Source of the DNA: a virus
Direction: 5' to 3' (one strand)
IMG/VR virus record: IMGVR_UViG_3300048833_000111
Coordinates: 32,218 to 96,217 of that record
Length of the DNA stretch: 64,000 nt
Shown here: one piece after another, positions 1-64,000 of the stretch
Position numbering within the stretch: the stretch's first letter is position 1
Layout: each line of letters starts with the position of its first letter
Made by a program: the position numbers and the translations under genes
The notes under the pieces: generated by a model
What the model was told of the DNA's origin: nothing
Database searches by the model: none
The model's input: the letters and a program-made list of their open reading frames with translations, nothing else

Positions 1-357
1 GTATTACAATATAGTACCAAGGTATTTGAATATTTGGGTATTCTGTAATTAATTATTGTATAATATTACAGAAGGTGATTTGTCTTGAAGATGTATTGAT
101 TGTATCAAAAAGGCTATATTAATATATGAAGGCAATTTTGATGATTTTGAATATGTAGTGAAATGTGTGTAATGTTGTCTGGACAGCATACAGCCTTAAA
201 CTACAAAATAAATCTAGTTTCAGTAAGAATGCACCATTGGAGGCAGTATTGAACTAATTAATCTTCAAAACTTTTCAGCTTGTTAGGACTGTATGGAGCA
301 TTCCGCAATGGTTTACTCCCAAAAAATAACCAATAAGTGAGGTCAATAAAATAATAA

Positions 358-382
358 AGGGGAATACATTACATATTCCCCT
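358..382 (-). terminator. Rho-independent terminator after 407..856
   Basis: AGGGGAATA-cattaca-TATTCCCCT hairpin, T-rich tail on minus strand. Confidence 0.75.
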
Positions 383-406
383 AAATTAACTAAGGCACCT
401 ATTCTA

Positions 407-856
407 TTAGATAGCTTGTCCAGCTAATGCCTCTTGTACATTCTCTGCTACTTCCGCAGGACTTTCATTTACCCATACATCAGGAGTATTTGGGTCTTCC
501 ACATACTCAAACTGAAGGTAAGTTTCTCTACCATTGGTAAGTACAACCTCCCCTGTAGTAGGATTGATTTTAGGATTTTGAGTGGATGTGGCACCATTTT
601 GTCCAGCTACATAGAAAGGCTGAAAGCTCTCTTGTTTCTGGATTTTACCTGGCAACACTTGTCCTTCCCTTAATCCCAAAGATTCCAAATCTGCAATCTT
701 ACCTCTAATGAAGGCACTTCTCTTGGAGACATTAAGAATACCTCCAGCAAAGGATTTATTCTCAGAGTCTACTCTGATTGTACCCCACTCTGGGTTGTTT
801 GTACTTGGGGTAATGATATTACCTGTTTCTGGATGTTTTGCAACTTTTACTGACAT
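407..856 (-). CDS. Hypothetical phage protein, possibly ssDNA-binding (beta-rich, acidic C-tail)
   Basis: 149-aa ORF followed by terminator; SSB function is only a guess. Confidence 0.5.
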   Translation of the reverse strand: MSVKVAKHPETGNIITPSTNNPEWGTIRVDSENKSFAGGILNVSKRSAFIRGKIADLESLGLREGQVLPGKIQKQESFQPFYVAGQNGATSTQNPKINPTTGEVVLTNGRETYLQFEYVEDPNTPDVWVNESPAEVAENVQEALAGQAI

Positions 857-953
857 AATAAGATTATTTAAAGGTTATTAAAAGATTTTAAGAGTGCAAA
901 TACAATGCCTTCTAGGCTTTCAACTCTTCTAGCAAGATTTGCAAAAACAAGTG

Positions 954-965
954 AGGGTATTTAGT
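954..965 (-). promoter_or_regulatory. Repeated motif ACTAAATACCCT, candidate phage promoter (copy 1)
   Basis: Exact 12-bp repeat of 1244..1255; lies between a terminator and the next gene. Confidence 0.45.
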
Positions 966-980
966 GTGAGTGAATATAGA

Positions 981-1011
981 AAAGAAGAGAGTATTAAACA
1001 CTCTCTTCTTT
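981..1011 (-). terminator. Terminator hairpin after 994..1200
   Basis: AAAGAAGAGAGT-attaaac-ACTCTCTTCTTT, 12-bp stem. Confidence 0.7.
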
Positions 1012-1200
1012 TATTTTCCATATATATCTTCTACTGTATTCTCCTCTACTTGCTAATACACCCATAGCTTGAAAATATTCAATATTTGGTACCTCTTGAA
1101 TTAATAGTCTATATTTAGATTGAGCAGAGATATTTCTAGATATAATATCTTCAATAAGAGCTTTATCTTTTACAGATATATTTATAATAGGTTTTTTCAT
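994..1200 (-). CDS. Hypothetical protein
   Basis: 68-aa ORF flanked by repeated motif and terminator. Confidence 0.6.
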   Translation of the reverse strand: MKKPIINISVKDKALIEDIISRNISAQSKYRLLIQEVPNIEYFQAMGVLASRGEYSRRYIWKIKEESV

Positions 1201-1243
1201 AATATTTGGTTTTAGATTAAGGCACTATTGCCACTAATAAGAA

Positions 1244-1255
1244 AGGGTATTTAGT
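1244..1255 (-). promoter_or_regulatory. Repeated motif ACTAAATACCCT, candidate phage promoter (copy 2)
   Basis: Exact repeat of 954..965. Confidence 0.45.
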
Positions 1256-1283
1256 AATAGTAGAGATAACAATAAAAAAACAA

Positions 1284-1306
1284 AGAGAAGGCATAACACC
1301 TTCTCT
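1284..1306 (-). terminator. Terminator after 1389..1577
   Basis: AGAGAAGG-cataaca-CCTTCTCT with T-run on minus strand. Confidence 0.7.
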
Positions 1307-1388
1307 AAGTCTAACCAAATATTAATTGGGGATATATACTGAAGGTATTTTACCTTCTGTAGTATTGTGTAATAGTGATACTACCAAG

Positions 1389-1577
1389 CTATTGAAGCCT
1401 GGTAATATCATCTTTTATTTCCTTCTGTTCTTTTAGTATGTACATCATCCATACCATAAGACCAACAATAGAACTAACAAGCAGACCACACACACCACGT
1501 TGTGATGAAGTGATGGCAAAGTCTAGTGAAAAGCCAACCACACTGACAATCAATAAAGCATAAAATAAATATTTCAC
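1389..1577 (-). CDS. Small membrane protein (2 predicted TM helices)
   Basis: 62 aa, GTG start, two hydrophobic segments. Confidence 0.5.
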   Translation of the reverse strand: MKYLFYALLIVSVVGFSLDFAITSSQRGVCGLLVSSIVGLMVWMMYILKEQKEIKDDITRLQ

Positions 1578-1723
1578 GAGGATAAAAGTTTAAGTTAATA
1601 ATGATGGGTGGGGGACTTTCCCTTCCAAAAATAAGTAGGGGTGTTTTTTGAGGTACACTCACACATCCATAATATTACAACTTAAAAAATTTTTTATAAA
1701 AATTTTGTGGTGGTATAGTATAT

Positions 1724-1755
1724 AAAAAAAACCCCAGTAGACTTAACTACTGGGG
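1724..1755 (-). terminator. Terminator downstream of GIY-YIG gene
   Basis: CCCCAGTAG-acttaa-CTACTGGGG plus T-run on minus strand. Confidence 0.8.
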
Positions 1756-1886
1756 TATATTGTTAGAACATACATCACAGATACTTTCATAAAAAGGTAC
1801 TCTCCTCTCTTATAAACACACCTCACCCAAAAAACTAAAGTTTTTTAAGTTCAGCTTATCAGCTTCCTTATTAAGTAACAAAGTTA

Positions 1887-2633
1887 CTACTTTTTTTTTA
1901 CATTATTGCAATCTGTCAAGTTAAATTTTTTTAAATAAAATCCTGAAGACTTATGAAATTTATTTTTAGTTAAAAGTATTTGTCTTACTCTTTCCCTACT
2001 TATACTAAGAAAATTTCCTACTTCTTTTAAGGTTTTAAAAGTATATTCTTTTTCATCATTATACACTTTAACTCTTTTTAAGTTATATAGTTTAGATTTT
2101 TCCCTACTTTCATTAGTATAAGATTTCCAATTATTTATAATATGTTTATTACATACATAAAATTCAGGAGTTACTAATCTATACTTTCTCTTGTAAACAG
2201 TTTCAGTATTTATTGTACTTGTATTATAAGTACTTCTTTTATTATTAGTAGTATACCTAATACATTCAGATATACTAGGAAAAACTTTAATTAGATTTCC
2301 TTTTAAATCAATTAAACACACAGCTATTTGCATACAATCAAACCCTCCTGCTTTAGCTATTTTAGTTTGATTATAATTCTTATTAAAATCTAAAGTATCA
2401 AGGTATTTTTGTTCAATTTCATATAAGTTATTATAACTACATATTTCTAGTATCTCCCATTTAAAAGCTTGTTTTCCATATTTATTAAATGAGGATTGTA
2501 AATGAGAATTTTTATGTGTACCTTTTTTTAATTCTCTAAAATGTCTCCTTATTCTATCTTCTATATTTTTAGAAGAACCTATATAACATTTATTATTTTT
2601 AATATTTGTTATTTTATATATTCCTGTTTTCAT
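1887..2633 (-). CDS. Free-standing GIY-YIG homing endonuclease with NUMOD-like DNA-binding domains
   Basis: GIYKITN...YIGSS..R..H motif; conserved Glu (EIEQKYL) and YN. Confidence 0.9.
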   Translation of the reverse strand: MKTGIYKITNIKNNKCYIGSSKNIEDRIRRHFRELKKGTHKNSHLQSSFNKYGKQAFKWEILEICSYNNLYEIEQKYLDTLDFNKNYNQTKIAKAGGFDCMQIAVCLIDLKGNLIKVFPSISECIRYTTNNKRSTYNTSTINTETVYKRKYRLVTPEFYVCNKHIINNWKSYTNESREKSKLYNLKRVKVYNDEKEYTFKTLKEVGNFLSISRERVRQILLTKNKFHKSSGFYLKKFNLTDCNNVKKK

Positions 2634-2637
2634 ACTA

Positions 2638-2668
2638 CAAATTTAATAAAAAGTCAAGACCTGACAAA
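2638..2668 (-). promoter_or_regulatory. Bacteroidota sigma-A promoter (leaderless) for GIY-YIG gene
   Basis: TTTG-N19-TAAATTTG, 4 nt before ATG. Confidence 0.75.
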
Positions 2669-2707
2669 ATAATAATTAATATTAATATTAAAAAAGTTTA
2701 ATATTTA

Positions 2708-2739
2708 TTTGTATAGATTAAATAAAGTTTATATCTTTG
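2708..2739 (+). promoter_or_regulatory. Bacteroidota sigma-A promoter starting the plus-strand late region
   Basis: TTTG-N20-TATCTTTG, 4 nt before ATG 2744. Confidence 0.8.
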
Positions 2740-2743
2740 CCTT

Positions 2744-3079
2744 ATGGAAAATTTACTAGAATATAAAGTGGTTATATACCTTAATAATGCTAAAGCTGAA
2801 GAACAGGCTGAAAAGTATAGGGATTTAGGTATACAGATTCCTGAAGAAGAACAGGAAGTAGAAGAAAAGATTGTTAAATACTCTTTTAATATTAGTGGAG
2901 AGATAGTAGAGATTAGGGAGACTTTTGTTAAATATATGTCAGAATGGCTACCTGCTGTATGTGTCTCCTTTACTACAAAGGAAGGTACATTTATAGATAC
3001 ACCTCCATTACTTGTTACATATGAAGAGTTTAAAAGAAATTTAAATGAACATAATAAGAAAGATACTCAGGTTAAATAA
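2744..3079 (+). CDS. Hypothetical protein
   Basis: 111-aa ORF directly after promoter. Confidence 0.7.
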   Translation: MENLLEYKVVIYLNNAKAEEQAEKYRDLGIQIPEEEQEVEEKIVKYSFNISGEIVEIRETFVKYMSEWLPAVCVSFTTKEGTFIDTPPLLVTYEEFKRNLNEHNKKDTQVK

Positions 3080-3401
3080 GGAGGAGTATTATAAAAAACA
3101 TTTACTGATAATTAATCATTTGTTACCTATACAGATGACTCCTAAAGAAGCTGAAGTTTTAGCTGCCTTTATGTCATTGGAAGGAGATATAGCAAATGAC
3201 CCTTTTGGTACATCTGGAAGAAAGATAGTAAAAAATAAATTAGGTATATCTGCTGGAGGATTGGGAAATTATTTAGACCAATTGAAAAAGAAGGAATTTA
3301 TATTGACTAGAGATGACAGCTCACTTTATATATTACCTATACTGATTCCTGACAGAGATATACAGGGATACCAATTTAAATTAGAAAACAATGAAGTGTA
3401 A
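3045..3401 (+). CDS. Putative winged-helix DNA-binding protein
   Basis: MTPKEAEVL...KLGISAGGLGNYLDQLKKKEFI resembles a wHTH. Confidence 0.6.
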   Translation: MNIIRKILRLNKEEYYKKHLLIINHLLPIQMTPKEAEVLAAFMSLEGDIANDPFGTSGRKIVKNKLGISAGGLGNYLDQLKKKEFILTRDDSSLYILPILIPDRDIQGYQFKLENNEV

Positions 3402-3555
3402 GAGAACTAAAAATGGATTACTACTTCCAACTATATTTGAAATGGAATTCTTTGGAGTGAAAGCAATACCAGATAATACTTACTATAATCCAAATACACT
3501 TGAAGTAGTAGAAAGAGAATTATTCAGTCAACAAGAATTTCACACATATGCATAA
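3391..3555 (+). CDS. Small hypothetical protein (54 aa, not in ORF track)
   Basis: MKCKRTKNG...EFHTYA*; fills the gap and overlaps both neighbours. Confidence 0.6.
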   Translation: MKCKRTKNGLLLPTIFEMEFFGVKAIPDNTYYNPNTLEVVERELFSQQEFHTYA

Positions 3556-3928
3556 TTATAAAGTAAGTAGAAATGGTCTTTGGGGGGATAGGGTAAAACC
3601 ATCTTATCCAGGTATTACCAAAGAAATGATAGAAGAGACTGTACAATATGTCTTTAGGGACCAACCTGAAAGACAGATGGTATTACATACTGGACCAAGA
3701 GGAATGGAACAATTTAGACAAGCTGTGCAAGAAGAGTTAAATAGTGATGAACAGCTCTGGGCTGATATAAGAAATGAACAGTATCCTTTAACACCAGAAG
3801 AGTCTTTTGATACAGGTGTAGTAACACAAGTAGGTTGGACAACAGCAACCAACCCTAATTATTTAAGATTACAGAGAGGAGAAATAACACCAGTGGAATA
3901 TCTGGATTTAATAAGTGAAGAAGAATGA
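3548..3928 (+). CDS. Hypothetical protein with MCP-like segment
   Basis: ITKEMIEETVQYVF..VLHTGPRGMEQFRQAVQE resembles MCP LTAKLIEEFLLDIF..KVFTGEYGMVLFNRAMQD. Confidence 0.6.
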   Translation: MHNYKVSRNGLWGDRVKPSYPGITKEMIEETVQYVFRDQPERQMVLHTGPRGMEQFRQAVQEELNSDEQLWADIRNEQYPLTPEESFDTGVVTQVGWTTATNPNYLRLQRGEITPVEYLDLISEEE

Positions 3929-4335
3929 ATATATTTAAATTTCAACACCCATCAGACTTAATCTCAAGATTATTTATACTTGAGTATATGAGAGAAATTG
4001 GGGCAAGCACATTATATAGTAAAGCAAATAAACATCAGAGAAATAAGTTTTTCTATAAGTTTACTTCAGAGGATACAGAAGGTACTCAAGAGATAGAATC
4101 AGTAGATATTAATTATGAGTATTGTTTATTTATAGCTACTCTTCATGAACTAGAATCATTCTTGAAATTATTTCTTGATGAAATAGAACAAGTGGAAGCT
4201 AGTAGACAAAAGATTTATAAAGAGGCTAAAAAGAAGTTAATTGAGGAAAGAATAAAAGCTCCTGTAGATATTAATATAATGGATTTAGCCCAAACTGAAA
4301 TAAATAAAAATAACTCTAATGAACTCATTCTCTAA
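3925..4335 (+). CDS. Hypothetical protein
   Basis: 136-aa ORF, ATGA overlap. Confidence 0.65.
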   Translation: MNIFKFQHPSDLISRLFILEYMREIGASTLYSKANKHQRNKFFYKFTSEDTEGTQEIESVDINYEYCLFIATLHELESFLKLFLDEIEQVEASRQKIYKEAKKKLIEERIKAPVDINIMDLAQTEINKNNSNELIL

Positions 4336-4609
4336 TAATATAGAAGAATATTGGGAAGAAGTAAAAGACCAGTATGATATAGATTTTGAAGAATTTAAAA
4401 AAGTATGTAAGAATGTATTTACTTTTATAAAGGAAACTATATCTTCTGGTGTTGGTAAAAATATTAGGGTAAAATATCTTGGGGTATTTGAAGTTTCTAA
4501 AAGTAGAGTAGAATATTGTAAAAAATCACTTCTTAATAATCTAGAGAAAGGAGCTATATCCCAAGAAAGGTATGATAAAAGAATAAAGATATTAAATAAT
4601 TATGTTTAG
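4319..4609 (+). CDS. HU/IHF-like DNA-binding protein
   Basis: Helices followed by NIRVKYLGVFEV, an HU/IHF beta-strand signature. Confidence 0.6.
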   Translation: MNSFSNNIEEYWEEVKDQYDIDFEEFKKVCKNVFTFIKETISSGVGKNIRVKYLGVFEVSKSRVEYCKKSLLNNLEKGAISQERYDKRIKILNNYV

Positions 4610-4994
4610 ATTTATTAAGGATATGTATTATTATGTACAAGGTAATTTGAGATATAAATTATTTTATAGTAACTTTGCATTTTTAATACCTACACATATT
4701 TATGAACAGATATGTGTTAGAATAAATAGCATGGATAAAAAATGCTATGATGATGGACAATGTAAGCTATGTGGTTGTAATACTACAGCTCTACAAATGG
4801 CAAATAAAGCTTGTGACAAGCCTTGTTACCCACCTTTGTTAAATCAAAGTATGTGGAATAAGATGAAAGAATCCAGAGATAGAAAGGTAGTTAGGTTTGG
4901 TGTTAGATTTAAAAACTGTAATTGGTTTTTATATAAAGATAAATTTTTAAAAAATGAATTGGGAGAAGACAAGGCTGGATTTAGGAGAAGTTAA
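4602..4994 (+). CDS. Cys-rich putative zinc-binding protein
   Basis: CYDDGQCKLCGC...CDKPC. Confidence 0.6.
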   Translation: MFRFIKDMYYYVQGNLRYKLFYSNFAFLIPTHIYEQICVRINSMDKKCYDDGQCKLCGCNTTALQMANKACDKPCYPPLLNQSMWNKMKESRDRKVVRFGVRFKNCNWFLYKDKFLKNELGEDKAGFRRS

Positions 4995-5247
4995 ACAAGG
5001 TTCTTCTAAGAAATTTATTTTTAAGGCTACTAAAGATTTAGATATAAGTAGTATAAAACTTGGTTGTAATAGCTGTACCAAAGCTAAATACAAGGATAGG
5101 ATACTTAATGTAACCTTTACACCACAGAATATACCTGTACACATATCTTTAACTCAAAACTGGCAAAGAGTAGCTAAGATAATAGTAATAAAATATAGTA
5201 ATGGTACAGAGGAAACTCTTACCTTTACTGCTAAAATAGTGAAATGA
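4954..5247 (+). CDS. DUF1573-like Ig-fold protein
   Basis: DLGEV..G...F...ISSIKLGCNSCT resembles the Bacteroidota DUF1573 SCGCT motif. Confidence 0.55.
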   Translation: MNWEKTRLDLGEVKQGSSKKFIFKATKDLDISSIKLGCNSCTKAKYKDRILNVTFTPQNIPVHISLTQNWQRVAKIIVIKYSNGTEETLTFTAKIVK

Positions 5248-5834
5248 TGAGTGATAATAAAGTAAGAGCGTATAGTAATAAAGAACTATTGGATAGGGTA
5301 TCATCCCTACCTAGTTTCAAAGGTATACCTACAGATTATTGGATATTGGGAGTTCAATCTAATGAAGATTCCTATAATTTATTTGATGACAAATTCTATA
5401 TTTTTAAAGGAACTAGATTTGTAAAAGTAGTATCAGGTACAACTAATGCTGGAACTACTGGATTAATGAACTATGAAAAGTATAGTAAGGATGGTGTATT
5501 GGTAGTTAAGACCAATGAATGGTATTATGGATTATGGAAATTTGGATATCATAATGGTAGAATGCCAGCATTAAAACAAGTTAGACCTATAAAATATTTT
5601 AGAGATTGGAACAAAAACAAAAGTGTAGAAGAGATTGGACAAGTATACTCAGGAATGAGAGGGATAAACTTTCATACAGTACTCTATGAAAAAACTTTAT
5701 CTTTTGTAAGAAAGTTTATAGGAGGGTGGTCCGTGGGTTGCCAAGTGGTAAATAGTGTGGGAGATTACTATGAAATTTTAGAGCTTATGAAGGACCAAAA
5801 TAGTGTGACTTATTGTATAATAAAAGAATTTTAA
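5244..5834 (+). CDS. Putative endolysin/peptidoglycan enzyme, L,D-transpeptidase-like
   Basis: GINFH...GGWSVGCQV matches the H...SxGC catalytic motif. Confidence 0.65.
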   Translation: MMSDNKVRAYSNKELLDRVSSLPSFKGIPTDYWILGVQSNEDSYNLFDDKFYIFKGTRFVKVVSGTTNAGTTGLMNYEKYSKDGVLVVKTNEWYYGLWKFGYHNGRMPALKQVRPIKYFRDWNKNKSVEEIGQVYSGMRGINFHTVLYEKTLSFVRKFIGGWSVGCQVVNSVGDYYEILELMKDQNSVTYCIIKEF

Positions 5835-5835
5835 T

Positions 5836-6045
5836 ATGAAAATAAAAGTAGATTTTGATACAAAACAAATAGAGATTATAGGAGAGGTAAATTTGGGTGA
5901 ATTTTCTAGAAAGATTATGGACCTTGGGTTGGATGTAGAAGAGTGGAGTGTAATAACTAAAGTAGAATATGTACTTGGAAATATCTTTACAACTCCTAAT
6001 ATAACTCCTTATAGAAACCCTTTTGAACCTTATGTGACTTACTAA
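5836..6045 (+). CDS. Hypothetical protein
   Basis: 69-aa ORF, tightly packed. Confidence 0.6.
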   Translation: MKIKVDFDTKQIEIIGEVNLGEFSRKIMDLGLDVEEWSVITKVEYVLGNIFTTPNITPYRNPFEPYVTY

Positions 6046-6046
6046 T

Positions 6047-6598
6047 ATGGCATTTTTATTTGTAGTAGAAAATAGTATAGCTAAGCCCAATACAGAAACC
6101 CTACTTATAGAGCCTTTTAAGACTATATGGGAGAGAGATAAATCCTCTTCTAAAAGTCTAGCTCTCAAGGAACTTACTTTTATAGAGTTTATGTCCTCAA
6201 AGAAAAAGACAAATCCTTATGCAGGTTATGATGATGATATAAGATATGAAAGACTTAAGGAAACAATGCCAGAGGATTGGGAGATGGATAGTGTTGTAGA
6301 GCAAGGGTTAATAAAGATTAAGGACTTTCAAATAGAAGCATCCCCAACTTACCAATATTATTTGTCTGCACAGAAGGCAGCAGAAAAGATGAGAGGATTC
6401 TTTAATACTTTTGATATAAATGAAAGGAATGAAAGGAATGGAAATCCTGTATATAAGCCAAGTGATATTACAAAAGCTCTAAATGATACTGATAAAGTGT
6501 TACAAAATTTAAACTCAATGAAGGAGAAGGTAGAGCAGGAATTATTTGAACAAACAAAGACAAGAGGAAATAAACAAATTAATCCATTTGAAGTATAA
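6047..6598 (+). CDS. Conserved helical protein upstream of terminase (candidate small terminase subunit)
   Basis: Position and C-terminal coiled coil; function inferred. Confidence 0.5.
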   Translation: MAFLFVVENSIAKPNTETLLIEPFKTIWERDKSSSKSLALKELTFIEFMSSKKKTNPYAGYDDDIRYERLKETMPEDWEMDSVVEQGLIKIKDFQIEASPTYQYYLSAQKAAEKMRGFFNTFDINERNERNGNPVYKPSDITKALNDTDKVLQNLNSMKEKVEQELFEQTKTRGNKQINPFEV

Positions 6599-6603
6599 GA
6601 AAT

Positions 6604-6873
6604 ATGATTATATTACCAACAGGTGCTGTTATAGTAAAACAGAGAATAGAGAAATATAAAAATTCAGGGGGTATAATATTGGAAGATACCAGTGCATTGG
6701 ATAAAGTGTATAATGATGGAGAGATTATATTTACTGCCCCAGAGCTTACAGATTTACAGTCAAAGAAAATAGTATTTAGACCTAATTATGCAGAGGAAAT
6801 AGATATTGAGGGAGAAAAATATTTATTTTTTAGGGATGTACAATCCTCTATGTATTATATTATAGAAGAATAA
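6604..6873 (+). CDS. groES: GroES-like co-chaperonin
   Basis: P...VIVK....K.SGGIIL mobile loop; YAEEIDIEGEKYLFFRD; 89 aa. Confidence 0.75.
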   Translation: MIILPTGAVIVKQRIEKYKNSGGIILEDTSALDKVYNDGEIIFTAPELTDLQSKKIVFRPNYAEEIDIEGEKYLFFRDVQSSMYYIIEE

Positions 6874-9080
6874 TGATTAGAAAAAGTAGTGGTGTTTGGG
6901 TAGACTCTTCAGTATTTAGAGCAGAGGCAATTAAATTCCAAGAGAATGGAGTTTATTGTTCTGCTCCTATTGGTACTCCAGATTGGTTTACATATTGGGA
7001 AGAACAGTTGAGAAGATGTAGAGAAGGTTATGAAGTTGATGGTCATAAGATAACTGGTAATCACTACTTTTATTTAAATTTTACCCAAATACAAATTGTA
7101 AAAGAAGAAGATGATGATTCTGTAGTAGCAGAGAAAATCACCCAACAACCTGACTTTTGGGATGGGGATTACAATTACTTTTGGGCTTTGGAAATAGCTA
7201 AGAATGGAATCTGTACAAAGAATAGTTTAGTACCTTCAACTGAGCAGGAAAGAAAAGATTGGATAGCTTACAATAAAAAAGTAAAATTAATTAAGAAAAA
7301 AGATAGAAAGACCTATAGAAATAATCCAGAATATTTAAAGGCTAAAGAGAAAAGAGATACTATTTCTAAAGCTATATTGGATAGGTTAAATTTATTTGTA
7401 AAACCCCATCTGGATTATTTGGATGGTGGTTATCATATGATTGTAGGTAAGTCTAGAAGGAAGGGTTACTCTTATAAGGATGGTGCAATTTGTGCTAATA
7501 TTTATAATACAGTTAGAAAAGCACAGGTTATTATTGGAGCGCATGAAAAGAAGTTCCTTTATCCTAAAGGGACTATGGGTATGGCATCAGATTATTTAAA
7601 CTTCTTAAATGAACATACTGGATGGGCAAAATCTAGAGATTATGTAGATAAACAGGACCATAAAAAAGCTTCTTATAAAACAGTAGTAAATGGTGTACCT
7701 GTAGAGAAGGGTTATGAATCTGAAATATTTGCACTATCTTTTAAAGATAATCCAGATGCTGCTAGGGGAAAGGATGGTAAGATTGTACTATTAGAGGAGG
7801 CAGGAGCTTTCCCTAATTTAAAAGATGCATACAATGCTATATATCCTGCACTTACAGGGGGTTCTTATATTACTGGACAAATTATTATATTTGGAACTGG
7901 TGGGGATATGGAATCAGGTACTGTAGACTATGCTGATATGTTCTATAATCCTACTGCCTACAGATTAATGCCTTTTATAAATATATGGGATGAAAATGGA
8001 CAGGATTCTGTTTGTGGATTCTTCCATCCAGTTACTTGGAATCTTGAAGGTTTTTATGATTCACAAGGTAATTCAGATATAGAGGGTGCTACTGAGTTTG
8101 AAAATGATAGGAGACAGACATTATTGGAAGAATCCTCATCATCAACTACCCTTCAGAAACACGTACAGGAATACCCATTCTGTCCTTCAGAAGCCTTTCT
8201 TACTGTCAGTACTAACAACTTCCCTGTTATTGAGCTGAGAAACCAACTTAATAAAGTTATACATGAGAGATTACAATTGAAAAAGGGTACTCCTGTGTAT
8301 TTAGATAGGGTAAATGGAAAAGTAGTTGCAAGACCAGATTTACAGAATAAATTACAACCAGTATTAAACTATAGACCTAAGATAGAAGATTTAACTGGGT
8401 GTCCAATTATATATGAATATCCAATAGATAATCCTCCTAAAGGATTATATAAAATAGGATATGACCCATATAGGCAGGATTTATCAACAGGTGTATCTTT
8501 AGCAGCTATTTATGTATACAAGTCTTCACATAAATTCTCATATAAGAGAAACATTATAGTAGCTGAATATGTAGGTAGACCACCAGAAGCAGATGATGTA
8601 AATAGAATAGCAGCTCAATTGGCTGAACTTTACAATGCAGAAATAATGCATGAAAATGAAGTTACACATGTAAAGAATTATTTTAGAAGAACAAAACAAT
8701 TACATTTGTTAGCTGCACAACCTGATGAGGTTATCAGTAAAAATATAAAGAACTCTACTGTTGCAAGGATATATGGTATACATATGAATGAACAGTTAAA
8801 AGATGCTGGGGAGAAATATATAAAGGATTGGTTATTGGAAGTAAGAGATTATGATGAGAATGGTAGTCCAATATTAAATCTGGAAAGTATATATTCTATA
8901 GGTCTTTTAGAAGAATTAATACAATATAACAGAAAAGGAAACTTTGATAGGGTAATGTCTTTTATGATGTGCATGTTCCAAATACAAGAAGAAGATTTAG
9001 GTAAGGAATATGGCGATAAAGAAAATACAAGAGTGCAAAGTATTGTAAACTTTTTTGATAAACTAAATAAAAGAAATTAA
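6873..9080 (+). CDS. terL: Terminase large subunit
   Basis: KSRRKGYSY Walker A, LLEEAG Walker B, GTGG, GYDPY and NFDRV nuclease motifs. Confidence 0.95.
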   Translation: MIRKSSGVWVDSSVFRAEAIKFQENGVYCSAPIGTPDWFTYWEEQLRRCREGYEVDGHKITGNHYFYLNFTQIQIVKEEDDDSVVAEKITQQPDFWDGDYNYFWALEIAKNGICTKNSLVPSTEQERKDWIAYNKKVKLIKKKDRKTYRNNPEYLKAKEKRDTISKAILDRLNLFVKPHLDYLDGGYHMIVGKSRRKGYSYKDGAICANIYNTVRKAQVIIGAHEKKFLYPKGTMGMASDYLNFLNEHTGWAKSRDYVDKQDHKKASYKTVVNGVPVEKGYESEIFALSFKDNPDAARGKDGKIVLLEEAGAFPNLKDAYNAIYPALTGGSYITGQIIIFGTGGDMESGTVDYADMFYNPTAYRLMPFINIWDENGQDSVCGFFHPVTWNLEGFYDSQGNSDIEGATEFENDRRQTLLEESSSSTTLQKHVQEYPFCPSEAFLTVSTNNFPVIELRNQLNKVIHERLQLKKGTPVYLDRVNGKVVARPDLQNKLQPVLNYRPKIEDLTGCPIIYEYPIDNPPKGLYKIGYDPYRQDLSTGVSLAAIYVYKSSHKFSYKRNIIVAEYVGRPPEADDVNRIAAQLAELYNAEIMHENEVTHVKNYFRRTKQLHLLAAQPDEVISKNIKNSTVARIYGIHMNEQLKDAGEKYIKDWLLEVRDYDENGSPILNLESIYSIGLLEELIQYNRKGNFDRVMSFMMCMFQIQEEDLGKEYGDKENTRVQSIVNFFDKLNKRN

Positions 9081-9082
9081 TT

Positions 9083-11518
9083 ATGTCAGAACAAAGAGTC
9101 AGTACACAACAAAGATTGACAAGAAAACAAAAAAATGCTAATGATAAGCAGTATTTTAAAGACCAATTGGATTCCTTAGATTCATTGTCTTTTATAAATG
9201 GTGGTATCTTTACATTTGGAGAGAATGCTACTGGAATGTCAGAGTATAGAAGAATGAAAATCAACTATGATTTATTTAATAATATAGTAAATAAAACTGA
9301 TTTTGAACATGTATGTTCTCCATTTGGTAAAGAGGTTGGAGAGCTTCCAGCAGATTTTACAAACAAAGATATCATATCAGGTAAGGTTAAAGCTCTACTT
9401 GGTATGGAAATGAAAAGACCTTTTTCATGGAAAGTAGCAGCAACCAATGAGGAAGCTACTACTAGAATAGAACAAGAGGAGTTTAAACTTTTAAAGGATT
9501 TTGTAATAAACAGTATTATGTTGCCAATAAGACAACAAATAGAACAACAGTATTTAGAGCAAAGTCAAGGAAAAGAGCTTTCTCCAGATGAGCAAAGAAA
9601 AATTCAGGAACAGGTAGAACAGGAGATGCAATCTATGACACCACCTGAAGTTAAGAGGTATATGTCCAGGGAACATCAGGACCCTGCTGAAGCATTGGCA
9701 CATCAAATTTTAGAATATCTTATAGAGAAAGAAGATATAAAAATGAAATTCAATAAGGCTTGGAAACATGGTCTTATATCAGGAAGGGAAATATTCTGGG
9801 TAGGTATAGTAAATGGGGAGCCTTGTATAAGAGTTGTAAACCCATTAAGATTTGATTATGATAAAAGTCCTGATTTAGATTATATTGAAGATGGAGAATG
9901 GGCTGTATATGAAATGTATATGACTCCCTCTGAAATTGTAAAAAGCTTTGGTAGTGAACTTAGTGATGAGGATATAGATGATATATATGAAGAATACCAT
10001 AATGTAGCTAGTTTTTCAGATGACTCATTTACATTTAGAAATGATGGTGTCTCTAGTATAAATGGAGTAAGGGTGTTACATGGTGAATGGAAAGGACTTA
10101 AACCTATAAAATTTATAGAAGGGGTAGACCCTGTTACTGGAGAATTTTATGAAGATATAGTAGATGAAAGTTATCAGTTAAATGGAGAAGCTGGAGATAT
10201 AAATGAAAGAATTGAATGGATTATTACTAAGTATGAGGGTTATAGAATAGGAAGGGATAAGTATGCTTTCCTTAGAGAAGTACCAGGTCAGTATAAGGAT
10301 TTAACTAATTTATATCATTGCAAGCTATCTTTTATAGGTGCTGCCTATGATAATCTAAACTCTGAAGTTACATCTTTGGTGGATAGGATGAAATACTGGC
10401 AGTATTTTTACAATATTATAAGTTATAGAATAGAACTTCTTACTGCATCTGATGAAGGAAAGAAAATATTACTTAACTTAAATTTAATACCTAAAGGTTC
10501 AGGTATAACTTTAGAAAAGTGGATGCATTATTTTTCTGCAAATAAAATAGGTTTCTTGAATCCAAATGAAGAGGGTAATAGAAATGCAGATATCACACAG
10601 GCAGCAAAAGAAATTGATATGTCTCTTGCATCTGACATCCAAAAATATATAGCTTTAGCTGAATATATAGAAAGAAGATGTGGAGAATCTGTTGGTATTA
10701 CTAAACAAATTGAAGGGCAAATTAAAGAAGATGAGGCTGTATCTAATACTAGAACAGCAATTATACAATCTTCAAATATTATTGAACCTTACTATGAAGT
10801 GCATAATAATATAAAAAGAAATGCTCTACAAGCTCTTATTGAATGTGCTAAGGTAGCATATGCTGAATTCCAACCTAGGTATATAAACTATGTACTTGAT
10901 GATATGTCAAGAAGAATGGTCAATATAGATTATGAGTTGTTAGAAAATTCTACTTATGGCATCTTTGTATCTAATTCAATGAAGTCACATGAAGCATTAC
11001 AAATGGTACAACAATTATCACATGCAGCATTACAGAATCAAACTGCTGAACTATCTGATGTACTTAAGATTATGAGAAGTGAATCTGTACAAGAGGCAGA
11101 AGAATTACTTAAAGTTGCAGAACAAGATAGAAAAGATAGAGAGCAACAAATGCAACAACAACAACTTCAAGCTCAAGCTGAATCTGAAGAAAAAGCTAGA
11201 GAATTTAAGAGAGAGGAATGGCAACATGAAATGAATAAGATGGAGAGAGAGGAAGAACTTAAAACAGAAAGAGAACTTCAGAAACAAGCTATATTATCAC
11301 TTGGATTTAATGAAGATAAAGATTTGGATAAAGATGGTATGCCAGATGTACTTGAAGTTTATAAAGCTGGGGTAGATGCCCAAATAAAAGCAAGTAAACA
11401 AAAATTAGATGAAGACAAACTAATGCATCAAAAAGAAGTTGATAAGAAAAAGCTTGAACAAAAGGATAAAGAGATAAAAATTAAACAACAACAAGGTAAT
11501 AAAGTAGTTAAAAAGTAA
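9083..11518 (+). CDS. Portal protein (crAss-like)
   Basis: 811 aa after TerL; coiled-coil C-terminus with DLDKDGMPD. Confidence 0.9.
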   Translation: MSEQRVSTQQRLTRKQKNANDKQYFKDQLDSLDSLSFINGGIFTFGENATGMSEYRRMKINYDLFNNIVNKTDFEHVCSPFGKEVGELPADFTNKDIISGKVKALLGMEMKRPFSWKVAATNEEATTRIEQEEFKLLKDFVINSIMLPIRQQIEQQYLEQSQGKELSPDEQRKIQEQVEQEMQSMTPPEVKRYMSREHQDPAEALAHQILEYLIEKEDIKMKFNKAWKHGLISGREIFWVGIVNGEPCIRVVNPLRFDYDKSPDLDYIEDGEWAVYEMYMTPSEIVKSFGSELSDEDIDDIYEEYHNVASFSDDSFTFRNDGVSSINGVRVLHGEWKGLKPIKFIEGVDPVTGEFYEDIVDESYQLNGEAGDINERIEWIITKYEGYRIGRDKYAFLREVPGQYKDLTNLYHCKLSFIGAAYDNLNSEVTSLVDRMKYWQYFYNIISYRIELLTASDEGKKILLNLNLIPKGSGITLEKWMHYFSANKIGFLNPNEEGNRNADITQAAKEIDMSLASDIQKYIALAEYIERRCGESVGITKQIEGQIKEDEAVSNTRTAIIQSSNIIEPYYEVHNNIKRNALQALIECAKVAYAEFQPRYINYVLDDMSRRMVNIDYELLENSTYGIFVSNSMKSHEALQMVQQLSHAALQNQTAELSDVLKIMRSESVQEAEELLKVAEQDRKDREQQMQQQQLQAQAESEEKAREFKREEWQHEMNKMEREEELKTERELQKQAILSLGFNEDKDLDKDGMPDVLEVYKAGVDAQIKASKQKLDEDKLMHQKEVDKKKLEQKDKEIKIKQQQGNKVVKK

Positions 11519-11584
11519 AAAAAGCTATTAGCTACTATTTTTAAAAATTAAGTTTAAAACTTAAAAAAATTAAATAATTAATCT

Positions 11585-11592
11585 TAAATTTG
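11585..11592 (+). promoter_or_regulatory. Sigma-A -7 element
   Basis: TAAATTTG 9 nt upstream of ATG 11602. Confidence 0.55.
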
Positions 11593-11601
11593 CAACAGAT
11601 T

Positions 11602-12726
11602 ATGGCACAAGAAGAACAAGAAGGTCTATTAGGATTTAATTGGGAGAATGATGGAGATGATTTCTTTGGTATAGAACAAACTACCACAGCAACTCCATCA
11701 AAAAAAGAAAAAGAGAAAAAAGTTGAAATTGAAGAAGAGGAAGGTAATCCTACTCCACCTACATCAACTGAACCTGAGGAAGAAGAGGAAGATGATTTCT
11801 TTGAAACTTCAGAAGAGGAAGAAGAAGAGGGTGATGAAGGTAAACCAAATCCTCCAGCATCAACAAGTATCTATTCAGATGTATATAAAGATTTAAAAGA
11901 ACAAGGAATCTTTAAACATATTGAAGTAGAAGAAGGAGAAGAATTAGATGCTGACAAATTTTTTGAATTACAACAAGAGGAATATGAAGCTGAAGTAAAT
12001 GCTAGGTTGACCAATTGGGCAACTAAAGAATTGGATGAAGATGCAAAAGCATTTATTAAGTTTAAAAGAGATGGTGGTAATACTGAAGACTTCTTTAGTA
12101 TTTATTCTAAATCTACTGACCTTCCTACAGGAGATATCTCAGAGGAATCCCATCAAGATAGGGTAATTAGATACCAATTAAAGCAAGAAGGTTGGGATGC
12201 AGATGAAATAGAAGATAGATTAAGATATCTTACAGAATCTGGTAGAAAGGAAAAAGTTGCTAAAAAATATAATGCTAAGATAAAAGAGCAAAGTGAAGCT
12301 CAAAAAGCAGAAGTATTAAAGCAAGCTAATAAACAAAAAGAATTAATTCAAGCTCAAGAACAAGAGTTTAAAGATAATATTAAATCTGTATTAGATACTA
12401 CAAAAGATGTAAAAGGTATTAAAATTTCAGATAAAGATAAAATACAGTTGTATAATTTTCTAACAAAAAAAGCTCATAAGATTTCAGATACTAAATCTAT
12501 TACAGGCTTCCAAAAGAAATTAGGAGAAGCTTTCCAAGATACAAATAAGATGATACTCTTGGCAAAATTGATAAGTTCTGATTTTGATATGAAAGATTTT
12601 GAAAAAGCAACTGTAACAAAAAAGACACAACAAATAAAAAGTAATTTAGAACAGCGCAAGGGCTTAAGACCAACTAATTCTGGAAGTTCATTAGAAGGAA
12701 AAGGGCTTGCTGATTTATTTAATTAA
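11602..12726 (+). CDS. Putative capsid scaffolding protein
   Basis: Very acidic N-terminus, helical, between portal and MCP; ATG 11602 preferred over TTG 11590. Confidence 0.75.
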   Translation: MAQEEQEGLLGFNWENDGDDFFGIEQTTTATPSKKEKEKKVEIEEEEGNPTPPTSTEPEEEEEDDFFETSEEEEEEGDEGKPNPPASTSIYSDVYKDLKEQGIFKHIEVEEGEELDADKFFELQQEEYEAEVNARLTNWATKELDEDAKAFIKFKRDGGNTEDFFSIYSKSTDLPTGDISEESHQDRVIRYQLKQEGWDADEIEDRLRYLTESGRKEKVAKKYNAKIKEQSEAQKAEVLKQANKQKELIQAQEQEFKDNIKSVLDTTKDVKGIKISDKDKIQLYNFLTKKAHKISDTKSITGFQKKLGEAFQDTNKMILLAKLISSDFDMKDFEKATVTKKTQQIKSNLEQRKGLRPTNSGSSLEGKGLADLFN

Positions 12727-12753
12727 AAAAAAGAAAACTAATAAAAACAAACT

Positions 12754-14220
12754 ATGGCAACATTAGGAAGTAGATTAAAAACAAAGCAGATGCCTTGGCA
12801 TGCTAATATGACTGAGTTGAATCACTTGGGAGCTGCTTTGATTGCTAAGCCTCACGTATTTGAAGGTAAGATGAATCAACTATTTTCTGCACAAAATTAT
12901 TATTCTGATAACCCACTATCAAGTATAGCTTGGGGTACAGGAGCAGAAAAAGTTATCACTACAATGGAGTGGGAATGGCAGTTAAAAGGTGCTAATACTA
13001 GACCTCTAGTAGTTATTGAAAATGTTGAACCAGCAGCTAATACAACTCCAGGAAAAGGTAAAGAACCATTTTTCGTAAAATTGGATGAGAATTGGTATGA
13101 AGCAGGGGATACAATAACTCCAGGTACAGCAGGTCAGAAGTATCAGTGTAGAATTATGGAGAAACCAGAGAAACATGGTAATGGTTGGATATATAAAGTT
13201 AGACTTAAGTCTGATGATTTCCAAGCATTCTTACCAGTATCTTTGTTACAACCAGGTCAACAATGGGCTAAGCTATGGGCTGAATACGAAGAAGGTGCTA
13301 ACCAAGATGGTAGTACTCAGTATGCAATGCCTTTGACACTTAGAGATTCTCTAGGTAAATTCAGAAAGAAGTATGAAGTAACAGATTACGCATCTGAAGA
13401 AGTTCTTGCAGTAAAAATTCCAGATTCAAAAGGTGGATACCATGATTCTTGGATTAAATATGCTGAAGTAGAATATTGGCAACAATGGTACAGAGAGCTT
13501 GAAAGAGCATTCTGGTATAATAGAAAAACAAAATCTGTACAAGGTTCAACAGGTAGAAGTGTAGATAACTTCTCAGGTATCCAAGAGAAACTTGAAGATA
13601 GTCATTTACACTATTACACTGAATTAACAGCTAAACTTATTGAAGAATTCTTATTGGATATCTTCTATTCAAGAGTTAAGCCAGGTTCAGGTAGAAAGAT
13701 TAAAGTATTCACAGGTGAATATGGAATGGTATTGTTCAATAGAGCTATGCAAGATATTATGGATAAGAGAGGTTGGGTTATTGCTAACCAAAACTTCAAT
13801 CCAGTACAAAAAGCTACTTCTGCATACCACTCAAATGCTTACTCTGTAGGATATCAATTCGTACAGTACAAAATGCACAATGGTGCTGAACTTGAATTAG
13901 TACACAATCCTCTATATGATGATAGAAGTATTAACTTTGAAATTGACCCAGTAACTGGTTATCCAGTAGAATCAATGAGATTTACTTTCCTTGATTTCTC
14001 AGGTGGAAATGGAGAAAGTAATGTATCTCTAGTATCTAAGAAAGATGGTTACAAATTTGGATATGTTGGTGGATTAGTAAACCCAATGGGACCTAATAAA
14101 GGTGGTCTTATGGCTCACGCAGGGGAATACTACTCAATGCACGTATCTAAAATATGTGGTGTACATATTGAAGATATCACTAAGTGTGGTGAACTTATAT
14201 TAAAAAGAAACGTAGGTTAA
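12754..14220 (+). CDS. Major capsid protein (crAss-like, HK97 fold)
   Basis: 488 aa; synteny TerL-portal-scaffold-MCP; TGEYGM and HNPLYDD motifs. Confidence 0.9.
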   Translation: MATLGSRLKTKQMPWHANMTELNHLGAALIAKPHVFEGKMNQLFSAQNYYSDNPLSSIAWGTGAEKVITTMEWEWQLKGANTRPLVVIENVEPAANTTPGKGKEPFFVKLDENWYEAGDTITPGTAGQKYQCRIMEKPEKHGNGWIYKVRLKSDDFQAFLPVSLLQPGQQWAKLWAEYEEGANQDGSTQYAMPLTLRDSLGKFRKKYEVTDYASEEVLAVKIPDSKGGYHDSWIKYAEVEYWQQWYRELERAFWYNRKTKSVQGSTGRSVDNFSGIQEKLEDSHLHYYTELTAKLIEEFLLDIFYSRVKPGSGRKIKVFTGEYGMVLFNRAMQDIMDKRGWVIANQNFNPVQKATSAYHSNAYSVGYQFVQYKMHNGAELELVHNPLYDDRSINFEIDPVTGYPVESMRFTFLDFSGGNGESNVSLVSKKDGYKFGYVGGLVNPMGPNKGGLMAHAGEYYSMHVSKICGVHIEDITKCGELILKRNVG

Positions 14221-14232
14221 GACTATTTTTCT

Positions 14233-14268
14233 TATCTTTGCAAATGGGGAGTAAAGATACTACTCCCC
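14233..14268 (+). promoter_or_regulatory. -7 element TATCTTTG followed by GGGGAGTA/TACTCCCC hairpin
   Basis: Intergenic after MCP; hairpin lacks a U-run, so may be a weak terminator or 5' stabiliser. Confidence 0.55.
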
Positions 14269-14301
14269 TATGTAAAGAAATATTAATTAAACACGAAACA
14301 A

Positions 14302-15099
14302 ATGGCAATAGTAGAAGTAAGACCCATTGAAAAAGAAAGATGGCATAATAAAAAAGGAAAGGATTCTTTTAAAAGACCAGTAACAATTGAAGCATTAATA
14401 GATGTTAATACAGGTCAATTTGCTACAGGTCTATCAACAGAAGATAGAGAGAGGTTAGAGAAGGCTACTGGACAGAATCTATCACCAGATTATATGGTTG
14501 GAAAACCACATGAATTTTGGAATTCACCAGCAGCAGCAATTAAGTTAGAATATAAAACAAATATATTTGATACTAAAAAAGCTTTTGATGAGATAAAGGT
14601 TAAAGTACTTAAGGCATCTGATTTAGTAGCTAATTCAATGAAAGAATACGAGGAAGGTAAATTTCCAAATGCAATCTTTGTTATATTTGATGAAACTGAA
14701 GAAGTTGAAAGAAAAGCTAGTAAAGCTGCTATAAAAAGAAAAGTAGTTATAGAGAGTTCTAAATTAACAAAGTCTAGAAAGGCTGAAATAGTACAGATTT
14801 TATCTGGAGTTTCAGTTAAAAATCAAACAGAAGATTATATTGATTTGAAACTAGATGAAGAAATTGAAGATAAAGGTCCAGACAAAGTACTTGCAATAAT
14901 CCAAAGAGATAAGGCTAGAACTAGTTTACATGCATTGGTATTGGAAGCAATACAAAAAAATGTACTTAGAAAAGAGGGAACAGCAGTGTATTATATGGAT
15001 GACCAAGTAGGATTTGATTTGGAATCTGCAATAGATTATTTTGCAGATAGTAAGAACCAAGCTTTAAAAGCACAAATTTTAGAAAAAATAAACGAGTAA
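14302..15099 (+). CDS. Conserved crAss-like protein following MCP
   Basis: 265 aa, synteny. Confidence 0.65.
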   Translation: MAIVEVRPIEKERWHNKKGKDSFKRPVTIEALIDVNTGQFATGLSTEDRERLEKATGQNLSPDYMVGKPHEFWNSPAAAIKLEYKTNIFDTKKAFDEIKVKVLKASDLVANSMKEYEEGKFPNAIFVIFDETEEVERKASKAAIKRKVVIESSKLTKSRKAEIVQILSGVSVKNQTEDYIDLKLDEEIEDKGPDKVLAIIQRDKARTSLHALVLEAIQKNVLRKEGTAVYYMDDQVGFDLESAIDYFADSKNQALKAQILEKINE

Positions 15100-15100
15100 T

Positions 15101-15829
15101 ATGGATATTAGAAGTATGCACTATGACTTCAAGCAGAAGTTAAATAAAATTGACTCCCAACAATATAGGAACTTAAGAGTACCTGAAATTGATTGGAAGC
15201 TTAATGAAGCATACGAAATTTTTGTAAAATCCATAGCAGAACCAAGGTATAATAATCACTTAGGGTTTGAAGTAAATCAAAGAACAACTGATGACATAAG
15301 AACTATAGTTAAAAATAATGTAACTATAGCACCTTTTATGGTAAATGAAACTTTAAAACCAGAAGTGATATTTAATATACCAACAGATTATATGTTCTTC
15401 ATATCTGGATATGCTACTATAGAGAAACCAGGGTGTGGCTCTAAACTAGTTAGAATAAAGATAAGACAACATGATGACGAACATGAAGAGAGTTCTTTTG
15501 ATAAATCCTCATATGAATGGGGAGAAGTAAATGCTAGATTTGTAGGTAATACTATAAAAGTATTTACAGATGAAACTTTTTATGTACAAAATATAAAATT
15601 AAATTATATAAGAAAACACGCATATATTCACAATGCTCAAGACTTTTTGCCAAGCTCTAGTTATAAATTACCAAATGGTACTATATTAACAGGCTTTCAA
15701 AATTGTGAACTTCCAGAACATACACATAGAGAAATAGTGGATATAGCTGTGCTTATAGCAACTGGTGAATTGCAGATACCAGATTATCAAACAAAACAAG
15801 CAAAAATAAATTTAAATCAAATTAATTAA
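15101..15829 (+). CDS. Tail/neck ring (head-tail connector) protein
   Basis: EIDWKLNEA...YIRK...CELPEHTHREIVDIAV, typical of crAss ring proteins. Confidence 0.7.
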   Translation: MDIRSMHYDFKQKLNKIDSQQYRNLRVPEIDWKLNEAYEIFVKSIAEPRYNNHLGFEVNQRTTDDIRTIVKNNVTIAPFMVNETLKPEVIFNIPTDYMFFISGYATIEKPGCGSKLVRIKIRQHDDEHEESSFDKSSYEWGEVNARFVGNTIKVFTDETFYVQNIKLNYIRKHAYIHNAQDFLPSSSYKLPNGTILTGFQNCELPEHTHREIVDIAVLIATGELQIPDYQTKQAKINLNQIN

Positions 15830-15840
15830 ACTAAAAAATT

Positions 15841-17067
15841 ATGAGTAGAAACAATCATGTGTTTCAAGTTTTAGTAACTAAAGGAAACCAAGCACCTATT
15901 GCTGCTGGTAATAGAGTTACAGACTTAGCTCCAGGTCAAATTGGTGTATTTGATTTCAACACTAATCTATCTTTAAGTGCTGCAACTCCATCTAGAAATT
16001 TCTATATGGCAGTTGGATTGGATTTAGATGGAGATACTGTTACTGATGATGTAATAAAATCTAGAGGTACACATATCCAGGGAAGAAATTCAGTATACTA
16101 TACTTACAGACCACATACTCCAGGACAACCTATGAAAGTAGTTCTAAAGGATTATACAGCAGAGTGTGAAACAGAATATGGAATTAAACTTGAACTTAGA
16201 AATCAAGAAATCTACAGAACACAAGGGTACAATCAGTTTACAAAAACTTATAGTATTGTAACTTCTTGCTGTAATGGTTGTAATCCAACATGTCCATCAG
16301 GAGATGCTAATGAGATTACTAAACTATTAAAAATTAATATTAATAATGACCCATCTGGTCTAGTAGTTGCAGAAGCTATTGCAAGACAAGATATACTAGC
16401 AGAAGATGTACCAGATTTATCTGGAGATTTAGATGCAGGTGATGTTGTTTCTGATGCAGATTTAGAAGCTATTATGGCTTATAATGCTACATTGGAAGAC
16501 CCAGCAAATATGTTGTATACTGATTTAGAAGTAACAACTGTACCACAAAAGTTGAAATCTTTTGGAGATTTAAATCTTCAATATTTCTACCCAAGAGAAG
16601 GTACTGTTATTATGAGTAAAGCAGGTTCAGATGGATTCAGATGTTCAGGTACTATTGAGGTTACTCAACAAGCTGTATTTGAAGAAGGTGCTGGATATGA
16701 TATCAAGCAATTAGAATTCTTTGCAAAAGGTTGGGATGAATCTCCATATAGAGTGTCTACTCTAAATGGTGTAGCTGATGCTAAATTCTACAACACTGAT
16801 GCAACTGTAAAATATGACCAATTTGTATTGGCTTATGAGCAAATGCATAAAAATGCTTGGTTGACATACAGTAATTCAGAAGCTACTTATATAGCTATTC
16901 CTACTACAGATGGTACAACTAGAACAGGTCTAGTAGCAATATTAGATGCTTTACTGGCAGATGAGAAATTTGATGCTAAAGCTGATGATGTAGCAGCTAC
17001 AGTAGCTAGTACATCTACTATAGAAAGAACACAGGATAAAACTCCTGCTACTGATGGTATAGGGTAA
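15841..17067 (+). CDS. Virion structural protein (auxiliary capsid-like)
   Basis: 408 aa, beta-rich, followed by strong terminator; synteny. Confidence 0.6.
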   Translation: MSRNNHVFQVLVTKGNQAPIAAGNRVTDLAPGQIGVFDFNTNLSLSAATPSRNFYMAVGLDLDGDTVTDDVIKSRGTHIQGRNSVYYTYRPHTPGQPMKVVLKDYTAECETEYGIKLELRNQEIYRTQGYNQFTKTYSIVTSCCNGCNPTCPSGDANEITKLLKININNDPSGLVVAEAIARQDILAEDVPDLSGDLDAGDVVSDADLEAIMAYNATLEDPANMLYTDLEVTTVPQKLKSFGDLNLQYFYPREGTVIMSKAGSDGFRCSGTIEVTQQAVFEEGAGYDIKQLEFFAKGWDESPYRVSTLNGVADAKFYNTDATVKYDQFVLAYEQMHKNAWLTYSNSEATYIAIPTTDGTTRTGLVAILDALLADEKFDAKADDVAATVASTSTIERTQDKTPATDGIG

Positions 17068-17092
17068 TAAGTATTAATAATACAAAATAACC

Positions 17093-17123
17093 AAAAAGGA
17101 GGAGGAAAGCCTCCTCCTTTTTT
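17093..17123 (+). terminator. Rho-independent terminator
   Basis: AAAAAGGAGGAGG-aaag-CCTCCTCCTTTTTT. Confidence 0.9.
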
Positions 17124-17152
17124 ATAATAAATAACTTTAATACTTATATAAT

Positions 17153-17818
17153 ATGGTTGCCGTAAACTATTTTTACTCTTTTGTTGAAACATCTATAGGT
17201 GTTTTTAAACTTGAAAACATTTCAGCTAATTTAAATCTAGATTATATATTAACTAGTGATAATGGTTGTGGTAGTTCTACTTTAGTACAAAAAGGACAAT
17301 TAACTTCTAAAACTGTTATAGTTACTAATTCTGTAAATAATGAAGTAACTTTTTCAAATTTACCTGATGGCATATATTATTTAAGAGTTAAACATGTAGG
17401 ACAATCTTATTATCCTACTATTCAAATAAATAATTTTGCAAATTTAGAATTATCTATATTGCAAGATGTAAAGGGGGTATTTGGAAACTGTACAGATTGT
17501 AGTGACCCAGCTAATCTATGTTGTCTATTAAATAAGATGAACTATTATTTTTTCTTAAAAGGAGGTACTAATAATAGTTTGGTTAAAAATGCTAATCAAA
17601 ATCTTTTTGATAGTTATAAATGTTCTATGATAGGTAATATTGATTGTACCTTAAATAATGAATTATTTTATGGAAAATGTAAAACTGATTTAAGATATAT
17701 TATATCTTTTTTCTATTTATGGATGTATAACAGTAGGGTATTAGTTGATAAGATAACAGTATATGACTACACTAGAATATATAAATATATTTCAACAAAA
17801 ATAGTAAACTTACAATAA
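17153..17818 (+). CDS. Cys-containing virion/tail hub protein (putative)
   Basis: Ig-like N-half (LPDGIYYL), CTDC..CC, helical C-half. Confidence 0.5.
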   Translation: MVAVNYFYSFVETSIGVFKLENISANLNLDYILTSDNGCGSSTLVQKGQLTSKTVIVTNSVNNEVTFSNLPDGIYYLRVKHVGQSYYPTIQINNFANLELSILQDVKGVFGNCTDCSDPANLCCLLNKMNYYFFLKGGTNNSLVKNANQNLFDSYKCSMIGNIDCTLNNELFYGKCKTDLRYIISFFYLWMYNSRVLVDKITVYDYTRIYKYISTKIVNLQ

Positions 17819-17819
17819 T

Positions 17820-18281
17820 ATGGATTTTTTCTTAAAAAAAGAAATAGAACAACTTAAGTGTACAATAAGAAAGTTACTATGTTGTAATTGTACTTGTGAT
17901 GATGGTGGTTCAACTGGACCTCCAAAGAACACTGTAAAAGTATTTTTAAACAGTAATTTCTGTTGTAATTATGAGGATAGTGTATCTTTAAATATACCCA
18001 ATAATTGCTGTTCTAATCCTACTGTGTATGTTCAATTATTTCAAGATTGCTGTGAAAACACAGCCCCAAGAGTACTATTAAATATGTATAGTAATTGCTG
18101 TACTCCAGATAATGTATCTGTTGAAATAGCTAATCCTTGTTGTGCTAATTTAGTTGTAATCTCAATGCCTAACCCTTGTTGTCAGGTAAATACTGTAGAA
18201 GTAATCTTATCTACAGACTGTTGTCAAGATGATGATAATACAGTTACATTAAACTTATATAGTAACTGTTGTGAAAATTAA
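17820..18281 (+). CDS. Vicinal-CC repeat protein, putative fibre/adaptor
   Basis: Eight 13-16-aa repeats ending in CC after an N-terminal coiled coil. Confidence 0.6.
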   Translation: MDFFLKKEIEQLKCTIRKLLCCNCTCDDGGSTGPPKNTVKVFLNSNFCCNYEDSVSLNIPNNCCSNPTVYVQLFQDCCENTAPRVLLNMYSNCCTPDNVSVEIANPCCANLVVISMPNPCCQVNTVEVILSTDCCQDDDNTVTLNLYSNCCEN

Positions 18282-18309
18282 TAAATAAAAAAATAAAAAT
18301 AAAAATAAA

Positions 18310-18831
18310 ATGTGTGTAATAGATTTTAACATTGTAACTACTGGTACAGAACCAGTAGCAGCAGAAGGTAGATACAGAAATTTAGATGTTGTAGATGCTT
18401 TATGGACAACATTTACAGTAAATTTATTAGAACAAGAAACTCCAGATATTGTTATTAATGGTAACTATGAGCTTCAAGTAAGAGTTCAATATCCAGATAC
18501 AACTTGGTCTGATTGGACTGGTTCTTCATTATTTACTATAGGTAATTGTACTCAAACAGGTAACTTATATGCACCTTTAGGGGAATCAGATTGTCAAGAT
18601 ATAGTAGCAGGAGACTTTACTACAGTATTATTTTCAGATAATCCTGATTCAGGTCAAGCTTGTTATAGTGTAGAAATAGGAGATATGTTGTATAAAGATA
18701 GTAGCCTTACTATACCAGCAGATGCTGGAACTTATATAATGTATGGTTCCTTTAATGGATGTTTCCAAGAAAGAAGAGGATTTACTGTAAATGGTTCAGG
18801 ACAAGTTATAGATAATTTCTTCTGTGCTTAA
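18310..18831 (+). CDS. Ig/FN3-like virion protein
   Basis: YELQVRV..WSDW FN3-like N-domain plus Cys-bounded C-domain. Confidence 0.5.
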   Translation: MCVIDFNIVTTGTEPVAAEGRYRNLDVVDALWTTFTVNLLEQETPDIVINGNYELQVRVQYPDTTWSDWTGSSLFTIGNCTQTGNLYAPLGESDCQDIVAGDFTTVLFSDNPDSGQACYSVEIGDMLYKDSSLTIPADAGTYIMYGSFNGCFQERRGFTVNGSGQVIDNFFCA

Positions 18832-18848
18832 TATAAAAAATATATAAT

Positions 18849-19856
18849 ATGTTTCAAAATTTAAAACAGAAAACTAGAAATAGAGAAGATATTTCTAAGT
18901 TACTTGTAAGACTTATGTATAAAGTTGCTCTTTTAGAAAAAGAAGTTTCTGAAGGAGGGGGTGGTGGTGGAATACAATCTGTAGTTGAAGGAGAAAATAT
19001 ATCTATTGATAATTCTGACCCTTTAAATCCAATAATAAATAATACAGCAGGTATAGGACCTCCAAATACTTTTATAGGTAATGCTGGAGCAACTTTAACA
19101 ACAAAGGAATTGTTGGCAAATAGATATGTAGATATTACTGCAAATGATATACATAATTTTCAAATTGATGCTAATAATAACATTTCTTGTTATATAGGTA
19201 AAGAATATACATTTAAGAGAGATGCTTTTAGAAATTCTGCTATACCAGGAATATCTTATTATATAGATATTGATGGAAAAGCTGTAGATACTGTTTATGA
19301 TGGGGCTAATATTTTTAGGCAAATTACTAAACTTCTTGTTATATTGCCTAATTGGAAAAGAATGGAATATAATACTTTTGCCTATAGTAGTATTGAGTTG
19401 ATAAGTATTCCTTCCGCAATACCTATTGGTTATAACCCTGCTGCAAATAGTGAATTTCAAAGTGCTACTTTTCTAAATACAGCAAATATTTATGTTAATA
19501 AAACAAATGAAACAATAAATGCAGGAAATCCAGATGCTGATTTAACTGGAGGAGCAGCTCCTTTTGTAAAATATTCTACAAATAAAGATAAACCTATGCC
19601 AGTAAATTACATAGAAAGTACACAAGGAAGTAATAATATTAATGTTACATTAATAGGTAAAGTCTTTCATTCAAACCCAATAGATTGGTATTTAGTATTT
19701 GTAGATGGTGTTTATAAAGGAAGAACTAATACTACAAGTTTTGATATTACTGGCTTAAATCCCTCCACAAGTTATAAAATAAAATTTTTAACAATTGATA
19801 GTATGGGTAATAATTCAAAATTTAGTAGAGAATTTAATATAACAACAACAGCTTAA
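18849..19856 (+). CDS. Tail fibre/receptor-binding protein with BspA-LRR-like and FN3 domains
   Basis: N-terminal anchor, TFAYSSIELISIPS, GLNPSTSYKIKFLTIDSMGN. Confidence 0.6.
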   Translation: MFQNLKQKTRNREDISKLLVRLMYKVALLEKEVSEGGGGGGIQSVVEGENISIDNSDPLNPIINNTAGIGPPNTFIGNAGATLTTKELLANRYVDITANDIHNFQIDANNNISCYIGKEYTFKRDAFRNSAIPGISYYIDIDGKAVDTVYDGANIFRQITKLLVILPNWKRMEYNTFAYSSIELISIPSAIPIGYNPAANSEFQSATFLNTANIYVNKTNETINAGNPDADLTGGAAPFVKYSTNKDKPMPVNYIESTQGSNNINVTLIGKVFHSNPIDWYLVFVDGVYKGRTNTTSFDITGLNPSTSYKIKFLTIDSMGNNSKFSREFNITTTA

Positions 19857-19858
19857 TT

Positions 19859-22168
19859 ATGAGAAACTTAAGAAGTACAATAAATAAAATATTAAAAGAC
19901 ATTAAATGTCTTAAATGTGCTGTAAAAGAGCTTATAGAAGGTGGAACTGGTGGTGATGGTATTCAGTCTATTCAAGAAGGAACTAATATAACTGTAGATA
20001 ACACAGACCCAAGCAGCCCAATAATAAATGCTATTACACCAACACTTCAACAAGTAACCACAGCGGGAAATACAAGTAATAAAGATATAGAACTCGCCTA
20101 TTCAGCCAACCAAAAAACGTCAATCAAGAGTTATGGAAATATAGACCTTCAATCATCAATCGGAAAAGCTGCATTAAACTCCCAAGGATTAACCATATAT
20201 CAAAATGCGTCATCTACTAATGCATATACTTTTAACTACTCGAAATTTAGTTTTAATACTTCGAGCGGTGCAGTAACGTATCACCTACCCACACAAGCAG
20301 ACTATAATAGTACATCTATTAATAATATTGCTATTGTAGGCAGGAAGCCTGTAAAAACAATAAGTACAGCAACATATAGTTTGGTTTACAATGACAGAAA
20401 TAACATTCTACTCTTCACACATCCCGCTGGTTGTACGATAACTGTATCATCTAGTGACTTGGCTAGTACAAGAACTAATAACCATTATTATGGATTACAG
20501 CTTGGCGGAAAATTAACTTTTACACCACAAGCAGGAATTACATTAACAGGTAGTACTGAAACATTGGGAGTTGGTTGTCGTTTTGAGATAAACTTTATTG
20601 CAAATGAAAATTTTCACATATCAGTAACTCCAACAAAAGAATGGGTTTTAGCTAATTCTAATATATCAGCAAATGATGTTAGAAGCTTTGGAGCAGTTGG
20701 AAATGGTGTTACAGATGATACAGTAGCTATACAAGCTGCTTTAGATTCAGCACATAAAGAAATTATATTTCCAGCAGGATTTACATTTTTAGTAGATGGT
20801 GGAGTAGAAGACAATGTTGGTTTTAGGACTATACATGCAAATGGTAGTACAATTAAATTAAAAGACAATGCTTCTGTTGATAAAGTAATACTTAGAGTAA
20901 ATGCTGATTTTACAACCATACTTGGTGGTACTTGGGATGGTAATAAAACTAATGGTAATGCTACTGGAGATACTTATAGTAATTCAGGTATTTCTTTATA
21001 TGCTGATAATTGTGTAGTAAGGGATGCTTGGTTAAAAGACTCTTCTGATATAGGTATTAAAGGAAATGGTAGTTATAATGAATGTATTAATAATAGAATA
21101 ACAGGAACTACTCACTATGGTATTTTCTTTGATGCAGATGACTCAACTATTTATGTAGGTAACAAAGCTTTATCCAATAAAATAGATATGTCTTCTGCTA
21201 CAGGTGAAGGACAAGGGATATTATTTACTTCTTCTGAATCAACAGGAGGAGACCAACAAGATTGGGAAATTTCTTATAATTATGTAATTGGAGATAATAG
21301 TCCAGGAGTATTAGACCAAGCTATCAACCTTAATTGTAGAGGAACTAATGGAAAAGTTATTGGAAACAATACTAAATATGGTTCTATGGGATGGTCAGAA
21401 GGTGGGGATGGTACTTTAATACAAGGTAATAATTTCCATGATTTAGCAGCTACAGGAATAGGGTATGGTATTGAACCTTCTGGTAAACAAATTATAATAG
21501 GTAACACTATTACAGGGGCTAAGACAGGTATTATTGTATCTGATTACTACTTTGATAAAGGTATTATATCTAATAATGTAATTCAAAGTACAGTAGCAGG
21601 AATTGAAATAGCTCCTTCTGTTGGTAAGTCTGCTAATTATGCAGTAATAATAGGAAATACAATTACATCCTATGACCCAATAGTACTTATTAGAGAAACA
21701 ATAGGAATGGCTATTAAAGGTAATACCTTAATGGGAACAAATAGTGCAAGAAGTGGTATTACTGCTGATAGTATAACACAACCTTGTTATTTAAATGTAG
21801 TAGGTAATACTTTCTATAATTTACATGCTCCTGTTAGATTATACGCTGGTTCAGCATTAGCTTATCAAAATGTATATGTAAGTGATACTACCACAATAGG
21901 AATGAACTTAGATAGAGCAACATCATTCTATTTAGATGGTTCAGCCACATTAGGTGCCAATTGTAAAATAGTAAATCATTCTGAAAGAAATGTAAATGTT
22001 TTAGATGCCCAAAATAACATAGTTGATTATACAGTAGGATGGTATTCAGACCCTAATGGAGATATTGCTGCGGGAGTAGGCTCTACTTACAAAGGAACAA
22101 GTGGAGGTGGTTACTATTTTAAACAGACAGGAACAGGTAATACAGGATGGGTTAAAATAGACCCTTAA
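19859..22168 (+). CDS. Tailspike with pectate-lyase-like beta-helix (putative depolymerase)
   Basis: DVRSFGAVGNGVTDDTVAIQAALD cap, many IxGNxI repeats, C-terminal KQTGTGNTGW. Confidence 0.85.
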   Translation: MRNLRSTINKILKDIKCLKCAVKELIEGGTGGDGIQSIQEGTNITVDNTDPSSPIINAITPTLQQVTTAGNTSNKDIELAYSANQKTSIKSYGNIDLQSSIGKAALNSQGLTIYQNASSTNAYTFNYSKFSFNTSSGAVTYHLPTQADYNSTSINNIAIVGRKPVKTISTATYSLVYNDRNNILLFTHPAGCTITVSSSDLASTRTNNHYYGLQLGGKLTFTPQAGITLTGSTETLGVGCRFEINFIANENFHISVTPTKEWVLANSNISANDVRSFGAVGNGVTDDTVAIQAALDSAHKEIIFPAGFTFLVDGGVEDNVGFRTIHANGSTIKLKDNASVDKVILRVNADFTTILGGTWDGNKTNGNATGDTYSNSGISLYADNCVVRDAWLKDSSDIGIKGNGSYNECINNRITGTTHYGIFFDADDSTIYVGNKALSNKIDMSSATGEGQGILFTSSESTGGDQQDWEISYNYVIGDNSPGVLDQAINLNCRGTNGKVIGNNTKYGSMGWSEGGDGTLIQGNNFHDLAATGIGYGIEPSGKQIIIGNTITGAKTGIIVSDYYFDKGIISNNVIQSTVAGIEIAPSVGKSANYAVIIGNTITSYDPIVLIRETIGMAIKGNTLMGTNSARSGITADSITQPCYLNVVGNTFYNLHAPVRLYAGSALAYQNVYVSDTTTIGMNLDRATSFYLDGSATLGANCKIVNHSERNVNVLDAQNNIVDYTVGWYSDPNGDIAAGVGSTYKGTSGGGYYFKQTGTGNTGWVKIDP

Positions 22169-22234
22169 TAAATCAAACATAATAATATTCATAAATTATG
22201 TATAAAAGACATTAACCCTCTTAAAATAAGAAAT

Positions 22235-22729
22235 ATGAAAATTTTAAAAGAAATAAATAAAAAGTTTAATATAATATTTCAAAGACTTAGAAATATTGAG
22301 AATACTACAACTGAAGTACCTACACCTAAAATATTAATCTATAGGAAATTTTTAACAGCTGAAGAAGTTAGAAGTGGTTATGTAGAGTTATTTTCAGCTC
22401 CAAATATATCCTCTTATATATTACCTAGAAGTTGTTACTTGAGATTTACTCCTTTTAGTACTCCTTATGATGCTACTGCAATAACTATAGCATACAACAA
22501 CCCCTCTCAAACTACAGCATTCACAGGACCAGATGATATACTTACAGGAGTTGCTAATATAGTTACACCACTTACAAATGTATTTACTGGTGAAATTAGA
22601 TTATCTGGAGGGAGTTCAGCTATTAGGGGAGCTGGACTTGTATATCAACATGATGGAGATGCAGGTATTGATGGAGATGGTAGAGTAGAAATCATAATAG
22701 AATATACTATAGAAAGTTCGCAGTTATAA
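22235..22729 (+). CDS. Short fibre/head-decoration-like protein
   Basis: N-terminal coiled coil, beta-rich C-domain ending GDGRVEIIIEY. Confidence 0.5.
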   Translation: MKILKEINKKFNIIFQRLRNIENTTTEVPTPKILIYRKFLTAEEVRSGYVELFSAPNISSYILPRSCYLRFTPFSTPYDATAITIAYNNPSQTTAFTGPDDILTGVANIVTPLTNVFTGEIRLSGGSSAIRGAGLVYQHDGDAGIDGDGRVEIIIEYTIESSQL

Positions 22730-22733
22730 TAAT

Positions 22734-22847
22734 ATGGAAGTACATCCAGTATATTATATAACAGTAGTTGTATTTATAATTATTGCAACTTTAGTAACAT
22801 TATATAGAATATTGAGAATTATGCCAAAATATATGTGTAGAAAATAA
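22734..22847 (+). CDS. 37-aa single-TM peptide upstream of holin
   Basis: MEVHPVYYITVVVFIIIATLVTLYRILRIMPKYMCRK*; TAATG overlap with holin. Confidence 0.5.
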   Translation: MEVHPVYYITVVVFIIIATLVTLYRILRIMPKYMCRK

Positions 22848-23218
22848 TGGAACAATTAATAGAACACCTAATACCCTATATTAAAAAATATGGTCCCCTT
22901 ATATTAGGAGGGGTATTAGGTGCTATAATACATAGATTAAGAACACAAATGTCCCTATTACAATTTATAGGGTCTGTAATAATATCTATGTTTGTAGCCC
23001 TTAGTGTAGGTATTGTATGCCAAGATTATTTTGAACTTAAAGATACTATTATATTCGTATTATGCGGAGCTTCAGGAGTATTTAGTAAAGCTATACTTGA
23101 TGAGATTGAAGAGATAATTAAAAGTGCATCAAGTATTGTTAAAGCTAGATATGGAAGGTCAGAGCAAATAGAGATAATACCAGGTACAGAGCCTGAGGGA
23201 AATTCTGAAAAATATTAA
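22847..23218 (+). CDS. Holin
   Basis: 123 aa, three TM segments, charged C-terminus. Confidence 0.7.
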   Translation: MEQLIEHLIPYIKKYGPLILGGVLGAIIHRLRTQMSLLQFIGSVIISMFVALSVGIVCQDYFELKDTIIFVLCGASGVFSKAILDEIEEIIKSASSIVKARYGRSEQIEIIPGTEPEGNSEKY

Positions 23219-23260
23219 ATTTTCGCTATATATAAATTAGGTTTTTAGGGATTTTTTTTG

Positions 23261-23268
23261 TAATTTTG
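23261..23268 (+). promoter_or_regulatory. Sigma-A -7 element
   Basis: TAATTTTG intergenic, upstream of 23292. Confidence 0.55.
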
Positions 23269-23291
23269 TACTTACAAAATTATATAATAAT

Positions 23292-24260
23292 ATGCAAAAT
23301 TTACAAAATTTATTTAGAGAAAATGAGTGGAATCTTATTCAGGACATTTTAACAAATGGAAAAACTGAAAGTTGGTATGAATTATCTACAAGATATAATA
23401 TTAAACCACAAGGCAGTTCAATACAAAGAAGAAAAGCTGCAAATGATATTTACAGAAAATATTTAAGAAAAATTAATAGTACTATTGAAGAATCAATACA
23501 ACCTAAAGTTTTAATATATGATATTGAAACTTCTAAAACAATATTTGAATTGTGGTGGAGTGGTAAACAATTTGTAAATGGTAATAGTTCATTAGAAGAT
23601 TCTAAAATAGTTACTATATCTTATAAGTGGTTAGGCTCAGATGAAGTGGGAGCAGTTAAATGGAGTAAGAAGAAATCTGATAAGAAGCTTATAAAAAAGT
23701 TTCTTAAGGTCTACAATCAAGCTGACATGGTTATAGGAATTAATAATGACAGATTTGATAATAAATATATAAATACAAGAGCAGCAAAGTATGGTCTAGA
23801 TGTAAACTTACATGTTAAGTCTTTAGATGTTCAAAGAGAATGTAGAAGATTATTTAGGTTACCTTCTTATTCTATGAAATATTTAGGAAGATATTTCCAA
23901 TTACCACAGCAAAAAATGAAAGTACATTTGGAAGATATCTGGGAAGATATAGCACATGGTACTCCAAAACAAGCTAAGAAGGCTATGAATCTTCTTATTG
24001 AATATAATGTAGTTGATATTCTTACTACAGAACAATTATATTTAAAATTAAAAAAATATTTAAAACACCCTATACATTTAGGAGTTTTAAAAGGGGAAGG
24101 TAAGATAACTTGCCCAGCTTGTGGAAGTAATAATGTTAAGGCTAAAAAGACAACTTGGACTTCAGCAGGTACAGTACAAATAATAATGGAATGTAAAGAG
24201 GATGGTCATACTTACAAAGTAAGTAATTCCACTTATCTAAAAGAATTTACAAATGGGTAA
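23292..24260 (+). CDS. RNase H-like (DnaQ/DEDD) 3'-5' exonuclease with C-terminal zinc ribbon
   Basis: YDIET, NNDRFD, YNVVD; CPAC...C..H. Confidence 0.8.
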   Translation: MQNLQNLFRENEWNLIQDILTNGKTESWYELSTRYNIKPQGSSIQRRKAANDIYRKYLRKINSTIEESIQPKVLIYDIETSKTIFELWWSGKQFVNGNSSLEDSKIVTISYKWLGSDEVGAVKWSKKKSDKKLIKKFLKVYNQADMVIGINNDRFDNKYINTRAAKYGLDVNLHVKSLDVQRECRRLFRLPSYSMKYLGRYFQLPQQKMKVHLEDIWEDIAHGTPKQAKKAMNLLIEYNVVDILTTEQLYLKLKKYLKHPIHLGVLKGEGKITCPACGSNNVKAKKTTWTSAGTVQIIMECKEDGHTYKVSNSTYLKEFTNG

Positions 24261-24993
24261 ACAAAGTATAATAGATAGGATGAAACCTTTACAGGAAATT
24301 ACTAATAGAAAACAGCAAATTCTAGACTTCTTTGGGAGTCTAGAATTTAATGCTAAAGAACATAGCTACAGTGTAGCTAATAAAAATATGAAGTCTGTAT
24401 CTTCAGTTATAAAAGATTTTACAGAACCTTTTGATGCTGATAAAGTAGCTGGATTTGTGGCTAGGAAAAGAGGTATTTCAAAAGAAGAAGTTTTACAGGA
24501 ATGGGAAAATAAAAGAATTGCAGCTTGTAGTAAAGGTAATAGGGTACATAGCTTTGGAGAGAATTTTACAGGTGAAACAACTCCTATAGATGGATATGAA
24601 AAAGCAGTATGTGCTTTCTGGGATTCAATTCCAAATCATATACAACCTTTTTTATTTGAACTTCAAATGTTTTCAGAAGAATTGGGAATTGCAGGTACAG
24701 CAGATATTATATTGTATAATACCAATACTGGTAAATTTGTAATAGCAGATTATAAGACTAATATAGATTTATTTAAAAACTATAGGGGTAAAAAAATGTT
24801 ACCACCTTTTGACCATATGTTAGATTGCCCATATAGTAAATATGAATTACAATTATCTTTTTATCAGTATTTATTTGAACAATCAGGTTTTGAGGTTGAA
24901 GATAGAAAAATAGTTTGGTTAAAAAATAATGGTACTTTCAAAGTGTATAGAACACAAAATTGGATACATGAAATTAAAAATGCACTACAATGA
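24253..24993 (+). CDS. PD-(D/E)XK exonuclease
   Basis: GNRVH, AGTADI, ADYKT, YELQLSFY. Confidence 0.85.
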   Translation: MGKQSIIDRMKPLQEITNRKQQILDFFGSLEFNAKEHSYSVANKNMKSVSSVIKDFTEPFDADKVAGFVARKRGISKEEVLQEWENKRIAACSKGNRVHSFGENFTGETTPIDGYEKAVCAFWDSIPNHIQPFLFELQMFSEELGIAGTADIILYNTNTGKFVIADYKTNIDLFKNYRGKKMLPPFDHMLDCPYSKYELQLSFYQYLFEQSGFEVEDRKIVWLKNNGTFKVYRTQNWIHEIKNALQ

Positions 24994-25691
24994 AAATAAA
25001 AAATCTTATAGATAGAGTACAGACCTTATATTCTAAAGGAGTAAAATCTGATGATTCTAGATTATCTAATAGATATATTTATAATAAGTTACTTTCTATA
25101 AGAGCTAAACTTATTGCACAACAGTATAAGAAGAAACAATCTGTTTCTCAATGGAACTATCAAACCCTTCCCTGTGTTAAACTTATTAAAGTTCCAGCAC
25201 ACCAATGTCCATGCTTACCACCTATAGGATGTAATATATTAAGAAGTGAGTATAGATTGCCAAAACCTATAATGGGATTTACTGATGAATTAATACAAAA
25301 TGTAACTTCAGTTGATAGGGTAATGAAAATTGATAGGGTAAATCTTAATGCAGTTAATTCACAGAAAGGTAATAAGTATACTTCTATGAAAACTAATTAT
25401 TTTGTACAAGATGGTTATCTGTATATTACTACTCCAGTTAATATAAAAGTAGTATCTTTGTCAGGTCTATTTGAAGACCCACTAGAAGCAGAAACTTTTA
25501 AAGGATACTGTGATGATTGTGTAGATTGTATGAAATGTATAGACTATTTAGAACAAGATTTTCCTATAGATAATGATATGATTGATAGCCTTATAGAACT
25601 TACTGTACAGGAAGTTGTTGTACTATTCTCTCAAAGTGCAGAAGATATAACTAATAATACTAGGGATAACTTAAAAGAACAAAGTAAATAA
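24990..25691 (+). CDS. Tail ring protein (crAss-like)
   Basis: DDSRLSNR..., GLFEDP, FPID; position before IHF-like and tail genes. Confidence 0.65.
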   Translation: MKIKNLIDRVQTLYSKGVKSDDSRLSNRYIYNKLLSIRAKLIAQQYKKKQSVSQWNYQTLPCVKLIKVPAHQCPCLPPIGCNILRSEYRLPKPIMGFTDELIQNVTSVDRVMKIDRVNLNAVNSQKGNKYTSMKTNYFVQDGYLYITTPVNIKVVSLSGLFEDPLEAETFKGYCDDCVDCMKCIDYLEQDFPIDNDMIDSLIELTVQEVVVLFSQSAEDITNNTRDNLKEQSK

Positions 25692-26158
25692 TGCCAAAGA
25701 AGTTTTATAATACAAGAGATAGTTACAAACTATATCTAAAAAGTACTGATACACCTATAGATATATCTATGTATTTATCTATTGTAAATGGTTTTATGAA
25801 ATTTCTAATTAAAAAGTTATTTAGTACAGGCAGTATAATGTTTCCTGAAAGATTGGGTAGCCTACAAATTGTAGGTAGAAAAGTGAAGGTAAGGATTGAA
25901 GATGGAGAAATAAAAGGGCTTGCCCCAGACTGGGCAAATACCAAAAAGCTTTGGGAAGAGAATGAACAAGCTAAAAAAGATAAACAGTTAGTATATCATT
26001 TCAATGAACATACAAATAGTGTAAGATATAGATTCTTCTGGAGTAAAGCTAGAGCTTTAGTAACCAATAAAACATTATACAACTTAAGAATGACTAGAAG
26101 TAATAAAAGAGAATTATCTAAGTTAATACAAGAAGGCAAAGAATATTTAATAAAATAA
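25691..26158 (+). CDS. IHF-like protein (crAss-type)
   Basis: FPERLGSLQI, DWANTKKLW, HFNEHT, YRFFW. Confidence 0.7.
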   Translation: MPKKFYNTRDSYKLYLKSTDTPIDISMYLSIVNGFMKFLIKKLFSTGSIMFPERLGSLQIVGRKVKVRIEDGEIKGLAPDWANTKKLWEENEQAKKDKQLVYHFNEHTNSVRYRFFWSKARALVTNKTLYNLRMTRSNKRELSKLIQEGKEYLIK

Positions 26159-26159
26159 G

Positions 26160-27104
26160 ATGGGAAAAAAATTTCAATATGTCACTTTAGATAGAATACT
26201 ATCTAAACTATATAGAGACCTAGGACTAGATGAAATCTCTGAAACAGATGTAATTGAGTGGACTGGAGAAGCTCTTAACTTTATGGAAACACCTAGCCTC
26301 TTAGAAGAGGCTGTTGCATTTATAGAGGTTTCTAATCATTCAGCTACCTTACCAAATGGTCTACAAGCTATTATACAAGTAGCTAGGAACAATAATTTTA
26401 TTAAGGATAATAGCTGTCCAGCTAATGTAGTATTAGATACTACAGAGGAAATAACAGAAGATACTACTTGTCCCAACATAAATAATATTCCTTTAATACT
26501 AGATTGCAAGGGTAGTCCAATAAGAGGATTTGAATTAGCTTACTATAGACCTTACTATGATTTACAATATGAATATTCAGGTTGGGGTAATAGTCATTAT
26601 TACAAATCTCAATTCACACCTATGAGGTTAGCAAATCATAGTTTCTTTAACACTTTAGTATGTCCAGAAGATAAACAGATATATACTGAAAGTTGTAGAG
26701 ATGAATATACTATTGCAGGAGACCAAATTAAAACATCTTTTAAGGATGGGCAAATTGCTATAGCTTATTATAGACAAATAGTAGATGAGGAAACAGGGTA
26801 TCCAATGATACCAGATGATTCTTCTTTTACTACAGCTATTACAATGTATATTACTATGAAGTATATGGCTAGAATGTGGTATATGGGAAGAGAGGGGTAT
26901 GCAGATAAAATGCAAAAAGCTGAAGCTGATTGGCAATGGTATTGTAAACAATCTACCAATAAAGCTTTTACATTATATGGATTGGATGAACATCAAAATA
27001 TGTTGGATAGTAGATACCAGATGATACCAAATTTTAATAAATATTATGGATTTTTTGGTAAATTAGGTACTACAGATAGAGGAATTAGTTTAAGAGGAAT
27101 ATAA
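26160..27104 (+). CDS. Tail tubular/ring protein
   Basis: IEWTGEAL...DEETGYPMIPD...WQWYC; precedes muzzle. Confidence 0.7.
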   Translation: MGKKFQYVTLDRILSKLYRDLGLDEISETDVIEWTGEALNFMETPSLLEEAVAFIEVSNHSATLPNGLQAIIQVARNNNFIKDNSCPANVVLDTTEEITEDTTCPNINNIPLILDCKGSPIRGFELAYYRPYYDLQYEYSGWGNSHYYKSQFTPMRLANHSFFNTLVCPEDKQIYTESCRDEYTIAGDQIKTSFKDGQIAIAYYRQIVDEETGYPMIPDDSSFTTAITMYITMKYMARMWYMGREGYADKMQKAEADWQWYCKQSTNKAFTLYGLDEHQNMLDSRYQMIPNFNKYYGFFGKLGTTDRGISLRGI

Positions 27105-27105
27105 T

Positions 27106-30100
27106 ATGCAAGGAGATAAATTACAAAGACCATATAAAGGTTTATATAAAGATACTTCTAAACAGGACCAACCTAAAGATACTTATTTATTTGCATTAAA
27201 TGCAGTTAATGAGACTGAAGTAGGGGATTCTAATCTTATAGGTAATGAAGAGAGTAATGCATTATGTGCAAATATAACTTCTGGATATATACCTCTAGGA
27301 AAGGTTTATATTGGCAATAATGAAACTGTAATATTATCAGTTTCTCAAGATGAAACTAGTTCTGAAATAGGTATATTAGATGGTAACTGTAAGTACAAAG
27401 TATATGTAAATGATAGTGATAGTACAGAAGAAGATAAACTTAATTTTAAAGTAAGTAATCAAATACAGGCTGTGTATAGATTAAGGAGAGGTTGTGAAAG
27501 AACAATTTATTTTACTGATGATTATAACAAACCTAGATACTTTAATTTTAATAATCCAAATAAATTTAAAAATAATGATGGTAGTTGGAATGCCAATTTA
27601 TTTGATTTACAAAAACAATATTCTAAAATACCTAACTTTCAAAGTGTTGAGATATTAGATTCTGGAGGTAATTTAGAACCTGGTGGATATAATATTGCTA
27701 TACAGTATGTAGATGATAGTTTAAATCCAACAGAATGGATAACAACATCTCCCCTAATAGAAATATATAATGACCTATCTTCTGAGGAATTTAGAAAAAT
27801 AAGTGGTAGTATTAATGGAGATGAGGACTTCTTTGCATACCCTAGAACCAGTAAAGCTATTAAAATAATATTATCTAATATAGATACAGATTTTGTTTTC
27901 TACAGATTAGCTTTTATAGAATCAAATAATGGGTCAGGACAAATAAGTGATGTAAAGTATTCAGATATAATACCTACATCAAAAAACTTCTTTATATATA
28001 CAGGAGATAATGCTATAAGTACAGGTACTACTCAAGAGATAGCAGCTTTCTCTGATATTATATATAAAGCACAAAGTATTGAACAGATAGAAAATAGATT
28101 ATTGTTAGGTAATACAGAAGGTAAGAAAGTAGATTTTTGTAAGTTACAACAATATGCATCTAGAATTAAAGCTGATTGTATTACAAAGACTGTTAATCTA
28201 ACAGATTTGGTAGACCCAGCTAACCCTAAAAATCCATCCCACCAATTTAATGGTATAGGTTATATGCCTGGTGAGATATATTCTTTTGGTATAGTTTATA
28301 TATTTGAGGACAATTCATTATCTCCAGTATTCCATATACCTGGAAAAAACCCTACAGTAGACCCAGAGGCTGTATTCTCTCCAGCAGAGAATGTATATCC
28401 TATGTCAAATAACAATCAAATAAGTACTACTTATATAGATAATGATACTTGTGGTAATAATAACTTCTGGGGTAAAGATGCACAAGGGGATTCTCTTACA
28501 GGTAAGCCTGTAAGACATCATAGATTTCCCTTAAGAAGTGATATAAATCTACCTTTGGTAACAGACCAAATAGGAGAAGAACAAACTGTAGATTATTACC
28601 AATTATTTTTAAGGATACAGGGAACACTTATAACTCCTGTTTCCTGTCCACCTGAAAACCCAGGTTGTGGAACTGATGTATCTAACTTTTTTGAAGTTAG
28701 GGTAAATTACAAAGTAGAAGGAGAAAGTTTTAGTTTTACTGAACTAGTAGACCCTGCTTTCTTTGCAGATGAATCAGGTACTTTTGAGCTGGATATACAG
28801 GAAAACTCACAATATCATTCTACTAATGTCTTTACAGATATTGAAATAGAGATATCTGATATTAATGGAACTTTCCATCCACTGGTAACAGTAGGGGGAG
28901 ATGCTGAATATAATAATGAGTTTGGGGATTATTTTGATGGTACAGCAGATTTTACAACATCAGTAGAGTTATTTGAAGCTACTGTACAAGATAGAACTTA
29001 TAGTACTGAGATATTAGGTATAAAATTTTCTGGTATTGAATTACCAGAATTAAATGAGTTGAACCAGGATAGAGGTAATAGAATAATTGGATACTATATA
29101 GTAAGAAATGAAAGAACTGAGTTTGATAAGACTATATTGGATTCAGCAGTTCTTACTCCTTCTACTATTTATAAGAATTATATATCACATGGGTTGCTAC
29201 AACCTGAAACTAATAATATATCAGATTCTGTATATGGTATAATACATCCAGAACATAAATTTAATGATAAAGAATATACCCAATATGATGAGATTATACA
29301 GCAAGGTAATTTTACATTAAGGGATAGAAAATATGGTAAAGTCTCTTTTAATGATGTTTTTGATGGTTCATCTTTAGATACAAGTAAACAAAAAGATACA
29401 GGAGATGATGGAAAACCAGCAGATGGTAAACCTAGAACTGATGGGTATGATGGATGGAGTTTAGAGATAATATCTAGAGATAATATTGTATCCTATGAAA
29501 GTAAATCAGAGTTTACTATAAGTAGAGCTAATATTGAAGAGAATTTTTATTTAGATGCTCTAGAGAGTAGAGCTATAAATGCTGAAGCAAATGATGTCTT
29601 TAATATTACTACTGATAATAAGATTGGTATAGTACAATTAAAAGAAGGTACAACAATACCTCAAAGTAGTAATTTACCTTATGTAGTATTTAGAAAAAAT
29701 AATTTAGAATCTTATTCAGATTTTAGAACTCTTCCTTATTATAAGGAAACAGTAAATCCTAAGTACTTCAGTGGAGGACCTAGTGGAGAGATATGTACAG
29801 TATTTAATGGAGATAGTTATGTATCTCCAATGAGATATGTAAACTCTGTATTCTGGGATAATAGAGTTGCTAAAAGAGCAGGAAAAACTAATGTTTGGAA
29901 ATATATTGTAGGGGCTATATTAATTGTAGTTGCTGTAGTATTAGCTTATTTTACTGTAGGTACTTCTCTAGCTCTTATTGGAGCTGCTGCTGCATTGATG
30001 GCAGCAGGTGGTGGAGTACTGCTTATTAGTGCTGGAGTAAAGCAGGATAACTGGAATAAGGTATATATGCAAGAATATGACAAAGGTCTTAGGGAGACAG

Positions 30101-32457
30101 CTCTAGATAGTTGGGTAAATGCTTTTTATAGATATAGGGCTACAGTAGGTTCTTATTTTCCAATTCCTTGGACTGGACAAACAGAACATTCTGGACAACA
30201 CGCTAAGGATGGTCCAACTGATGATACTATACAATGGATAGGGGATTGTATAACAGACCTATGGTTTGAAAGTTCTATAAATATAAACTTAAGGGTCCCT
30301 TTAATTACAGATTTACCTAGTTTCTTGGATTCTCCAGGCAAGATAGAATCAGGTAATAATAAACCTATAGATTTATATGAATTTTTTGATATTTATTATG
30401 CTTCAAGTAATCAAGAAAGATACCCAGTATCTTCTCTTGAAAGACACTTAGCACAGAAATTACTAATGTTCAATGGAGATAGAAATGATAATAAAGAATA
30501 TATTGGACTTGCATTAGGTGAATTATATAAACTTAATCCAGATTACTTAAGAATAAATAAAGAAAAAATATTTTATCATTTACCTCTAGAGTATGATTGT
30601 TGTTCAGAATGTCAAGAGAACTTTCCACATAGAATACATTATTCAGAACAGTCATTCCAAGAAGAGTTAAGTGATAATTATAGAATATTCTTACCTAATA
30701 ACTATAAAGATATACAAGGTGAAACTGGAGAGATTACAAACTTATTTAAAATAGGTAATGATTTATTTATACATACCTTAGAGGGATTATGGCAAATGCC
30801 AAGAAACTATCAAGAAAGAGTTACAGACCAAGTAGTATCTTTTATTGGTACAGGTTCTTATTTTGAAATCCCACCTCAAAAGATATTAGATGATGATACA
30901 GGGTTATCAGCAGGATTACAACATAAGTGGAGTGCTATAAAAACTCCTTCTGGATATTTCTTTGTTTCTGAAAACCAGAAAGCTATATATCAATTCAATG
31001 GTAAAAAACTTAATCCTATATCTTCTGTAGGATTATCTAATTGGTTTAAGGAAAACTTAGAATCAAAATTGGATAAGGATTATAATATTAGAAACAATAA
31101 AATATACCCTTATAAAGATAACCCCAGTAATCCATTTGGTACAGGATTTATTTCTACTTATGATAGTAAAAAAGAGAGATTAATATTTACTAAAAAAGAT
31201 AGAAATTTTACACAAAATATAGTGGGCAATACTGGATATGAGATTGCAGTTTGTAATGGACAAGTTATAGTGTTTTATGATTTTCAAGCTACTATAGATA
31301 ATTATGAGAATCTTGGTTATAAGTATTTAGGTATAAAAGATTGTCAAATGGTATTCTCTATAGAAGTTATTGAAGAAGTACAAGTTGTAGAGTATGTATG
31401 GGTTCCACCTGTAATAGAAACACACTTCGTAACTTATTTTAAAGGCTTCTGGGAAGAAGATGACCCTGCACATCCTAATGGTGGTACTGTAACTTATATA
31501 ATCTATCCAGGTGGTATAGAAAGTACTATTGATAATATATGGAATAATGACTGTATAGGATTACCAAATCAAGGTATTGTAAGTTATCATGGATGCGCAC
31601 CTGGATGTGAACCACAAGAGACTATAGAAGTTATTATAACACCAGGTTATTATGAACAAATAATTAAAGTTGTAGAACAACCTGTAACAGAGTATCTATA
31701 CATAGATGGTACTCCACTTGAAGATAAGAATAGTATAAATAATTCATGGACTATTAGTTATTCTTTAAAAAGTAACTCTTGGATATCTTGGCATTCTTAT
31801 ATACCTAATTTCTATATCAATATACCAGAAAAATTCTATTCTTGGAAATTTGGGAACAATGGTATATGGAAACATAATAATAAAACCAATTACCAGACTT
31901 TTTATGGGGAACAATATCCTTATATATTGGAATATGTATCTACATCTTCTCCTACAACAATGATTACAAATCATATTAGATTTAATACTGAAGCTAAAAA
32001 ATATGATTTTTCTACTCAAGAGTATAATGAGGAAAGATATATAACATTTAATAAAGCTATTATATACAATTCTAGGCAGTGTTCTGGTTTAATAGATTTA
32101 ATTGTTAAGGATACTCAATCCAATCAACAGGATTATCTGTTACATCAAATTCAAAATAATGGTAATAATAATTTTATAATAGATAGAAATGAAACTGATT
32201 GGACTTTAAATGATTTAAGAGATATAAGAATAGATTATACAAAACCTATATGGAACTCTAATATAAATTCACTTCAATCTGAATACTATATAGATAAAAA
32301 GCTTAATGCTATTACTATGGATGTCAATAAAGATTGGACACAGCTTGAAAGTTTTAGAGACAAATATTTGGTAGTTAGGTTAATATTTGATAATTTTGCA
32401 GATATTAAGTTACTTACAAATTATTCAATAGAAAATGAACAAGAATCTTATAGGTAA
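27106..32457 (+). CDS. Tail stabilisation/muzzle protein
   Basis: 1783 aa, beta-rich; NEESN, YFTD..NKPR, WTISYS..WISWHSYIP; crAss synteny. Confidence 0.8.
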   Translation: MQGDKLQRPYKGLYKDTSKQDQPKDTYLFALNAVNETEVGDSNLIGNEESNALCANITSGYIPLGKVYIGNNETVILSVSQDETSSEIGILDGNCKYKVYVNDSDSTEEDKLNFKVSNQIQAVYRLRRGCERTIYFTDDYNKPRYFNFNNPNKFKNNDGSWNANLFDLQKQYSKIPNFQSVEILDSGGNLEPGGYNIAIQYVDDSLNPTEWITTSPLIEIYNDLSSEEFRKISGSINGDEDFFAYPRTSKAIKIILSNIDTDFVFYRLAFIESNNGSGQISDVKYSDIIPTSKNFFIYTGDNAISTGTTQEIAAFSDIIYKAQSIEQIENRLLLGNTEGKKVDFCKLQQYASRIKADCITKTVNLTDLVDPANPKNPSHQFNGIGYMPGEIYSFGIVYIFEDNSLSPVFHIPGKNPTVDPEAVFSPAENVYPMSNNNQISTTYIDNDTCGNNNFWGKDAQGDSLTGKPVRHHRFPLRSDINLPLVTDQIGEEQTVDYYQLFLRIQGTLITPVSCPPENPGCGTDVSNFFEVRVNYKVEGESFSFTELVDPAFFADESGTFELDIQENSQYHSTNVFTDIEIEISDINGTFHPLVTVGGDAEYNNEFGDYFDGTADFTTSVELFEATVQDRTYSTEILGIKFSGIELPELNELNQDRGNRIIGYYIVRNERTEFDKTILDSAVLTPSTIYKNYISHGLLQPETNNISDSVYGIIHPEHKFNDKEYTQYDEIIQQGNFTLRDRKYGKVSFNDVFDGSSLDTSKQKDTGDDGKPADGKPRTDGYDGWSLEIISRDNIVSYESKSEFTISRANIEENFYLDALESRAINAEANDVFNITTDNKIGIVQLKEGTTIPQSSNLPYVVFRKNNLESYSDFRTLPYYKETVNPKYFSGGPSGEICTVFNGDSYVSPMRYVNSVFWDNRVAKRAGKTNVWKYIVGAILIVVAVVLAYFTVGTSLALIGAAAALMAAGGGVLLISAGVKQDNWNKVYMQEYDKGLRETALDSWVNAFYRYRATVGSYFPIPWTGQTEHSGQHAKDGPTDDTIQWIGDCITDLWFESSININLRVPLITDLPSFLDSPGKIESGNNKPIDLYEFFDIYYASSNQERYPVSSLERHLAQKLLMFNGDRNDNKEYIGLALGELYKLNPDYLRINKEKIFYHLPLEYDCCSECQENFPHRIHYSEQSFQEELSDNYRIFLPNNYKDIQGETGEITNLFKIGNDLFIHTLEGLWQMPRNYQERVTDQVVSFIGTGSYFEIPPQKILDDDTGLSAGLQHKWSAIKTPSGYFFVSENQKAIYQFNGKKLNPISSVGLSNWFKENLESKLDKDYNIRNNKIYPYKDNPSNPFGTGFISTYDSKKERLIFTKKDRNFTQNIVGNTGYEIAVCNGQVIVFYDFQATIDNYENLGYKYLGIKDCQMVFSIEVIEEVQVVEYVWVPPVIETHFVTYFKGFWEEDDPAHPNGGTVTYIIYPGGIESTIDNIWNNDCIGLPNQGIVSYHGCAPGCEPQETIEVIITPGYYEQIIKVVEQPVTEYLYIDGTPLEDKNSINNSWTISYSLKSNSWISWHSYIPNFYINIPEKFYSWKFGNNGIWKHNNKTNYQTFYGEQYPYILEYVSTSSPTTMITNHIRFNTEAKKYDFSTQEYNEERYITFNKAIIYNSRQCSGLIDLIVKDTQSNQQDYLLHQIQNNGNNNFIIDRNETDWTLNDLRDIRIDYTKPIWNSNINSLQSEYYIDKKLNAITMDVNKDWTQLESFRDKYLVVRLIFDNFADIKLLTNYSIENEQESYR
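32367..32398 (+). promoter_or_regulatory. Sigma-A promoter for cargo genes, inside the muzzle 3' end
   Basis: TTTG-N20-TAATTTTG. Confidence 0.6.
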
Positions 32458-32487
32458 ATATTAATCTTAACAAAATTAAATTAAGAA

Positions 32488-34209
32488 ATGAAAAAGAAAA
32501 AGATAAAAGATTTACCTATATATCTGTTTGGAGGTAATACAGAAGACCCAATGCAATCTTATATGGATATAAGAAGGCAAAGAGCTTCACAAAACCCTGG
32601 TGTTATTGAAAATCCTAACACAGCTCTAATAGATAATCAAATAAGAATGGCTAGGGCAAACCAGAAAGCTAATAGTAATCCTTGGACACAAATTATGGAT
32701 ATGATAGGAGCTATGGCAATGTCTACAGGTAGTTCAATGATGTCACAAGGTATAGCACAAGCAGGTGGTATAGGAGGTTTATTTGGAGGAGGTGCTAATG
32801 CATCTTTTGATGGTATGACTGAAATGCCAATTGCAAGTGTAACTAGAGCTGCTATGGGTGGTAAAGTTGGTAATGCAATAAATGCAGAAGGAAAAGAAGT
32901 AATAGAAACTCCTGATGGAACTGTAGCAGAACTTAAAGGACCTTCACATTCACAAGGAGGTATAGATATGTTAGTACCACCTGGTACTGAAATATTCTCT
33001 CAAAGATTAAAAGGTCCAGATGGTAAGACTATGGCTGATAGAAAAAAAGCAAGAGAAAAGAAGTTAGCTAAAATAGAAAAACTCTTTGATAAGAATCAAA
33101 GTGATGCTACCTTAAAAGCTACTTTAAAAAGAACTCAAGATAACAACCAAAGAGAAGAAGATGCTGATATGCAACAAATGAATATAGCTAGAGCTATGAT
33201 GGAAGGTATGCAGCAAGTATTTGCTATGGGAGGTATTACTGGAGGCTATCAAGAACAATTGGATAATGTTGGACCAGACCCTAATAATCCATATGGACAT
33301 ATGTCTGATATAGAATTCTTATCACTTGCACAGAACTTTTTACAAATGAATCCACAACAAACTAGTTCTAAAACTCCTGAAACCAATTCAGAAGATGGAT
33401 TTGATTGGGGAAGTATTTTTGGTAATACAACTTTAGGTGATGGTATAGGAATGATAGGAAACTTAATTTCTACATTTGGACCAATGGAGAATACAAGAGC
33501 TAATAGAGCAGGGGACACTCCTAATATAAATGCATTTAAAGATTATGGTAAAGATGGATTGAAAGCTTTGGATAAATCTAAAGGGTATATTGCAGGACAG
33601 AGAGATGAGAACCTAAGAGATTTAGAACTTGCTAGAGCAGGTGCTATAGGTAGAAATAGAAATTCAGCTAGAGGTCTTAATACTATGAGAGCATTAGACC
33701 TTACAGTAGACAATGCTATTAGTGAAAGACAGCAAAGTGTATATAGTGCATATGCACAACAAATGATGAATATACTTGCTCAACAGGCTGGTATGGAAAA
33801 CCAACAAGATCAAGTAGTTATGCAAGGAGAGCAAAATAGAGATTTAGCTGATAGACAAGATAGAGATAATTACTTCTCTAACATGGCTCAAGATATTGCT
33901 ACTAAAGGAACTGGTATGCAGAAAATAGGTAAAGATGTAAATCAAATGAAGACTAGAAATGTTACTTCAAATATTATGTCTGAACTATATCCTAACTTTG
34001 AAATAAGCTCTATGACTGGTAAAACTAAGTTTAAAGCTGAAGAAGTTATTGAAAAGAATCCTACTTTCTACTCTAAAATAGTTGGTAATCCAAATGCAAA
34101 AGAAATTCATCAAGGTAATATGGAAGGTAAGTACATCATTAAAGATGATAAACTTTATAATAAGGAAGGTGTAGAATTAGATATAAATACTTTAAAACCA
34201 GTTAAGTAA
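32488..34209 (+). CDS. Ejected cargo protein 1
   Basis: EGKEVI..GPSHSQGG..IFS motif, Gly/Ala/Met-rich segments, no Cys. Confidence 0.7.
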   Translation: MKKKKIKDLPIYLFGGNTEDPMQSYMDIRRQRASQNPGVIENPNTALIDNQIRMARANQKANSNPWTQIMDMIGAMAMSTGSSMMSQGIAQAGGIGGLFGGGANASFDGMTEMPIASVTRAAMGGKVGNAINAEGKEVIETPDGTVAELKGPSHSQGGIDMLVPPGTEIFSQRLKGPDGKTMADRKKAREKKLAKIEKLFDKNQSDATLKATLKRTQDNNQREEDADMQQMNIARAMMEGMQQVFAMGGITGGYQEQLDNVGPDPNNPYGHMSDIEFLSLAQNFLQMNPQQTSSKTPETNSEDGFDWGSIFGNTTLGDGIGMIGNLISTFGPMENTRANRAGDTPNINAFKDYGKDGLKALDKSKGYIAGQRDENLRDLELARAGAIGRNRNSARGLNTMRALDLTVDNAISERQQSVYSAYAQQMMNILAQQAGMENQQDQVVMQGEQNRDLADRQDRDNYFSNMAQDIATKGTGMQKIGKDVNQMKTRNVTSNIMSELYPNFEISSMTGKTKFKAEEVIEKNPTFYSKIVGNPNAKEIHQGNMEGKYIIKDDKLYNKEGVELDINTLKPVK

Positions 34210-36410
34210 TGGCAAGATTTTATAAAACAGCTAAACCTGAATTTATTGAGGATATTATATACCAACCACCTTGGGAGTTAATACAGCAAGCAGGTGAATA
34301 TAAACAAACTCAATATGATAATGCATTAGCCCAAACAGAAATGTTAAATGGGCTTTTAAAAATTAACTACATTGATGAAGAAGGGGAGAATGAAAAAGTT
34401 CAACAAGAAAGACAATATTGGGAATCTCAAATAGATGATATAACAAATCAAATAAGAACTACTGGAGATTATAGAAAACTAATGCCTAAAGTTAGAGAGG
34501 TTCAAAAAGGAATTATGAACTCTATGACTGAAGGTAATATTTCTAAATTTACTCAAAGTGCTAATATTAGGGATAAACATCTAGCTGCTATTGCTGAAGC
34601 AAAGAAAAATGGTGGAGATATTGCAGCAGCTCAAGCTGCTTACAATACTTATATGGATAAATGGAAAAATCAAGAAAATAGAAGTATAGATAATGCCTTG
34701 GGTTATGAAGAAGTTATATCTACACCTGAAGAGCTTCAAGGAAAGAATATAGCTGAAATGGCTAAGAAAGTTCCAGCTTATCAGAACTCTACTTTTACTG
34801 TAGACCCAAGAGGTGGATGGATAGTCACAACTAATGGACAAGAGGAATATGTTTCTAAGGAACAATTATTGGAAACTATACAACCTTACATAATGTCCAA
34901 TCCAAACTTAAGACCTTATTTAGACCAGAGACAAAGATTTGGTATGGGGCAGTATTTCAATGAAGATGGTTCTATGATTGCACCTTACCAAGTTAAATAT
35001 TATGATGCAAATGGTAATAGTTATTCTTTAGAAGAAGCACAAGCTTTACCAAAAGAACAACAAGAGAATCTATCTAAGGATGTAGAATTTGCAGATAACT
35101 CTTTGGGACAAGCATTTAAATTAGGTACTTCATTTGAGTATAAGAAAGATAAATCTACTTCTAGATTACAGGTAGACCAAGTAAGAGAGAATGCTTTAAA
35201 TAGAGCGCAAAGAGCAAGTTTACAGGAAGATAGGCAGGCACATGATTTTGAGAAGATGGAGGCTGCTCATAAAAAGAAATTAGAATTATTAGCTTTAGAC
35301 CCAAGTGAAGATGGAGATTTAGCTAGAGCAGAGCTTAATAGGTTAAGTGGATTTAATTCATTTGCAGAGATTAAGAATAAATCTGTGACAAATATGTTAG
35401 ATATAGTAGGTGAGGGAGGGGTTATTACTGAAGCAGGTAAAAGTAAATTGACAGATATCTTTAATACTCTTACTAAAAATATGACAGGGGAAGAGTTAAA
35501 AGCCTATAGGTCATTAGAACAACAATTAAAAAGTGGTAAAAATTTTAATACAAAACAAGCTAATGCTTATATATTTAATTATCTATATCCAACATTTGAA
35601 GATTATTTATCAAAAGAAACTGGTCTTTCAAAAGATGAAATATTAAAAAAGATTACTGAGCTTAGTAGTAATCCAGAAACTAAAGGATATTCTCCTTTTG
35701 TAAATCAAAAATCTAATTATGAATCTCTTTCTAAAGGAGAAGATAATATAACTGCATTAATAAATAATAGAACTAATAACCCTGTACTTAAGAATTTTAA
35801 AAATTTCTCAGATAGAGCTAAACAATACTTAGATGATAATTATAATGCTGCTGCTGTAGTGAAAGAGTTTGAAGTCCTTCCACCTGCTAACAATAAAGCT
35901 ATAACTGAAATTGTAAATCAAAACCCAGGAGATTATACCTTCATTAATGTTGATACAAATGAAGTAGTTCCAGCACCTGGTAGGATGAAAAATAACTTAG
36001 GGGTAACTGGTGCTTCAGGTAGAGCGATAAGTCAAACCATGTTTGAGGGAGAAGATGGAATTAAGTATGTAGCAATACCTTTAAATTCTATGGCACCTTC
36101 AGAACTTGCAATAAGAAATATTGCCATAAAGGGATTAGAGGATACAAGTAGAACCAAAGCTGAATTACAGGATTATAGAAGAGGTTCCGTAATGCAACAA
36201 TTCCAAGAAGCTGGTAAGTCAAATAACTATGAACAAGAAATAGTTATTGAAGATAAATTTTTTAACACTAATTCAAAACTAAAACAAATTGGTAATGGTG
36301 TTAACGCAGAATATCAAGTAATAGATAAACAATTTGGAACTGTACAAACATTCCAAGATGAAGATACATTCTTCAATTATTTAGAGGAAAAAGCTAAATT
36401 AAAAAAATAA
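34209..36410 (+). CDS. Ejected cargo protein 2
   Basis: Helical, YQPPWE N-terminus, Cys-free, precedes RNAP. Confidence 0.65.
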   Translation: MARFYKTAKPEFIEDIIYQPPWELIQQAGEYKQTQYDNALAQTEMLNGLLKINYIDEEGENEKVQQERQYWESQIDDITNQIRTTGDYRKLMPKVREVQKGIMNSMTEGNISKFTQSANIRDKHLAAIAEAKKNGGDIAAAQAAYNTYMDKWKNQENRSIDNALGYEEVISTPEELQGKNIAEMAKKVPAYQNSTFTVDPRGGWIVTTNGQEEYVSKEQLLETIQPYIMSNPNLRPYLDQRQRFGMGQYFNEDGSMIAPYQVKYYDANGNSYSLEEAQALPKEQQENLSKDVEFADNSLGQAFKLGTSFEYKKDKSTSRLQVDQVRENALNRAQRASLQEDRQAHDFEKMEAAHKKKLELLALDPSEDGDLARAELNRLSGFNSFAEIKNKSVTNMLDIVGEGGVITEAGKSKLTDIFNTLTKNMTGEELKAYRSLEQQLKSGKNFNTKQANAYIFNYLYPTFEDYLSKETGLSKDEILKKITELSSNPETKGYSPFVNQKSNYESLSKGEDNITALINNRTNNPVLKNFKNFSDRAKQYLDDNYNAAAVVKEFEVLPPANNKAITEIVNQNPGDYTFINVDTNEVVPAPGRMKNNLGVTGASGRAISQTMFEGEDGIKYVAIPLNSMAPSELAIRNIAIKGLEDTSRTKAELQDYRRGSVMQQFQEAGKSNNYEQEIVIEDKFFNTNSKLKQIGNGVNAEYQVIDKQFGTVQTFQDEDTFFNYLEEKAKLKK

Positions 36411-36413
36411 TAT

Positions 36414-39400
36414 ATGGAAGATGAAGAACTACAGGGAGTAGGTACTACAGAAGATATTAAAAAGCAAGAAGAGATACTTATGGCTAAAGCCAGAAGAAAA
36501 ACTCTAGAAAAGAATTTAGAGAATTCTATCTTTGGTACTAGCTCTGCTTCTATAAATTTTAAAGGTATAAATTATGCTTCAAGTGATTTTGCTGGTGGTT
36601 CTTATGGTAAGGCTGCTGAGCAAGGTGATTGGAGTAAATGGAGTATGCCAGATGATATGGCATATAAAGCATTTCAACAACAAGAGATTGGAGATTTAAT
36701 TATAGATACTTTAGCAGGAGGTTCTAAACTAGCTGTTGCTGGATTTTTAGATATGGCTGCATCTTGGGATTTAGCTGAAATCTCAAATGTAGCACAGGGA
36801 AATGCTATGGCTGAAACTGGAAACTGGTTACAACAACAAGCTGATAAATTACAATCTTCTGCACAACAAAAGAATACTATATACCAAGATGGTGATAATA
36901 TGTGGACTGCTGCATATTGGGCTAACCAAGGGCAACAGTTAGGTTACTCTACTGGTATTGTTGGAGAGATAGTAGCTGAACAAGCTATACTTGCTTTAGC
37001 TACTGGAGGGTCTGGAAATGCTGCTGGACTTGCATCTAAAGCTAGATTTTTAAAACCTCTACTTACACAAGGAGCTATGGGACTTGCTGGTGGTATGAGA
37101 GAGGCTTATATGAATGCTAGGGAAACACAAGAAAATGTGTACTCTAAGTTTATACAAAATGGATTTACAGAAGAAGAAGCAAAAGCAAAAGCTGATGAAG
37201 CTGCACATGTATCCTTTAAAACAGAAGCTGGTTCTCTTGTAGTATTAAACACACTTCAAAATATATTTCTATTTGGAGGAATGGGTAAAATCCAACCTTT
37301 TAATAGAGCAGCATCTCCACAACTTCAAATGGGATTCTCTTCTTTTGGAGAACAATTACTTGAAAAAGTATTACCTGAAACTACTTCTAAATTTGGAAAA
37401 AGGGCAATACAATATGGTCTTATACCTGCTGTTACAGAAGGTATGGAAGAAGGTGTACAAAGCTTATCACAACAATGGGGAGAATATTCTGTTGGGGATA
37501 AGAAAGAAAAGTTTGACCCTGTAAATACAGAACTTAGAGATAATGTTATTGGTGGTGCTTTAGGAGGAATACTTCTAGGTGCAGGTGCTAAAGCTATATC
37601 TAAATTTAATAACTATCTTGGTGACAATCAATTCTCCAAAGAATATAAGAATTTTATAGATACTGCTGTAGATAGAACAGCTAATACTTTTATAGAGCAA
37701 GAAAAAATTAAGAGAGAATATCAAGAAGCTCAAATAGCTTATAATAAAAATAAGACACAATCCAATCTAGAAGAACTTAATAGAGCAAAGCAGGCTGTTA
37801 AGCAAGCTAAGTATAATTCCCATTTAACAAATGCTGTAAATGCTTTACAGTATGATTATATTAAAGGGGAAGGTACTCAAGCTTTTGATGCACACATAGG
37901 TCAAATGCAAAGTGTACTTGATGCTGTAAAGAATAAGGATACAGAAGCTTTAAGAAAGCATGGTCTTATAATGGCTAATGGAAAAGAAAGATTTGCTGGT
38001 TCATTTGAAACCATTTTAAATACATTTGAGCAAAACATTAAAGATTCAGAATTTATAAAACAATCCCTAAGCAATAACTTAGAAAATGTTACTACTGATT
38101 TTGAATCTGCATTTGATATTACAAAAAAAGAATATACTAATTCAAAATACTTACAAGAGATTTCTGAATTAGAAGGGCAATTGGCTCAAGCACAAATGCT
38201 TGATACATATGTATCACAATTGTCTACTGATGGTAAAACAAGATTTAATCTAGAAAATGAATTAGCTGCTTTAGAACAGGTAGAGAATAATAAGGATACT
38301 AAAGGGTTATCCAAAGAGGACCAAAAAAGAAAGAAAGAGATAGAAAAAAAATTATCTGAACTTAAATATACAGATAGAGATAAGAAGATAATTCCCAATA
38401 CAAATAGAAAAGGTTATATTAATGCTGAGATAAGTAAAATTTCTTTAGGGCAAGCTATAGACCAAAATAATCTTGAGCTTAATTCTTTAAAAGATAGTAA
38501 TAAGATTACGGAGAAAATCAAAAATAGAGCTAAAGAGAAATTAAAAAAAGCTAAAACAAAAGATGCTATAACTAAGGCACAACAAGAGGCTGAACAAGCA
38601 GGGGTAGCTGATGAAAACTTTAATAAAGAAGTAGAAAATAAAGTTAAGGAAGTAGATAATAAAGATAAAATAGCTAATATAGATTCTACTGGACAAACTG
38701 TTTCTAGACCTGTACAAACAAAACCTAAAGAAAATTCCAAAGAGTCTGAACCAGATAGTGCTTCATTGTTTTCTGCTTTCTTAAAAGAAGGTAAAATATC
38801 TACTGCACCAAATCCAGAAGATGATATTATAAACCAAGCTTTCTCTAGACAGAGAATTCCAAATGAACAGATTACAGATGACCTAAAGGATAAGGCTAAT
38901 TTATTTGTAAAGAGAAAATCACAACAACTTGGTAAAGATGTAAATTTAGAAGATGTTATAGTTGACTCTATTGAAAGAAATGGTCTTAAAAATACAGAAG
39001 ATGTATTCCAAGGTATAGTAGCTTTAATGGAAACTGCTGGTAAGGATGTGTCTGAGGCTAATAGTTTATACTATAAATATTTTGAAGAGGATTATAATGT
39101 ATTTAAATCCTTTACAGTAGAGGAAGCTGATACTACAGTTAATACTGTAGAAAAACAAGCACAACAAAACACTGAATTTAAAGATAAGTTCAATGTTAAT
39201 GGACAACCTATATCTACACCTGTTGTAGAAAGAGATTATGAAGATACTAGAACCAATAAATCACAACCTAAAATTGCTTTTAATTTTCAGGAATATGAGA
39301 GAGATGGATTTATATTTACAATAACTTCTGATAAATTAAAAGGAGATAACCATTATATATTGGATTCTGAATTTGTAAATACAGGAGATATACTTACAGT

Positions 39401-42400
39401 TGAAGTTATTAATGATGACTCACAACCAATATCTTCATTTTCCCCAAATGGTACAGTAACAACAAGTACTTGGGGAGAATACAAAAAGACTGTTGAACCT
39501 AATTCACAAGCCTATATAAATAAAATACCTATGGGTATTTATAAAAAAGTAGGGGATACTAAAGTATTGGTAGGACATGTACATGATGCTACTTGGTATA
39601 TACCTAATAATATAAGTGAGGTAAATGGTAAAGAGGAACAGGAAAGAATTGCTAAAGAAGGGTATAATAATACTGTTGAGGTAAGAAAAGCCATTCTAGA
39701 GAATGGTGGTACTGGTAGTATAGAAATAAGTAGACAGTTTGGAGCTTTAGATAAAATAAATAAATCTAAGGATACTACACCTATATCTATTGCCAAAGCT
39801 ACAGGAGAAACTATTTTAGCTAGAATTGTAGAAGGTAATGCTGGTACTATACACTTAGAGACTCAAAAAGGAATACCATTAGATGTAGTATTGGAAGGAG
39901 ATTTACAGGCTACCAATAATGGTAAAAGAATATTTAATCCAGGAGGTATTGCAGATGTAAGATATGCTTATACTAGACCTGATGGAACTAAAGTGTATAT
40001 GGCTCTTCCTGTTATGCAGAAGAAATCCAATGCTTCAAATGCATTAAGAGAGGATTTAAATCCTACTATATTTAATAGTTTAAAATATGCAACATTAGCT
40101 AATATTGTTCTTAACAACACTAACAACAGTGATGTATTAAAAGAAATTGAGAAAGAATTTGCCTTTACAGTTGCTGATGCAAAAGATATACAATCTAAAA
40201 TAAACTCTAGTTTAAAAGTAGATATAAAAAATAATTTAACAGGATACATGGAGTTCTTTGTAAGAATGTCCAATGGTTCTATAGTACTTGATGATAAAAG
40301 AAAACCATCTATAAAAGACTTACAAAATGAATATAATATTGGTAAGTTCAAATATTTATTTGGAGACAATGGAGTTATACTAAAATCTAGTTTTAATGTA
40401 AACTATAATAAACTTAATGCAAGTACACTAAAAGATGTATACATACCTACTATTAATGAGCAAGGAAAAGTAGAAGAAAAATTTAAAGGTTACAATGACT
40501 TAGTAAAAAATAACACATTTACAAATGTTAGAAGCCATCAAATAACAAAGCATGATGGTTCTAAGCAATGGATTATTGATGTACATCCCTTAATTACATA
40601 TACTCTCACAGATAATATAAGTACTGGTATCAGTTCTGCACAAAGAGCTGTTGAAGAAGTATCACAAGAAATGGAAAATAATACTTCTTTAAATATACCT
40701 AAGGAAGTATTGGATACTATGAGTGATGAAGATATAGCACTTTTAGAATCTTTAAATAGAACTATGAACCAAAATAATTCATTTAGTTCAAGAAGAATTT
40801 TAAGTGAGGGTGAGGTTTCAAATATAAATAATACAATAGTAGATGGTAGAATAGAGTTACTTACTGATTTAGAATTTAGAGAAATGTTAGATTCTTTAAA
40901 ACATAGATTTATAAGTAATTTAGATTTCAATGGTAGTATAACTGTAAACCAAATTAAAACTAATTTAGAAAATCTAGTTGAAAAAGAAATACAGCCTATT
41001 ATAGATACATATAAAGAAAGATATGAGAGATTTTCTAAAATTCCTTCATTGGAACCTTTCGCAAAGGAGTTACAATCTAGAATAGATAAACTTCAATCTA
41101 GTATTGACCAAAAAGAAAAGATTACTGGAAACAATGGAGTTCTTTTAAAAGAGCTTAATAAGTTATTTGGATTTAATTTAGAAGAAGAATATAGTGGTGA
41201 GGAAGAATTTGATTCAAGTAATAATTTTAGAAAGTCCTTTTTAGAGAAAGATATAAAACTATCTTATAGTAATAAGTTAAGAATGTCTTTCTTTGGTGTC
41301 AAACAACTTAAAGATAGTTCAAACCAAGAGGTTATAAATGACCTTACAGGATTACCTGTATATGAAAGTCCAGATTATGTAGAACTTATACTTAAATCTA
41401 TTACAACTGAGATTCCATCTAATTGGAATACTCTAATGGATAAATTACAAACTAAATATAATCAGACCAATAAACCTATATATAATCAGTTAAGGAACAA
41501 TTTAAAAGATTTACCACAGAATCTTAAGAATGAATTACTATACAAATTAATATCATCTAGATTTACAGCCCATAAGATTATAAACTCTGTACAAAAAGGT
41601 AAAGGAGGTAATCCTGATAGATATGTATTGACTGTAATTGATGAGAATAGCTCCAAGGAAAATATAAAATTAAAGAAACAAACTAGAGATAATTTTAAAT
41701 TTGCATCCCCACTAACTATGGTGGATGTTAAAACTAATGAGAAAATACTTAATCTAGAGCAAGCTTTAAAATACCAATTAGCTTTTAAGAAGCATATAAA
41801 AGAGGATACTTTTAAGAATGGTTATACAAAAGAGAATGCTACTTTATTAAAAAGTATCTTCAATGCTATAGGTTTGAATTTATCTGATAATACTATAAAA
41901 GAATACTTACAATATAATGACCCTTTTAATAATACTAAAGGTTTATTATCTTTTGTTAGTAAGCAATTAGACAAATTAATAAGTAAGGCTAAACATAATA
42001 AAGTTGTAGTGACAGATGAGGGTAATAATTTATTTGATACTGCAAACAAAGCTTTAAATGATATTATAGAACTTGAAATAGCTCTTAATGGTACAAATGT
42101 AGCTAAATCTATTAGAGTAGGTGGTAAAACATTACAAGGTGTTATACAAAATACATCTGCTTATGATACACTTAGAGAACTTGTAGAGCAGGATTCACAA
42201 TTATTGGATAAACTATTATCTATAGGTTATACTAAAGATAGTTTATTATTAAATCAATTGAGAGAAAATCCACAAATTGCAGATATACTTTCTCTATCTT
42301 TTAGCTCTCCTGATAGTTATAAGGTAAATGGTAAAAAGAATTATTCTGATACAGAATATGATAAACTATCTGATACAGATGGTCTTATCTCTATGTTAGG

Positions 42401-45400
42401 ATTATATACAAATGAAAGAGGTAATGTTACACTTAACAATGCTAATGATATTAGATTAGGTCTTAGTTTTAGAGTAGGACAAATGCCATTTATGACACTA
42501 TCTGATAAAGGTAGGATGTTATATATGAAAACTATTATGTTAGATGGTAAGGATGAACAATTTGTTTCTAAAGGAGAAACAATTGAAATATCAGATGATA
42601 TAATGGACCTATTGTTTCAACAAGTATTTGAATCTGAATATAATAGAATATTAGATGCTTATTCTAATGAAGACCCACATATAAAATCTTTTAGTGAAGG
42701 TTCTAAAATATTTACTTTCTTACCAATATTCAATACTTTAAAAGTAGATGGTGTTAATATACATGATATATTAAAAGAAAGAATAAAAAATGGAGAGGCT
42801 TTGCCTTCTATAAGTACATTTAGGGGAGAGGCTATTAAAATGCTTTCTGAATATATAAATTCAGAAGTAAACCAAAAGCTTGATGCCAATGGAAATGGTA
42901 TTATTACAGATTCTAATCTTTATGTAGATGGAAAATTGCTTAATATAGATACTAAATATTTATCAAAATTTGAAGGTACTCCTTTAGTTAAAGGTAGAAA
43001 ACTTTTTGCTGAACATGCAGTAAACAATTTATTACATCAAGTATCACTATATCAAATCTTTCTAGGGGATTTAGCATACTATACTAAATTTAAAGGTGTT
43101 ATAGATGCAGATGGATTTGTAAAGTCTGATGTTATAGAACAAGAGTATTTAAATATTGCTGAGACTATAGGACAGGTTGTGGATAAAAGGTCTGCATCTT
43201 TGATAGCTCCAGGATTTACTCTAGCTAATGCATCTGACACAGAGAATAAAAACTCTAAGTACATGCAACTGCAAATACTTGATGTAAACTCAATTTCAAG
43301 TATTATAGAGCCATTAATTAAAGCTAGTAAGGATGAATTATCAAAAGAAGAATTAAATGCATTAGAGGTCATTAAAAACCCTAATTCAACAAAACAACAA
43401 ATTTTATCAGCTTATGAAGTTCTTGAGGAAAATAATGAAGAGCTTTCAGCTTACTTTAATATAGAGGGTACTGATGCCCAAGAATATAATACTTGGAAAA
43501 CACACATAGATATTTTATTTAGACAGGGCAATCTTACAGGTGAGGAAAGAGATTTATTATCTTCAGTTTATACTAAGCTTTCAGAAGGTAAGTTTGATGA
43601 AGTTACAAAAGAAGAAACAAAAGTAGTGATGCAACCTATTAAACCAGTATATACTGGTATGGTTCCACTATACAATAAGGAAGGTAAGGTAATATCAATG
43701 AGACCTGTATATATCAAGTCCTCATCATTCCCATTACTTCCACATATTACAAAGAATTTAAAAATAGATAATCTAAGAAAGAACTTAGAAGCTTTAGAGG
43801 AATCTAGTGGTATGACAGTAAAAGCATCTTATCAGACTGCCAATAAAATTGGAGCTAATAAGACTATGCTTACAACTGATGATTTATATAATAAAACTTT
43901 TGAAGAACTTTCACAAGAGGTTAGAGATGGTAGAAGTGTATTGGAGTCTGCTACTTTAATGTTAGATACTAAGAATTTTAAGATACAACAAGAAACTCCT
44001 GATAAGGTTGCTAAATATTTGGCAAAGAATAAGGATAATGAGATATCTATGGGGTCTCAGTTCTGGAAAGTTATTCTAGGAAATGGTATAAACAAAATGA
44101 CTGATAAGATATTTCCTAATAAATTTAACAAGGATTTATTGGATTTAGTAGGTATAGAAAATACAGAGATGTTATCTGGAGAAGATTTAGATAAAATAAA
44201 TTTCTATGTATTTAATAATTTCTCTAAAGCTAAGAGTACTTTACTGTATAGTAGATTAGGATTGGATAGAAATATACCTTTTGCAAATCTTACTAAAGAG
44301 GAAAAGAAAACTGCTCTTGAGAATGTAATAAATATTCTTAAGGAAGAGGTTACATCTAGAAATTATCCAGAGTACTTAACTGAAAGTTTAAATTTAGTTA
44401 CAGATGAACAAGGTAATGTAAGTTTAGAAAGTCCTATCTTCTTAGATTCAAATGCAAATAAGTTTGAAAGTTTATTATTATCATTAGTAGCCAATAGTAT
44501 TATATTCCATAAACTTCCTGGACTTGGACACATTTCAACTTCATCAGAAGGATTTGAAAGAGTTTCTAATCTAGAAGAGTTATCAAGTACAGATAGACAA
44601 GGTATTGTATGGTTTGATAAACCTACTGGTAGACTTAAATCTACTATGTTAGATGATAATACTATATCTGAATCTGAGGTTCTTATTAAATCACATTTTA
44701 GAAGAACAAGAAAAGATGAGAATGGTAATAAAGTTACAGAACTTATAGATTTTACATCTGATACTTATTCAGAAGCTATTATAGAAGATGGTAAGGTAGT
44801 AGGTAGAAAGCTTAAATTAGATATGATGGATGAAGAATTGTTATCACAGTTCTCATTTAGGATTCCTACTTCTTCACACCAATCAGGTGTTATATTAAAG
44901 GTAGTTGGGTTCTTACCTCCAGAGGCTGGAGATATGCTACTTGTACCTGCTGAACACACTGTACAATTAGGAGAGGATTATGATATTGATAAGAGATATA
45001 TATATAAATCAAATTATATATTTGATGGAGATAGAATAACTAAATTAGATTATAAAAAAGATTTAAGAGATAAGAATGAGTTTGATAGATTATATGAAGC
45101 TTTACTAGGAGATGATGTACAGGAATCTGATAAAGATTTAAAAATAAGAATCAAAATGTATGAAAATGCAATGATTGATATTTATAAGTCTGTATTCCAA
45201 TCTCCATCTAAAGCAGTACAACAAAAAATATTTAAACCATTATCTGTAGGTGTAGCTAAAGAAACTGCATTCCTTATGGACTCAAAACTCAATGAAGATA
45301 AACAACCATATTTCTCTACATTATCAGATACATATCAAAGAAAACTTCTTAAAGCTGGAGCTGATGGTAAGGGAGGTATTGGAGTACATTCTAATGCTGT

Positions 45401-48400
45401 TACACTTGAAGCACAGATGCAAAGATTAAGTGAGGATAATAAACTTCAATTAAGACATACAGAAAGAGATGAGGATGGTAATATTAGATATGTACCTACA
45501 GTTGAGATTATAGGTCCATTAGTATCTGATAGTAACCTAGGTGCATCTGAAGAATTTAAATCTATAGATGGTAGAAGGGATATAGCAGACCAACATGGTG
45601 AGAACCAAAACGTATCTACAGATAACATTAATGAACAAATTATGTCCAAAAGGAATGAAAACTCTTATACTATGAGTGTATATGCACTTATGGCTACTAG
45701 AGGGTTTGACCTTTCTGAGGATAATGTTGTTCAGAATAATAATAAACCAATGCACATACCTTCTCTATTTATAAATCAACCTATAATTAGAGATTATGTG
45801 AAAATGAAATCACAACAAGACTCTATATCTGGAGAGTTTATTGCAGATAAGGATAGTGATATATTAAATAGATTAGTTAGAAAATATGGAGGGAGTATAG
45901 CTCCTGGAGCTACTATAAGTAATTTCTTAAATGATTCAGTATATATGGAAGGCTCTAGGCAAATGACTGGACAAGCTTTATATGACAGTTTATCTGAAGA
46001 AATAGCTCTTAAGAATAATACAATGCAGTTAGCTGTATTACAAAAATTTGCTAAATTTAGAAATGAGTCTAGACAACTTTCTGAAATACAACAATTAATA
46101 TCTTTATCTACTTCAGGTTTAGGTGTATCTTATTTTGAGACATTACAAAGAATAAAAATGTTGGATAATTTACCATTTTCTGATATAAAGAATGCATATA
46201 AACTAATAGGTGATTTCCAACCTTCTGCTGAATTCTTAGGTATACAACCAGATGAAGAAATAAAATCAAATTCTCAATTGGAGAGAGAAGGTTATACTAA
46301 AATAGGTAATTTCCATTGGAAACCAGAGACTATTGAAGGGGTAATGCTTATAGATTCTTTAAAAGCAGCACAAGATTTAATGGATATATTTTTTCCATAT
46401 AAAGATGCTGCTATTGATGGAGTTATAGAAAAGATTACTTCTGAGAAAGATATTGATTTATCTAAAAAATCTAGAACTGTATTAGAACAACAATATGAAA
46501 TAATGAGAGAGTTAAAATCTTTCATGAATACATATAAGAATGCACAATATTTTAAAGGAGATGTTAATGAAGAGAGAAGAAGATTATTTATAGATAGTGA
46601 AAATAATACTTCACTAGCTAGTATTGTAAAAGATATCCAAGATAAGAAGTTACCTCTATCAAATAATCCTTTTATTAGAAATCTTACTCCACAAATTCAA
46701 GCTATTACAGAACCTTCTTTACTATTATATAATAATACAGATAGTACATCTTTAGATAGTTACACTGAGTATGATGCATTTAGAAGATTGTTACTTGATG
46801 ATACAACTGTACTTGGAGAATATAATGGAGAAAGTATAACACCAAGAAAACTGGCACAGGATTTAGTTTCTTATACTATGTTAGCTGATTCACAGAATGG
46901 AGCTACTGGATTTGATACTTTAGTACCTATAAAATATTTACAGATTATAGGTTATAATACAGCAATTAATAATAATTATGCAACAGTCAAGAATAATCCT
47001 GATATGTTGAATAACTTTATAGAGCAGTATTTCCAACATAATCCAGAAAGAACTAATATATTAAGTTCTAGTACTATTGACCCTAGAGATATACTTACTA
47101 ATGATGAGGATATAAATAAAAAATTAGAAGCTCTTGCAGTTAAGAAAGAAGCTGGAGAACAAGTTAATCTAAACTTCCTTTTACAGGAATTAAAATCTTT
47201 TGCAATAGTAGATAATACAAAGTTTGGCAATTATGTAGCTATCAGAAATCCTAAAATAAATAATTCTGACAATAAGTTTAACTTGTTCAAGTATAATCCA
47301 GAGACAACTATGTATGAGCAAATACCTACTCTGGGAACCACTGGTATGAAAGAATACAATGCAGAAGTATTCCAACAAAGTTCAATACTTCCAGTATTAG
47401 AACCTGTAACTAAAACTAACAAAGCTAACAAATACTTTGATTTAGGTAATCAGGCATATACTGCAATACCAGAGATTCAAGCTATGTTACCTGCTAATAA
47501 AGGAGTAAGAGGTATTTTAGAAATATATCAAAATTCTGCTAATACTGATGATAAGACTAAAGAGTTTATTTCAAACTTACTTGAATATGGAGATTTAGAT
47601 GCTAAAATAGTTTATACAGCTCCAGCAAATTCTGCATTGGGACAATACAATGTTGACACTAATGAGATTTATATACATCCAGATATCTTTGATAAATTAT
47701 TATCTAATAATCCTAACTTAAGTGAAGTTAGAAATGTAGTAAGGGAAGTATTACTTGAAGAGGTAATACATTCTATGACTGTAAAGGAATTTAATAAGTA
47801 TGTAAAATCATATAATCCAACAACTGGAGAGATAACTTTAGTAGATAATCCACCATTATTTGCTACAAAATTAGTATCTTTGTACCAAGCAGCTAAAGAA
47901 TCTTTACCTTATAATCCAAGTAATAATACTTCATATTATTCTAAAAATATATATGAGTTTATGGCTGGAATGTTTGTAGCTGAAGATTATAGAAAAGCAC
48001 TTGAAGAAGCTAATCCTGGAATTGTACAGAAATTCTTGGAAGTTTTGAGAGATATGCTTGGTAATTTATATAAATCTGTAACTGGTAGAATTTTATCTTA
48101 TCAAGATGAAACATTCAATGCAGTTTATGATTTATTAAAAGCTAGAAATGTAAAGAGTAATGTTGCTTTTGTGAATGTATTTAATAATAATCCTATGGAC
48201 CAAATGATAGAGAAAGAGAGTATTCCAGAGTATGTACCCACTAAAAGTAGAAAGGTACTTAACGATGTAGATATAGCTAGATTTAATTCTTATTTGGAAA
48301 AAAGTAATAATTTACTGCCTGATACATTCTTTACATCAGATTCTACTTTTACAGAGTTTTATAATCCTGTAACAGGTAAAAAAGAAAAAGCACCACAGGA

Positions 48401-48572
48401 AAGTATATGGATTAAAACACAATATAATTTATATAATTTAACAGACCAAGAAACAGGTGAAATATATATTTCAAATGTAAATTTATCTACAGGATATGTA
48501 GATTTAGATATACCTAATTCAGAAGATATATTGTCTAGAAATAGATTACCTGAAATTAAAAATTGTAAATAA
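36414..48572 (+). CDS. Virion-packaged DNA-dependent RNA polymerase polyprotein (crAss-type, double-psi beta-barrel)
   Basis: FRIPTSSHQS and GEDYDIDK (DxDxD at 44976..44990); N-terminal Gly/Ala hydrophobic helices; C-terminal zincin-like domain. Confidence 0.9.
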   Translation: MEDEELQGVGTTEDIKKQEEILMAKARRKTLEKNLENSIFGTSSASINFKGINYASSDFAGGSYGKAAEQGDWSKWSMPDDMAYKAFQQQEIGDLIIDTLAGGSKLAVAGFLDMAASWDLAEISNVAQGNAMAETGNWLQQQADKLQSSAQQKNTIYQDGDNMWTAAYWANQGQQLGYSTGIVGEIVAEQAILALATGGSGNAAGLASKARFLKPLLTQGAMGLAGGMREAYMNARETQENVYSKFIQNGFTEEEAKAKADEAAHVSFKTEAGSLVVLNTLQNIFLFGGMGKIQPFNRAASPQLQMGFSSFGEQLLEKVLPETTSKFGKRAIQYGLIPAVTEGMEEGVQSLSQQWGEYSVGDKKEKFDPVNTELRDNVIGGALGGILLGAGAKAISKFNNYLGDNQFSKEYKNFIDTAVDRTANTFIEQEKIKREYQEAQIAYNKNKTQSNLEELNRAKQAVKQAKYNSHLTNAVNALQYDYIKGEGTQAFDAHIGQMQSVLDAVKNKDTEALRKHGLIMANGKERFAGSFETILNTFEQNIKDSEFIKQSLSNNLENVTTDFESAFDITKKEYTNSKYLQEISELEGQLAQAQMLDTYVSQLSTDGKTRFNLENELAALEQVENNKDTKGLSKEDQKRKKEIEKKLSELKYTDRDKKIIPNTNRKGYINAEISKISLGQAIDQNNLELNSLKDSNKITEKIKNRAKEKLKKAKTKDAITKAQQEAEQAGVADENFNKEVENKVKEVDNKDKIANIDSTGQTVSRPVQTKPKENSKESEPDSASLFSAFLKEGKISTAPNPEDDIINQAFSRQRIPNEQITDDLKDKANLFVKRKSQQLGKDVNLEDVIVDSIERNGLKNTEDVFQGIVALMETAGKDVSEANSLYYKYFEEDYNVFKSFTVEEADTTVNTVEKQAQQNTEFKDKFNVNGQPISTPVVERDYEDTRTNKSQPKIAFNFQEYERDGFIFTITSDKLKGDNHYILDSEFVNTGDILTVEVINDDSQPISSFSPNGTVTTSTWGEYKKTVEPNSQAYINKIPMGIYKKVGDTKVLVGHVHDATWYIPNNISEVNGKEEQERIAKEGYNNTVEVRKAILENGGTGSIEISRQFGALDKINKSKDTTPISIAKATGETILARIVEGNAGTIHLETQKGIPLDVVLEGDLQATNNGKRIFNPGGIADVRYAYTRPDGTKVYMALPVMQKKSNASNALREDLNPTIFNSLKYATLANIVLNNTNNSDVLKEIEKEFAFTVADAKDIQSKINSSLKVDIKNNLTGYMEFFVRMSNGSIVLDDKRKPSIKDLQNEYNIGKFKYLFGDNGVILKSSFNVNYNKLNASTLKDVYIPTINEQGKVEEKFKGYNDLVKNNTFTNVRSHQITKHDGSKQWIIDVHPLITYTLTDNISTGISSAQRAVEEVSQEMENNTSLNIPKEVLDTMSDEDIALLESLNRTMNQNNSFSSRRILSEGEVSNINNTIVDGRIELLTDLEFREMLDSLKHRFISNLDFNGSITVNQIKTNLENLVEKEIQPIIDTYKERYERFSKIPSLEPFAKELQSRIDKLQSSIDQKEKITGNNGVLLKELNKLFGFNLEEEYSGEEEFDSSNNFRKSFLEKDIKLSYSNKLRMSFFGVKQLKDSSNQEVINDLTGLPVYESPDYVELILKSITTEIPSNWNTLMDKLQTKYNQTNKPIYNQLRNNLKDLPQNLKNELLYKLISSRFTAHKIINSVQKGKGGNPDRYVLTVIDENSSKENIKLKKQTRDNFKFASPLTMVDVKTNEKILNLEQALKYQLAFKKHIKEDTFKNGYTKENATLLKSIFNAIGLNLSDNTIKEYLQYNDPFNNTKGLLSFVSKQLDKLISKAKHNKVVVTDEGNNLFDTANKALNDIIELEIALNGTNVAKSIRVGGKTLQGVIQNTSAYDTLRELVEQDSQLLDKLLSIGYTKDSLLLNQLRENPQIADILSLSFSSPDSYKVNGKKNYSDTEYDKLSDTDGLISMLGLYTNERGNVTLNNANDIRLGLSFRVGQMPFMTLSDKGRMLYMKTIMLDGKDEQFVSKGETIEISDDIMDLLFQQVFESEYNRILDAYSNEDPHIKSFSEGSKIFTFLPIFNTLKVDGVNIHDILKERIKNGEALPSISTFRGEAIKMLSEYINSEVNQKLDANGNGIITDSNLYVDGKLLNIDTKYLSKFEGTPLVKGRKLFAEHAVNNLLHQVSLYQIFLGDLAYYTKFKGVIDADGFVKSDVIEQEYLNIAETIGQVVDKRSASLIAPGFTLANASDTENKNSKYMQLQILDVNSISSIIEPLIKASKDELSKEELNALEVIKNPNSTKQQILSAYEVLEENNEELSAYFNIEGTDAQEYNTWKTHIDILFRQGNLTGEERDLLSSVYTKLSEGKFDEVTKEETKVVMQPIKPVYTGMVPLYNKEGKVISMRPVYIKSSSFPLLPHITKNLKIDNLRKNLEALEESSGMTVKASYQTANKIGANKTMLTTDDLYNKTFEELSQEVRDGRSVLESATLMLDTKNFKIQQETPDKVAKYLAKNKDNEISMGSQFWKVILGNGINKMTDKIFPNKFNKDLLDLVGIENTEMLSGEDLDKINFYVFNNFSKAKSTLLYSRLGLDRNIPFANLTKEEKKTALENVINILKEEVTSRNYPEYLTESLNLVTDEQGNVSLESPIFLDSNANKFESLLLSLVANSIIFHKLPGLGHISTSSEGFERVSNLEELSSTDRQGIVWFDKPTGRLKSTMLDDNTISESEVLIKSHFRRTRKDENGNKVTELIDFTSDTYSEAIIEDGKVVGRKLKLDMMDEELLSQFSFRIPTSSHQSGVILKVVGFLPPEAGDMLLVPAEHTVQLGEDYDIDKRYIYKSNYIFDGDRITKLDYKKDLRDKNEFDRLYEALLGDDVQESDKDLKIRIKMYENAMIDIYKSVFQSPSKAVQQKIFKPLSVGVAKETAFLMDSKLNEDKQPYFSTLSDTYQRKLLKAGADGKGGIGVHSNAVTLEAQMQRLSEDNKLQLRHTERDEDGNIRYVPTVEIIGPLVSDSNLGASEEFKSIDGRRDIADQHGENQNVSTDNINEQIMSKRNENSYTMSVYALMATRGFDLSEDNVVQNNNKPMHIPSLFINQPIIRDYVKMKSQQDSISGEFIADKDSDILNRLVRKYGGSIAPGATISNFLNDSVYMEGSRQMTGQALYDSLSEEIALKNNTMQLAVLQKFAKFRNESRQLSEIQQLISLSTSGLGVSYFETLQRIKMLDNLPFSDIKNAYKLIGDFQPSAEFLGIQPDEEIKSNSQLEREGYTKIGNFHWKPETIEGVMLIDSLKAAQDLMDIFFPYKDAAIDGVIEKITSEKDIDLSKKSRTVLEQQYEIMRELKSFMNTYKNAQYFKGDVNEERRRLFIDSENNTSLASIVKDIQDKKLPLSNNPFIRNLTPQIQAITEPSLLLYNNTDSTSLDSYTEYDAFRRLLLDDTTVLGEYNGESITPRKLAQDLVSYTMLADSQNGATGFDTLVPIKYLQIIGYNTAINNNYATVKNNPDMLNNFIEQYFQHNPERTNILSSSTIDPRDILTNDEDINKKLEALAVKKEAGEQVNLNFLLQELKSFAIVDNTKFGNYVAIRNPKINNSDNKFNLFKYNPETTMYEQIPTLGTTGMKEYNAEVFQQSSILPVLEPVTKTNKANKYFDLGNQAYTAIPEIQAMLPANKGVRGILEIYQNSANTDDKTKEFISNLLEYGDLDAKIVYTAPANSALGQYNVDTNEIYIHPDIFDKLLSNNPNLSEVRNVVREVLLEEVIHSMTVKEFNKYVKSYNPTTGEITLVDNPPLFATKLVSLYQAAKESLPYNPSNNTSYYSKNIYEFMAGMFVAEDYRKALEEANPGIVQKFLEVLRDMLGNLYKSVTGRILSYQDETFNAVYDLLKARNVKSNVAFVNVFNNNPMDQMIEKESIPEYVPTKSRKVLNDVDIARFNSYLEKSNNLLPDTFFTSDSTFTEFYNPVTGKKEKAPQESIWIKTQYNLYNLTDQETGEIYISNVNLSTGYVDLDIPNSEDILSRNRLPEIKNCK

Positions 48573-51500
48573 TGGCTTGTACAGTTAATACAAAAGATAT
48601 ACAAAGAGAAGTGAAACAACAATTCTTAAACCTAGATGGAGTTAGACCAACTCCATCTGGTGTATTTGAAAACTTTTCACATAACAATCCTGATAGTATG
48701 AGTACTAAGTTTAGTGATAAGATTAAAGAGCTTAGACAAACTTATCAGGAAAATACCTATGGAAAAATGCTAACTGTTAGTACAGAACAATATGGTACTA
48801 GAGTAGATATTAATCCTACACAAGCTTTAGCTGATGCTATGACAGCACAAAATGAAGCTGATGAAAAAATTACACAAAGAGCAGAAGCTAGTAATATACA
48901 AAGAGCTGATGCACAAAGAGCTGGAGTACAATATGAAGATGATTACTTATTTGATTCTAGAAGAGTAGATTATACTCTTAAGGCTGTTAATATATTATCT
49001 ACTCCTAAAGCTGAAGAAATTTTTAAAAGAGGGGATAAAAATAATTGGACTTTAGATAAAATTCTTACAGAACTTCAAGTACCTAAAGAACAAAAACAGT
49101 TAATAGTAAGTAAAAGATTAACTAATAGAGAAGAAATAATTACATCTTTATTAGGTGATAATAGTTTTGTTGTTGAGATAAATATTAGTAAAAGGTTTAA
49201 AACTGCATTAGATAGAAAAGAAAGTCTCGTTTTAGATGAGTATGGAAATGCTGTAATGAGTAATAGTAATGAGGAAATAAACTCTGACTTCTACTCAAAT
49301 CTAACAGTTCCAGGAGGTACTAATTATACAGAAAATGAAATAGCTACACCAGCTATTACTCCTTCTATTAAAGGACATGCACAGTTTAGTACAGATAATG
49401 GCATTGGATGGTTTAGAAGTGATGAAAAAGTAACTGTAAAAACAAACGATTCTAATACTTGGTATATAGTAAATCCTGAATTGGGAATACAAGAATTTAA
49501 CTCAAAAGAAGAAGCTGAAGAAGCTATTAAACAAAGTGGTTGGGGTAATGCTGTTGTAACTAACGATTTAAGTAATGATGGATTAATAAGTGGTTCTAAA
49601 ACTCGTAGAATACTTGAAGTACAATCTGATTTATTTCAGAAAGGTAGAGATAGAAAAAACTTAGTTAATTCTAAAATACCTACAGGAGAACTAGAAACTA
49701 TAGATTTTGATGATGACGGTAGACCTTTACCTTCTCCAATAATGAAGGATAATTTAAATTATGAAAGAGGTAATCAATTCCTACAACTTTTAAATAAAGA
49801 TAATAACTGGGTAACATTCTTTGTTAAATCTATTATTCAAGATAGCTCCAAAAAAGGTTATGAAAAAGTACTATTTCCTAAAGGAGATACTGCTGCTAAG
49901 ATAGAAGGACATCAAACTTTAGAAGAATTTAAGAAACAGAAAGAAAGTAGAATTAAAGAACTTGAAGAAGATATTAAAAATATTAATGTTCTTCTTGATA
50001 AAAAAGTTGATGCAATTGGAAATCCTTTTGAAGAAGGTCAACAACAAGGTTATGAAAATAAAATTATTCAAAAGAATAATGAAATAAACCAACTTAAACA
50101 AGAACTTGAAAGAGTAGATACTGAAGGATTTGCTGCTTTAAAACCTATTTATAATTTCTATGAAAATACTGTAGCTAATATTCTTAAAAAGAATTATGAT
50201 ATAACAGAAATTACTGATAAATATGGTAATAAGTGGAATGAAGTAGATTTATCTCAAGAACAAAATCAATCTTCAGAAATATTTTTATCTAGAAGAAACA
50301 GTAATCCTTCAAATAATATACAACCTCAAGGAAATAACTATGTAGAATTTGTAAGATACAAAAAAGAGAGACTTGAAAGTATAAATAATGAATTGGGTAG
50401 ATTAAACTTTACTTTAAAGAATAGTAACTTAGGAAGTAATATAGATGTTGTAGAGATTAATAATAGAATAAAAGCTTTAGAAAAAGAAAGTTCTATTATA
50501 TCTAGACAATTGGAGGCTTTATCCAAAGATGAGTCTAAGTATATGTTCCATGCGATAGAAGAAGATTTAAATAACTTAGAAAAAGTACTTGACTCAAATA
50601 ATATATTTGATATAAATAAAGTAAATTCTAGATTAGATTTCTTAGAGGAATTTATATCTGGAACTAACAAAGAATTCAAAGGACAGCCTTTGTCTGAATA
50701 TAATAATCCTGCTTTTGGTGTTATTGCTGGTAAGATTAAGGAACTACAGGTAAAAGCTACCCAAAGGATAATGGAAGTATCTAGAAATAGTATTGAAAAT
50801 TCTTCTTTGGTACAGAACTTAGTTTCTGAGAATCCTGACTTAGATACAGATAACTTATTTCAGGCACAGAAAGATTTAAACTGGTTGGAAACTTGGACTT
50901 TAGGTGTAACAGCAGATAGAACAAACAATACTGTCATACCTCAAGCTTTATACGCATTACTTAGAAACACTTTAACTAGAAAACAATCTACAGTTGAATC
51001 TTGGAATAAACAATTAAAGGCTTTAGTGGATGCAAATCCTGACCTTAAGAATCCTGATTTTATAAAAGAGAAGGATTCCTCAGGAAATGAAACTGGCTTT
51101 ATTGTAAATCTATTTAGTCCTGCATACTATAAAGCAATGGTTAAGTATAAGAAACTAATAGATAACTTTATAAGTGACTCTAATCAAGAAAATTATAATA
51201 AAGTTGTTACTGAACTTTTACAACATAATAATGTAATTGATTTTACAAGAATACAAGCTGTAAAAGATTTATATGGAAGTACATATCCAGATTACTTTAC
51301 TTCTAGTGAAGAAAATATGGATAAGTATGAAGAATCTTTAAGAAAAGGTCTAGGTCCAAAATATGATGAAGTAATAAATCAAATACTTAATAGGCTAGCT
51401 CTATTTGAAGAAAAGAAAATAGATGCCCTAAGTGAGGGTGGACAGTATGTATCAAGAGATTTGGCATCACAAGATATTTGGAAATTTAATGAAATAATGA

Positions 51501-54382
51501 AAAGTCCAAACAAATATTCTAAAGTAGCTTATTCTCATGAGGGACAAATATATGGAGTATTATTCAAAGACTTTAATAATGTAACATTCCTTCCCAAAGA
51601 AACTATTTCCAAGGAAGTAATGACAGATGAAGGACCTATACTATTAAAAGAGAATACAGGATATTATAATGAAGCTTTTAAAGATATAGCAAATTCTCCA
51701 AGTAAATTGGAGTATTGGAATCTTATCAAAAAAATGTCAGAATACATCTCATCTACTTATGATGCACAAACATATGGTAGATTATCATATCCAAAGATAC
51801 AAAAAGAGTATGCTGAGAGATTACAGGAAGGTTTAAAAGATAAAAATATTGGTTCTATTATAACTAATTCAGCTAAGGAATATAAGTCTTGGTTTTATGA
51901 AAGAGGTAGATTTAAAGATGGTAAAACTATTGCTCCAAACTATGTAGAAAGTTTTGAATCAGATGTAAAAAAGTTAGCTAGAACTTATATATTACAAGGT
52001 ATAGATAGAGAAGATGCTTACACAAAAGCTAGAAAAGAAATATTAGATACATATTCAGATGATTTTAATTCCAATATGATTGCTGTAGCTATGGAAGCTG
52101 CACTACATGATGCTAGATTAGAGGTACAACCTATGTCTGAAGCATATATAAAATATTTTAAATCTATTGGACCTGAGAGAGAGAATGCTATAAAAAAGCT
52201 TGAACACTTTTATGAGAAAATAATACTTAATACAAATGAAAAATATAGAGACTCTGGAAAAACAGAAGGAAAGGGTCTCTCAGAAGGTACTTGGTTAAAT
52301 AGAATGTTAGCTTTAATGCAAAAAGTACCATATTTGAATAGAATTATAAATGAAAAGAGTACATACCTACTGTCTGATGCAGAAGCTAAAATCTTTGAAC
52401 AATTAAAATTAATTCAAAAAGAAGGGAGGACATCTGCTGATTATAGCTTCTCATTGGATGGTATTACATATATACAAAAGAAAGGGAGAACTTATGAATC
52501 TATGGGAGAAAATGTACAGGAAATATCCCAAGAGTATTTTCAAGAGAATTTTGAACTGCACATACAAGAAGAAATAAATAAGTTAGGTTTAGATTTAAAC
52601 TTAGCTGGAGGTATAAATGGTATACTAAAGACTATTATATTTAAAGGATTAGCACTTAATCCTATATCTGGTATATTTAACAGAATAGAGGGTAAACATT
52701 CAGCTATGATTATGGATGCTACTGGAGAGTATTGGACTACAGGAAATATAGATGTAGCTAATAATCTTATGAGTTTTGCAAATATAACTAGACTATCTAA
52801 AGGTAGATTGAGTCCTGTAATGGCAAAGAGAAAAGAAACATTACAGATATTTGATACTCTTATGAAGCAATTTAATATATTGCAAGATAGGAAAAATGAA
52901 TTACAGAGAAGTGCTGAAGAGGCTAAGTTTGATAGAGAACTTTTAAACCCATATATGTTTGCTGTAGAGAATCCTGAATATAAAAACCAGGGAGCTATTA
53001 TTATGGCAGTTCTTATGGATAAAAAAGTAACTGATGTAAATGGTAATGTAGTACCTCTTTTAAATAAAGAAACTGGAGAGTTTACTATATATACATTAAA
53101 CAATGGAAGACTTGAATTAAAACCTGAGTTTCAAACACCAGAAAATATAGAAGCATACCAAAAATTCAAAGGTACTACTATACAGAATCTAGTACTTAAG
53201 ATGACAGATGCTGTATCTAGGTCACAGGGTAACTATGATTCATTGGATATAATGATGGCTAAAAAATCTATATGGGGTAGAGCTGCTACTTTGTTTATGA
53301 CTTGGTTTGCAGAACATATTAACCAAAGGTTTGGAGTATCTGGAGATAAAAATTATAACTTAAATACAGGTAAGAAGAGAAGACATGGTAGATTTATAGA
53401 AGCTTATAAAAGCAATAAACTTAATACTATGATAGGAGCAGTTACTGGTCTTACAGTATCTTATGGATTAGGTGGACCTCTATTGCTTGCAATGGGTGTA
53501 GGTGGACTTGGATTTATGGTATATAAGAAATTTGTAGGTAATATAGCTGGACCAAAAGCTATTAAAAGGGATATAAATTATGCTATGGAATTATTAGAAT
53601 TTACTAAATCTTTAATGATAGAATCTTTAAATTATCCAGGTAGAATATTAAATATAAATAGCAAACTTAAAATAAATAATAATTCTTTTGAAGGTACTAA
53701 TATGTCAAAAGATGAAATAGCTGCAATGAGAGCCTTAACAAGAGAGTTGGCTATTGTACTTACTTGGTTAGGTGTAAAGCTAGCTATGGGAGCTTTATTG
53801 TATGATGATGATGATGATAAAGAATCTCCACAAAGGATGAAACATAATTTTATACAGAACCAATTATCCAGAGCTATTAATGCACTTACTATATATTCAA
53901 ATCCACAGGAATTAATATCTGACCAGTCTAGAATGGCAGCATTAGAAACTTTATCTTCTGCTGGAAAAGTACTTATGGCAGCATTTAATGAAAAGCAAAG
54001 AGAGGATTTAGGAAAGAACTTTTTAGATTTAACTCCAATACCTAGAATACTTGTTAAAGGTAGAATGCCATATCATGATAAAATGAACTATGATGAAATG
54101 TCAAATTTCTCAGGTATACCATCTCCTATGAAATGGACATCTGAATTCTTTAAAAACTATAGTGCAGGTCCTGAAAGACAAGCTGAAAAAGACTATAAAA
54201 AAATATTGAAGGAATTAAGAAAAGATTTGAAAGAAGAATATATGTCCAAGCATAAAGGTAAGAAAGCACCACTTAAAGATGAATTAGATGCCTTGATTAA
54301 AGAAAAGATAAGTGGTTATAAAAAGAAGGAACAAACTTATCAGGAGAAATTAAAACAAGTGGAGAGTCTAGATTTAGATTAA
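48572..54382 (+). CDS. Large ejected cargo/polyvalent protein
   Basis: 1936 aa; N-terminal GGTNY.E...H..F...WFR...LEVQSD domain; hydrophobic helices near C-terminus. Confidence 0.7.
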   Translation: MACTVNTKDIQREVKQQFLNLDGVRPTPSGVFENFSHNNPDSMSTKFSDKIKELRQTYQENTYGKMLTVSTEQYGTRVDINPTQALADAMTAQNEADEKITQRAEASNIQRADAQRAGVQYEDDYLFDSRRVDYTLKAVNILSTPKAEEIFKRGDKNNWTLDKILTELQVPKEQKQLIVSKRLTNREEIITSLLGDNSFVVEINISKRFKTALDRKESLVLDEYGNAVMSNSNEEINSDFYSNLTVPGGTNYTENEIATPAITPSIKGHAQFSTDNGIGWFRSDEKVTVKTNDSNTWYIVNPELGIQEFNSKEEAEEAIKQSGWGNAVVTNDLSNDGLISGSKTRRILEVQSDLFQKGRDRKNLVNSKIPTGELETIDFDDDGRPLPSPIMKDNLNYERGNQFLQLLNKDNNWVTFFVKSIIQDSSKKGYEKVLFPKGDTAAKIEGHQTLEEFKKQKESRIKELEEDIKNINVLLDKKVDAIGNPFEEGQQQGYENKIIQKNNEINQLKQELERVDTEGFAALKPIYNFYENTVANILKKNYDITEITDKYGNKWNEVDLSQEQNQSSEIFLSRRNSNPSNNIQPQGNNYVEFVRYKKERLESINNELGRLNFTLKNSNLGSNIDVVEINNRIKALEKESSIISRQLEALSKDESKYMFHAIEEDLNNLEKVLDSNNIFDINKVNSRLDFLEEFISGTNKEFKGQPLSEYNNPAFGVIAGKIKELQVKATQRIMEVSRNSIENSSLVQNLVSENPDLDTDNLFQAQKDLNWLETWTLGVTADRTNNTVIPQALYALLRNTLTRKQSTVESWNKQLKALVDANPDLKNPDFIKEKDSSGNETGFIVNLFSPAYYKAMVKYKKLIDNFISDSNQENYNKVVTELLQHNNVIDFTRIQAVKDLYGSTYPDYFTSSEENMDKYEESLRKGLGPKYDEVINQILNRLALFEEKKIDALSEGGQYVSRDLASQDIWKFNEIMKSPNKYSKVAYSHEGQIYGVLFKDFNNVTFLPKETISKEVMTDEGPILLKENTGYYNEAFKDIANSPSKLEYWNLIKKMSEYISSTYDAQTYGRLSYPKIQKEYAERLQEGLKDKNIGSIITNSAKEYKSWFYERGRFKDGKTIAPNYVESFESDVKKLARTYILQGIDREDAYTKARKEILDTYSDDFNSNMIAVAMEAALHDARLEVQPMSEAYIKYFKSIGPERENAIKKLEHFYEKIILNTNEKYRDSGKTEGKGLSEGTWLNRMLALMQKVPYLNRIINEKSTYLLSDAEAKIFEQLKLIQKEGRTSADYSFSLDGITYIQKKGRTYESMGENVQEISQEYFQENFELHIQEEINKLGLDLNLAGGINGILKTIIFKGLALNPISGIFNRIEGKHSAMIMDATGEYWTTGNIDVANNLMSFANITRLSKGRLSPVMAKRKETLQIFDTLMKQFNILQDRKNELQRSAEEAKFDRELLNPYMFAVENPEYKNQGAIIMAVLMDKKVTDVNGNVVPLLNKETGEFTIYTLNNGRLELKPEFQTPENIEAYQKFKGTTIQNLVLKMTDAVSRSQGNYDSLDIMMAKKSIWGRAATLFMTWFAEHINQRFGVSGDKNYNLNTGKKRRHGRFIEAYKSNKLNTMIGAVTGLTVSYGLGGPLLLAMGVGGLGFMVYKKFVGNIAGPKAIKRDINYAMELLEFTKSLMIESLNYPGRILNINSKLKINNNSFEGTNMSKDEIAAMRALTRELAIVLTWLGVKLAMGALLYDDDDDKESPQRMKHNFIQNQLSRAINALTIYSNPQELISDQSRMAALETLSSAGKVLMAAFNEKQREDLGKNFLDLTPIPRILVKGRMPYHDKMNYDEMSNFSGIPSPMKWTSEFFKNYSAGPERQAEKDYKKILKELRKDLKEEYMSKHKGKKAPLKDELDALIKEKISGYKKKEQTYQEKLKQVESLDLD

Positions 54383-54399
54383 GACAGGTAAGAGAATAA

Positions 54400-54428
54400 A
54401 AAAGGGAAGCCATTTTAGCTTCCCTTTT
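54400..54428. terminator. Bidirectional terminator between convergent regions
   Basis: AAAAGGGAAGC-catttta-GCTTCCCTTTT. Confidence 0.85.
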
Positions 54429-54432
54429 ACTT

Positions 54433-54645
54433 TTAATAATCTATATGAATAAAGAAACTTTCCTCATTCACTAGTTCTGGATAATTTTCTTTAATCCATA
54501 AGCTTAAACCATCTTCTTCTTCATCATCCAAGTGTACTTCTACAAAAGCATCATTATGATGTTCACTTATCCAATGTCCCTCAGTAAGTTCTTCTGGTAT
54601 TTCACAGTAACTTATTACTTTCTTTGTTATTTCTTTTAGTGCCAT
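54433..54645 (-). CDS. Small acidic hypothetical protein
   Basis: 70-aa ORF. Confidence 0.6.
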   Translation of the reverse strand: MALKEITKKVISYCEIPEELTEGHWISEHHNDAFVEVHLDDEEEDGLSLWIKENYPELVNEESFFIHIDY

Positions 54646-54676
54646 ATTAATAATTCATTTAACAGTGTCCCCTATT

Positions 54677-56218
54677 TTAAATTCTGGTCTCACCAAGTCT
54701 TTGTCTTATTTCTGTTAATGTTGTTTGATTATAATATTCACCATCTTCAAATATGGTTTGTAAAGCTCCTCCTTTTTCTTCCTCCCAAGTACATTGGTCT
54801 TTAAGTTGATATCTACCATCATGCTTTACATCAAACTTTTGAACTCTAAGTAAACCTTTAGCAGATTTTTTAGTACCATCATCTGTAATAGGGTCTTTAA
54901 ATATTTCTCTACCTATTATATTAGGTCTAGCATCAGCTCTTGTAGGATTTATAACACCTTCTTGAACTTCGACATAAGTAGCCTTCATTGCAAATCCAAA
55001 AGTATCTCTTGTATTATATTGGTAGGTAAATGAACCTATACCAAGTATAATATTAGTAGATGCAAATCCTTTAGCTTCTAATCTTTTACATATTTGTTCA
55101 GCTCTCTCTAAAGTAATACTATCTCCATAAATTGCACCAATATGAGGGTCTAATACTTTATAACCTTGTTTATTGATTGTTCCACCAAATATATCCCAAA
55201 GTAATTGAATTACTCCTTTTTCTTCAGGATTTTCTAAATTTTCATAGAAATTATCAATTACTGAAGCACTATCCATATAATCTGGTCCACAAATAATATC
55301 TACTGGGTCTCCACTATCAGGTCTAATTACAATTCTACCATCTCTTGCAAGAATTTCTTCTTTAAGTTCAGGTAAGTACTTAGTAATTACAGTCCATAAA
55401 TCCCAAGTATCTGATACAATTGATAATATACCTGTTGGAAATTGTTTCATAAGATATCTAAATGTACCTAATTCATCTCCTTTAGTTCCTGCACATATTA
55501 CAGAATGTTCAGTAGCATTTACAGAGCCTATAACAAACTCTTTCTCCCCATAGTACTTTCTTGCACCATAGATTACTGGAAGACTGTCAGAACCTTTAAA
55601 TGAAGTTGTATGACCTAATCCTGAGCTTATAGTAGCATTAACACTATCCATACCTCTCATAGAGAAATCATGTCCTTGAAATTCTACAAAACCTATATTC
55701 TCTTTATCAGTCTTTTCAGCCCAACTCATTAAATTCTTTTTGTATTGATGAGCTATTGTAGCAGATGTCATTGGCTTCCATAATAAATTAGAGATTAATA
55801 CCTCAAGGAAATTAGTAAGCCAATAAAATTCTGATTTAGTATTATATATAGTAAGTACAGGAACTCCCATTGGGACAAGTGTACCTTCTGGAATAGCTTT
55901 AATCTTAATAGGTAAATAACCTAATTCATGTAGAGCTTTTATATGTGAAACATCATAATCTTCATCTAAGTAAAGTGAATATTCTTTTTTAATTTCATAA
56001 AGAATTCTAGCTTGATTTTTTGAAAAGAAATGTTCATCAAACATCTCTTTAATCTGTTGTACTACCATCTGTTGTCCAAATGATACTACTTTATCACACC
56101 CTTTTGGTGCATATTTATTACTTCTTGGAGTAAAGTTAGAATATACCAAAGTAGTACCTTGTGGATACTGTCTATGATGTCCTACTTTATAACCATCTGT
56201 TGCTAAAAATGGATTCAT
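54677..56218 (-). CDS. Nicotinamide phosphoribosyltransferase-family enzyme (Namat-like)
   Basis: TDGYKVGH, HDFSMRG, ATEHS, SIVSDTWD, RPDSGDP, IYGDSIT, RDTFGFAMKAT. Confidence 0.92.
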   Translation of the reverse strand: MNPFLATDGYKVGHHRQYPQGTTLVYSNFTPRSNKYAPKGCDKVVSFGQQMVVQQIKEMFDEHFFSKNQARILYEIKKEYSLYLDEDYDVSHIKALHELGYLPIKIKAIPEGTLVPMGVPVLTIYNTKSEFYWLTNFLEVLISNLLWKPMTSATIAHQYKKNLMSWAEKTDKENIGFVEFQGHDFSMRGMDSVNATISSGLGHTTSFKGSDSLPVIYGARKYYGEKEFVIGSVNATEHSVICAGTKGDELGTFRYLMKQFPTGILSIVSDTWDLWTVITKYLPELKEEILARDGRIVIRPDSGDPVDIICGPDYMDSASVIDNFYENLENPEEKGVIQLLWDIFGGTINKQGYKVLDPHIGAIYGDSITLERAEQICKRLEAKGFASTNIILGIGSFTYQYNTRDTFGFAMKATYVEVQEGVINPTRADARPNIIGREIFKDPITDDGTKKSAKGLLRVQKFDVKHDGRYQLKDQCTWEEEKGGALQTIFEDGEYYNQTTLTEIRQRLGETRI

Positions 56219-56814
56219 TATTTTTTATTTAACATTTGTTTTGTTATTTTTTCTTTTACTTCCTGATAAGTATAAGGTTTAAAATCATTAGTATCTACAC
56301 CTACATCCATTTGAGCAGGATGATGATTAATAACTCCTTTATTACTTAGACCTCCATGTACATGTCCAAATAACTGCCAAGAACCTCTATGTGAAGCATT
56401 CCAAGTTAGCATAGGATAATGACACATTACTATGTGCTGTTCTTTATATGTTATTTCTTCATCTTCTACAAATATCTCAGCAATATCATATATACCAGTC
56501 CAATGGTCTCTTATATATTCTTTACCTAAGGCATCTTTCTCATGATTACCAATAATTAAATATTTAGTACCATTCAATCTATATAATAAATCATTAAGTA
56601 CTTTAGGTATAGCTGTAAGTGATACATCTCCTAAATGGAATACTACCCCATCTTTAGGAACTATTTCATTCCATTTTTTTACTATAACCTCATTCATTTC
56701 ATGAACATTATTGAATGGTCTATCACAATATTTTATTATATTACTATGAAAGAAATGTGTATCAGATGTAAAGAATAATTTATCTTTATCAAATTGTATA
56801 TCTTTTATTCTCAT
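56218..56814 (-). CDS. Calcineurin-like metallophosphoesterase
   Basis: SDTHF.H, HLGD, GNHE, HYP, GHVH. Confidence 0.9.
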   Translation of the reverse strand: MRIKDIQFDKDKLFFTSDTHFFHSNIIKYCDRPFNNVHEMNEVIVKKWNEIVPKDGVVFHLGDVSLTAIPKVLNDLLYRLNGTKYLIIGNHEKDALGKEYIRDHWTGIYDIAEIFVEDEEITYKEQHIVMCHYPMLTWNASHRGSWQLFGHVHGGLSNKGVINHHPAQMDVGVDTNDFKPYTYQEVKEKITKQMLNKK

Positions 56815-57122
56815 ACTACTAAGATTAAACTTATATTATTTTTAGACACATACAGTTTATCTGTATGTGCTTGAACTCCCTCTATAGTTAAAGAACCTCC
56901 AGTTACAAAATATTCTCGTTCTATAAGAGTTTCATTTCTTTCATACCTATTAGTAGTTGGGTTTACATACCAATAACTTTGATAAGTATGTCTTTCTCTA
57001 CCTCTAGATAATGTTATTCCTCTAGGAGAAATTTTTAATACCTTATGAAAAGTATGCTTAGAGTGTATAGCCCTGGCTACAATATCCCCTACAAATATTT
57101 CTCTTCCAAATAAATCTGTCAT
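56811..57122 (-). CDS. Hypothetical protein (YopX/SH3-like start)
   Basis: D.FGREIFVGDIV. Confidence 0.55.
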   Translation of the reverse strand: MTDLFGREIFVGDIVARAIHSKHTFHKVLKISPRGITLSRGRERHTYQSYWYVNPTTNRYERNETLIEREYFVTGGSLTIEGVQAHTDKLYVSKNNISLILVV

Positions 57123-57124
57123 AA

Positions 57125-57265
57125 TTACTCATTTTCTTGATTCTCATTACAATGACAAGGACATTTACAAGTACATTGTTTTCTTTTTAGATTGAACTCA
57201 TAGTCATCTGAAACCTCTAGGTCTTTCCTAGGTCCTTTTCCCCAACTTGATTGAAATAATCCCAT
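57125..57265 (-). CDS. 46-aa peptide with CxCxCxCxC cluster (not in ORF track)
   Basis: MGLFQSSWEKG...KQCTCKCPCHCNENQENE*; fills the gap exactly. Confidence 0.55.
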   Translation of the reverse strand: MGLFQSSWGKGPRKDLEVSDDYEFNLKRKQCTCKCPCHCNENQENE

Positions 57266-58071
57266 TATTTTCTACCTTTAAATTCTGGATACAAACTCTT
57301 TGCATCATCTGATTGCCAATATTCTTTAGTTTCTAAGTCCATAATAGTTATGTGACCAAACCATCCACCTCCTGTATCTAAATTCCACATATTAGCTGCA
57401 TTCATAGGTGTACTTTCTCCCCAAAATTGAGTCTGTGTATGTCCTATGAATACTTCTTTAAAATTTCCTACCATTTTAAATTTAGGTTTCCAATCTTTCT
57501 TACCTAAATCTACAGATTTCATAGCTTGAAAACTAAGTGCTTGGTTCCATAAGTCTCTATCCCACCAGAATACAAAGTCTTCTTGGTCTTCTAAAGCTTT
57601 ATGTCTATTGAATCCTCCATGTACAAATAAATTATTATCTTTATCTATATAATAAGGTAATTGATTTCTAAAGAAATCTCTATGTGTTAGGGGAATATCC
57701 ATAGGACTTAATAAGTGGGGTATAGTAAATCTATTGGCTTCTGTAATATCAGGTCTAGTACTTCTTATATAAGATAAACCTGTAGCATCTTGTCCTTGTC
57801 CCCAATTAGAAGGACTCTCTCCTGTTTCTATCCAGGTATTAAACCAATCATCATGATTACCTCTAATAGCAATTAGATTTTTTATTTCAAGTAATTTTTC
57901 TACTACTTGAAAAGATTCAGAATGACCATCTACTACATCTCCTAAAGATATTAAAGTATCTTCTTCATTGTTAAAATTAGCTCTTTCTAAAGCTTGTAAA
58001 AACCCTTTTAAATTTCCATGGATGTCACCCACACAAAGAGTTCTACCTGTTTTTATGTTTTTGTTTTGCAT
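57265..58071 (-). CDS. PPP-family (NinI/ApaH-like) metallophosphatase
   Basis: GDIHG, GDVVD, RGNHD, FVHGG, WDR, GHT, LDTG. Confidence 0.88.
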   Translation of the reverse strand: MQNKNIKTGRTLCVGDIHGNLKGFLQALERANFNNEEDTLISLGDVVDGHSESFQVVEKLLEIKNLIAIRGNHDDWFNTWIETGESPSNWGQGQDATGLSYIRSTRPDITEANRFTIPHLLSPMDIPLTHRDFFRNQLPYYIDKDNNLFVHGGFNRHKALEDQEDFVFWWDRDLWNQALSFQAMKSVDLGKKDWKPKFKMVGNFKEVFIGHTQTQFWGESTPMNAANMWNLDTGGGWFGHITIMDLETKEYWQSDDAKSLYPEFKGRK

Positions 58072-58639
58072 AAAATAATTTTTTATAGTTCATACTCTCA
58101 TGGTATAAATTTGCAAAATGTAATTCAAATTTTTTAACTTCTTTTACAGAAGTTAATCTAATTGCACTTTGACTTTTTTTAAAATTAATATTATATTTAT
58201 CTTTAAAATACTTTATAATATTTTCTACAGATTCTTCATTAAAACCATTGACACTTAATGTCAAATGACAATTATTACCATTATAGTATAAATTACCATC
58301 ATCCATAAACCATACTGCTATTGCAAGTGGTGTAAGCATATTTAATATTTGGTTAGATACTTCTTTTATTCCAAATGGGTAAAAAAGTTCTCTATATTTT
58401 TTATAATCATCTTTTTTAGAATATATTATAATAGAATGATAAATATTATTGGTTCTAATATCTAATCTACTTCTTTCATAAATAGAATAATGACTTAATG
58501 AATTTTCTGCTTTCCATAAAGCATAATCTTTTTGTTGTTGCGAATGTTCCCAACCTATTTTATAGGATTTAGATTTACCTATAAGTTTTCCTATGTATGC
58601 ATCTCCTAGAAGAGTGCCTAAAAGTATTTGTTCTTTCAT
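58043..58639 (-). CDS. Free-standing LAGLIDADG homing endonuclease
   Basis: LLGTLLGDAYI and LAIAVWFMDDG; ATG 58639 preferred, 4 nt after TATCTTTG. Confidence 0.85.
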   Translation of the reverse strand: MKEQILLGTLLGDAYIGKLIGKSKSYKIGWEHSQQQKDYALWKAENSLSHYSIYERSRLDIRTNNIYHSIIIYSKKDDYKKYRELFYPFGIKEVSNQILNMLTPLAIAVWFMDDGNLYYNGNNCHLTLSVNGFNEESVENIIKYFKDKYNINFKKSQSAIRLTSVKEVKKFELHFANLYHESMNYKKLFYAKQKHKNR

Positions 58640-58643
58640 ATAA

Positions 58644-58651
58644 CAAAGATA
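58644..58651 (-). promoter_or_regulatory. Sigma-A -7 element (leaderless) for LAGLIDADG gene
   Basis: TATCTTTG on minus strand, 4 nt before ATG. Confidence 0.65.
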
Positions 58652-58677
58652 CAATTATCCCTGTTATATTCCTACAA

Positions 58678-58860
58678 CTATTTTATAAATTTTTCAGCCC
58701 ATTTTCTAAGTGGATTTACTGCATTATCTCCTGGATGGATAGAATACAATTCTCCACTCTTATTATGTACTAGTTTAACTGTTGTTTTCCGTGTTGTTTT
58801 TATAATAGAAAAGAGCTTAGTCTTTCTAAGCTCTTTTATTAATTTCTTATATTCTTTCAT
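58678..58860 (-). CDS. Small basic hypothetical protein
   Basis: 60-aa ORF abutting the PRPS-like gene. Confidence 0.55.
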   Translation of the reverse strand: MKEYKKLIKELRKTKLFSIIKTTRKTTVKLVHNKSGELYSIHPGDNAVNPLRKWAEKFIK

Positions 58861-58861
58861 T

Positions 58862-59686
58862 TTAGAATATTTTATATATTTCTAAATTTTTGGGTTGGTC
58901 TGGTTGACCATCTCTATTAGATACTCCATAAAAATCAAATTTACTATTAGTAGTAAATACTTTATCAAAGTAATTTGTTATAGGGTCTAAACCTAAATTA
59001 GATACAGTTATATGTGATACAGCTAAGTATAACTTACCACAATTTCTTTCTCGTAGCATTTTAGCTAGACCTTTAAATGTTCCACCACCTACACAAATAT
59101 CATCTATAATGAGTATATCTTTACCTTCAAAATCTTGTCTATCTACTATTTGTGTAAGTTTAGATTTACCATCTATATAAGCTCTAAATTTACTAGCTGA
59201 ATAAGTTTCACCTTCCCATTTCAATTTATCACAAAGTTTCATTAATGGTTTAAACCCACCTGCATCTGAAGACATTAAAATTAAATTGTTATTTAACTCT
59301 TCCTGTGTATCATATGGAAGTGAATTTAATACTCTATTTACAAATCTACTATTATCTATAATTTTTACATTATCTATAAGAGCTTCAACTACTTCTGGAT
59401 TATGTGGATGATATATTTGAAAATCAGCATTCATTTCATTAAGAAGTTTACATACTAATTTTAATCCACTAGATTCTCCTTCATTAAATCTTCTATCAGC
59501 TTGAGCATCTATTAGATTAGGTATAATTATAGTAGGTCTTTTATGTTTCTCATTCCAATATGCATCTACAGCTTGGTTTAAATGCCATAAATCTTCGTAT
59601 GTATTTATTCTAAATACATTATTATGTAATTCTATAGTAGTATTACTTACATAAGTAGTACCATCTGGATATTTAGTTATTTTCAT
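58862..59686 (-). CDS. Ribose-phosphate pyrophosphokinase-family enzyme (Adps-like)
   Basis: YPDG, AQADRRF, HPH, SSDAGG, ILIIDDICVGGGTF PRT loop, VSH, TNS. Confidence 0.88.
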   Translation of the reverse strand: MKITKYPDGTTYVSNTTIELHNNVFRINTYEDLWHLNQAVDAYWNEKHKRPTIIIPNLIDAQADRRFNEGESSGLKLVCKLLNEMNADFQIYHPHNPEVVEALIDNVKIIDNSRFVNRVLNSLPYDTQEELNNNLILMSSDAGGFKPLMKLCDKLKWEGETYSASKFRAYIDGKSKLTQIVDRQDFEGKDILIIDDICVGGGTFKGLAKMLRERNCGKLYLAVSHITVSNLGLDPITNYFDKVFTTNSKFDFYGVSNRDGQPDQPKNLEIYKIF

Positions 59687-59981
59687 CTTTAAAATTTTTA
59701 TGTCTTTTAGCTAAGTTTTTAGCTTTATTATAGTTAATATCCCCATAATCAAAATTATAAGGTTTTAACATAAATGTTTTCAATAGTCTAAAACAAGCTT
59801 CCTCTAAAGGTATTTCTAATCCTTTAATAGGTCCTTCTAAAGAATCTACATATTTTCTATAAAAACTTTCGTTAATTTTTTTAATAGTTTTATTTTTATG
59901 GTCTACTAAAACTGGGGAACCACTAACACCTATGTACCAAGAAAATCTCTTTCTTATTTTTTTTAATAGTTTTACTTTCAT
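59673..59981 (-). CDS. Hypothetical protein
   Basis: MKVKLLKKIRKRF basic start; overlaps neighbours. Confidence 0.6.
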   Translation of the reverse strand: MKVKLLKKIRKRFSWYIGVSGSPVLVDHKNKTIKKINESFYRKYVDSLEGPIKGLEIPLEEACFRLLKTFMLKPYNFDYGDINYNKAKNLAKRHKNFKDENN

Positions 59982-60733
59982 AATTTGAGTGTAAATTTTT
60001 CAGGTTGTATAGAAACTCCTATTGTGGTATATATTTTACCAGTAAAATCTGTTCCAAAATTAAGACTTGGTCCTATAGATAAATTCTTTTTAGGAGGTAA
60101 ACCCACTTGATATACTTTCATAGTTTTGATTGTATTGTATGGGTTATGGGAGGTAATTTGACCAAAAGGTTTACCCTTACCTAATCCTAAAAAACCTGTT
60201 GGTTCTATACCTATAGTTAAAGAATATTTATCCTTATACCCTATATCATAAAATGTACTATCTTTAGTAGCTATACTTTCTCCAAATACCCATCCATCTA
60301 AATTAAATTTAGATTTGTATATAGGGGAGCCTACACTATCTTTAGTCACTTCAGTTTTAGTGGTAACTTCAGCAGAACCTTCTGTACTAAATTGTGTTAC
60401 ACTACCTTGTTTCCTAAGATATTTCTTCATCTCTTTAACTTCTTTCTGAAGTTCCATTGTAAGACTATCTCTAGTAGCAAAAGCTAAAAAGTCTTCTGCT
60501 CTTTGTGTTTGAAAGGATTCTATTTTAGCTATTAATTGTCCTTTCTCATTTCTACTTATTTCAAGTTCTGCATTAGCAGCACTTAAATTTTGTTGTAACT
60601 CCGCATACTGATTATTTTTATAAAATAGTAAAGAAGCAAGTACTAATATAGTAATTACTCCAATAGCTCTCCCAATAATCTTATACAAAGAAGTAGAATA
60701 ATTTATTTTTATTTCTCTATTTTGTAATTCCAT
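59978..60733 (-). CDS. Spanin-like membrane protein
   Basis: N-terminal TM, coiled coil, C-terminal amphipathic beta-hairpin SIGPSLNFG..YTTIGVSI. Confidence 0.55.
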   Translation of the reverse strand: MELQNREIKINYSTSLYKIIGRAIGVITILVLASLLFYKNNQYAELQQNLSAANAELEISRNEKGQLIAKIESFQTQRAEDFLAFATRDSLTMELQKEVKEMKKYLRKQGSVTQFSTEGSAEVTTKTEVTKDSVGSPIYKSKFNLDGWVFGESIATKDSTFYDIGYKDKYSLTIGIEPTGFLGLGKGKPFGQITSHNPYNTIKTMKVYQVGLPPKKNLSIGPSLNFGTDFTGKIYTTIGVSIQPEKFTLKL

Positions 60734-60758
60734 AATACTTGCTTCTTTAAAAATTAAT

Positions 60759-61010
60759 TTATAAATATTTTATTACTTTACCTTGTGCATCTGAAAGAGT
60801 TCTAATATCAAACTCTATATCATAATGAGATACTACTGCCTCAGCAGCAATATCTTTACCTTCCCATATATTAAACAAAGTAAAGAATTTATGTGTTTCA
60901 AAAGGGATTACTCCTTTTTTGTTACATTCAGATATATAATAGTAATATATGATATTACCTATTTGTCCTGTTCTTTTAAACTCTAAATACTTATCTCTTG
61001 TTAATATCAT
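60759..61010 (-). CDS. Hypothetical protein
   Basis: 83-aa ORF. Confidence 0.6.
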   Translation of the reverse strand: MILTRDKYLEFKRTGQIGNIIYYYYISECNKKGVIPFETHKFFTLFNIWEGKDIAAEAVVSHYDIEFDIRTLSDAQGKVIKYL

Positions 61011-61372
61011 TGTTCTTCTCTATTATCACCTGAACCATGTAAGGTATTTGTTTTTCTTCTAAGCATAAGTTTATTATAATTAGCTTCCATTACCTCTTCC
61101 AAAGTAAAACCTAATTCATTACTAAGTGCTGTTACATACCATATTACATCTCCAAGTTCCTTTTTAATATCCTTTCTAAAGTCAAGAGTTACTTTTCCTC
61201 CTGCATCTCTATAAAGTTTTTTCATTTTTTCTGCAACTTCCCCAGCTTCACCACATAATCCCATTGTACAATAGGTTAATCCTATTTCTTTAGGAAACAC
61301 AGCAGTTTCAGCAATTACATTTTGATAATCTTTTGTTGTCATAAAATTTAATCTTAATTGTTTACCATCCAT
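61007..61372 (-). CDS. mazG: MazG-like nucleotide pyrophosphohydrolase
   Basis: GLCGEAGEVAE...KELGDVIWY; true start may be the internal MTTKDYQ. Confidence 0.88.
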   Translation of the reverse strand: MDGKQLRLNFMTTKDYQNVIAETAVFPKEIGLTYCTMGLCGEAGEVAEKMKKLYRDAGGKVTLDFRKDIKKELGDVIWYVTALSNELGFTLEEVMEANYNKLMLRRKTNTLHGSGDNREEQ

Positions 61373-61629
61373 CTTATTAATAGTTGAGCTGGTTCTTCTT
61401 TGTTAAAATCTACACATTCTTTTTCAGGTATTTTAAATAGTACTTTAGTACCATCTCCTAATCTAGTTTTATAGGTTAAATTAATATTAGGTTCTATACC
61501 CTCTTTACCTATAATCTTAGCTACAGGTTTTTCTTTGTAAAGAGCTTTTTTGATTTCTTCTGTTGAATTTTTCATTTTTACTTCATTCCAATTTTCTTCC
61601 CAATATATAAAATCATTCATATTACCCAC
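61354..61629 (-). CDS. Hypothetical protein
   Basis: 91-aa ORF; start uncertain. Confidence 0.55.
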   Translation of the reverse strand: MGNMNDFIYWEENWNEVKMKNSTEEIKKALYKEKPVAKIIGKEGIEPNINLTYKTRLGDGTKVLFKIPEKECVDFNKEEPAQLLIRWMVNN

Positions 61630-62131
61630 ACTTACTACATAATTCTAAAAATCTCTCTTGTGTTAATGTACCTTTCATAAAATTTACATCTTTATGTAAC
61701 CATTGTACATTTCCTATAATATAACCTTTAGTATTATCTATTCTGTCTAGTGAAGCTGTTTGGGTGGATAGTTTTTTCCAATGTTTTCCAAACTGTATAT
61801 CTTCCCCAGATAAACTACATTTACCATTAAAAATACTTAAAATATAATCTAATGTAAGATTAAATTCAAAGTTCATTTTTTCTGCTCTTCTTTTTATTTT
61901 ATTTAAATAAGATTTTTCAAAAGATTGTTTAAGTGCAGCACAAGATTTACAACAAGAAACTTTCTCATTGACTAAATGTGCTGCATTTCTTATACCTTCT
62001 TTTCCACATTTACATCTTACCTTCCAATAAGTTGCTCTGTTAGAATTCTTTTTAAATATTTGGTCTGATATTACAGTCCAATCTCTAAATTGTTGTCCTA
62101 TTATAGGTATATATTTTAACTCTTTTGTCAT
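61622..62131 (-). CDS. HNH-type homing endonuclease
   Basis: WKVRCKCG..CKSC; SLDRIDNTKGYIIGNVQWLHKDVNFMK. Confidence 0.8.
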   Translation of the reverse strand: MTKELKYIPIIGQQFRDWTVISDQIFKKNSNRATYWKVRCKCGKEGIRNAAHLVNEKVSCCKSCAALKQSFEKSYLNKIKRRAEKMNFEFNLTLDYILSIFNGKCSLSGEDIQFGKHWKKLSTQTASLDRIDNTKGYIIGNVQWLHKDVNFMKGTLTQERFLELCSKCG

Positions 62132-62155
62132 AATTACTTAAATTTTAAATCTATG

Positions 62156-62163
62156 CAAATATA
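62156..62163 (-). promoter_or_regulatory. Sigma-A -7 element for HNH gene
   Basis: TATATTTG, intergenic. Confidence 0.5.
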
Positions 62164-62176
62164 ACAAAAATAATTA

Positions 62177-64000
62177 TTACCCACAAGCAGAGCTTCCGCA
62201 GGAAAGACATTTATTACATCCTTCTTCAAATACTACATTATCAGAACCACAGTCCATACAATGTACTGTAGATTTAGTTCCATCTGGAATATACTTCTTA
62301 AGGGTTCTAGCAATAGCTTTACTAAAACTTACTATAGTTCCATCTGCTTTGTTAAGCTGTTCTACAACAAACTTAATATCTGCTCCATGTCTAAGTGCTG
62401 TACTAATCATTCTAGTTAATGCAACTTCTTCATCTGATAGAGATAAACTTAAAGTTTCTGTAACTACAGAATCTTTTACTTTATTTTCCAATATATATAA
62501 ACCTTTTTTCTTTTTAGAAATTTGTCCATTATGTAACATCATATTATCTCCTGGTTCTACAAACACTTCATAAGGTTTGTTATCCATTAATCCTACAATA
62601 ACACTGTATTTTTCTCCTAAAGCTGTCACCACATGTACCTCACCATCTAAAGATTTAGGTCTCTTAGGAGCATCATGGTAATTAAATTTATCCTTTTCAG
62701 TCTCAGTAATCATAACCCCACTTCTTGAGCCATCCCTATAAACTGTAATACCCTTTAGACCTTGCTTCCAAGACTCCAAATAGATTTCAGATACTGCCTC
62801 TTCAGATACATCACTAGGTAGATTAATAGTGCTAGAAATACTATGTGTAATATACTTCTGTATTAAAGCTTGTATTTTTACTCTTTTTACCCAATCTATA
62901 TCATTAGCTGTAGAACCAAACCAAGGTGACTGTTTAAATGCTATTTCTAAATCATCATTATTAAGTCTATCAATAGCACCTGGTTTAAGCATTAATTTAG
63001 CAATATGACTTTCTTCACAACCTTCTTCTGATATTCTTTTAGATTCAGAAAGTATCCAATCTTTAAATTTAGGATGTAATACAGGGAACTCTTGCCAAGT
63101 ATCTCCATTTTGGTCTGTAAAATCTACTCTTACATCCTTATCATTAGGATTTACTTTCTTTCTTCTAATATAGAATGGTTGAAATAAAGGTTCTACTCCT
63201 CCTGTAGTCTGAGTAAGAATACTCACTGAACCTGTTGGTGCAACAGTACTCCAAGAAACATTTCTTCTGCCATATGTGTCCATTCTAGAGGCTTGTTCTG
63301 GGAATTCTTTATCAAGAAAATGATAAAAACTTCCTGTTTCTTTAATAGGGTCCCAACCTTCAAATGTTCCTCTAGTAATAGCCATATCAATAGTACAATC
63401 TGATTCAGATAATAGTTTAATCTCCAATATCTCTTTAATAATTTCCAATCCCTCATCTGAGTCATATTTAAGATTTAATGCTGCTAAAGTATCTCCTAAT
63501 GAAGTAAAACCTAATCCAGTTCTTCTAGAAGCTTTTGCAGTAGAATATACTTTCTTCCAAAGCTCTTTTTCTTCTCTTTTTATATCACTAGGTTCAGGGT
63601 CACTATCTATTTTATCTAGGATTCTCTCTATATGTTCTAATTCTAAATCAATTAAATCATCAGAAAGTCTCATAGCTTCATAATTGACTTGATAAAACTT
63701 CTCATGGTCAAAATATGCATCTTTAGTAAATGGATTAACTACAAAACTAAATAAATTAACAGCTATTAATCTACAAGCATCATAAGGTTGCATAGCAATT
63801 TCACTACAAGGATTTGTAGTTATTTGTCTAAACTGTGGATAAGCACCATCTGGACTATAATTAACCATATTATCCCAGAACATTAATCCTGGTTCAGCTA
63901 CATTATGAGCAGATTTTATAATCTCATCCCAATATTCTTTAGCCTTTATTCTTTTAACCTTACAATATTCTTTTTCTTCTCCATGTAATTCCCAATGATG
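62177..64000 (-). CDS. nrdJ: Class II (B12-dependent) ribonucleotide reductase, 5'-truncated by window edge
   Basis: Frame open to 64000 (..AHNVAEPGLMF); TNPCSE, RRTGLG, VAPTG, SISSTINL, KGITVYRDGSR, TSCPD-like domain and C-terminal CxxC..CxxC. Confidence 0.92.
   Translation of the reverse strand, partial: HHWELHGEEKEYCKVKRIKAKEYWDEIIKSAHNVAEPGLMFWDNMVNYSPDGAYPQFRQITTNPCSEIAMQPYDACRLIAVNLFSFVVNPFTKDAYFDHEKFYQVNYEAMRLSDDLIDLELEHIERILDKIDSDPEPSDIKREEKELWKKVYSTAKASRRTGLGFTSLGDTLAALNLKYDSDEGLEIIKEILEIKLLSESDCTIDMAITRGTFEGWDPIKETGSFYHFLDKEFPEQASRMDTYGRRNVSWSTVAPTGSVSILTQTTGGVEPLFQPFYIRRKKVNPNDKDVRVDFTDQNGDTWQEFPVLHPKFKDWILSESKRISEEGCEESHIAKLMLKPGAIDRLNNDDLEIAFKQSPWFGSTANDIDWVKRVKIQALIQKYITHSISSTINLPSDVSEEAVSEIYLESWKQGLKGITVYRDGSRSGVMITETEKDKFNYHDAPKRPKSLDGEVHVVTALGEKYSVIVGLMDNKPYEVFVEPGDNMMLHNGQISKKKKGLYILENKVKDSVVTETLSLSLSDEEVALTRMISTALRHGADIKFVVEQLNKADGTIVSFSKAIARTLKKYIPDGTKSTVHCMDCGSDNVVFEEGCNKCLSCGSSACG

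Follow-up and report, generated by a model that had tools for sequence, protein, structure and literature searches.

Several described systems share one feature or another with the gene examined here. Bacteriophage T4 encodes, besides its major capsid protein (MCP) gp23, the paralogue gp24, a vertex protein that is a complete HK97-fold subunit and is built into the shell. A short internal peptide of gp23, the Gol region of the Gol/EF-Tu/Lit exclusion, is recognised by a host defence and activates it. DSAD1 is a small phage protein that competes with a structural-protein trigger for the sensor DSR2, and it is not homologous to that trigger, a tail-tube protein. In animals, Fv1 and enJS56A1 are restriction factors derived from truncated capsid (gag) sequences, which block assembly.

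Here we describe a small gene of a crAss-like phage (hereafter, the mini gene) whose product, the mini-protein, almost certainly derives in its middle part from a crAss-type MCP. The gene relates to known kinds, namely MCP paralogy and mimicry proteins, but in the literature we found no description of phages that turn excerpts of their own MCP into genes. Like T4 gp24, it is a second capsid-derived gene in the same phage; unlike gp24, it keeps an excerpt of only ~50-95 residues fused to unrelated motifs. If it acts as a decoy, its logic would be that of DSAD1 against DSR2, except that the mini-protein, as the candidate inhibitor, is copied from the putative trigger and the sensor is hypothetical. 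The Gol region, in contrast, acts within gp23 and not as a separate gene, and it belongs to a different part of a different MCP family. With Fv1 and enJS56A1 the mini gene shares truncation, fast evolution, capsid ancestry and a proposed role in conflict, but those factors are encoded by the host whereas the mini-protein is encoded by the virus. Major capsid proteins are frequent triggers of bacterial defences such as CapRel, Thoeris and CBASS (reviewed in PMC13728456).

Genome setting of the mini gene

The window analysed in this study is a 64,000-nucleotide stretch of viral DNA, bases 32218-96217 of an IMG/VR virus record that is 96,217 bp long and has direct terminal repeats. Judged by the Pfam and PHROGs matches of its MCP (Table 1), the source phage is crAss-like. 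The closest isolates by DNA are the FpV4-type Flavobacterium phages, with about 67% identity across part of the region; these isolates lack the mini gene, and their genes at the corresponding region are unrelated. The window also holds two giant ORFs, which probably encode the large virion proteins or RNA-polymerase-type proteins commonly seen in crAss-like phages.

The mini gene is the fourth gene of an uninterrupted + strand array that reaches the large terminase (TerL), portal and MCP genes. In order, the array comprises genes for 111-aa and 118-aa proteins, a 54-aa ORF, the mini gene, a 136-aa gene, an IHF/HU-like 96-aa gene, a Cys-rich 130-aa gene and a 97-aa gene, followed by an endolysin-like 196-aa gene, 69-aa and 183-aa genes, a Cpn10-like 89-aa gene, TerL, the portal gene, a 378-aa gene and the MCP gene. 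No terminator-like site was found on the + strand between 2400 and 7000, and a scan for sigma-70 promoters and terminators performed no better than shuffles. The mini gene is tightly packed, its ATG overlapping the stop of the 54-aa ORF by 8 nt and its TGA overlapping the ATG of the next gene (ATGA).

None of the related loci contains a homologue of the 54-aa ORF, which overlaps the mini gene at its start. Possibly this ORF is spurious; alternatively, it may be the remnant of an N-terminal extension that is present in P0010, L013 and L016. On the opposite strand, just ahead of the late gene array and ~1 kb 5' of the mini gene, lies a gene for a GIY-YIG homing endonuclease. The 96-aa protein has weak matches to the HU/IHF fold and is kept in all relatives. 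Directly 5' of TerL, the 89-aa Cpn10-like protein scores 24.3 bits against the Pfam cut-off of 21.1 bits and thus passes it; from this match, it may be a phage co-chaperonin. In T4, the co-chaperonin gp31 is required for the folding of gp23.

Table 1 Coordinates of the mini gene, its parts and the other features discussed (positions in the window unless a locus is named).
Feature	Position	Strand	Length or residues	Remarks
GIY-YIG homing endonuclease gene	1887-2633	-		NUMOD1 and sigma-70 region 4-like DNA-binding parts
118-aa gene, left flank of mini slot	3045-3401	+	118 aa	phrog_16323, weak winged-helix match
54-aa ORF	3391-3555	+	54 aa
Mini gene (P0001)	3548-3928	+	126 aa	at least 14 intact homologues
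N-terminal block YKVSRNGLWG	3557-3586	+	residues 4-13
MCP-derived core	3602-3745	+	residues 19-66	Pfam, PHROGs, hhalign, Smith-Waterman
Variable linker	3746-3862	+	residues 67-105	indel-rich across family
Acidic C-terminal block LRLQRGEITPVEYLDLISEEE	3863-3925	+	residues 106-126	L119, D120 invariant
136-aa gene, right flank of mini slot	3925-4335	+	136 aa	function not assigned
HU/IHF-like gene	4319-4609	+	96 aa	Pfam Bac_DNA_binding E 0.024; phrog_16533 E 8e-7
Cpn10-like gene	6604-6873	+	89 aa	Pfam Cpn10 (GroES) E 3.3e-5
TerL	6873-9080	+
Portal	9083-11518	+
MCP gene, crAss type	12754-14220	+	488 aa	Pfam PF23898 Crass_capsid E 2.5e-143, full length; phrog_11589 E 9e-164
MCP segment homologous to mini family	13489-13770	+	residues 246-339	hhalign
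Giant ORF	27094-32454	+	~1787 aa	stop-to-stop length
Giant ORF	36411-48569	+	~4053 aa	stop-to-stop length
L085-type excerpt	L085 3227-3541	+	105 aa	just 5' of 183-aa gene, sister clade
L020 excerpt	L020 1895-2164	+		between IHF-like and lysozyme genes
Degenerate short form	L011 890-1096	+	69 aa
Degenerate short form	L018 2316-2669	+
Cellulophaga phage phi4:1 gp064	L001 2074-3780		568 aa	virion structural protein, next after portal gene

Homology between the mini-protein and the MCP

The original prediction, made by eye, was that a segment of this small ORF resembles the MCP encoded further along. It had placed the resembling segments at 3614-3736 and 13624-13756, which correspond to residues 23-63 of the mini-protein and 291-335 of the MCP, and the likeness is borne out by profile comparisons. 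Pairwise comparison between the two proteins of this phage is borderline. BLASTP of the mini-protein against its own MCP returned nothing (best E 95), and Smith-Waterman alignment of mini-protein residues 19-79 with MCP residues 287-348 scored 58, compared with 33.3 +/- 5.3 for shuffled sequences, 2 of 1000 of which reached 58. In the domain databases, P0001 (the copy in the window) had a single match each in Pfam (Crass_capsid, E 1.4e-3, profile positions 298-351) and in PHROGs (phrog_11589, major head protein, E 2.1e-4, positions 298-348). The Pfam match scored 17.6 bits, below the gathering cut-off of 27 bits for family membership, and covers only positions 298-351 of the ~496 that make up the full-length profile and the complete HK97 fold.

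The evidence from the family is much broader. An exhaustive phmmer search of 1.84 billion representative sequences gave 15 matches, 13 of which were small proteins of one family; the remaining matches, of 2146 aa and 424 aa, were due to repeats or low complexity and were left out. Crass_capsid was matched by 11 of the 14 family members (best E 1.6e-9), any other Pfam family by one member at most. Two relatives also exceeded the 27-bit cut-off, P0004 with 27.3 bits (hmmscan) and the P0010 ORF with 30 bits (six-frame scan). When an alignment of the 14 family members (A1) was compared with one of 20 MCPs (A2), the profile alignment called for by the original prediction, hhalign gave a probability of 97.2% and an E-value of 4.1e-11 over 82 columns, pairing positions 3-84 of the mini consensus with MCP residues 246-339. 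The reverse search agreed, with the A1 HMM matching nearly every MCP of 80 fetched MCP loci at about residues 246-350 (E 1e-7 to 1e-3).

The only solved relative of this MCP is gp32 of PhiCrAss001 (PDB 7qof_A, E 4.9e-36), a crAss-type MCP (PDB 7QOF; PMC10172136). Residues 291-352 of gp32 were also the top match when the A1 HMM was searched against all PDB sequences, with a weak E-value of 0.11. Six-frame scans of 12 complete or near-complete relatives with Crass_capsid detected the MCP only, plus the mini gene in the three whose copy is well preserved (G000, G001 and G003), and there were no stray matches at E <= 1 in these genomes.

Two other candidate relationships were rejected. A tblastn match to MT838007, a scaffold from the human gut, was ascribed to chance because it lies within a gene for galactose-1-phosphate uridylyltransferase. 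Homology to gp57, the portal-vertex auxiliary protein of crAss001, was also dismissed, as the A1 profile does not return gp57 among PDB chains; gp57 is moreover a disulfide-linked dimer, whereas members of the mini family have no cysteine. We note separately that both the mini-family HMM and tblastn touched residues about 310-400 of gp064 of Cellulophaga phage phi4:1, a protein to which Pfam assigns no family. On this similarity, gp064 may be a distant crAss-type MCP.

We consider the homology established because the profile-profile alignment, the reverse HMM search, the clean six-frame background and the shared invariant residues (see below) all point to it. A chance resemblance, or an ORF that is not a real gene, would be in keeping with the empty BLASTP result against the phage's own MCP and with the sub-threshold Pfam score of the window copy taken alone; this explanation has already been refuted by the profile-profile and reverse-HMM results, family conservation also speaks against it, and we regard it as extremely improbable. 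The identity of the gene and its origin from an MCP are, in our assessment, nearly certain.

Anatomy of the mini-protein

According to a low-confidence AlphaFold2 (AF2) model, the MCP contains helices at residues 236-255, 276-280, 293-304 and 322-346 and strands at 257-263, 269-272, 284-288 and 315-320. The model is poor (pLDDT 50.4) and was used solely for the order of the secondary-structure elements. Read in this way, the segment homologous to the mini family runs from the end of the spine helix through a hairpin, a short helix and a strand into alpha5, a strand and alpha6 of the A-domain. The MCP-derived core of the mini-protein corresponds to the latter three elements (MCP residues 293-304, 315-320 and from 322 onwards): it consists of an alpha5-like helix, ITKEMIEETVQYVF, a strand-like RQMVLHTG and an alpha6-like helix, PRGMEQFRQAVQEEL. 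Across the family, the core follows the pattern LTxExIEE..VF..PER....HTGPxGxEQFxxA, and what it has in common with the crAss-type MCP (PF23898; gp32) is LT..IEE, R, TG..G and F..A.Q over MCP residues ~246-339. Specifically, the conserved residues R42, T48, G49, G52, F56 and A59 of the mini-protein correspond to R314, T320, G321, G324, F328 and A331 of the MCP, all of which are invariant or nearly invariant there.

The N-terminal block takes the form (Y/F)x(V/I)xxNGL(W/F)G in the family, with G10 invariant and L11 nearly so. Its homology to the MCP is uncertain, given that the alignments are inconsistent: hhalign places it at the end of the MCP spine helix, whereas hmmsearch against 7QOF places it elsewhere. 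Past the core follows a linker of about 10 to 130 residues in the family, which is probably disordered; in the window copy, residues 77-98 have a predicted pLDDT below 50. The acidic C-terminal block is modelled by AF2 as two short helices (helix motif EYLDLISEEE) and follows the family pattern LQxGEITxxEYLDLISE. Both terminal blocks are at least as well conserved as the core, and among close relatives (alignment A3) the C-terminal block is the best-conserved part of the protein. We rejected the idea that this block is a disguised MCP hairpin or MCP C-terminus, since it shows no significant similarity (hhalign E 0.43). The idea that the end motifs are a tag shared with other small phage proteins was rejected as well: HMMs of the two blocks found only the mini gene among the ORFs of the 96-kb genome, with next best E-values of 0.5 (C-terminal) and 0.026 (N-terminal).

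Longer family members (P0004, P0007, P0008, P0010, P0016 and L009) retain, in addition, a stretch GxGxxEQ(L/I)......Y that matches FSGIQEKLEDSHLHYY of the MCP (residues 272-288) and that the window copy has lost. All members are acidic (pI 4.05-5.09) and free of cysteine. The AF2 model of the mini-protein, built on the 14-sequence alignment, has low confidence (pLDDT 64.6) and predicts four helices, no sheet and no compact fold. With this model as the query, Foldseek found nothing similar in the PDB (best E 3.5), there was no usable match in the ESM Atlas, and NCBIfam had no match for the protein.

Judged from these alignments, the mini-protein is a chimera in which an old MCP excerpt stands between an NGLWG motif and, past a linker, an acidic C-terminal helix. 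It differs from the MCP in size (126 vs 488 aa), in its acidic C-terminal helix and in the predicted absence of a compact fold. It also lacks the N-arm, the E-loop and I-domain, the P-domain and most of the A-domain sheet, and for this reason it cannot form the HK97 fold. The likeness to the MCP that had originally been proposed thus holds for the middle of the protein; it does not extend to the acidic C-terminal helix, and at the N-terminal block it is left in doubt by the inconsistent alignment.

Distribution and divergence among related phages

Presence and absence of the mini gene were scored among loci with full upstream flank. The gene is confined to loci whose MCP shares at least 83% identity with that of the window, namely L009, L013, L016 and L021 (the latter being G001, which carries P0010). 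It occupies a fixed slot, always between homologues of the 118-aa and 136-aa genes and 5' of TerL. Degenerate short forms are found in L011 and L018; in these, an NGLW-type N-terminal motif and an xxYLDxLS-type C-terminal motif are kept and the MCP-like core is largely gone. The gene is absent from the slot in L020, where the MCP is 86% identical and the two flanking homologues adjoin. It is also absent from the clade with 62-70% identical MCPs (loci with full upstream flank), and the flanking genes adjoin in L029 of that clade. Searching viral and metagenome contig collections with the family profile yielded no loci beyond the P0010 genome.

The ORF was thus found to be conserved, a point on which the original prediction would have fallen had it turned out otherwise. 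Because there are 14 intact, divergent members and further locus copies in one fixed slot, and because the start and stop overlap both neighbours, we conclude that ORF 3548-3928 is a genuine gene, an accessory one carried by a subclade of crAss-like phages from the environment.

Among the conserved genes of the block, the mini gene evolves fastest, with 28-35% identity over partial length, compared with 85-91% for the MCP, 75-81% for TerL, 69-76% for the portal and 43-77% for the small flanking genes. The MCP segment that matches the mini family is nearly invariant across the clade, so the divergence of the mini gene does not track changes in the MCP. With regard to age, BLASTP of P0001 matches MCPs of the sister clade, at 34-38% identity over about 40% of its length. 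Since it finds these and not the phage's own MCP, and since identity is about 25-30%, the excerpt must be old. The suggestion of an MCP-derived mini-protein encoded upstream of the MCP therefore stands as regards significant homology and the common gene array, but not if it is taken to mean a recent copy of the phage's own MCP gene.

Other MCP excerpts in related phages

A search with the MCP HMM over all short ORFs of the loci revealed two further MCP-like ORFs, both at other positions (Table 1). The L085 ORF is 26% identical to residues 321-389 of its own MCP (E 6e-6) and belongs to a conserved family of five clusters (P0141-P0145; 105-109 aa, 66-94% identical). In hhalign comparisons, this family matched MCP residues 313-392 (the strand, alpha6 and a beta-hairpin) with an E-value of 1.7e-7, vs 3.7e-3 for the window family, which suggests that it was derived from the MCP separately. 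The L020 excerpt is a singleton with 37% identity to residues 315-412 of its own MCP (E 3e-16) and a Crass_capsid score of 45.5 bits. Within this region (1800-2167), a frameshift located in a run of ten A separates the excerpt from an alpha5-like ORF 5' of it, and the contig also contains Ns; the split may reflect an error in sequencing, a gene that is broken, or slippage.

The strand and alpha6 are common to the window family, the L085 type and the L020 excerpt, and the latter two are without the end motifs of the window family. From these similarities, related phages appear to have produced comparable MCP excerpts at least once more.

Possible functions of the mini-protein

The original prediction put forward three roles for the mini-protein, namely a decoy for capsid-sensing immunity, a regulator of assembly and an inhibitor of competing phages, and each of them is a candidate considered below. 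Our single best guess, tentative and held with less than even confidence, is that the mini-protein works by molecular mimicry, as a decoy for a host factor that binds the MCP. By displaying a conserved MCP element, it would occupy a partner that normally recognises that element on the MCP. The likeliest partner would be a host factor that binds or senses newly made capsid protein, for example an immune sensor, and the mini-protein, made from the MCP's own gene array, would be its non-activating competitor. The N- and C-terminal motifs may supply solubility, oligomerisation or a second contact. A role in conflict, or another accessory role, fits better than one in core assembly because the distribution is patchy, divergence is very fast and a second excerpt was separately derived; accessory distribution together with rapid evolution, as seen here, is the profile of a counter-defence-type gene. 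The display of an element is also in line with the AF2 model, given that it has no compact fold, and with the probable disorder of the linker.

Several considerations weaken the decoy reading. A sensor that meets a copy of its trigger would be expected to be activated, not blocked, unless the activating determinants have been lost. The residues shared with the MCP are mostly fold-determining (the TG..G turn and the helix F and A) and are not obviously on the surface, and an excerpt with a single beta strand cannot reproduce the surface of a folded A-domain. The location in a morphogenesis array, near the Cpn10-like gene and TerL, suits a role in assembly equally well. Furthermore, the core is possibly not the essential part, considering that the copies in L011 and L018 keep the end motifs with the core largely lost.

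The main rival is an assembly modulator that binds the MCP itself, an explanation that we likewise hold with less than even confidence and rate only slightly below the decoy. Here the excerpt would mimic one side of an A-domain contact or donate a strand to a folding intermediate, so that the MCP is capped or chaperoned until portal, scaffold or Cpn10/GroEL is available, and the acidic tail would dock another morphogenesis protein. The mini gene shares its + strand array with the Cpn10-like, TerL, portal and MCP genes, with no terminator-like site between them in a scan that was no better than shuffles, and the MCP residues that it retains are the fold-determining ones. Scaffolding-type proteins are acidic and have end motifs joined by a flexible linker, which the conserved ends, flexible linker and acidity (pI range given above) of the mini-protein recall. 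A scaffolding protein would, however, be present wherever its cognate MCP is, and the gene is missing both from L020, in which the MCP segment is near-identical, and, among loci with full upstream flank, from the entire sister clade (MCPs 62-70% identical), which argues that it is dispensable for assembly. Its divergence, far above that of the MCP and of the 378-aa gene between portal and MCP, likewise gives no sign of co-evolution with an MCP interface.

The forms in which the core is largely lost raise the alternative that the core is a relic. It would be a piece of MCP acquired by illegitimate recombination, possibly brought along by a mobile element, for which the homing endonuclease close by is a candidate. 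It would now be no more than a spacer or scaffold, with the function residing in NGLWG at one end and the acidic helix at the other. In favour are L011 (69 aa) and L018, where most of the core has gone and the end motifs persist, the C-terminal block as the best-conserved part in close relatives (A3), and the GIY-YIG gene ~1 kb 5'. Yet in most members precisely those residues that are invariant in the MCP (E/R, TG, G, F, A) survive at about 30% identity, which points to selection on an MCP-like structure, and relatives carry separately derived excerpts of the same MCP region without the end motifs; we consider a relic unlikely. It is less likely still that the mini-protein is a weapon against co-infecting relatives, i.e., a truncated MCP that acts as a dominant-negative poison of the capsomer assembly of competitors. 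Such a role would suit the patchy distribution and fast evolution, and assembly-blocking truncated capsid-derived proteins do exist in other virus-host systems (Fv1, enJS56A1). With the MCP segment nearly invariant in the clade, however, the producer's own MCP would be poisoned too, and no feature that could confer self-immunity is visible.

Possible implications for phage-host conflict

Returning to the decoy reading, its wider form would be that phages, crAss-like phages among them, repeatedly make excerpts of their own MCP into small genes. These would represent an unrecognised class of mimicry that blunts capsid-sensing host systems, and the A-domain helix-strand-helix would be the element that sensors read. 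This generalisation is speculative, and we think it rather doubtful. The system is well suited to testing, as it offers a small, defined family in a fixed slot, short and long forms, forms without the core, and at least one separately derived family of excerpts in sister phages.

Capsid proteins are among the commonest triggers of anti-phage defence, and escape by mutation is difficult for their conserved cores. If a phage gene indeed displays an excerpt of the MCP core, it would constitute either a new counter-measure or a new form of assembly control, and the mini-protein would indicate which part of the MCP is important to the partner.

Follow-up and report, generated by a model that had tools for sequence, protein, structure and literature searches.

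Terminal cysteines that face each other across the gene break of a crAss-like virion RNA polymerase module, and the tether that they may form

Avoidance of cysteine in ejected phage proteins is documented in the Schitoviridae, where suppression of this residue in N4 gp50 and in DEV gp71, gp72 and gp73 has been explained by the crossing of an oxidising periplasm, and where no terminal Cys is conserved in the ejection proteins, the small number of Cys encountered having been judged annotation errors (PMC11445570). Among the crAss-like phages, gp45, gp46, gp47, gp49 and gp50 of crAss001 were found in virions by mass spectrometry, the cargo proteins are thought to exit through the tail partly unfolded, and inter-subunit disulfides are present in the virions (PMC10172136), which makes disulfide chemistry available in such particles. 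Bayfield et al. included virion samples both after reduction and untreated. In phi14:2, gp66 is the virion RNA polymerase (RNAP), a protein of 2,180 residues that transcribes early genes and must, for that reason, enter with the DNA; the same authors reported that three proteins form one polyprotein in some phages (10.1101/2020.03.07.982082). The phi14:2 products g067, g066 and g065 of that study are gp078, gp077 and gp076 in GenBank, and the latter names are mostly used below. Neither the crAss001 structure paper (PMC10172136) nor the phi14:2 preprint (10.1101/2020.03.07.982082) mentions cargo cysteines or a link, and full-text literature searches returned no account of terminal Cys pairs in crAss-like cargo.

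The window analysed here is a 64,000-nucleotide stretch of viral DNA (positions 32,218 to 96,217 of IMG/VR record IMGVR_UViG_3300048833_000111). Its cargo block consists of four consecutive ORFs on the plus strand (32488-54382), which encode proteins of 573, 733, 4052 (A) and 1936 (B) aa. They are preceded by the gene for a muzzle-like virion protein of 1783 aa (27106..32457, + strand), which matches phrog_15100 over its full length, matches the crAss001 gp44 muzzle protein through residues 1173-1313 (BLASTP, E=2e-7), contains 19 Cys (1.07%) and marks the start of the crAss-type order of muzzle, C1, C2 and RNAP proteins. The positions of cargo proteins 1 and 2 are occupied by the 573-aa protein (32488..34209, + strand; phrog_15413), which is 49% identical to Fpv1 gp31, and by the 733-aa protein (34209..36410, + strand), which has no Pfam or PHROG family and matches Fpv1 gp32 weakly; all four of these proteins are free of Cys. 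Protein A (36414..48572, + strand; phrog_16227) is composed of an N-terminal part of ~1,390 residues, lying ahead of the RNAP homology, fused to a virion RNA polymerase. Its residues 2344-2868 match residues 952-1374 of phi14:2 gp077, the gp66 RNAP (BLASTP, E=1e-17), with the match ending at the catalytic motif DYDID (A residues 2855-2859; 44976..44990, + strand). This motif is of the DxDxD type and corresponds to DFDID at residues 1361-1365 of phi14:2 gp66 (10.1101/2020.03.07.982082), and D2855, D2857 and D2859 are invariant in 22 homologous sequences. Across ~2,100 aligned positions A is 28% identical to Fpv1 gp33, which is annotated as a virion structural protein. Protein B (48572..54382, + strand; phrog_14721), the product of the last gene of the block, matches crAss001 gp49 through residues 1360-1611 (BLASTP) and includes a conserved 'B-domain' (residues ~126-585; 48947..50326, + strand) that was the query region for relatives and that is located before the RNAP in some phages and after it in others. 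The AlphaFold2 model of this domain (alignment A3; pLDDT 59.9, pTM 0.29) was too poor for a fold search.

Other parts of the window are also of crAss type. The terminase, portal and major head protein have matches among crAss-type PHROGs (phrog_6681, phrog_6547 and phrog_11589), and one tail gene matches Pfam CrAss_Ring_2 (PF25702, E=1e-38). The nearest cultured relative is Flavobacterium phage Fpv1 (Fipvunavirus), in which gp31, gp32, gp33 and gp34 occur in the same order. PDB sequence searches with A and B gave no match, Pfam searches of the four cargo ORFs gave nothing credible, and blastn and tblastn searches of GenBank phages, with the junction region and B as queries, gave no match; relatives among these phages were reached only via crAss001 gp50. 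On these similarities, A and B are best explained as two pieces of a crAss-like virion-packaged RNAP module that is encoded by one, two, three or more genes depending upon the phage, and by analogy with the cultured relatives both are probably injected by the window phage. The arrangement resembles that of phi14:2, of crAss001 (gp47, gp50 and gp49) and of Fpv1 (gp33 and gp34) in its muzzle, two smaller proteins and giants with a terminal Cys pattern. It differs from phi14:2 and crAss001 in that the part preceding the RNAP and the RNAP itself reside in a single 4052-aa protein, leaving one break instead of two.

The four cargo ORFs contain 0, 0, 1 and 1 Cys, that is, two in 7,294 aa. At the background of 1.34% in the other 39 window ORFs, 97.6 would be predicted, and the Poisson probability of two or fewer is ~2e-39. 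In-frame TGY codons likewise number 0, 0, 1 and 1, against 6-49 and 28-210 per gene in the two other frames; with TGY so plentiful out of frame, the supply of mutations is not limiting and the depletion reflects selection on the protein. The single Cys of A is residue 4051 of 4052 (codon 48564-48566), at a C-terminus that reads ..LPEIKNCK and belongs to the tail motif RLPEIKNCK (48543..48569, + strand), and that of B is residue 3 (codon 48578-48580), at an N-terminus that reads MACTVNTK. Between them, the stop codon of A and the start codon of B share one base in the overlap TAATG, and no gene intervenes. Were two Cys scattered at random, they would lie opposite one another, within three residues of one of the three junctions, with a probability of ~1e-6. 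The count of two Cys, their positions and the overlap had been read from the sequence in a first-pass annotation, and computation confirmed all three. Its statement that the virion RNAP of N4 lacks Cys agrees with the published record of suppression in N4 gp50 and DEV gp71-73 (PMC11445570). Its description of the structural proteins as Cys-rich was overstated, as this holds for a few small ones (3-14%), most of the others lying near 1%. As in the Schitoviridae ejection proteins, a giant virion RNAP and its ejected companions are nearly Cys-free; unlike those proteins, the crAss-like module has one conserved Cys per broken end. The 573|733 and 733|A junctions have no Cys pair, either in the window or in relatives. 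The 573- and 733-aa proteins are outside the putatively Cys-linked pair, and the suggestion that all four cargo proteins are chained has to be given up.

A terminal Cys pattern was present in every cultured relative checked, namely Fpv1, phi14:2, crAss001, DAC15 and p-crAssphage. Two of these have no middle piece: in Fpv1, the single Cys of gp33 is residue 4400 of 4401 (..RLPEIKNCN) and gp34 starts MACTVEIQDIQ, and in p-crAssphage, gp45 ends ..SFSCM and gp44 starts MSC. Where there are three pieces, the middle one is marked at both ends. The sole Cys of phi14:2 gp078 is its last residue, gp077 has exactly C3 and C2179 of 2180, and gp076 has only C3; crAss001 gp47 has only C2339 of 2341, gp50 has C5, C1334 and C2404 of 2412, and gp49 has only C5; DAC15 gp078 has C2220 of 2222, gp076 has C5, C2265 (its last residue) and three inner Cys, and gp077 has C4 and one inner Cys. 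The crAss001 gp50 C-terminus and gp49 N-terminus yield the Cys-bearing tryptic peptides ICGANTLYEL and CAIIPQVR, respectively. Because crAss001 gp47 is encoded on the opposite strand from gp50 and gp49, the pattern cannot stem from a shared gene junction. In crAss002, gp32 ends ..SFVCS, and since MSC occurs at residues 33-35 of gp33 as annotated, the start of the latter was probably called 32 codons too early. Avoidance of Cys in this cargo is not absolute, and inner Cys occur in several gut phages, as is apparent from C1334 of crAss001 gp50, the inner Cys of DAC15 gp076 and seven such Cys in p-crAssphage gp44. In p-crAssphage there is also an unpaired tail Cys, as gp47 ends ..QSCR, yet gp46 is without Cys.

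When viral contigs were scanned with the N-terminal portion of B, 61 loci were identified at 35-67% identity, in nearly all of which the upstream protein ends in Cys plus 0-5 residues and the downstream protein starts with M-x(1-4)-C; a scan for relatives with the C-terminal 600 aa of A as query gave no match. The general form at breaks is an upstream end of Cys plus 0-8 residues and a downstream start of M-x(0-4)-C. Across the top 120 database homologues of B, whose N-termini are gene-caller choices, the head Cys is found at residue 2-6 in 116, and just 22 Cys (0.0086%) occur elsewhere. The tail Cys falls within the last seven residues in 46 of 48 homologues of A (2,300-5,300 aa), which hold just 10 Cys elsewhere in 205,181 residues (0.0049%). 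Four of the 120 heads and two of the 48 tails are without the terminal Cys. In clusters at 50% identity, the head Cys was kept in 55 of 58 and the tail Cys in 26 of 28. The homologues are phylogenetic kin, and their counts overstate independence. Co-conservation of terminal Cys with M-x-C starts was among the checks that the first-pass annotation had named, and by these counts the pair is strongly conserved. In alignment A1, C4051 occupies an invariant column, one of ~120 in A, and C3 is among just nine invariant columns of B (15 sequences), both standing out from neighbouring residues that vary. A tail of the form R-[LY]-P-E-I-K-[KN]-C-(K) is common to the nearest relatives (P0121, P0123-P0129, P0139-P0143, P0158 and P0163) and Fpv1 gp33. 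At the outer ends of the module, a head Cys was found in none of 46 first pieces on the A side, the two of 48 that do have one being middle pieces, and a tail Cys in just nine of the 120 B homologues. First pieces carry a tail Cys only, last pieces a head Cys only and middle pieces both. Judged from these comparisons, the facing Cys pair is real, selected and general.

Relatives in which the pieces are fused bear further upon what is conserved. Locus L061 encodes the RNAP and the B-domain, in the order seen in the window, within one frame of 4,477 residues that has 0 Cys, and 99 longer giants have an inner Cys content of 0.014%. Seven giants in which the RNAP is followed by the B-domain (P0172, P0173, P0199, P0218, P0237, P0247 and P0266) lack Cys where the window has its junction and have a tail Cys at their own end, after the B-domain; L007, L023 and L055 are likewise fused, with the tail Cys after the B-domain. 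L023, which has its own pair further on, is unbroken and devoid of Cys at the point of the L028 split, and A of the window is continuous and Cys-free at the site of the phi14:2 gp078|gp077 split. The unsplit P0110 (3,242 aa, 0 Cys) is 73% identical to the split P0022, which has a head Cys, and their alignment begins only past the first 51 residues of P0022. Among the relatives compared, no close fused one was found for the window's own A|B junction. As aligned, fused relatives are without Cys at the equivalent place and the pair relocates with the break. The claim that the two facing Cys were retained by selection is upheld by the cluster counts, by their absence upon fusion and by this relocation.

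The nearest described precedent for a gene split by a mobile element is nrdA-a / mobE / nrdA-b of Aeromonas phage Aeh1, a homing-endonuclease-split gene whose element-derived tails are needed for assembly and activity, are charge-complementary and are without a role for Cys (Crona et al. 2011, PMC3045599). Extra breaks in nine of the loci related to the window (L041, L043-L045, L050-L052, L057 and L060) hold an ORF of 161-261 aa, and a GIY-YIG domain was found in all six of the break ORFs that were scanned with Pfam. Comparison of the unsplit L013 with the split L045, at 85% identity, revealed that L045 has gained ~29 residues ending ..GLLKIKCD, an endonuclease gene and ~34 residues starting MACKYTYNG, all of which are absent from L013. 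Within the 61 loci, the strict CKYxYKGxxY head was found at N-termini only, bar two unrelated internal matches. A contiguous ancestor of this head was sought, and just loose, hairpin-like matches were obtained; the looser form occurs inside database proteins also and is uninformative. As reconstructed from these loci, some of the relatives' breaks were made by GIY-YIG cassettes that brought their own Cys-ended tail and Cys-started head. A group I intron was considered as the splitting element and rejected, because the cassette ORFs abut and leave no room for a group I ribozyme. The likeness to Aeh1 lies in a free-standing endonuclease between the halves, in an added tail and head that unsplit homologues lack, and in the absence of an intron or intein. 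The differences are that the relatives' endonuclease is of the GIY-YIG type and not HNH as in Aeh1, that the tails fall into sequence families that recur and are tipped with the Cys pair, and that the window's own A|B junction has no endonuclease gene. In L035, L052 and L057, a Cys in the position of the tail Cys lies ~63-66 residues before the C-terminus, and a gene for a CxxC protein of 594-783 aa is situated between that Cys and the next head; L026 has the same inserted CxxC gene, but no such Cys near the end of the upstream piece.

The arrangement as a whole suggests, with somewhat better than even confidence, that the facing Cys tether tail to head, most simply through a disulfide, and so let the split pieces act as one chain. 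Docking of the A tail with the B head would bring their thiols into a direct link, the simplest chemistry being an interchain disulfide formed in the virion. The pieces would then be packaged one-to-one as one nearly linear chain, with the link as a substitute for the missing peptide bond. With Cys at the extreme ends, the joint would be almost unbranched and able to pass the narrow tail channel partly unfolded; such placement makes sense if the chain threads a narrow channel, and would not be required for mere stability of a complex. Reduction in the cytoplasm would then undo the link and free the RNA polymerase from its partner. In AB-type toxins, the chains are generated by proteolytic nicking of one precursor, and the interchain disulfide between them is reduced after entry into the cytosol. 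The proposed link would, by analogy, share with these toxins a single disulfide during translocation and separation in the reducing cytoplasm; there is no sequence relation, however, and the phage proteins are separate gene products that would be joined end-to-end, whereas the toxin disulfide is not at the chain ends. The first-pass interpretation, which had combined a disulfide or metal link with passage through the tail in order and release by reduction, is partly supported: the pair stands, and the chemistry, the threading and the release are putative. That annotation had recognised neither that A and B belong to a module which relatives encode as a single polyprotein nor that endonuclease cassettes generate additional Cys-tipped breaks.

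Similarity between tails covaries with similarity between heads (r=0.87; partial r=0.80 after controlling for the adjoining bodies, over 49 non-redundant junctions, both values being inflated by kinship), which fits either cognate docking pairs or portable cassettes. Prediction of a complex between A 3760-4052 and B 1-300, using alignments, gave a median of 0.26, with the mark at 0.32, and speaks neither for nor against an interaction. Docking of tail and head as cognate peptides would also be expected if, in place of a disulfide, the thiols shared a metal ion (Zn, Fe or Cu) or were simply packed in the interface. A metal bridge or plain docking may account for the comparative data nearly as well as a disulfide, and the comparative evidence can be read as fitting them equally. 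Virions assemble in the reducing cytoplasm and gut crassviruses inhabit an anoxic habitat, so that disulfide formation would need to be a late event; a metal bridge could arise during assembly in that cytoplasm, which would be hard for a disulfide. Pfam searches of 20 further window ORFs detected no thioredoxin or thiol oxidase gene. Each end offers a single Cys, however, and the tails and heads have no conserved His, Asp or second Cys nearby, two-ligand metal sites are weak, and the residues around the Cys vary greatly from family to family, a pattern better suited to a bare S-S bond than to a shaped metal site. A metal-bound or merely packed joint is accordingly regarded as unlikely.

It is decidedly unlikely that the terminal Cys find their partners elsewhere, whether in a Cys-bearing virion protein such as the portal, muzzle or ring, in another copy of the protein itself or in a modification of the thiol, such as acylation, that serves after ejection. 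Potential partners are at hand, as the tail and ring proteins of crassviruses are laden with Cys and have inter-subunit disulfides (the window's ring-2 protein is 3.4% Cys), and the tail Cys of p-crAssphage gp47, which is without a head partner, could be accommodated by such a link. The number of Cys-bearing ends nevertheless tracks the number of breaks, the module has no Cys at its outer ends, and tail and head families covary strongly, none of which would be expected if each end were directed to an outside partner.

Trans-splicing of A and B by a split intein, or conservation of bases for translation or endonuclease recognition and not for the protein, is very improbable. Both ideas draw on real features, in that the breaks of some relatives hold a free-standing homing endonuclease, as in 'fractured genes', and in that A and B are coupled in the window by the TAATG overlap. 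An N-intein comprises ~100 aa, with atypical ones as short as 25 or fewer, and starts with Cys or Ser at the extein border, and a C-intein ends in His-Asn, which is followed by Cys, Ser or Thr. Intein halves would not fit in the window, where a single residue comes after the tail Cys and just two come before the head Cys; even the cassette peptides of ~29 and ~34 aa have their Cys at free ends instead of extein borders and have no terminal His-Asn. Neither A nor B has a Hint or intein Pfam match, and splicing would leave a Cys at the joint, where fused relatives have none. As for a nucleotide signal, both TGT and TGC are used for the pair, the distance from Cys to the protein end varies, and among relatives the neighbouring genes overlap by up to 14 bases (20 if the longest ORF sets the start call) or stand up to 22 bases apart. 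The use of both codons, the variable spacing and the location of the crAss001 partners on opposite strands exclude a nucleotide signal and place the constraint on the protein. Chance or relaxed selection, with Cys purged from the interior and tolerated at floppy termini, has almost nothing to recommend it beyond the fact that termini are often disordered and tolerant of substitution, as it predicts Cys at ~1% per position and in ~7% of heads where 97% was observed, should apply equally to the outer module ends, which lack Cys, and is contradicted by the conservation counts and by the invariance of C3 and C4051 amid varying neighbours.

Beyond the favoured tail-to-head tether, a broader proposal is offered tentatively, as a possibility that is less likely to be correct than the tether itself: the Cys-tipped tail and head may constitute a portable, redox-reversible substitute for the peptide bond, spread by selfish GIY-YIG cassettes into giant injected proteins, and the module, irrespective of the number of its genes, may traverse the tail as one disulfide-stitched thread that would be cut upon arrival, by host thiol reductases, into active enzymes. 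If the tether is real, it would explain how separately encoded pieces are packed in a fixed ratio and exit in order, how the polymerase could stay inactive until it reaches the cytoplasm, and why the module has been freely fused, split and shuffled in evolution. If the portable form of the tether is also real, it would represent a third way, beside introns and inteins, of making gene fragmentation harmless, and thus would provide a new answer to the question of how mobile endonucleases can split essential genes without killing their carrier.

Where the RNA polymerase module of related viral loci is split into separate genes, the break can be occupied by a second kind of gene. A family of 594-783 aa proteins, which begin M.(K/R)NI.VEAE.. 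and carry a CxxC motif at residues 42-45, was found in four loci (L035:2297-4297, L057:3578-5929, L052:1704-3488, and L026:9164-11323). In three of the four (L035, L052, and L057), the gene lies between a Cys in the position of the tail Cys, near the C-terminal end of the upstream piece, and the next head Cys, at the start of the downstream piece, occupying the place that is held by a GIY-YIG gene in other loci. Apart from a weak peptidoglycan-binding match in one of them, these four proteins matched no family.

The window itself contains a free-standing GIY-YIG endonuclease gene identified by Pfam (1887-2633, minus strand; 248 aa), the same kind as in the Cys-tipped breaks of relatives but located outside the cargo block, and its product also carries a sigma-70 region 4-like helix-turn-helix. 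A second mobile endonuclease gene, of the LAGLIDADG type (58043-58639, minus strand; Pfam E=2e-31), overlaps the 5' end of a gene for a metallophosphatase (57265-58071).

The head pattern bears on one published gene start. Residues 33-35 of crAss002 gp33 (NC_055828; 17088-17190) are an internal MSC that fits this pattern and is followed by typical head sequence; the annotated start is therefore probably 32 codons too early. The cargo-1-like proteins of crAss001 (gp45, 390/398), phi14:2 (gp080, 369/378), and DAC15 (gp080, 211/219 and 273/281) contain closely spaced Cys pairs, 8-9 residues apart, while the 573-aa protein of the window has no Cys. Among the structural genes, a 153-aa protein (17820-18281, plus strand) contains 21 Cys (13.7%) and matched no family in Pfam or PHROG.

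Directly after the cargo block, genes for a nicotinamide phosphoribosyltransferase (54677-56218) and a phosphoribosyltransferase or PRPP-synthetase-like protein (58862-59686), both on the minus strand, resemble the NAD salvage sets with which phages counter NAD-depleting defence. In two relatives (L028:4300-5386; L023, first ORF, residues 1688-1827), a conserved domain immediately preceding the break is similar to the YbiA/NADAR family (DUF1768). Effector-like domains of varied kinds (RecD-like helicase, AlkB-like, zeta-toxin kinase, and ART) occur in database relatives of the two largest cargo proteins (4052 aa, containing the RNA polymerase, and 1936 aa), and because of this variety the giant proteins look like polyvalent injected proteins.
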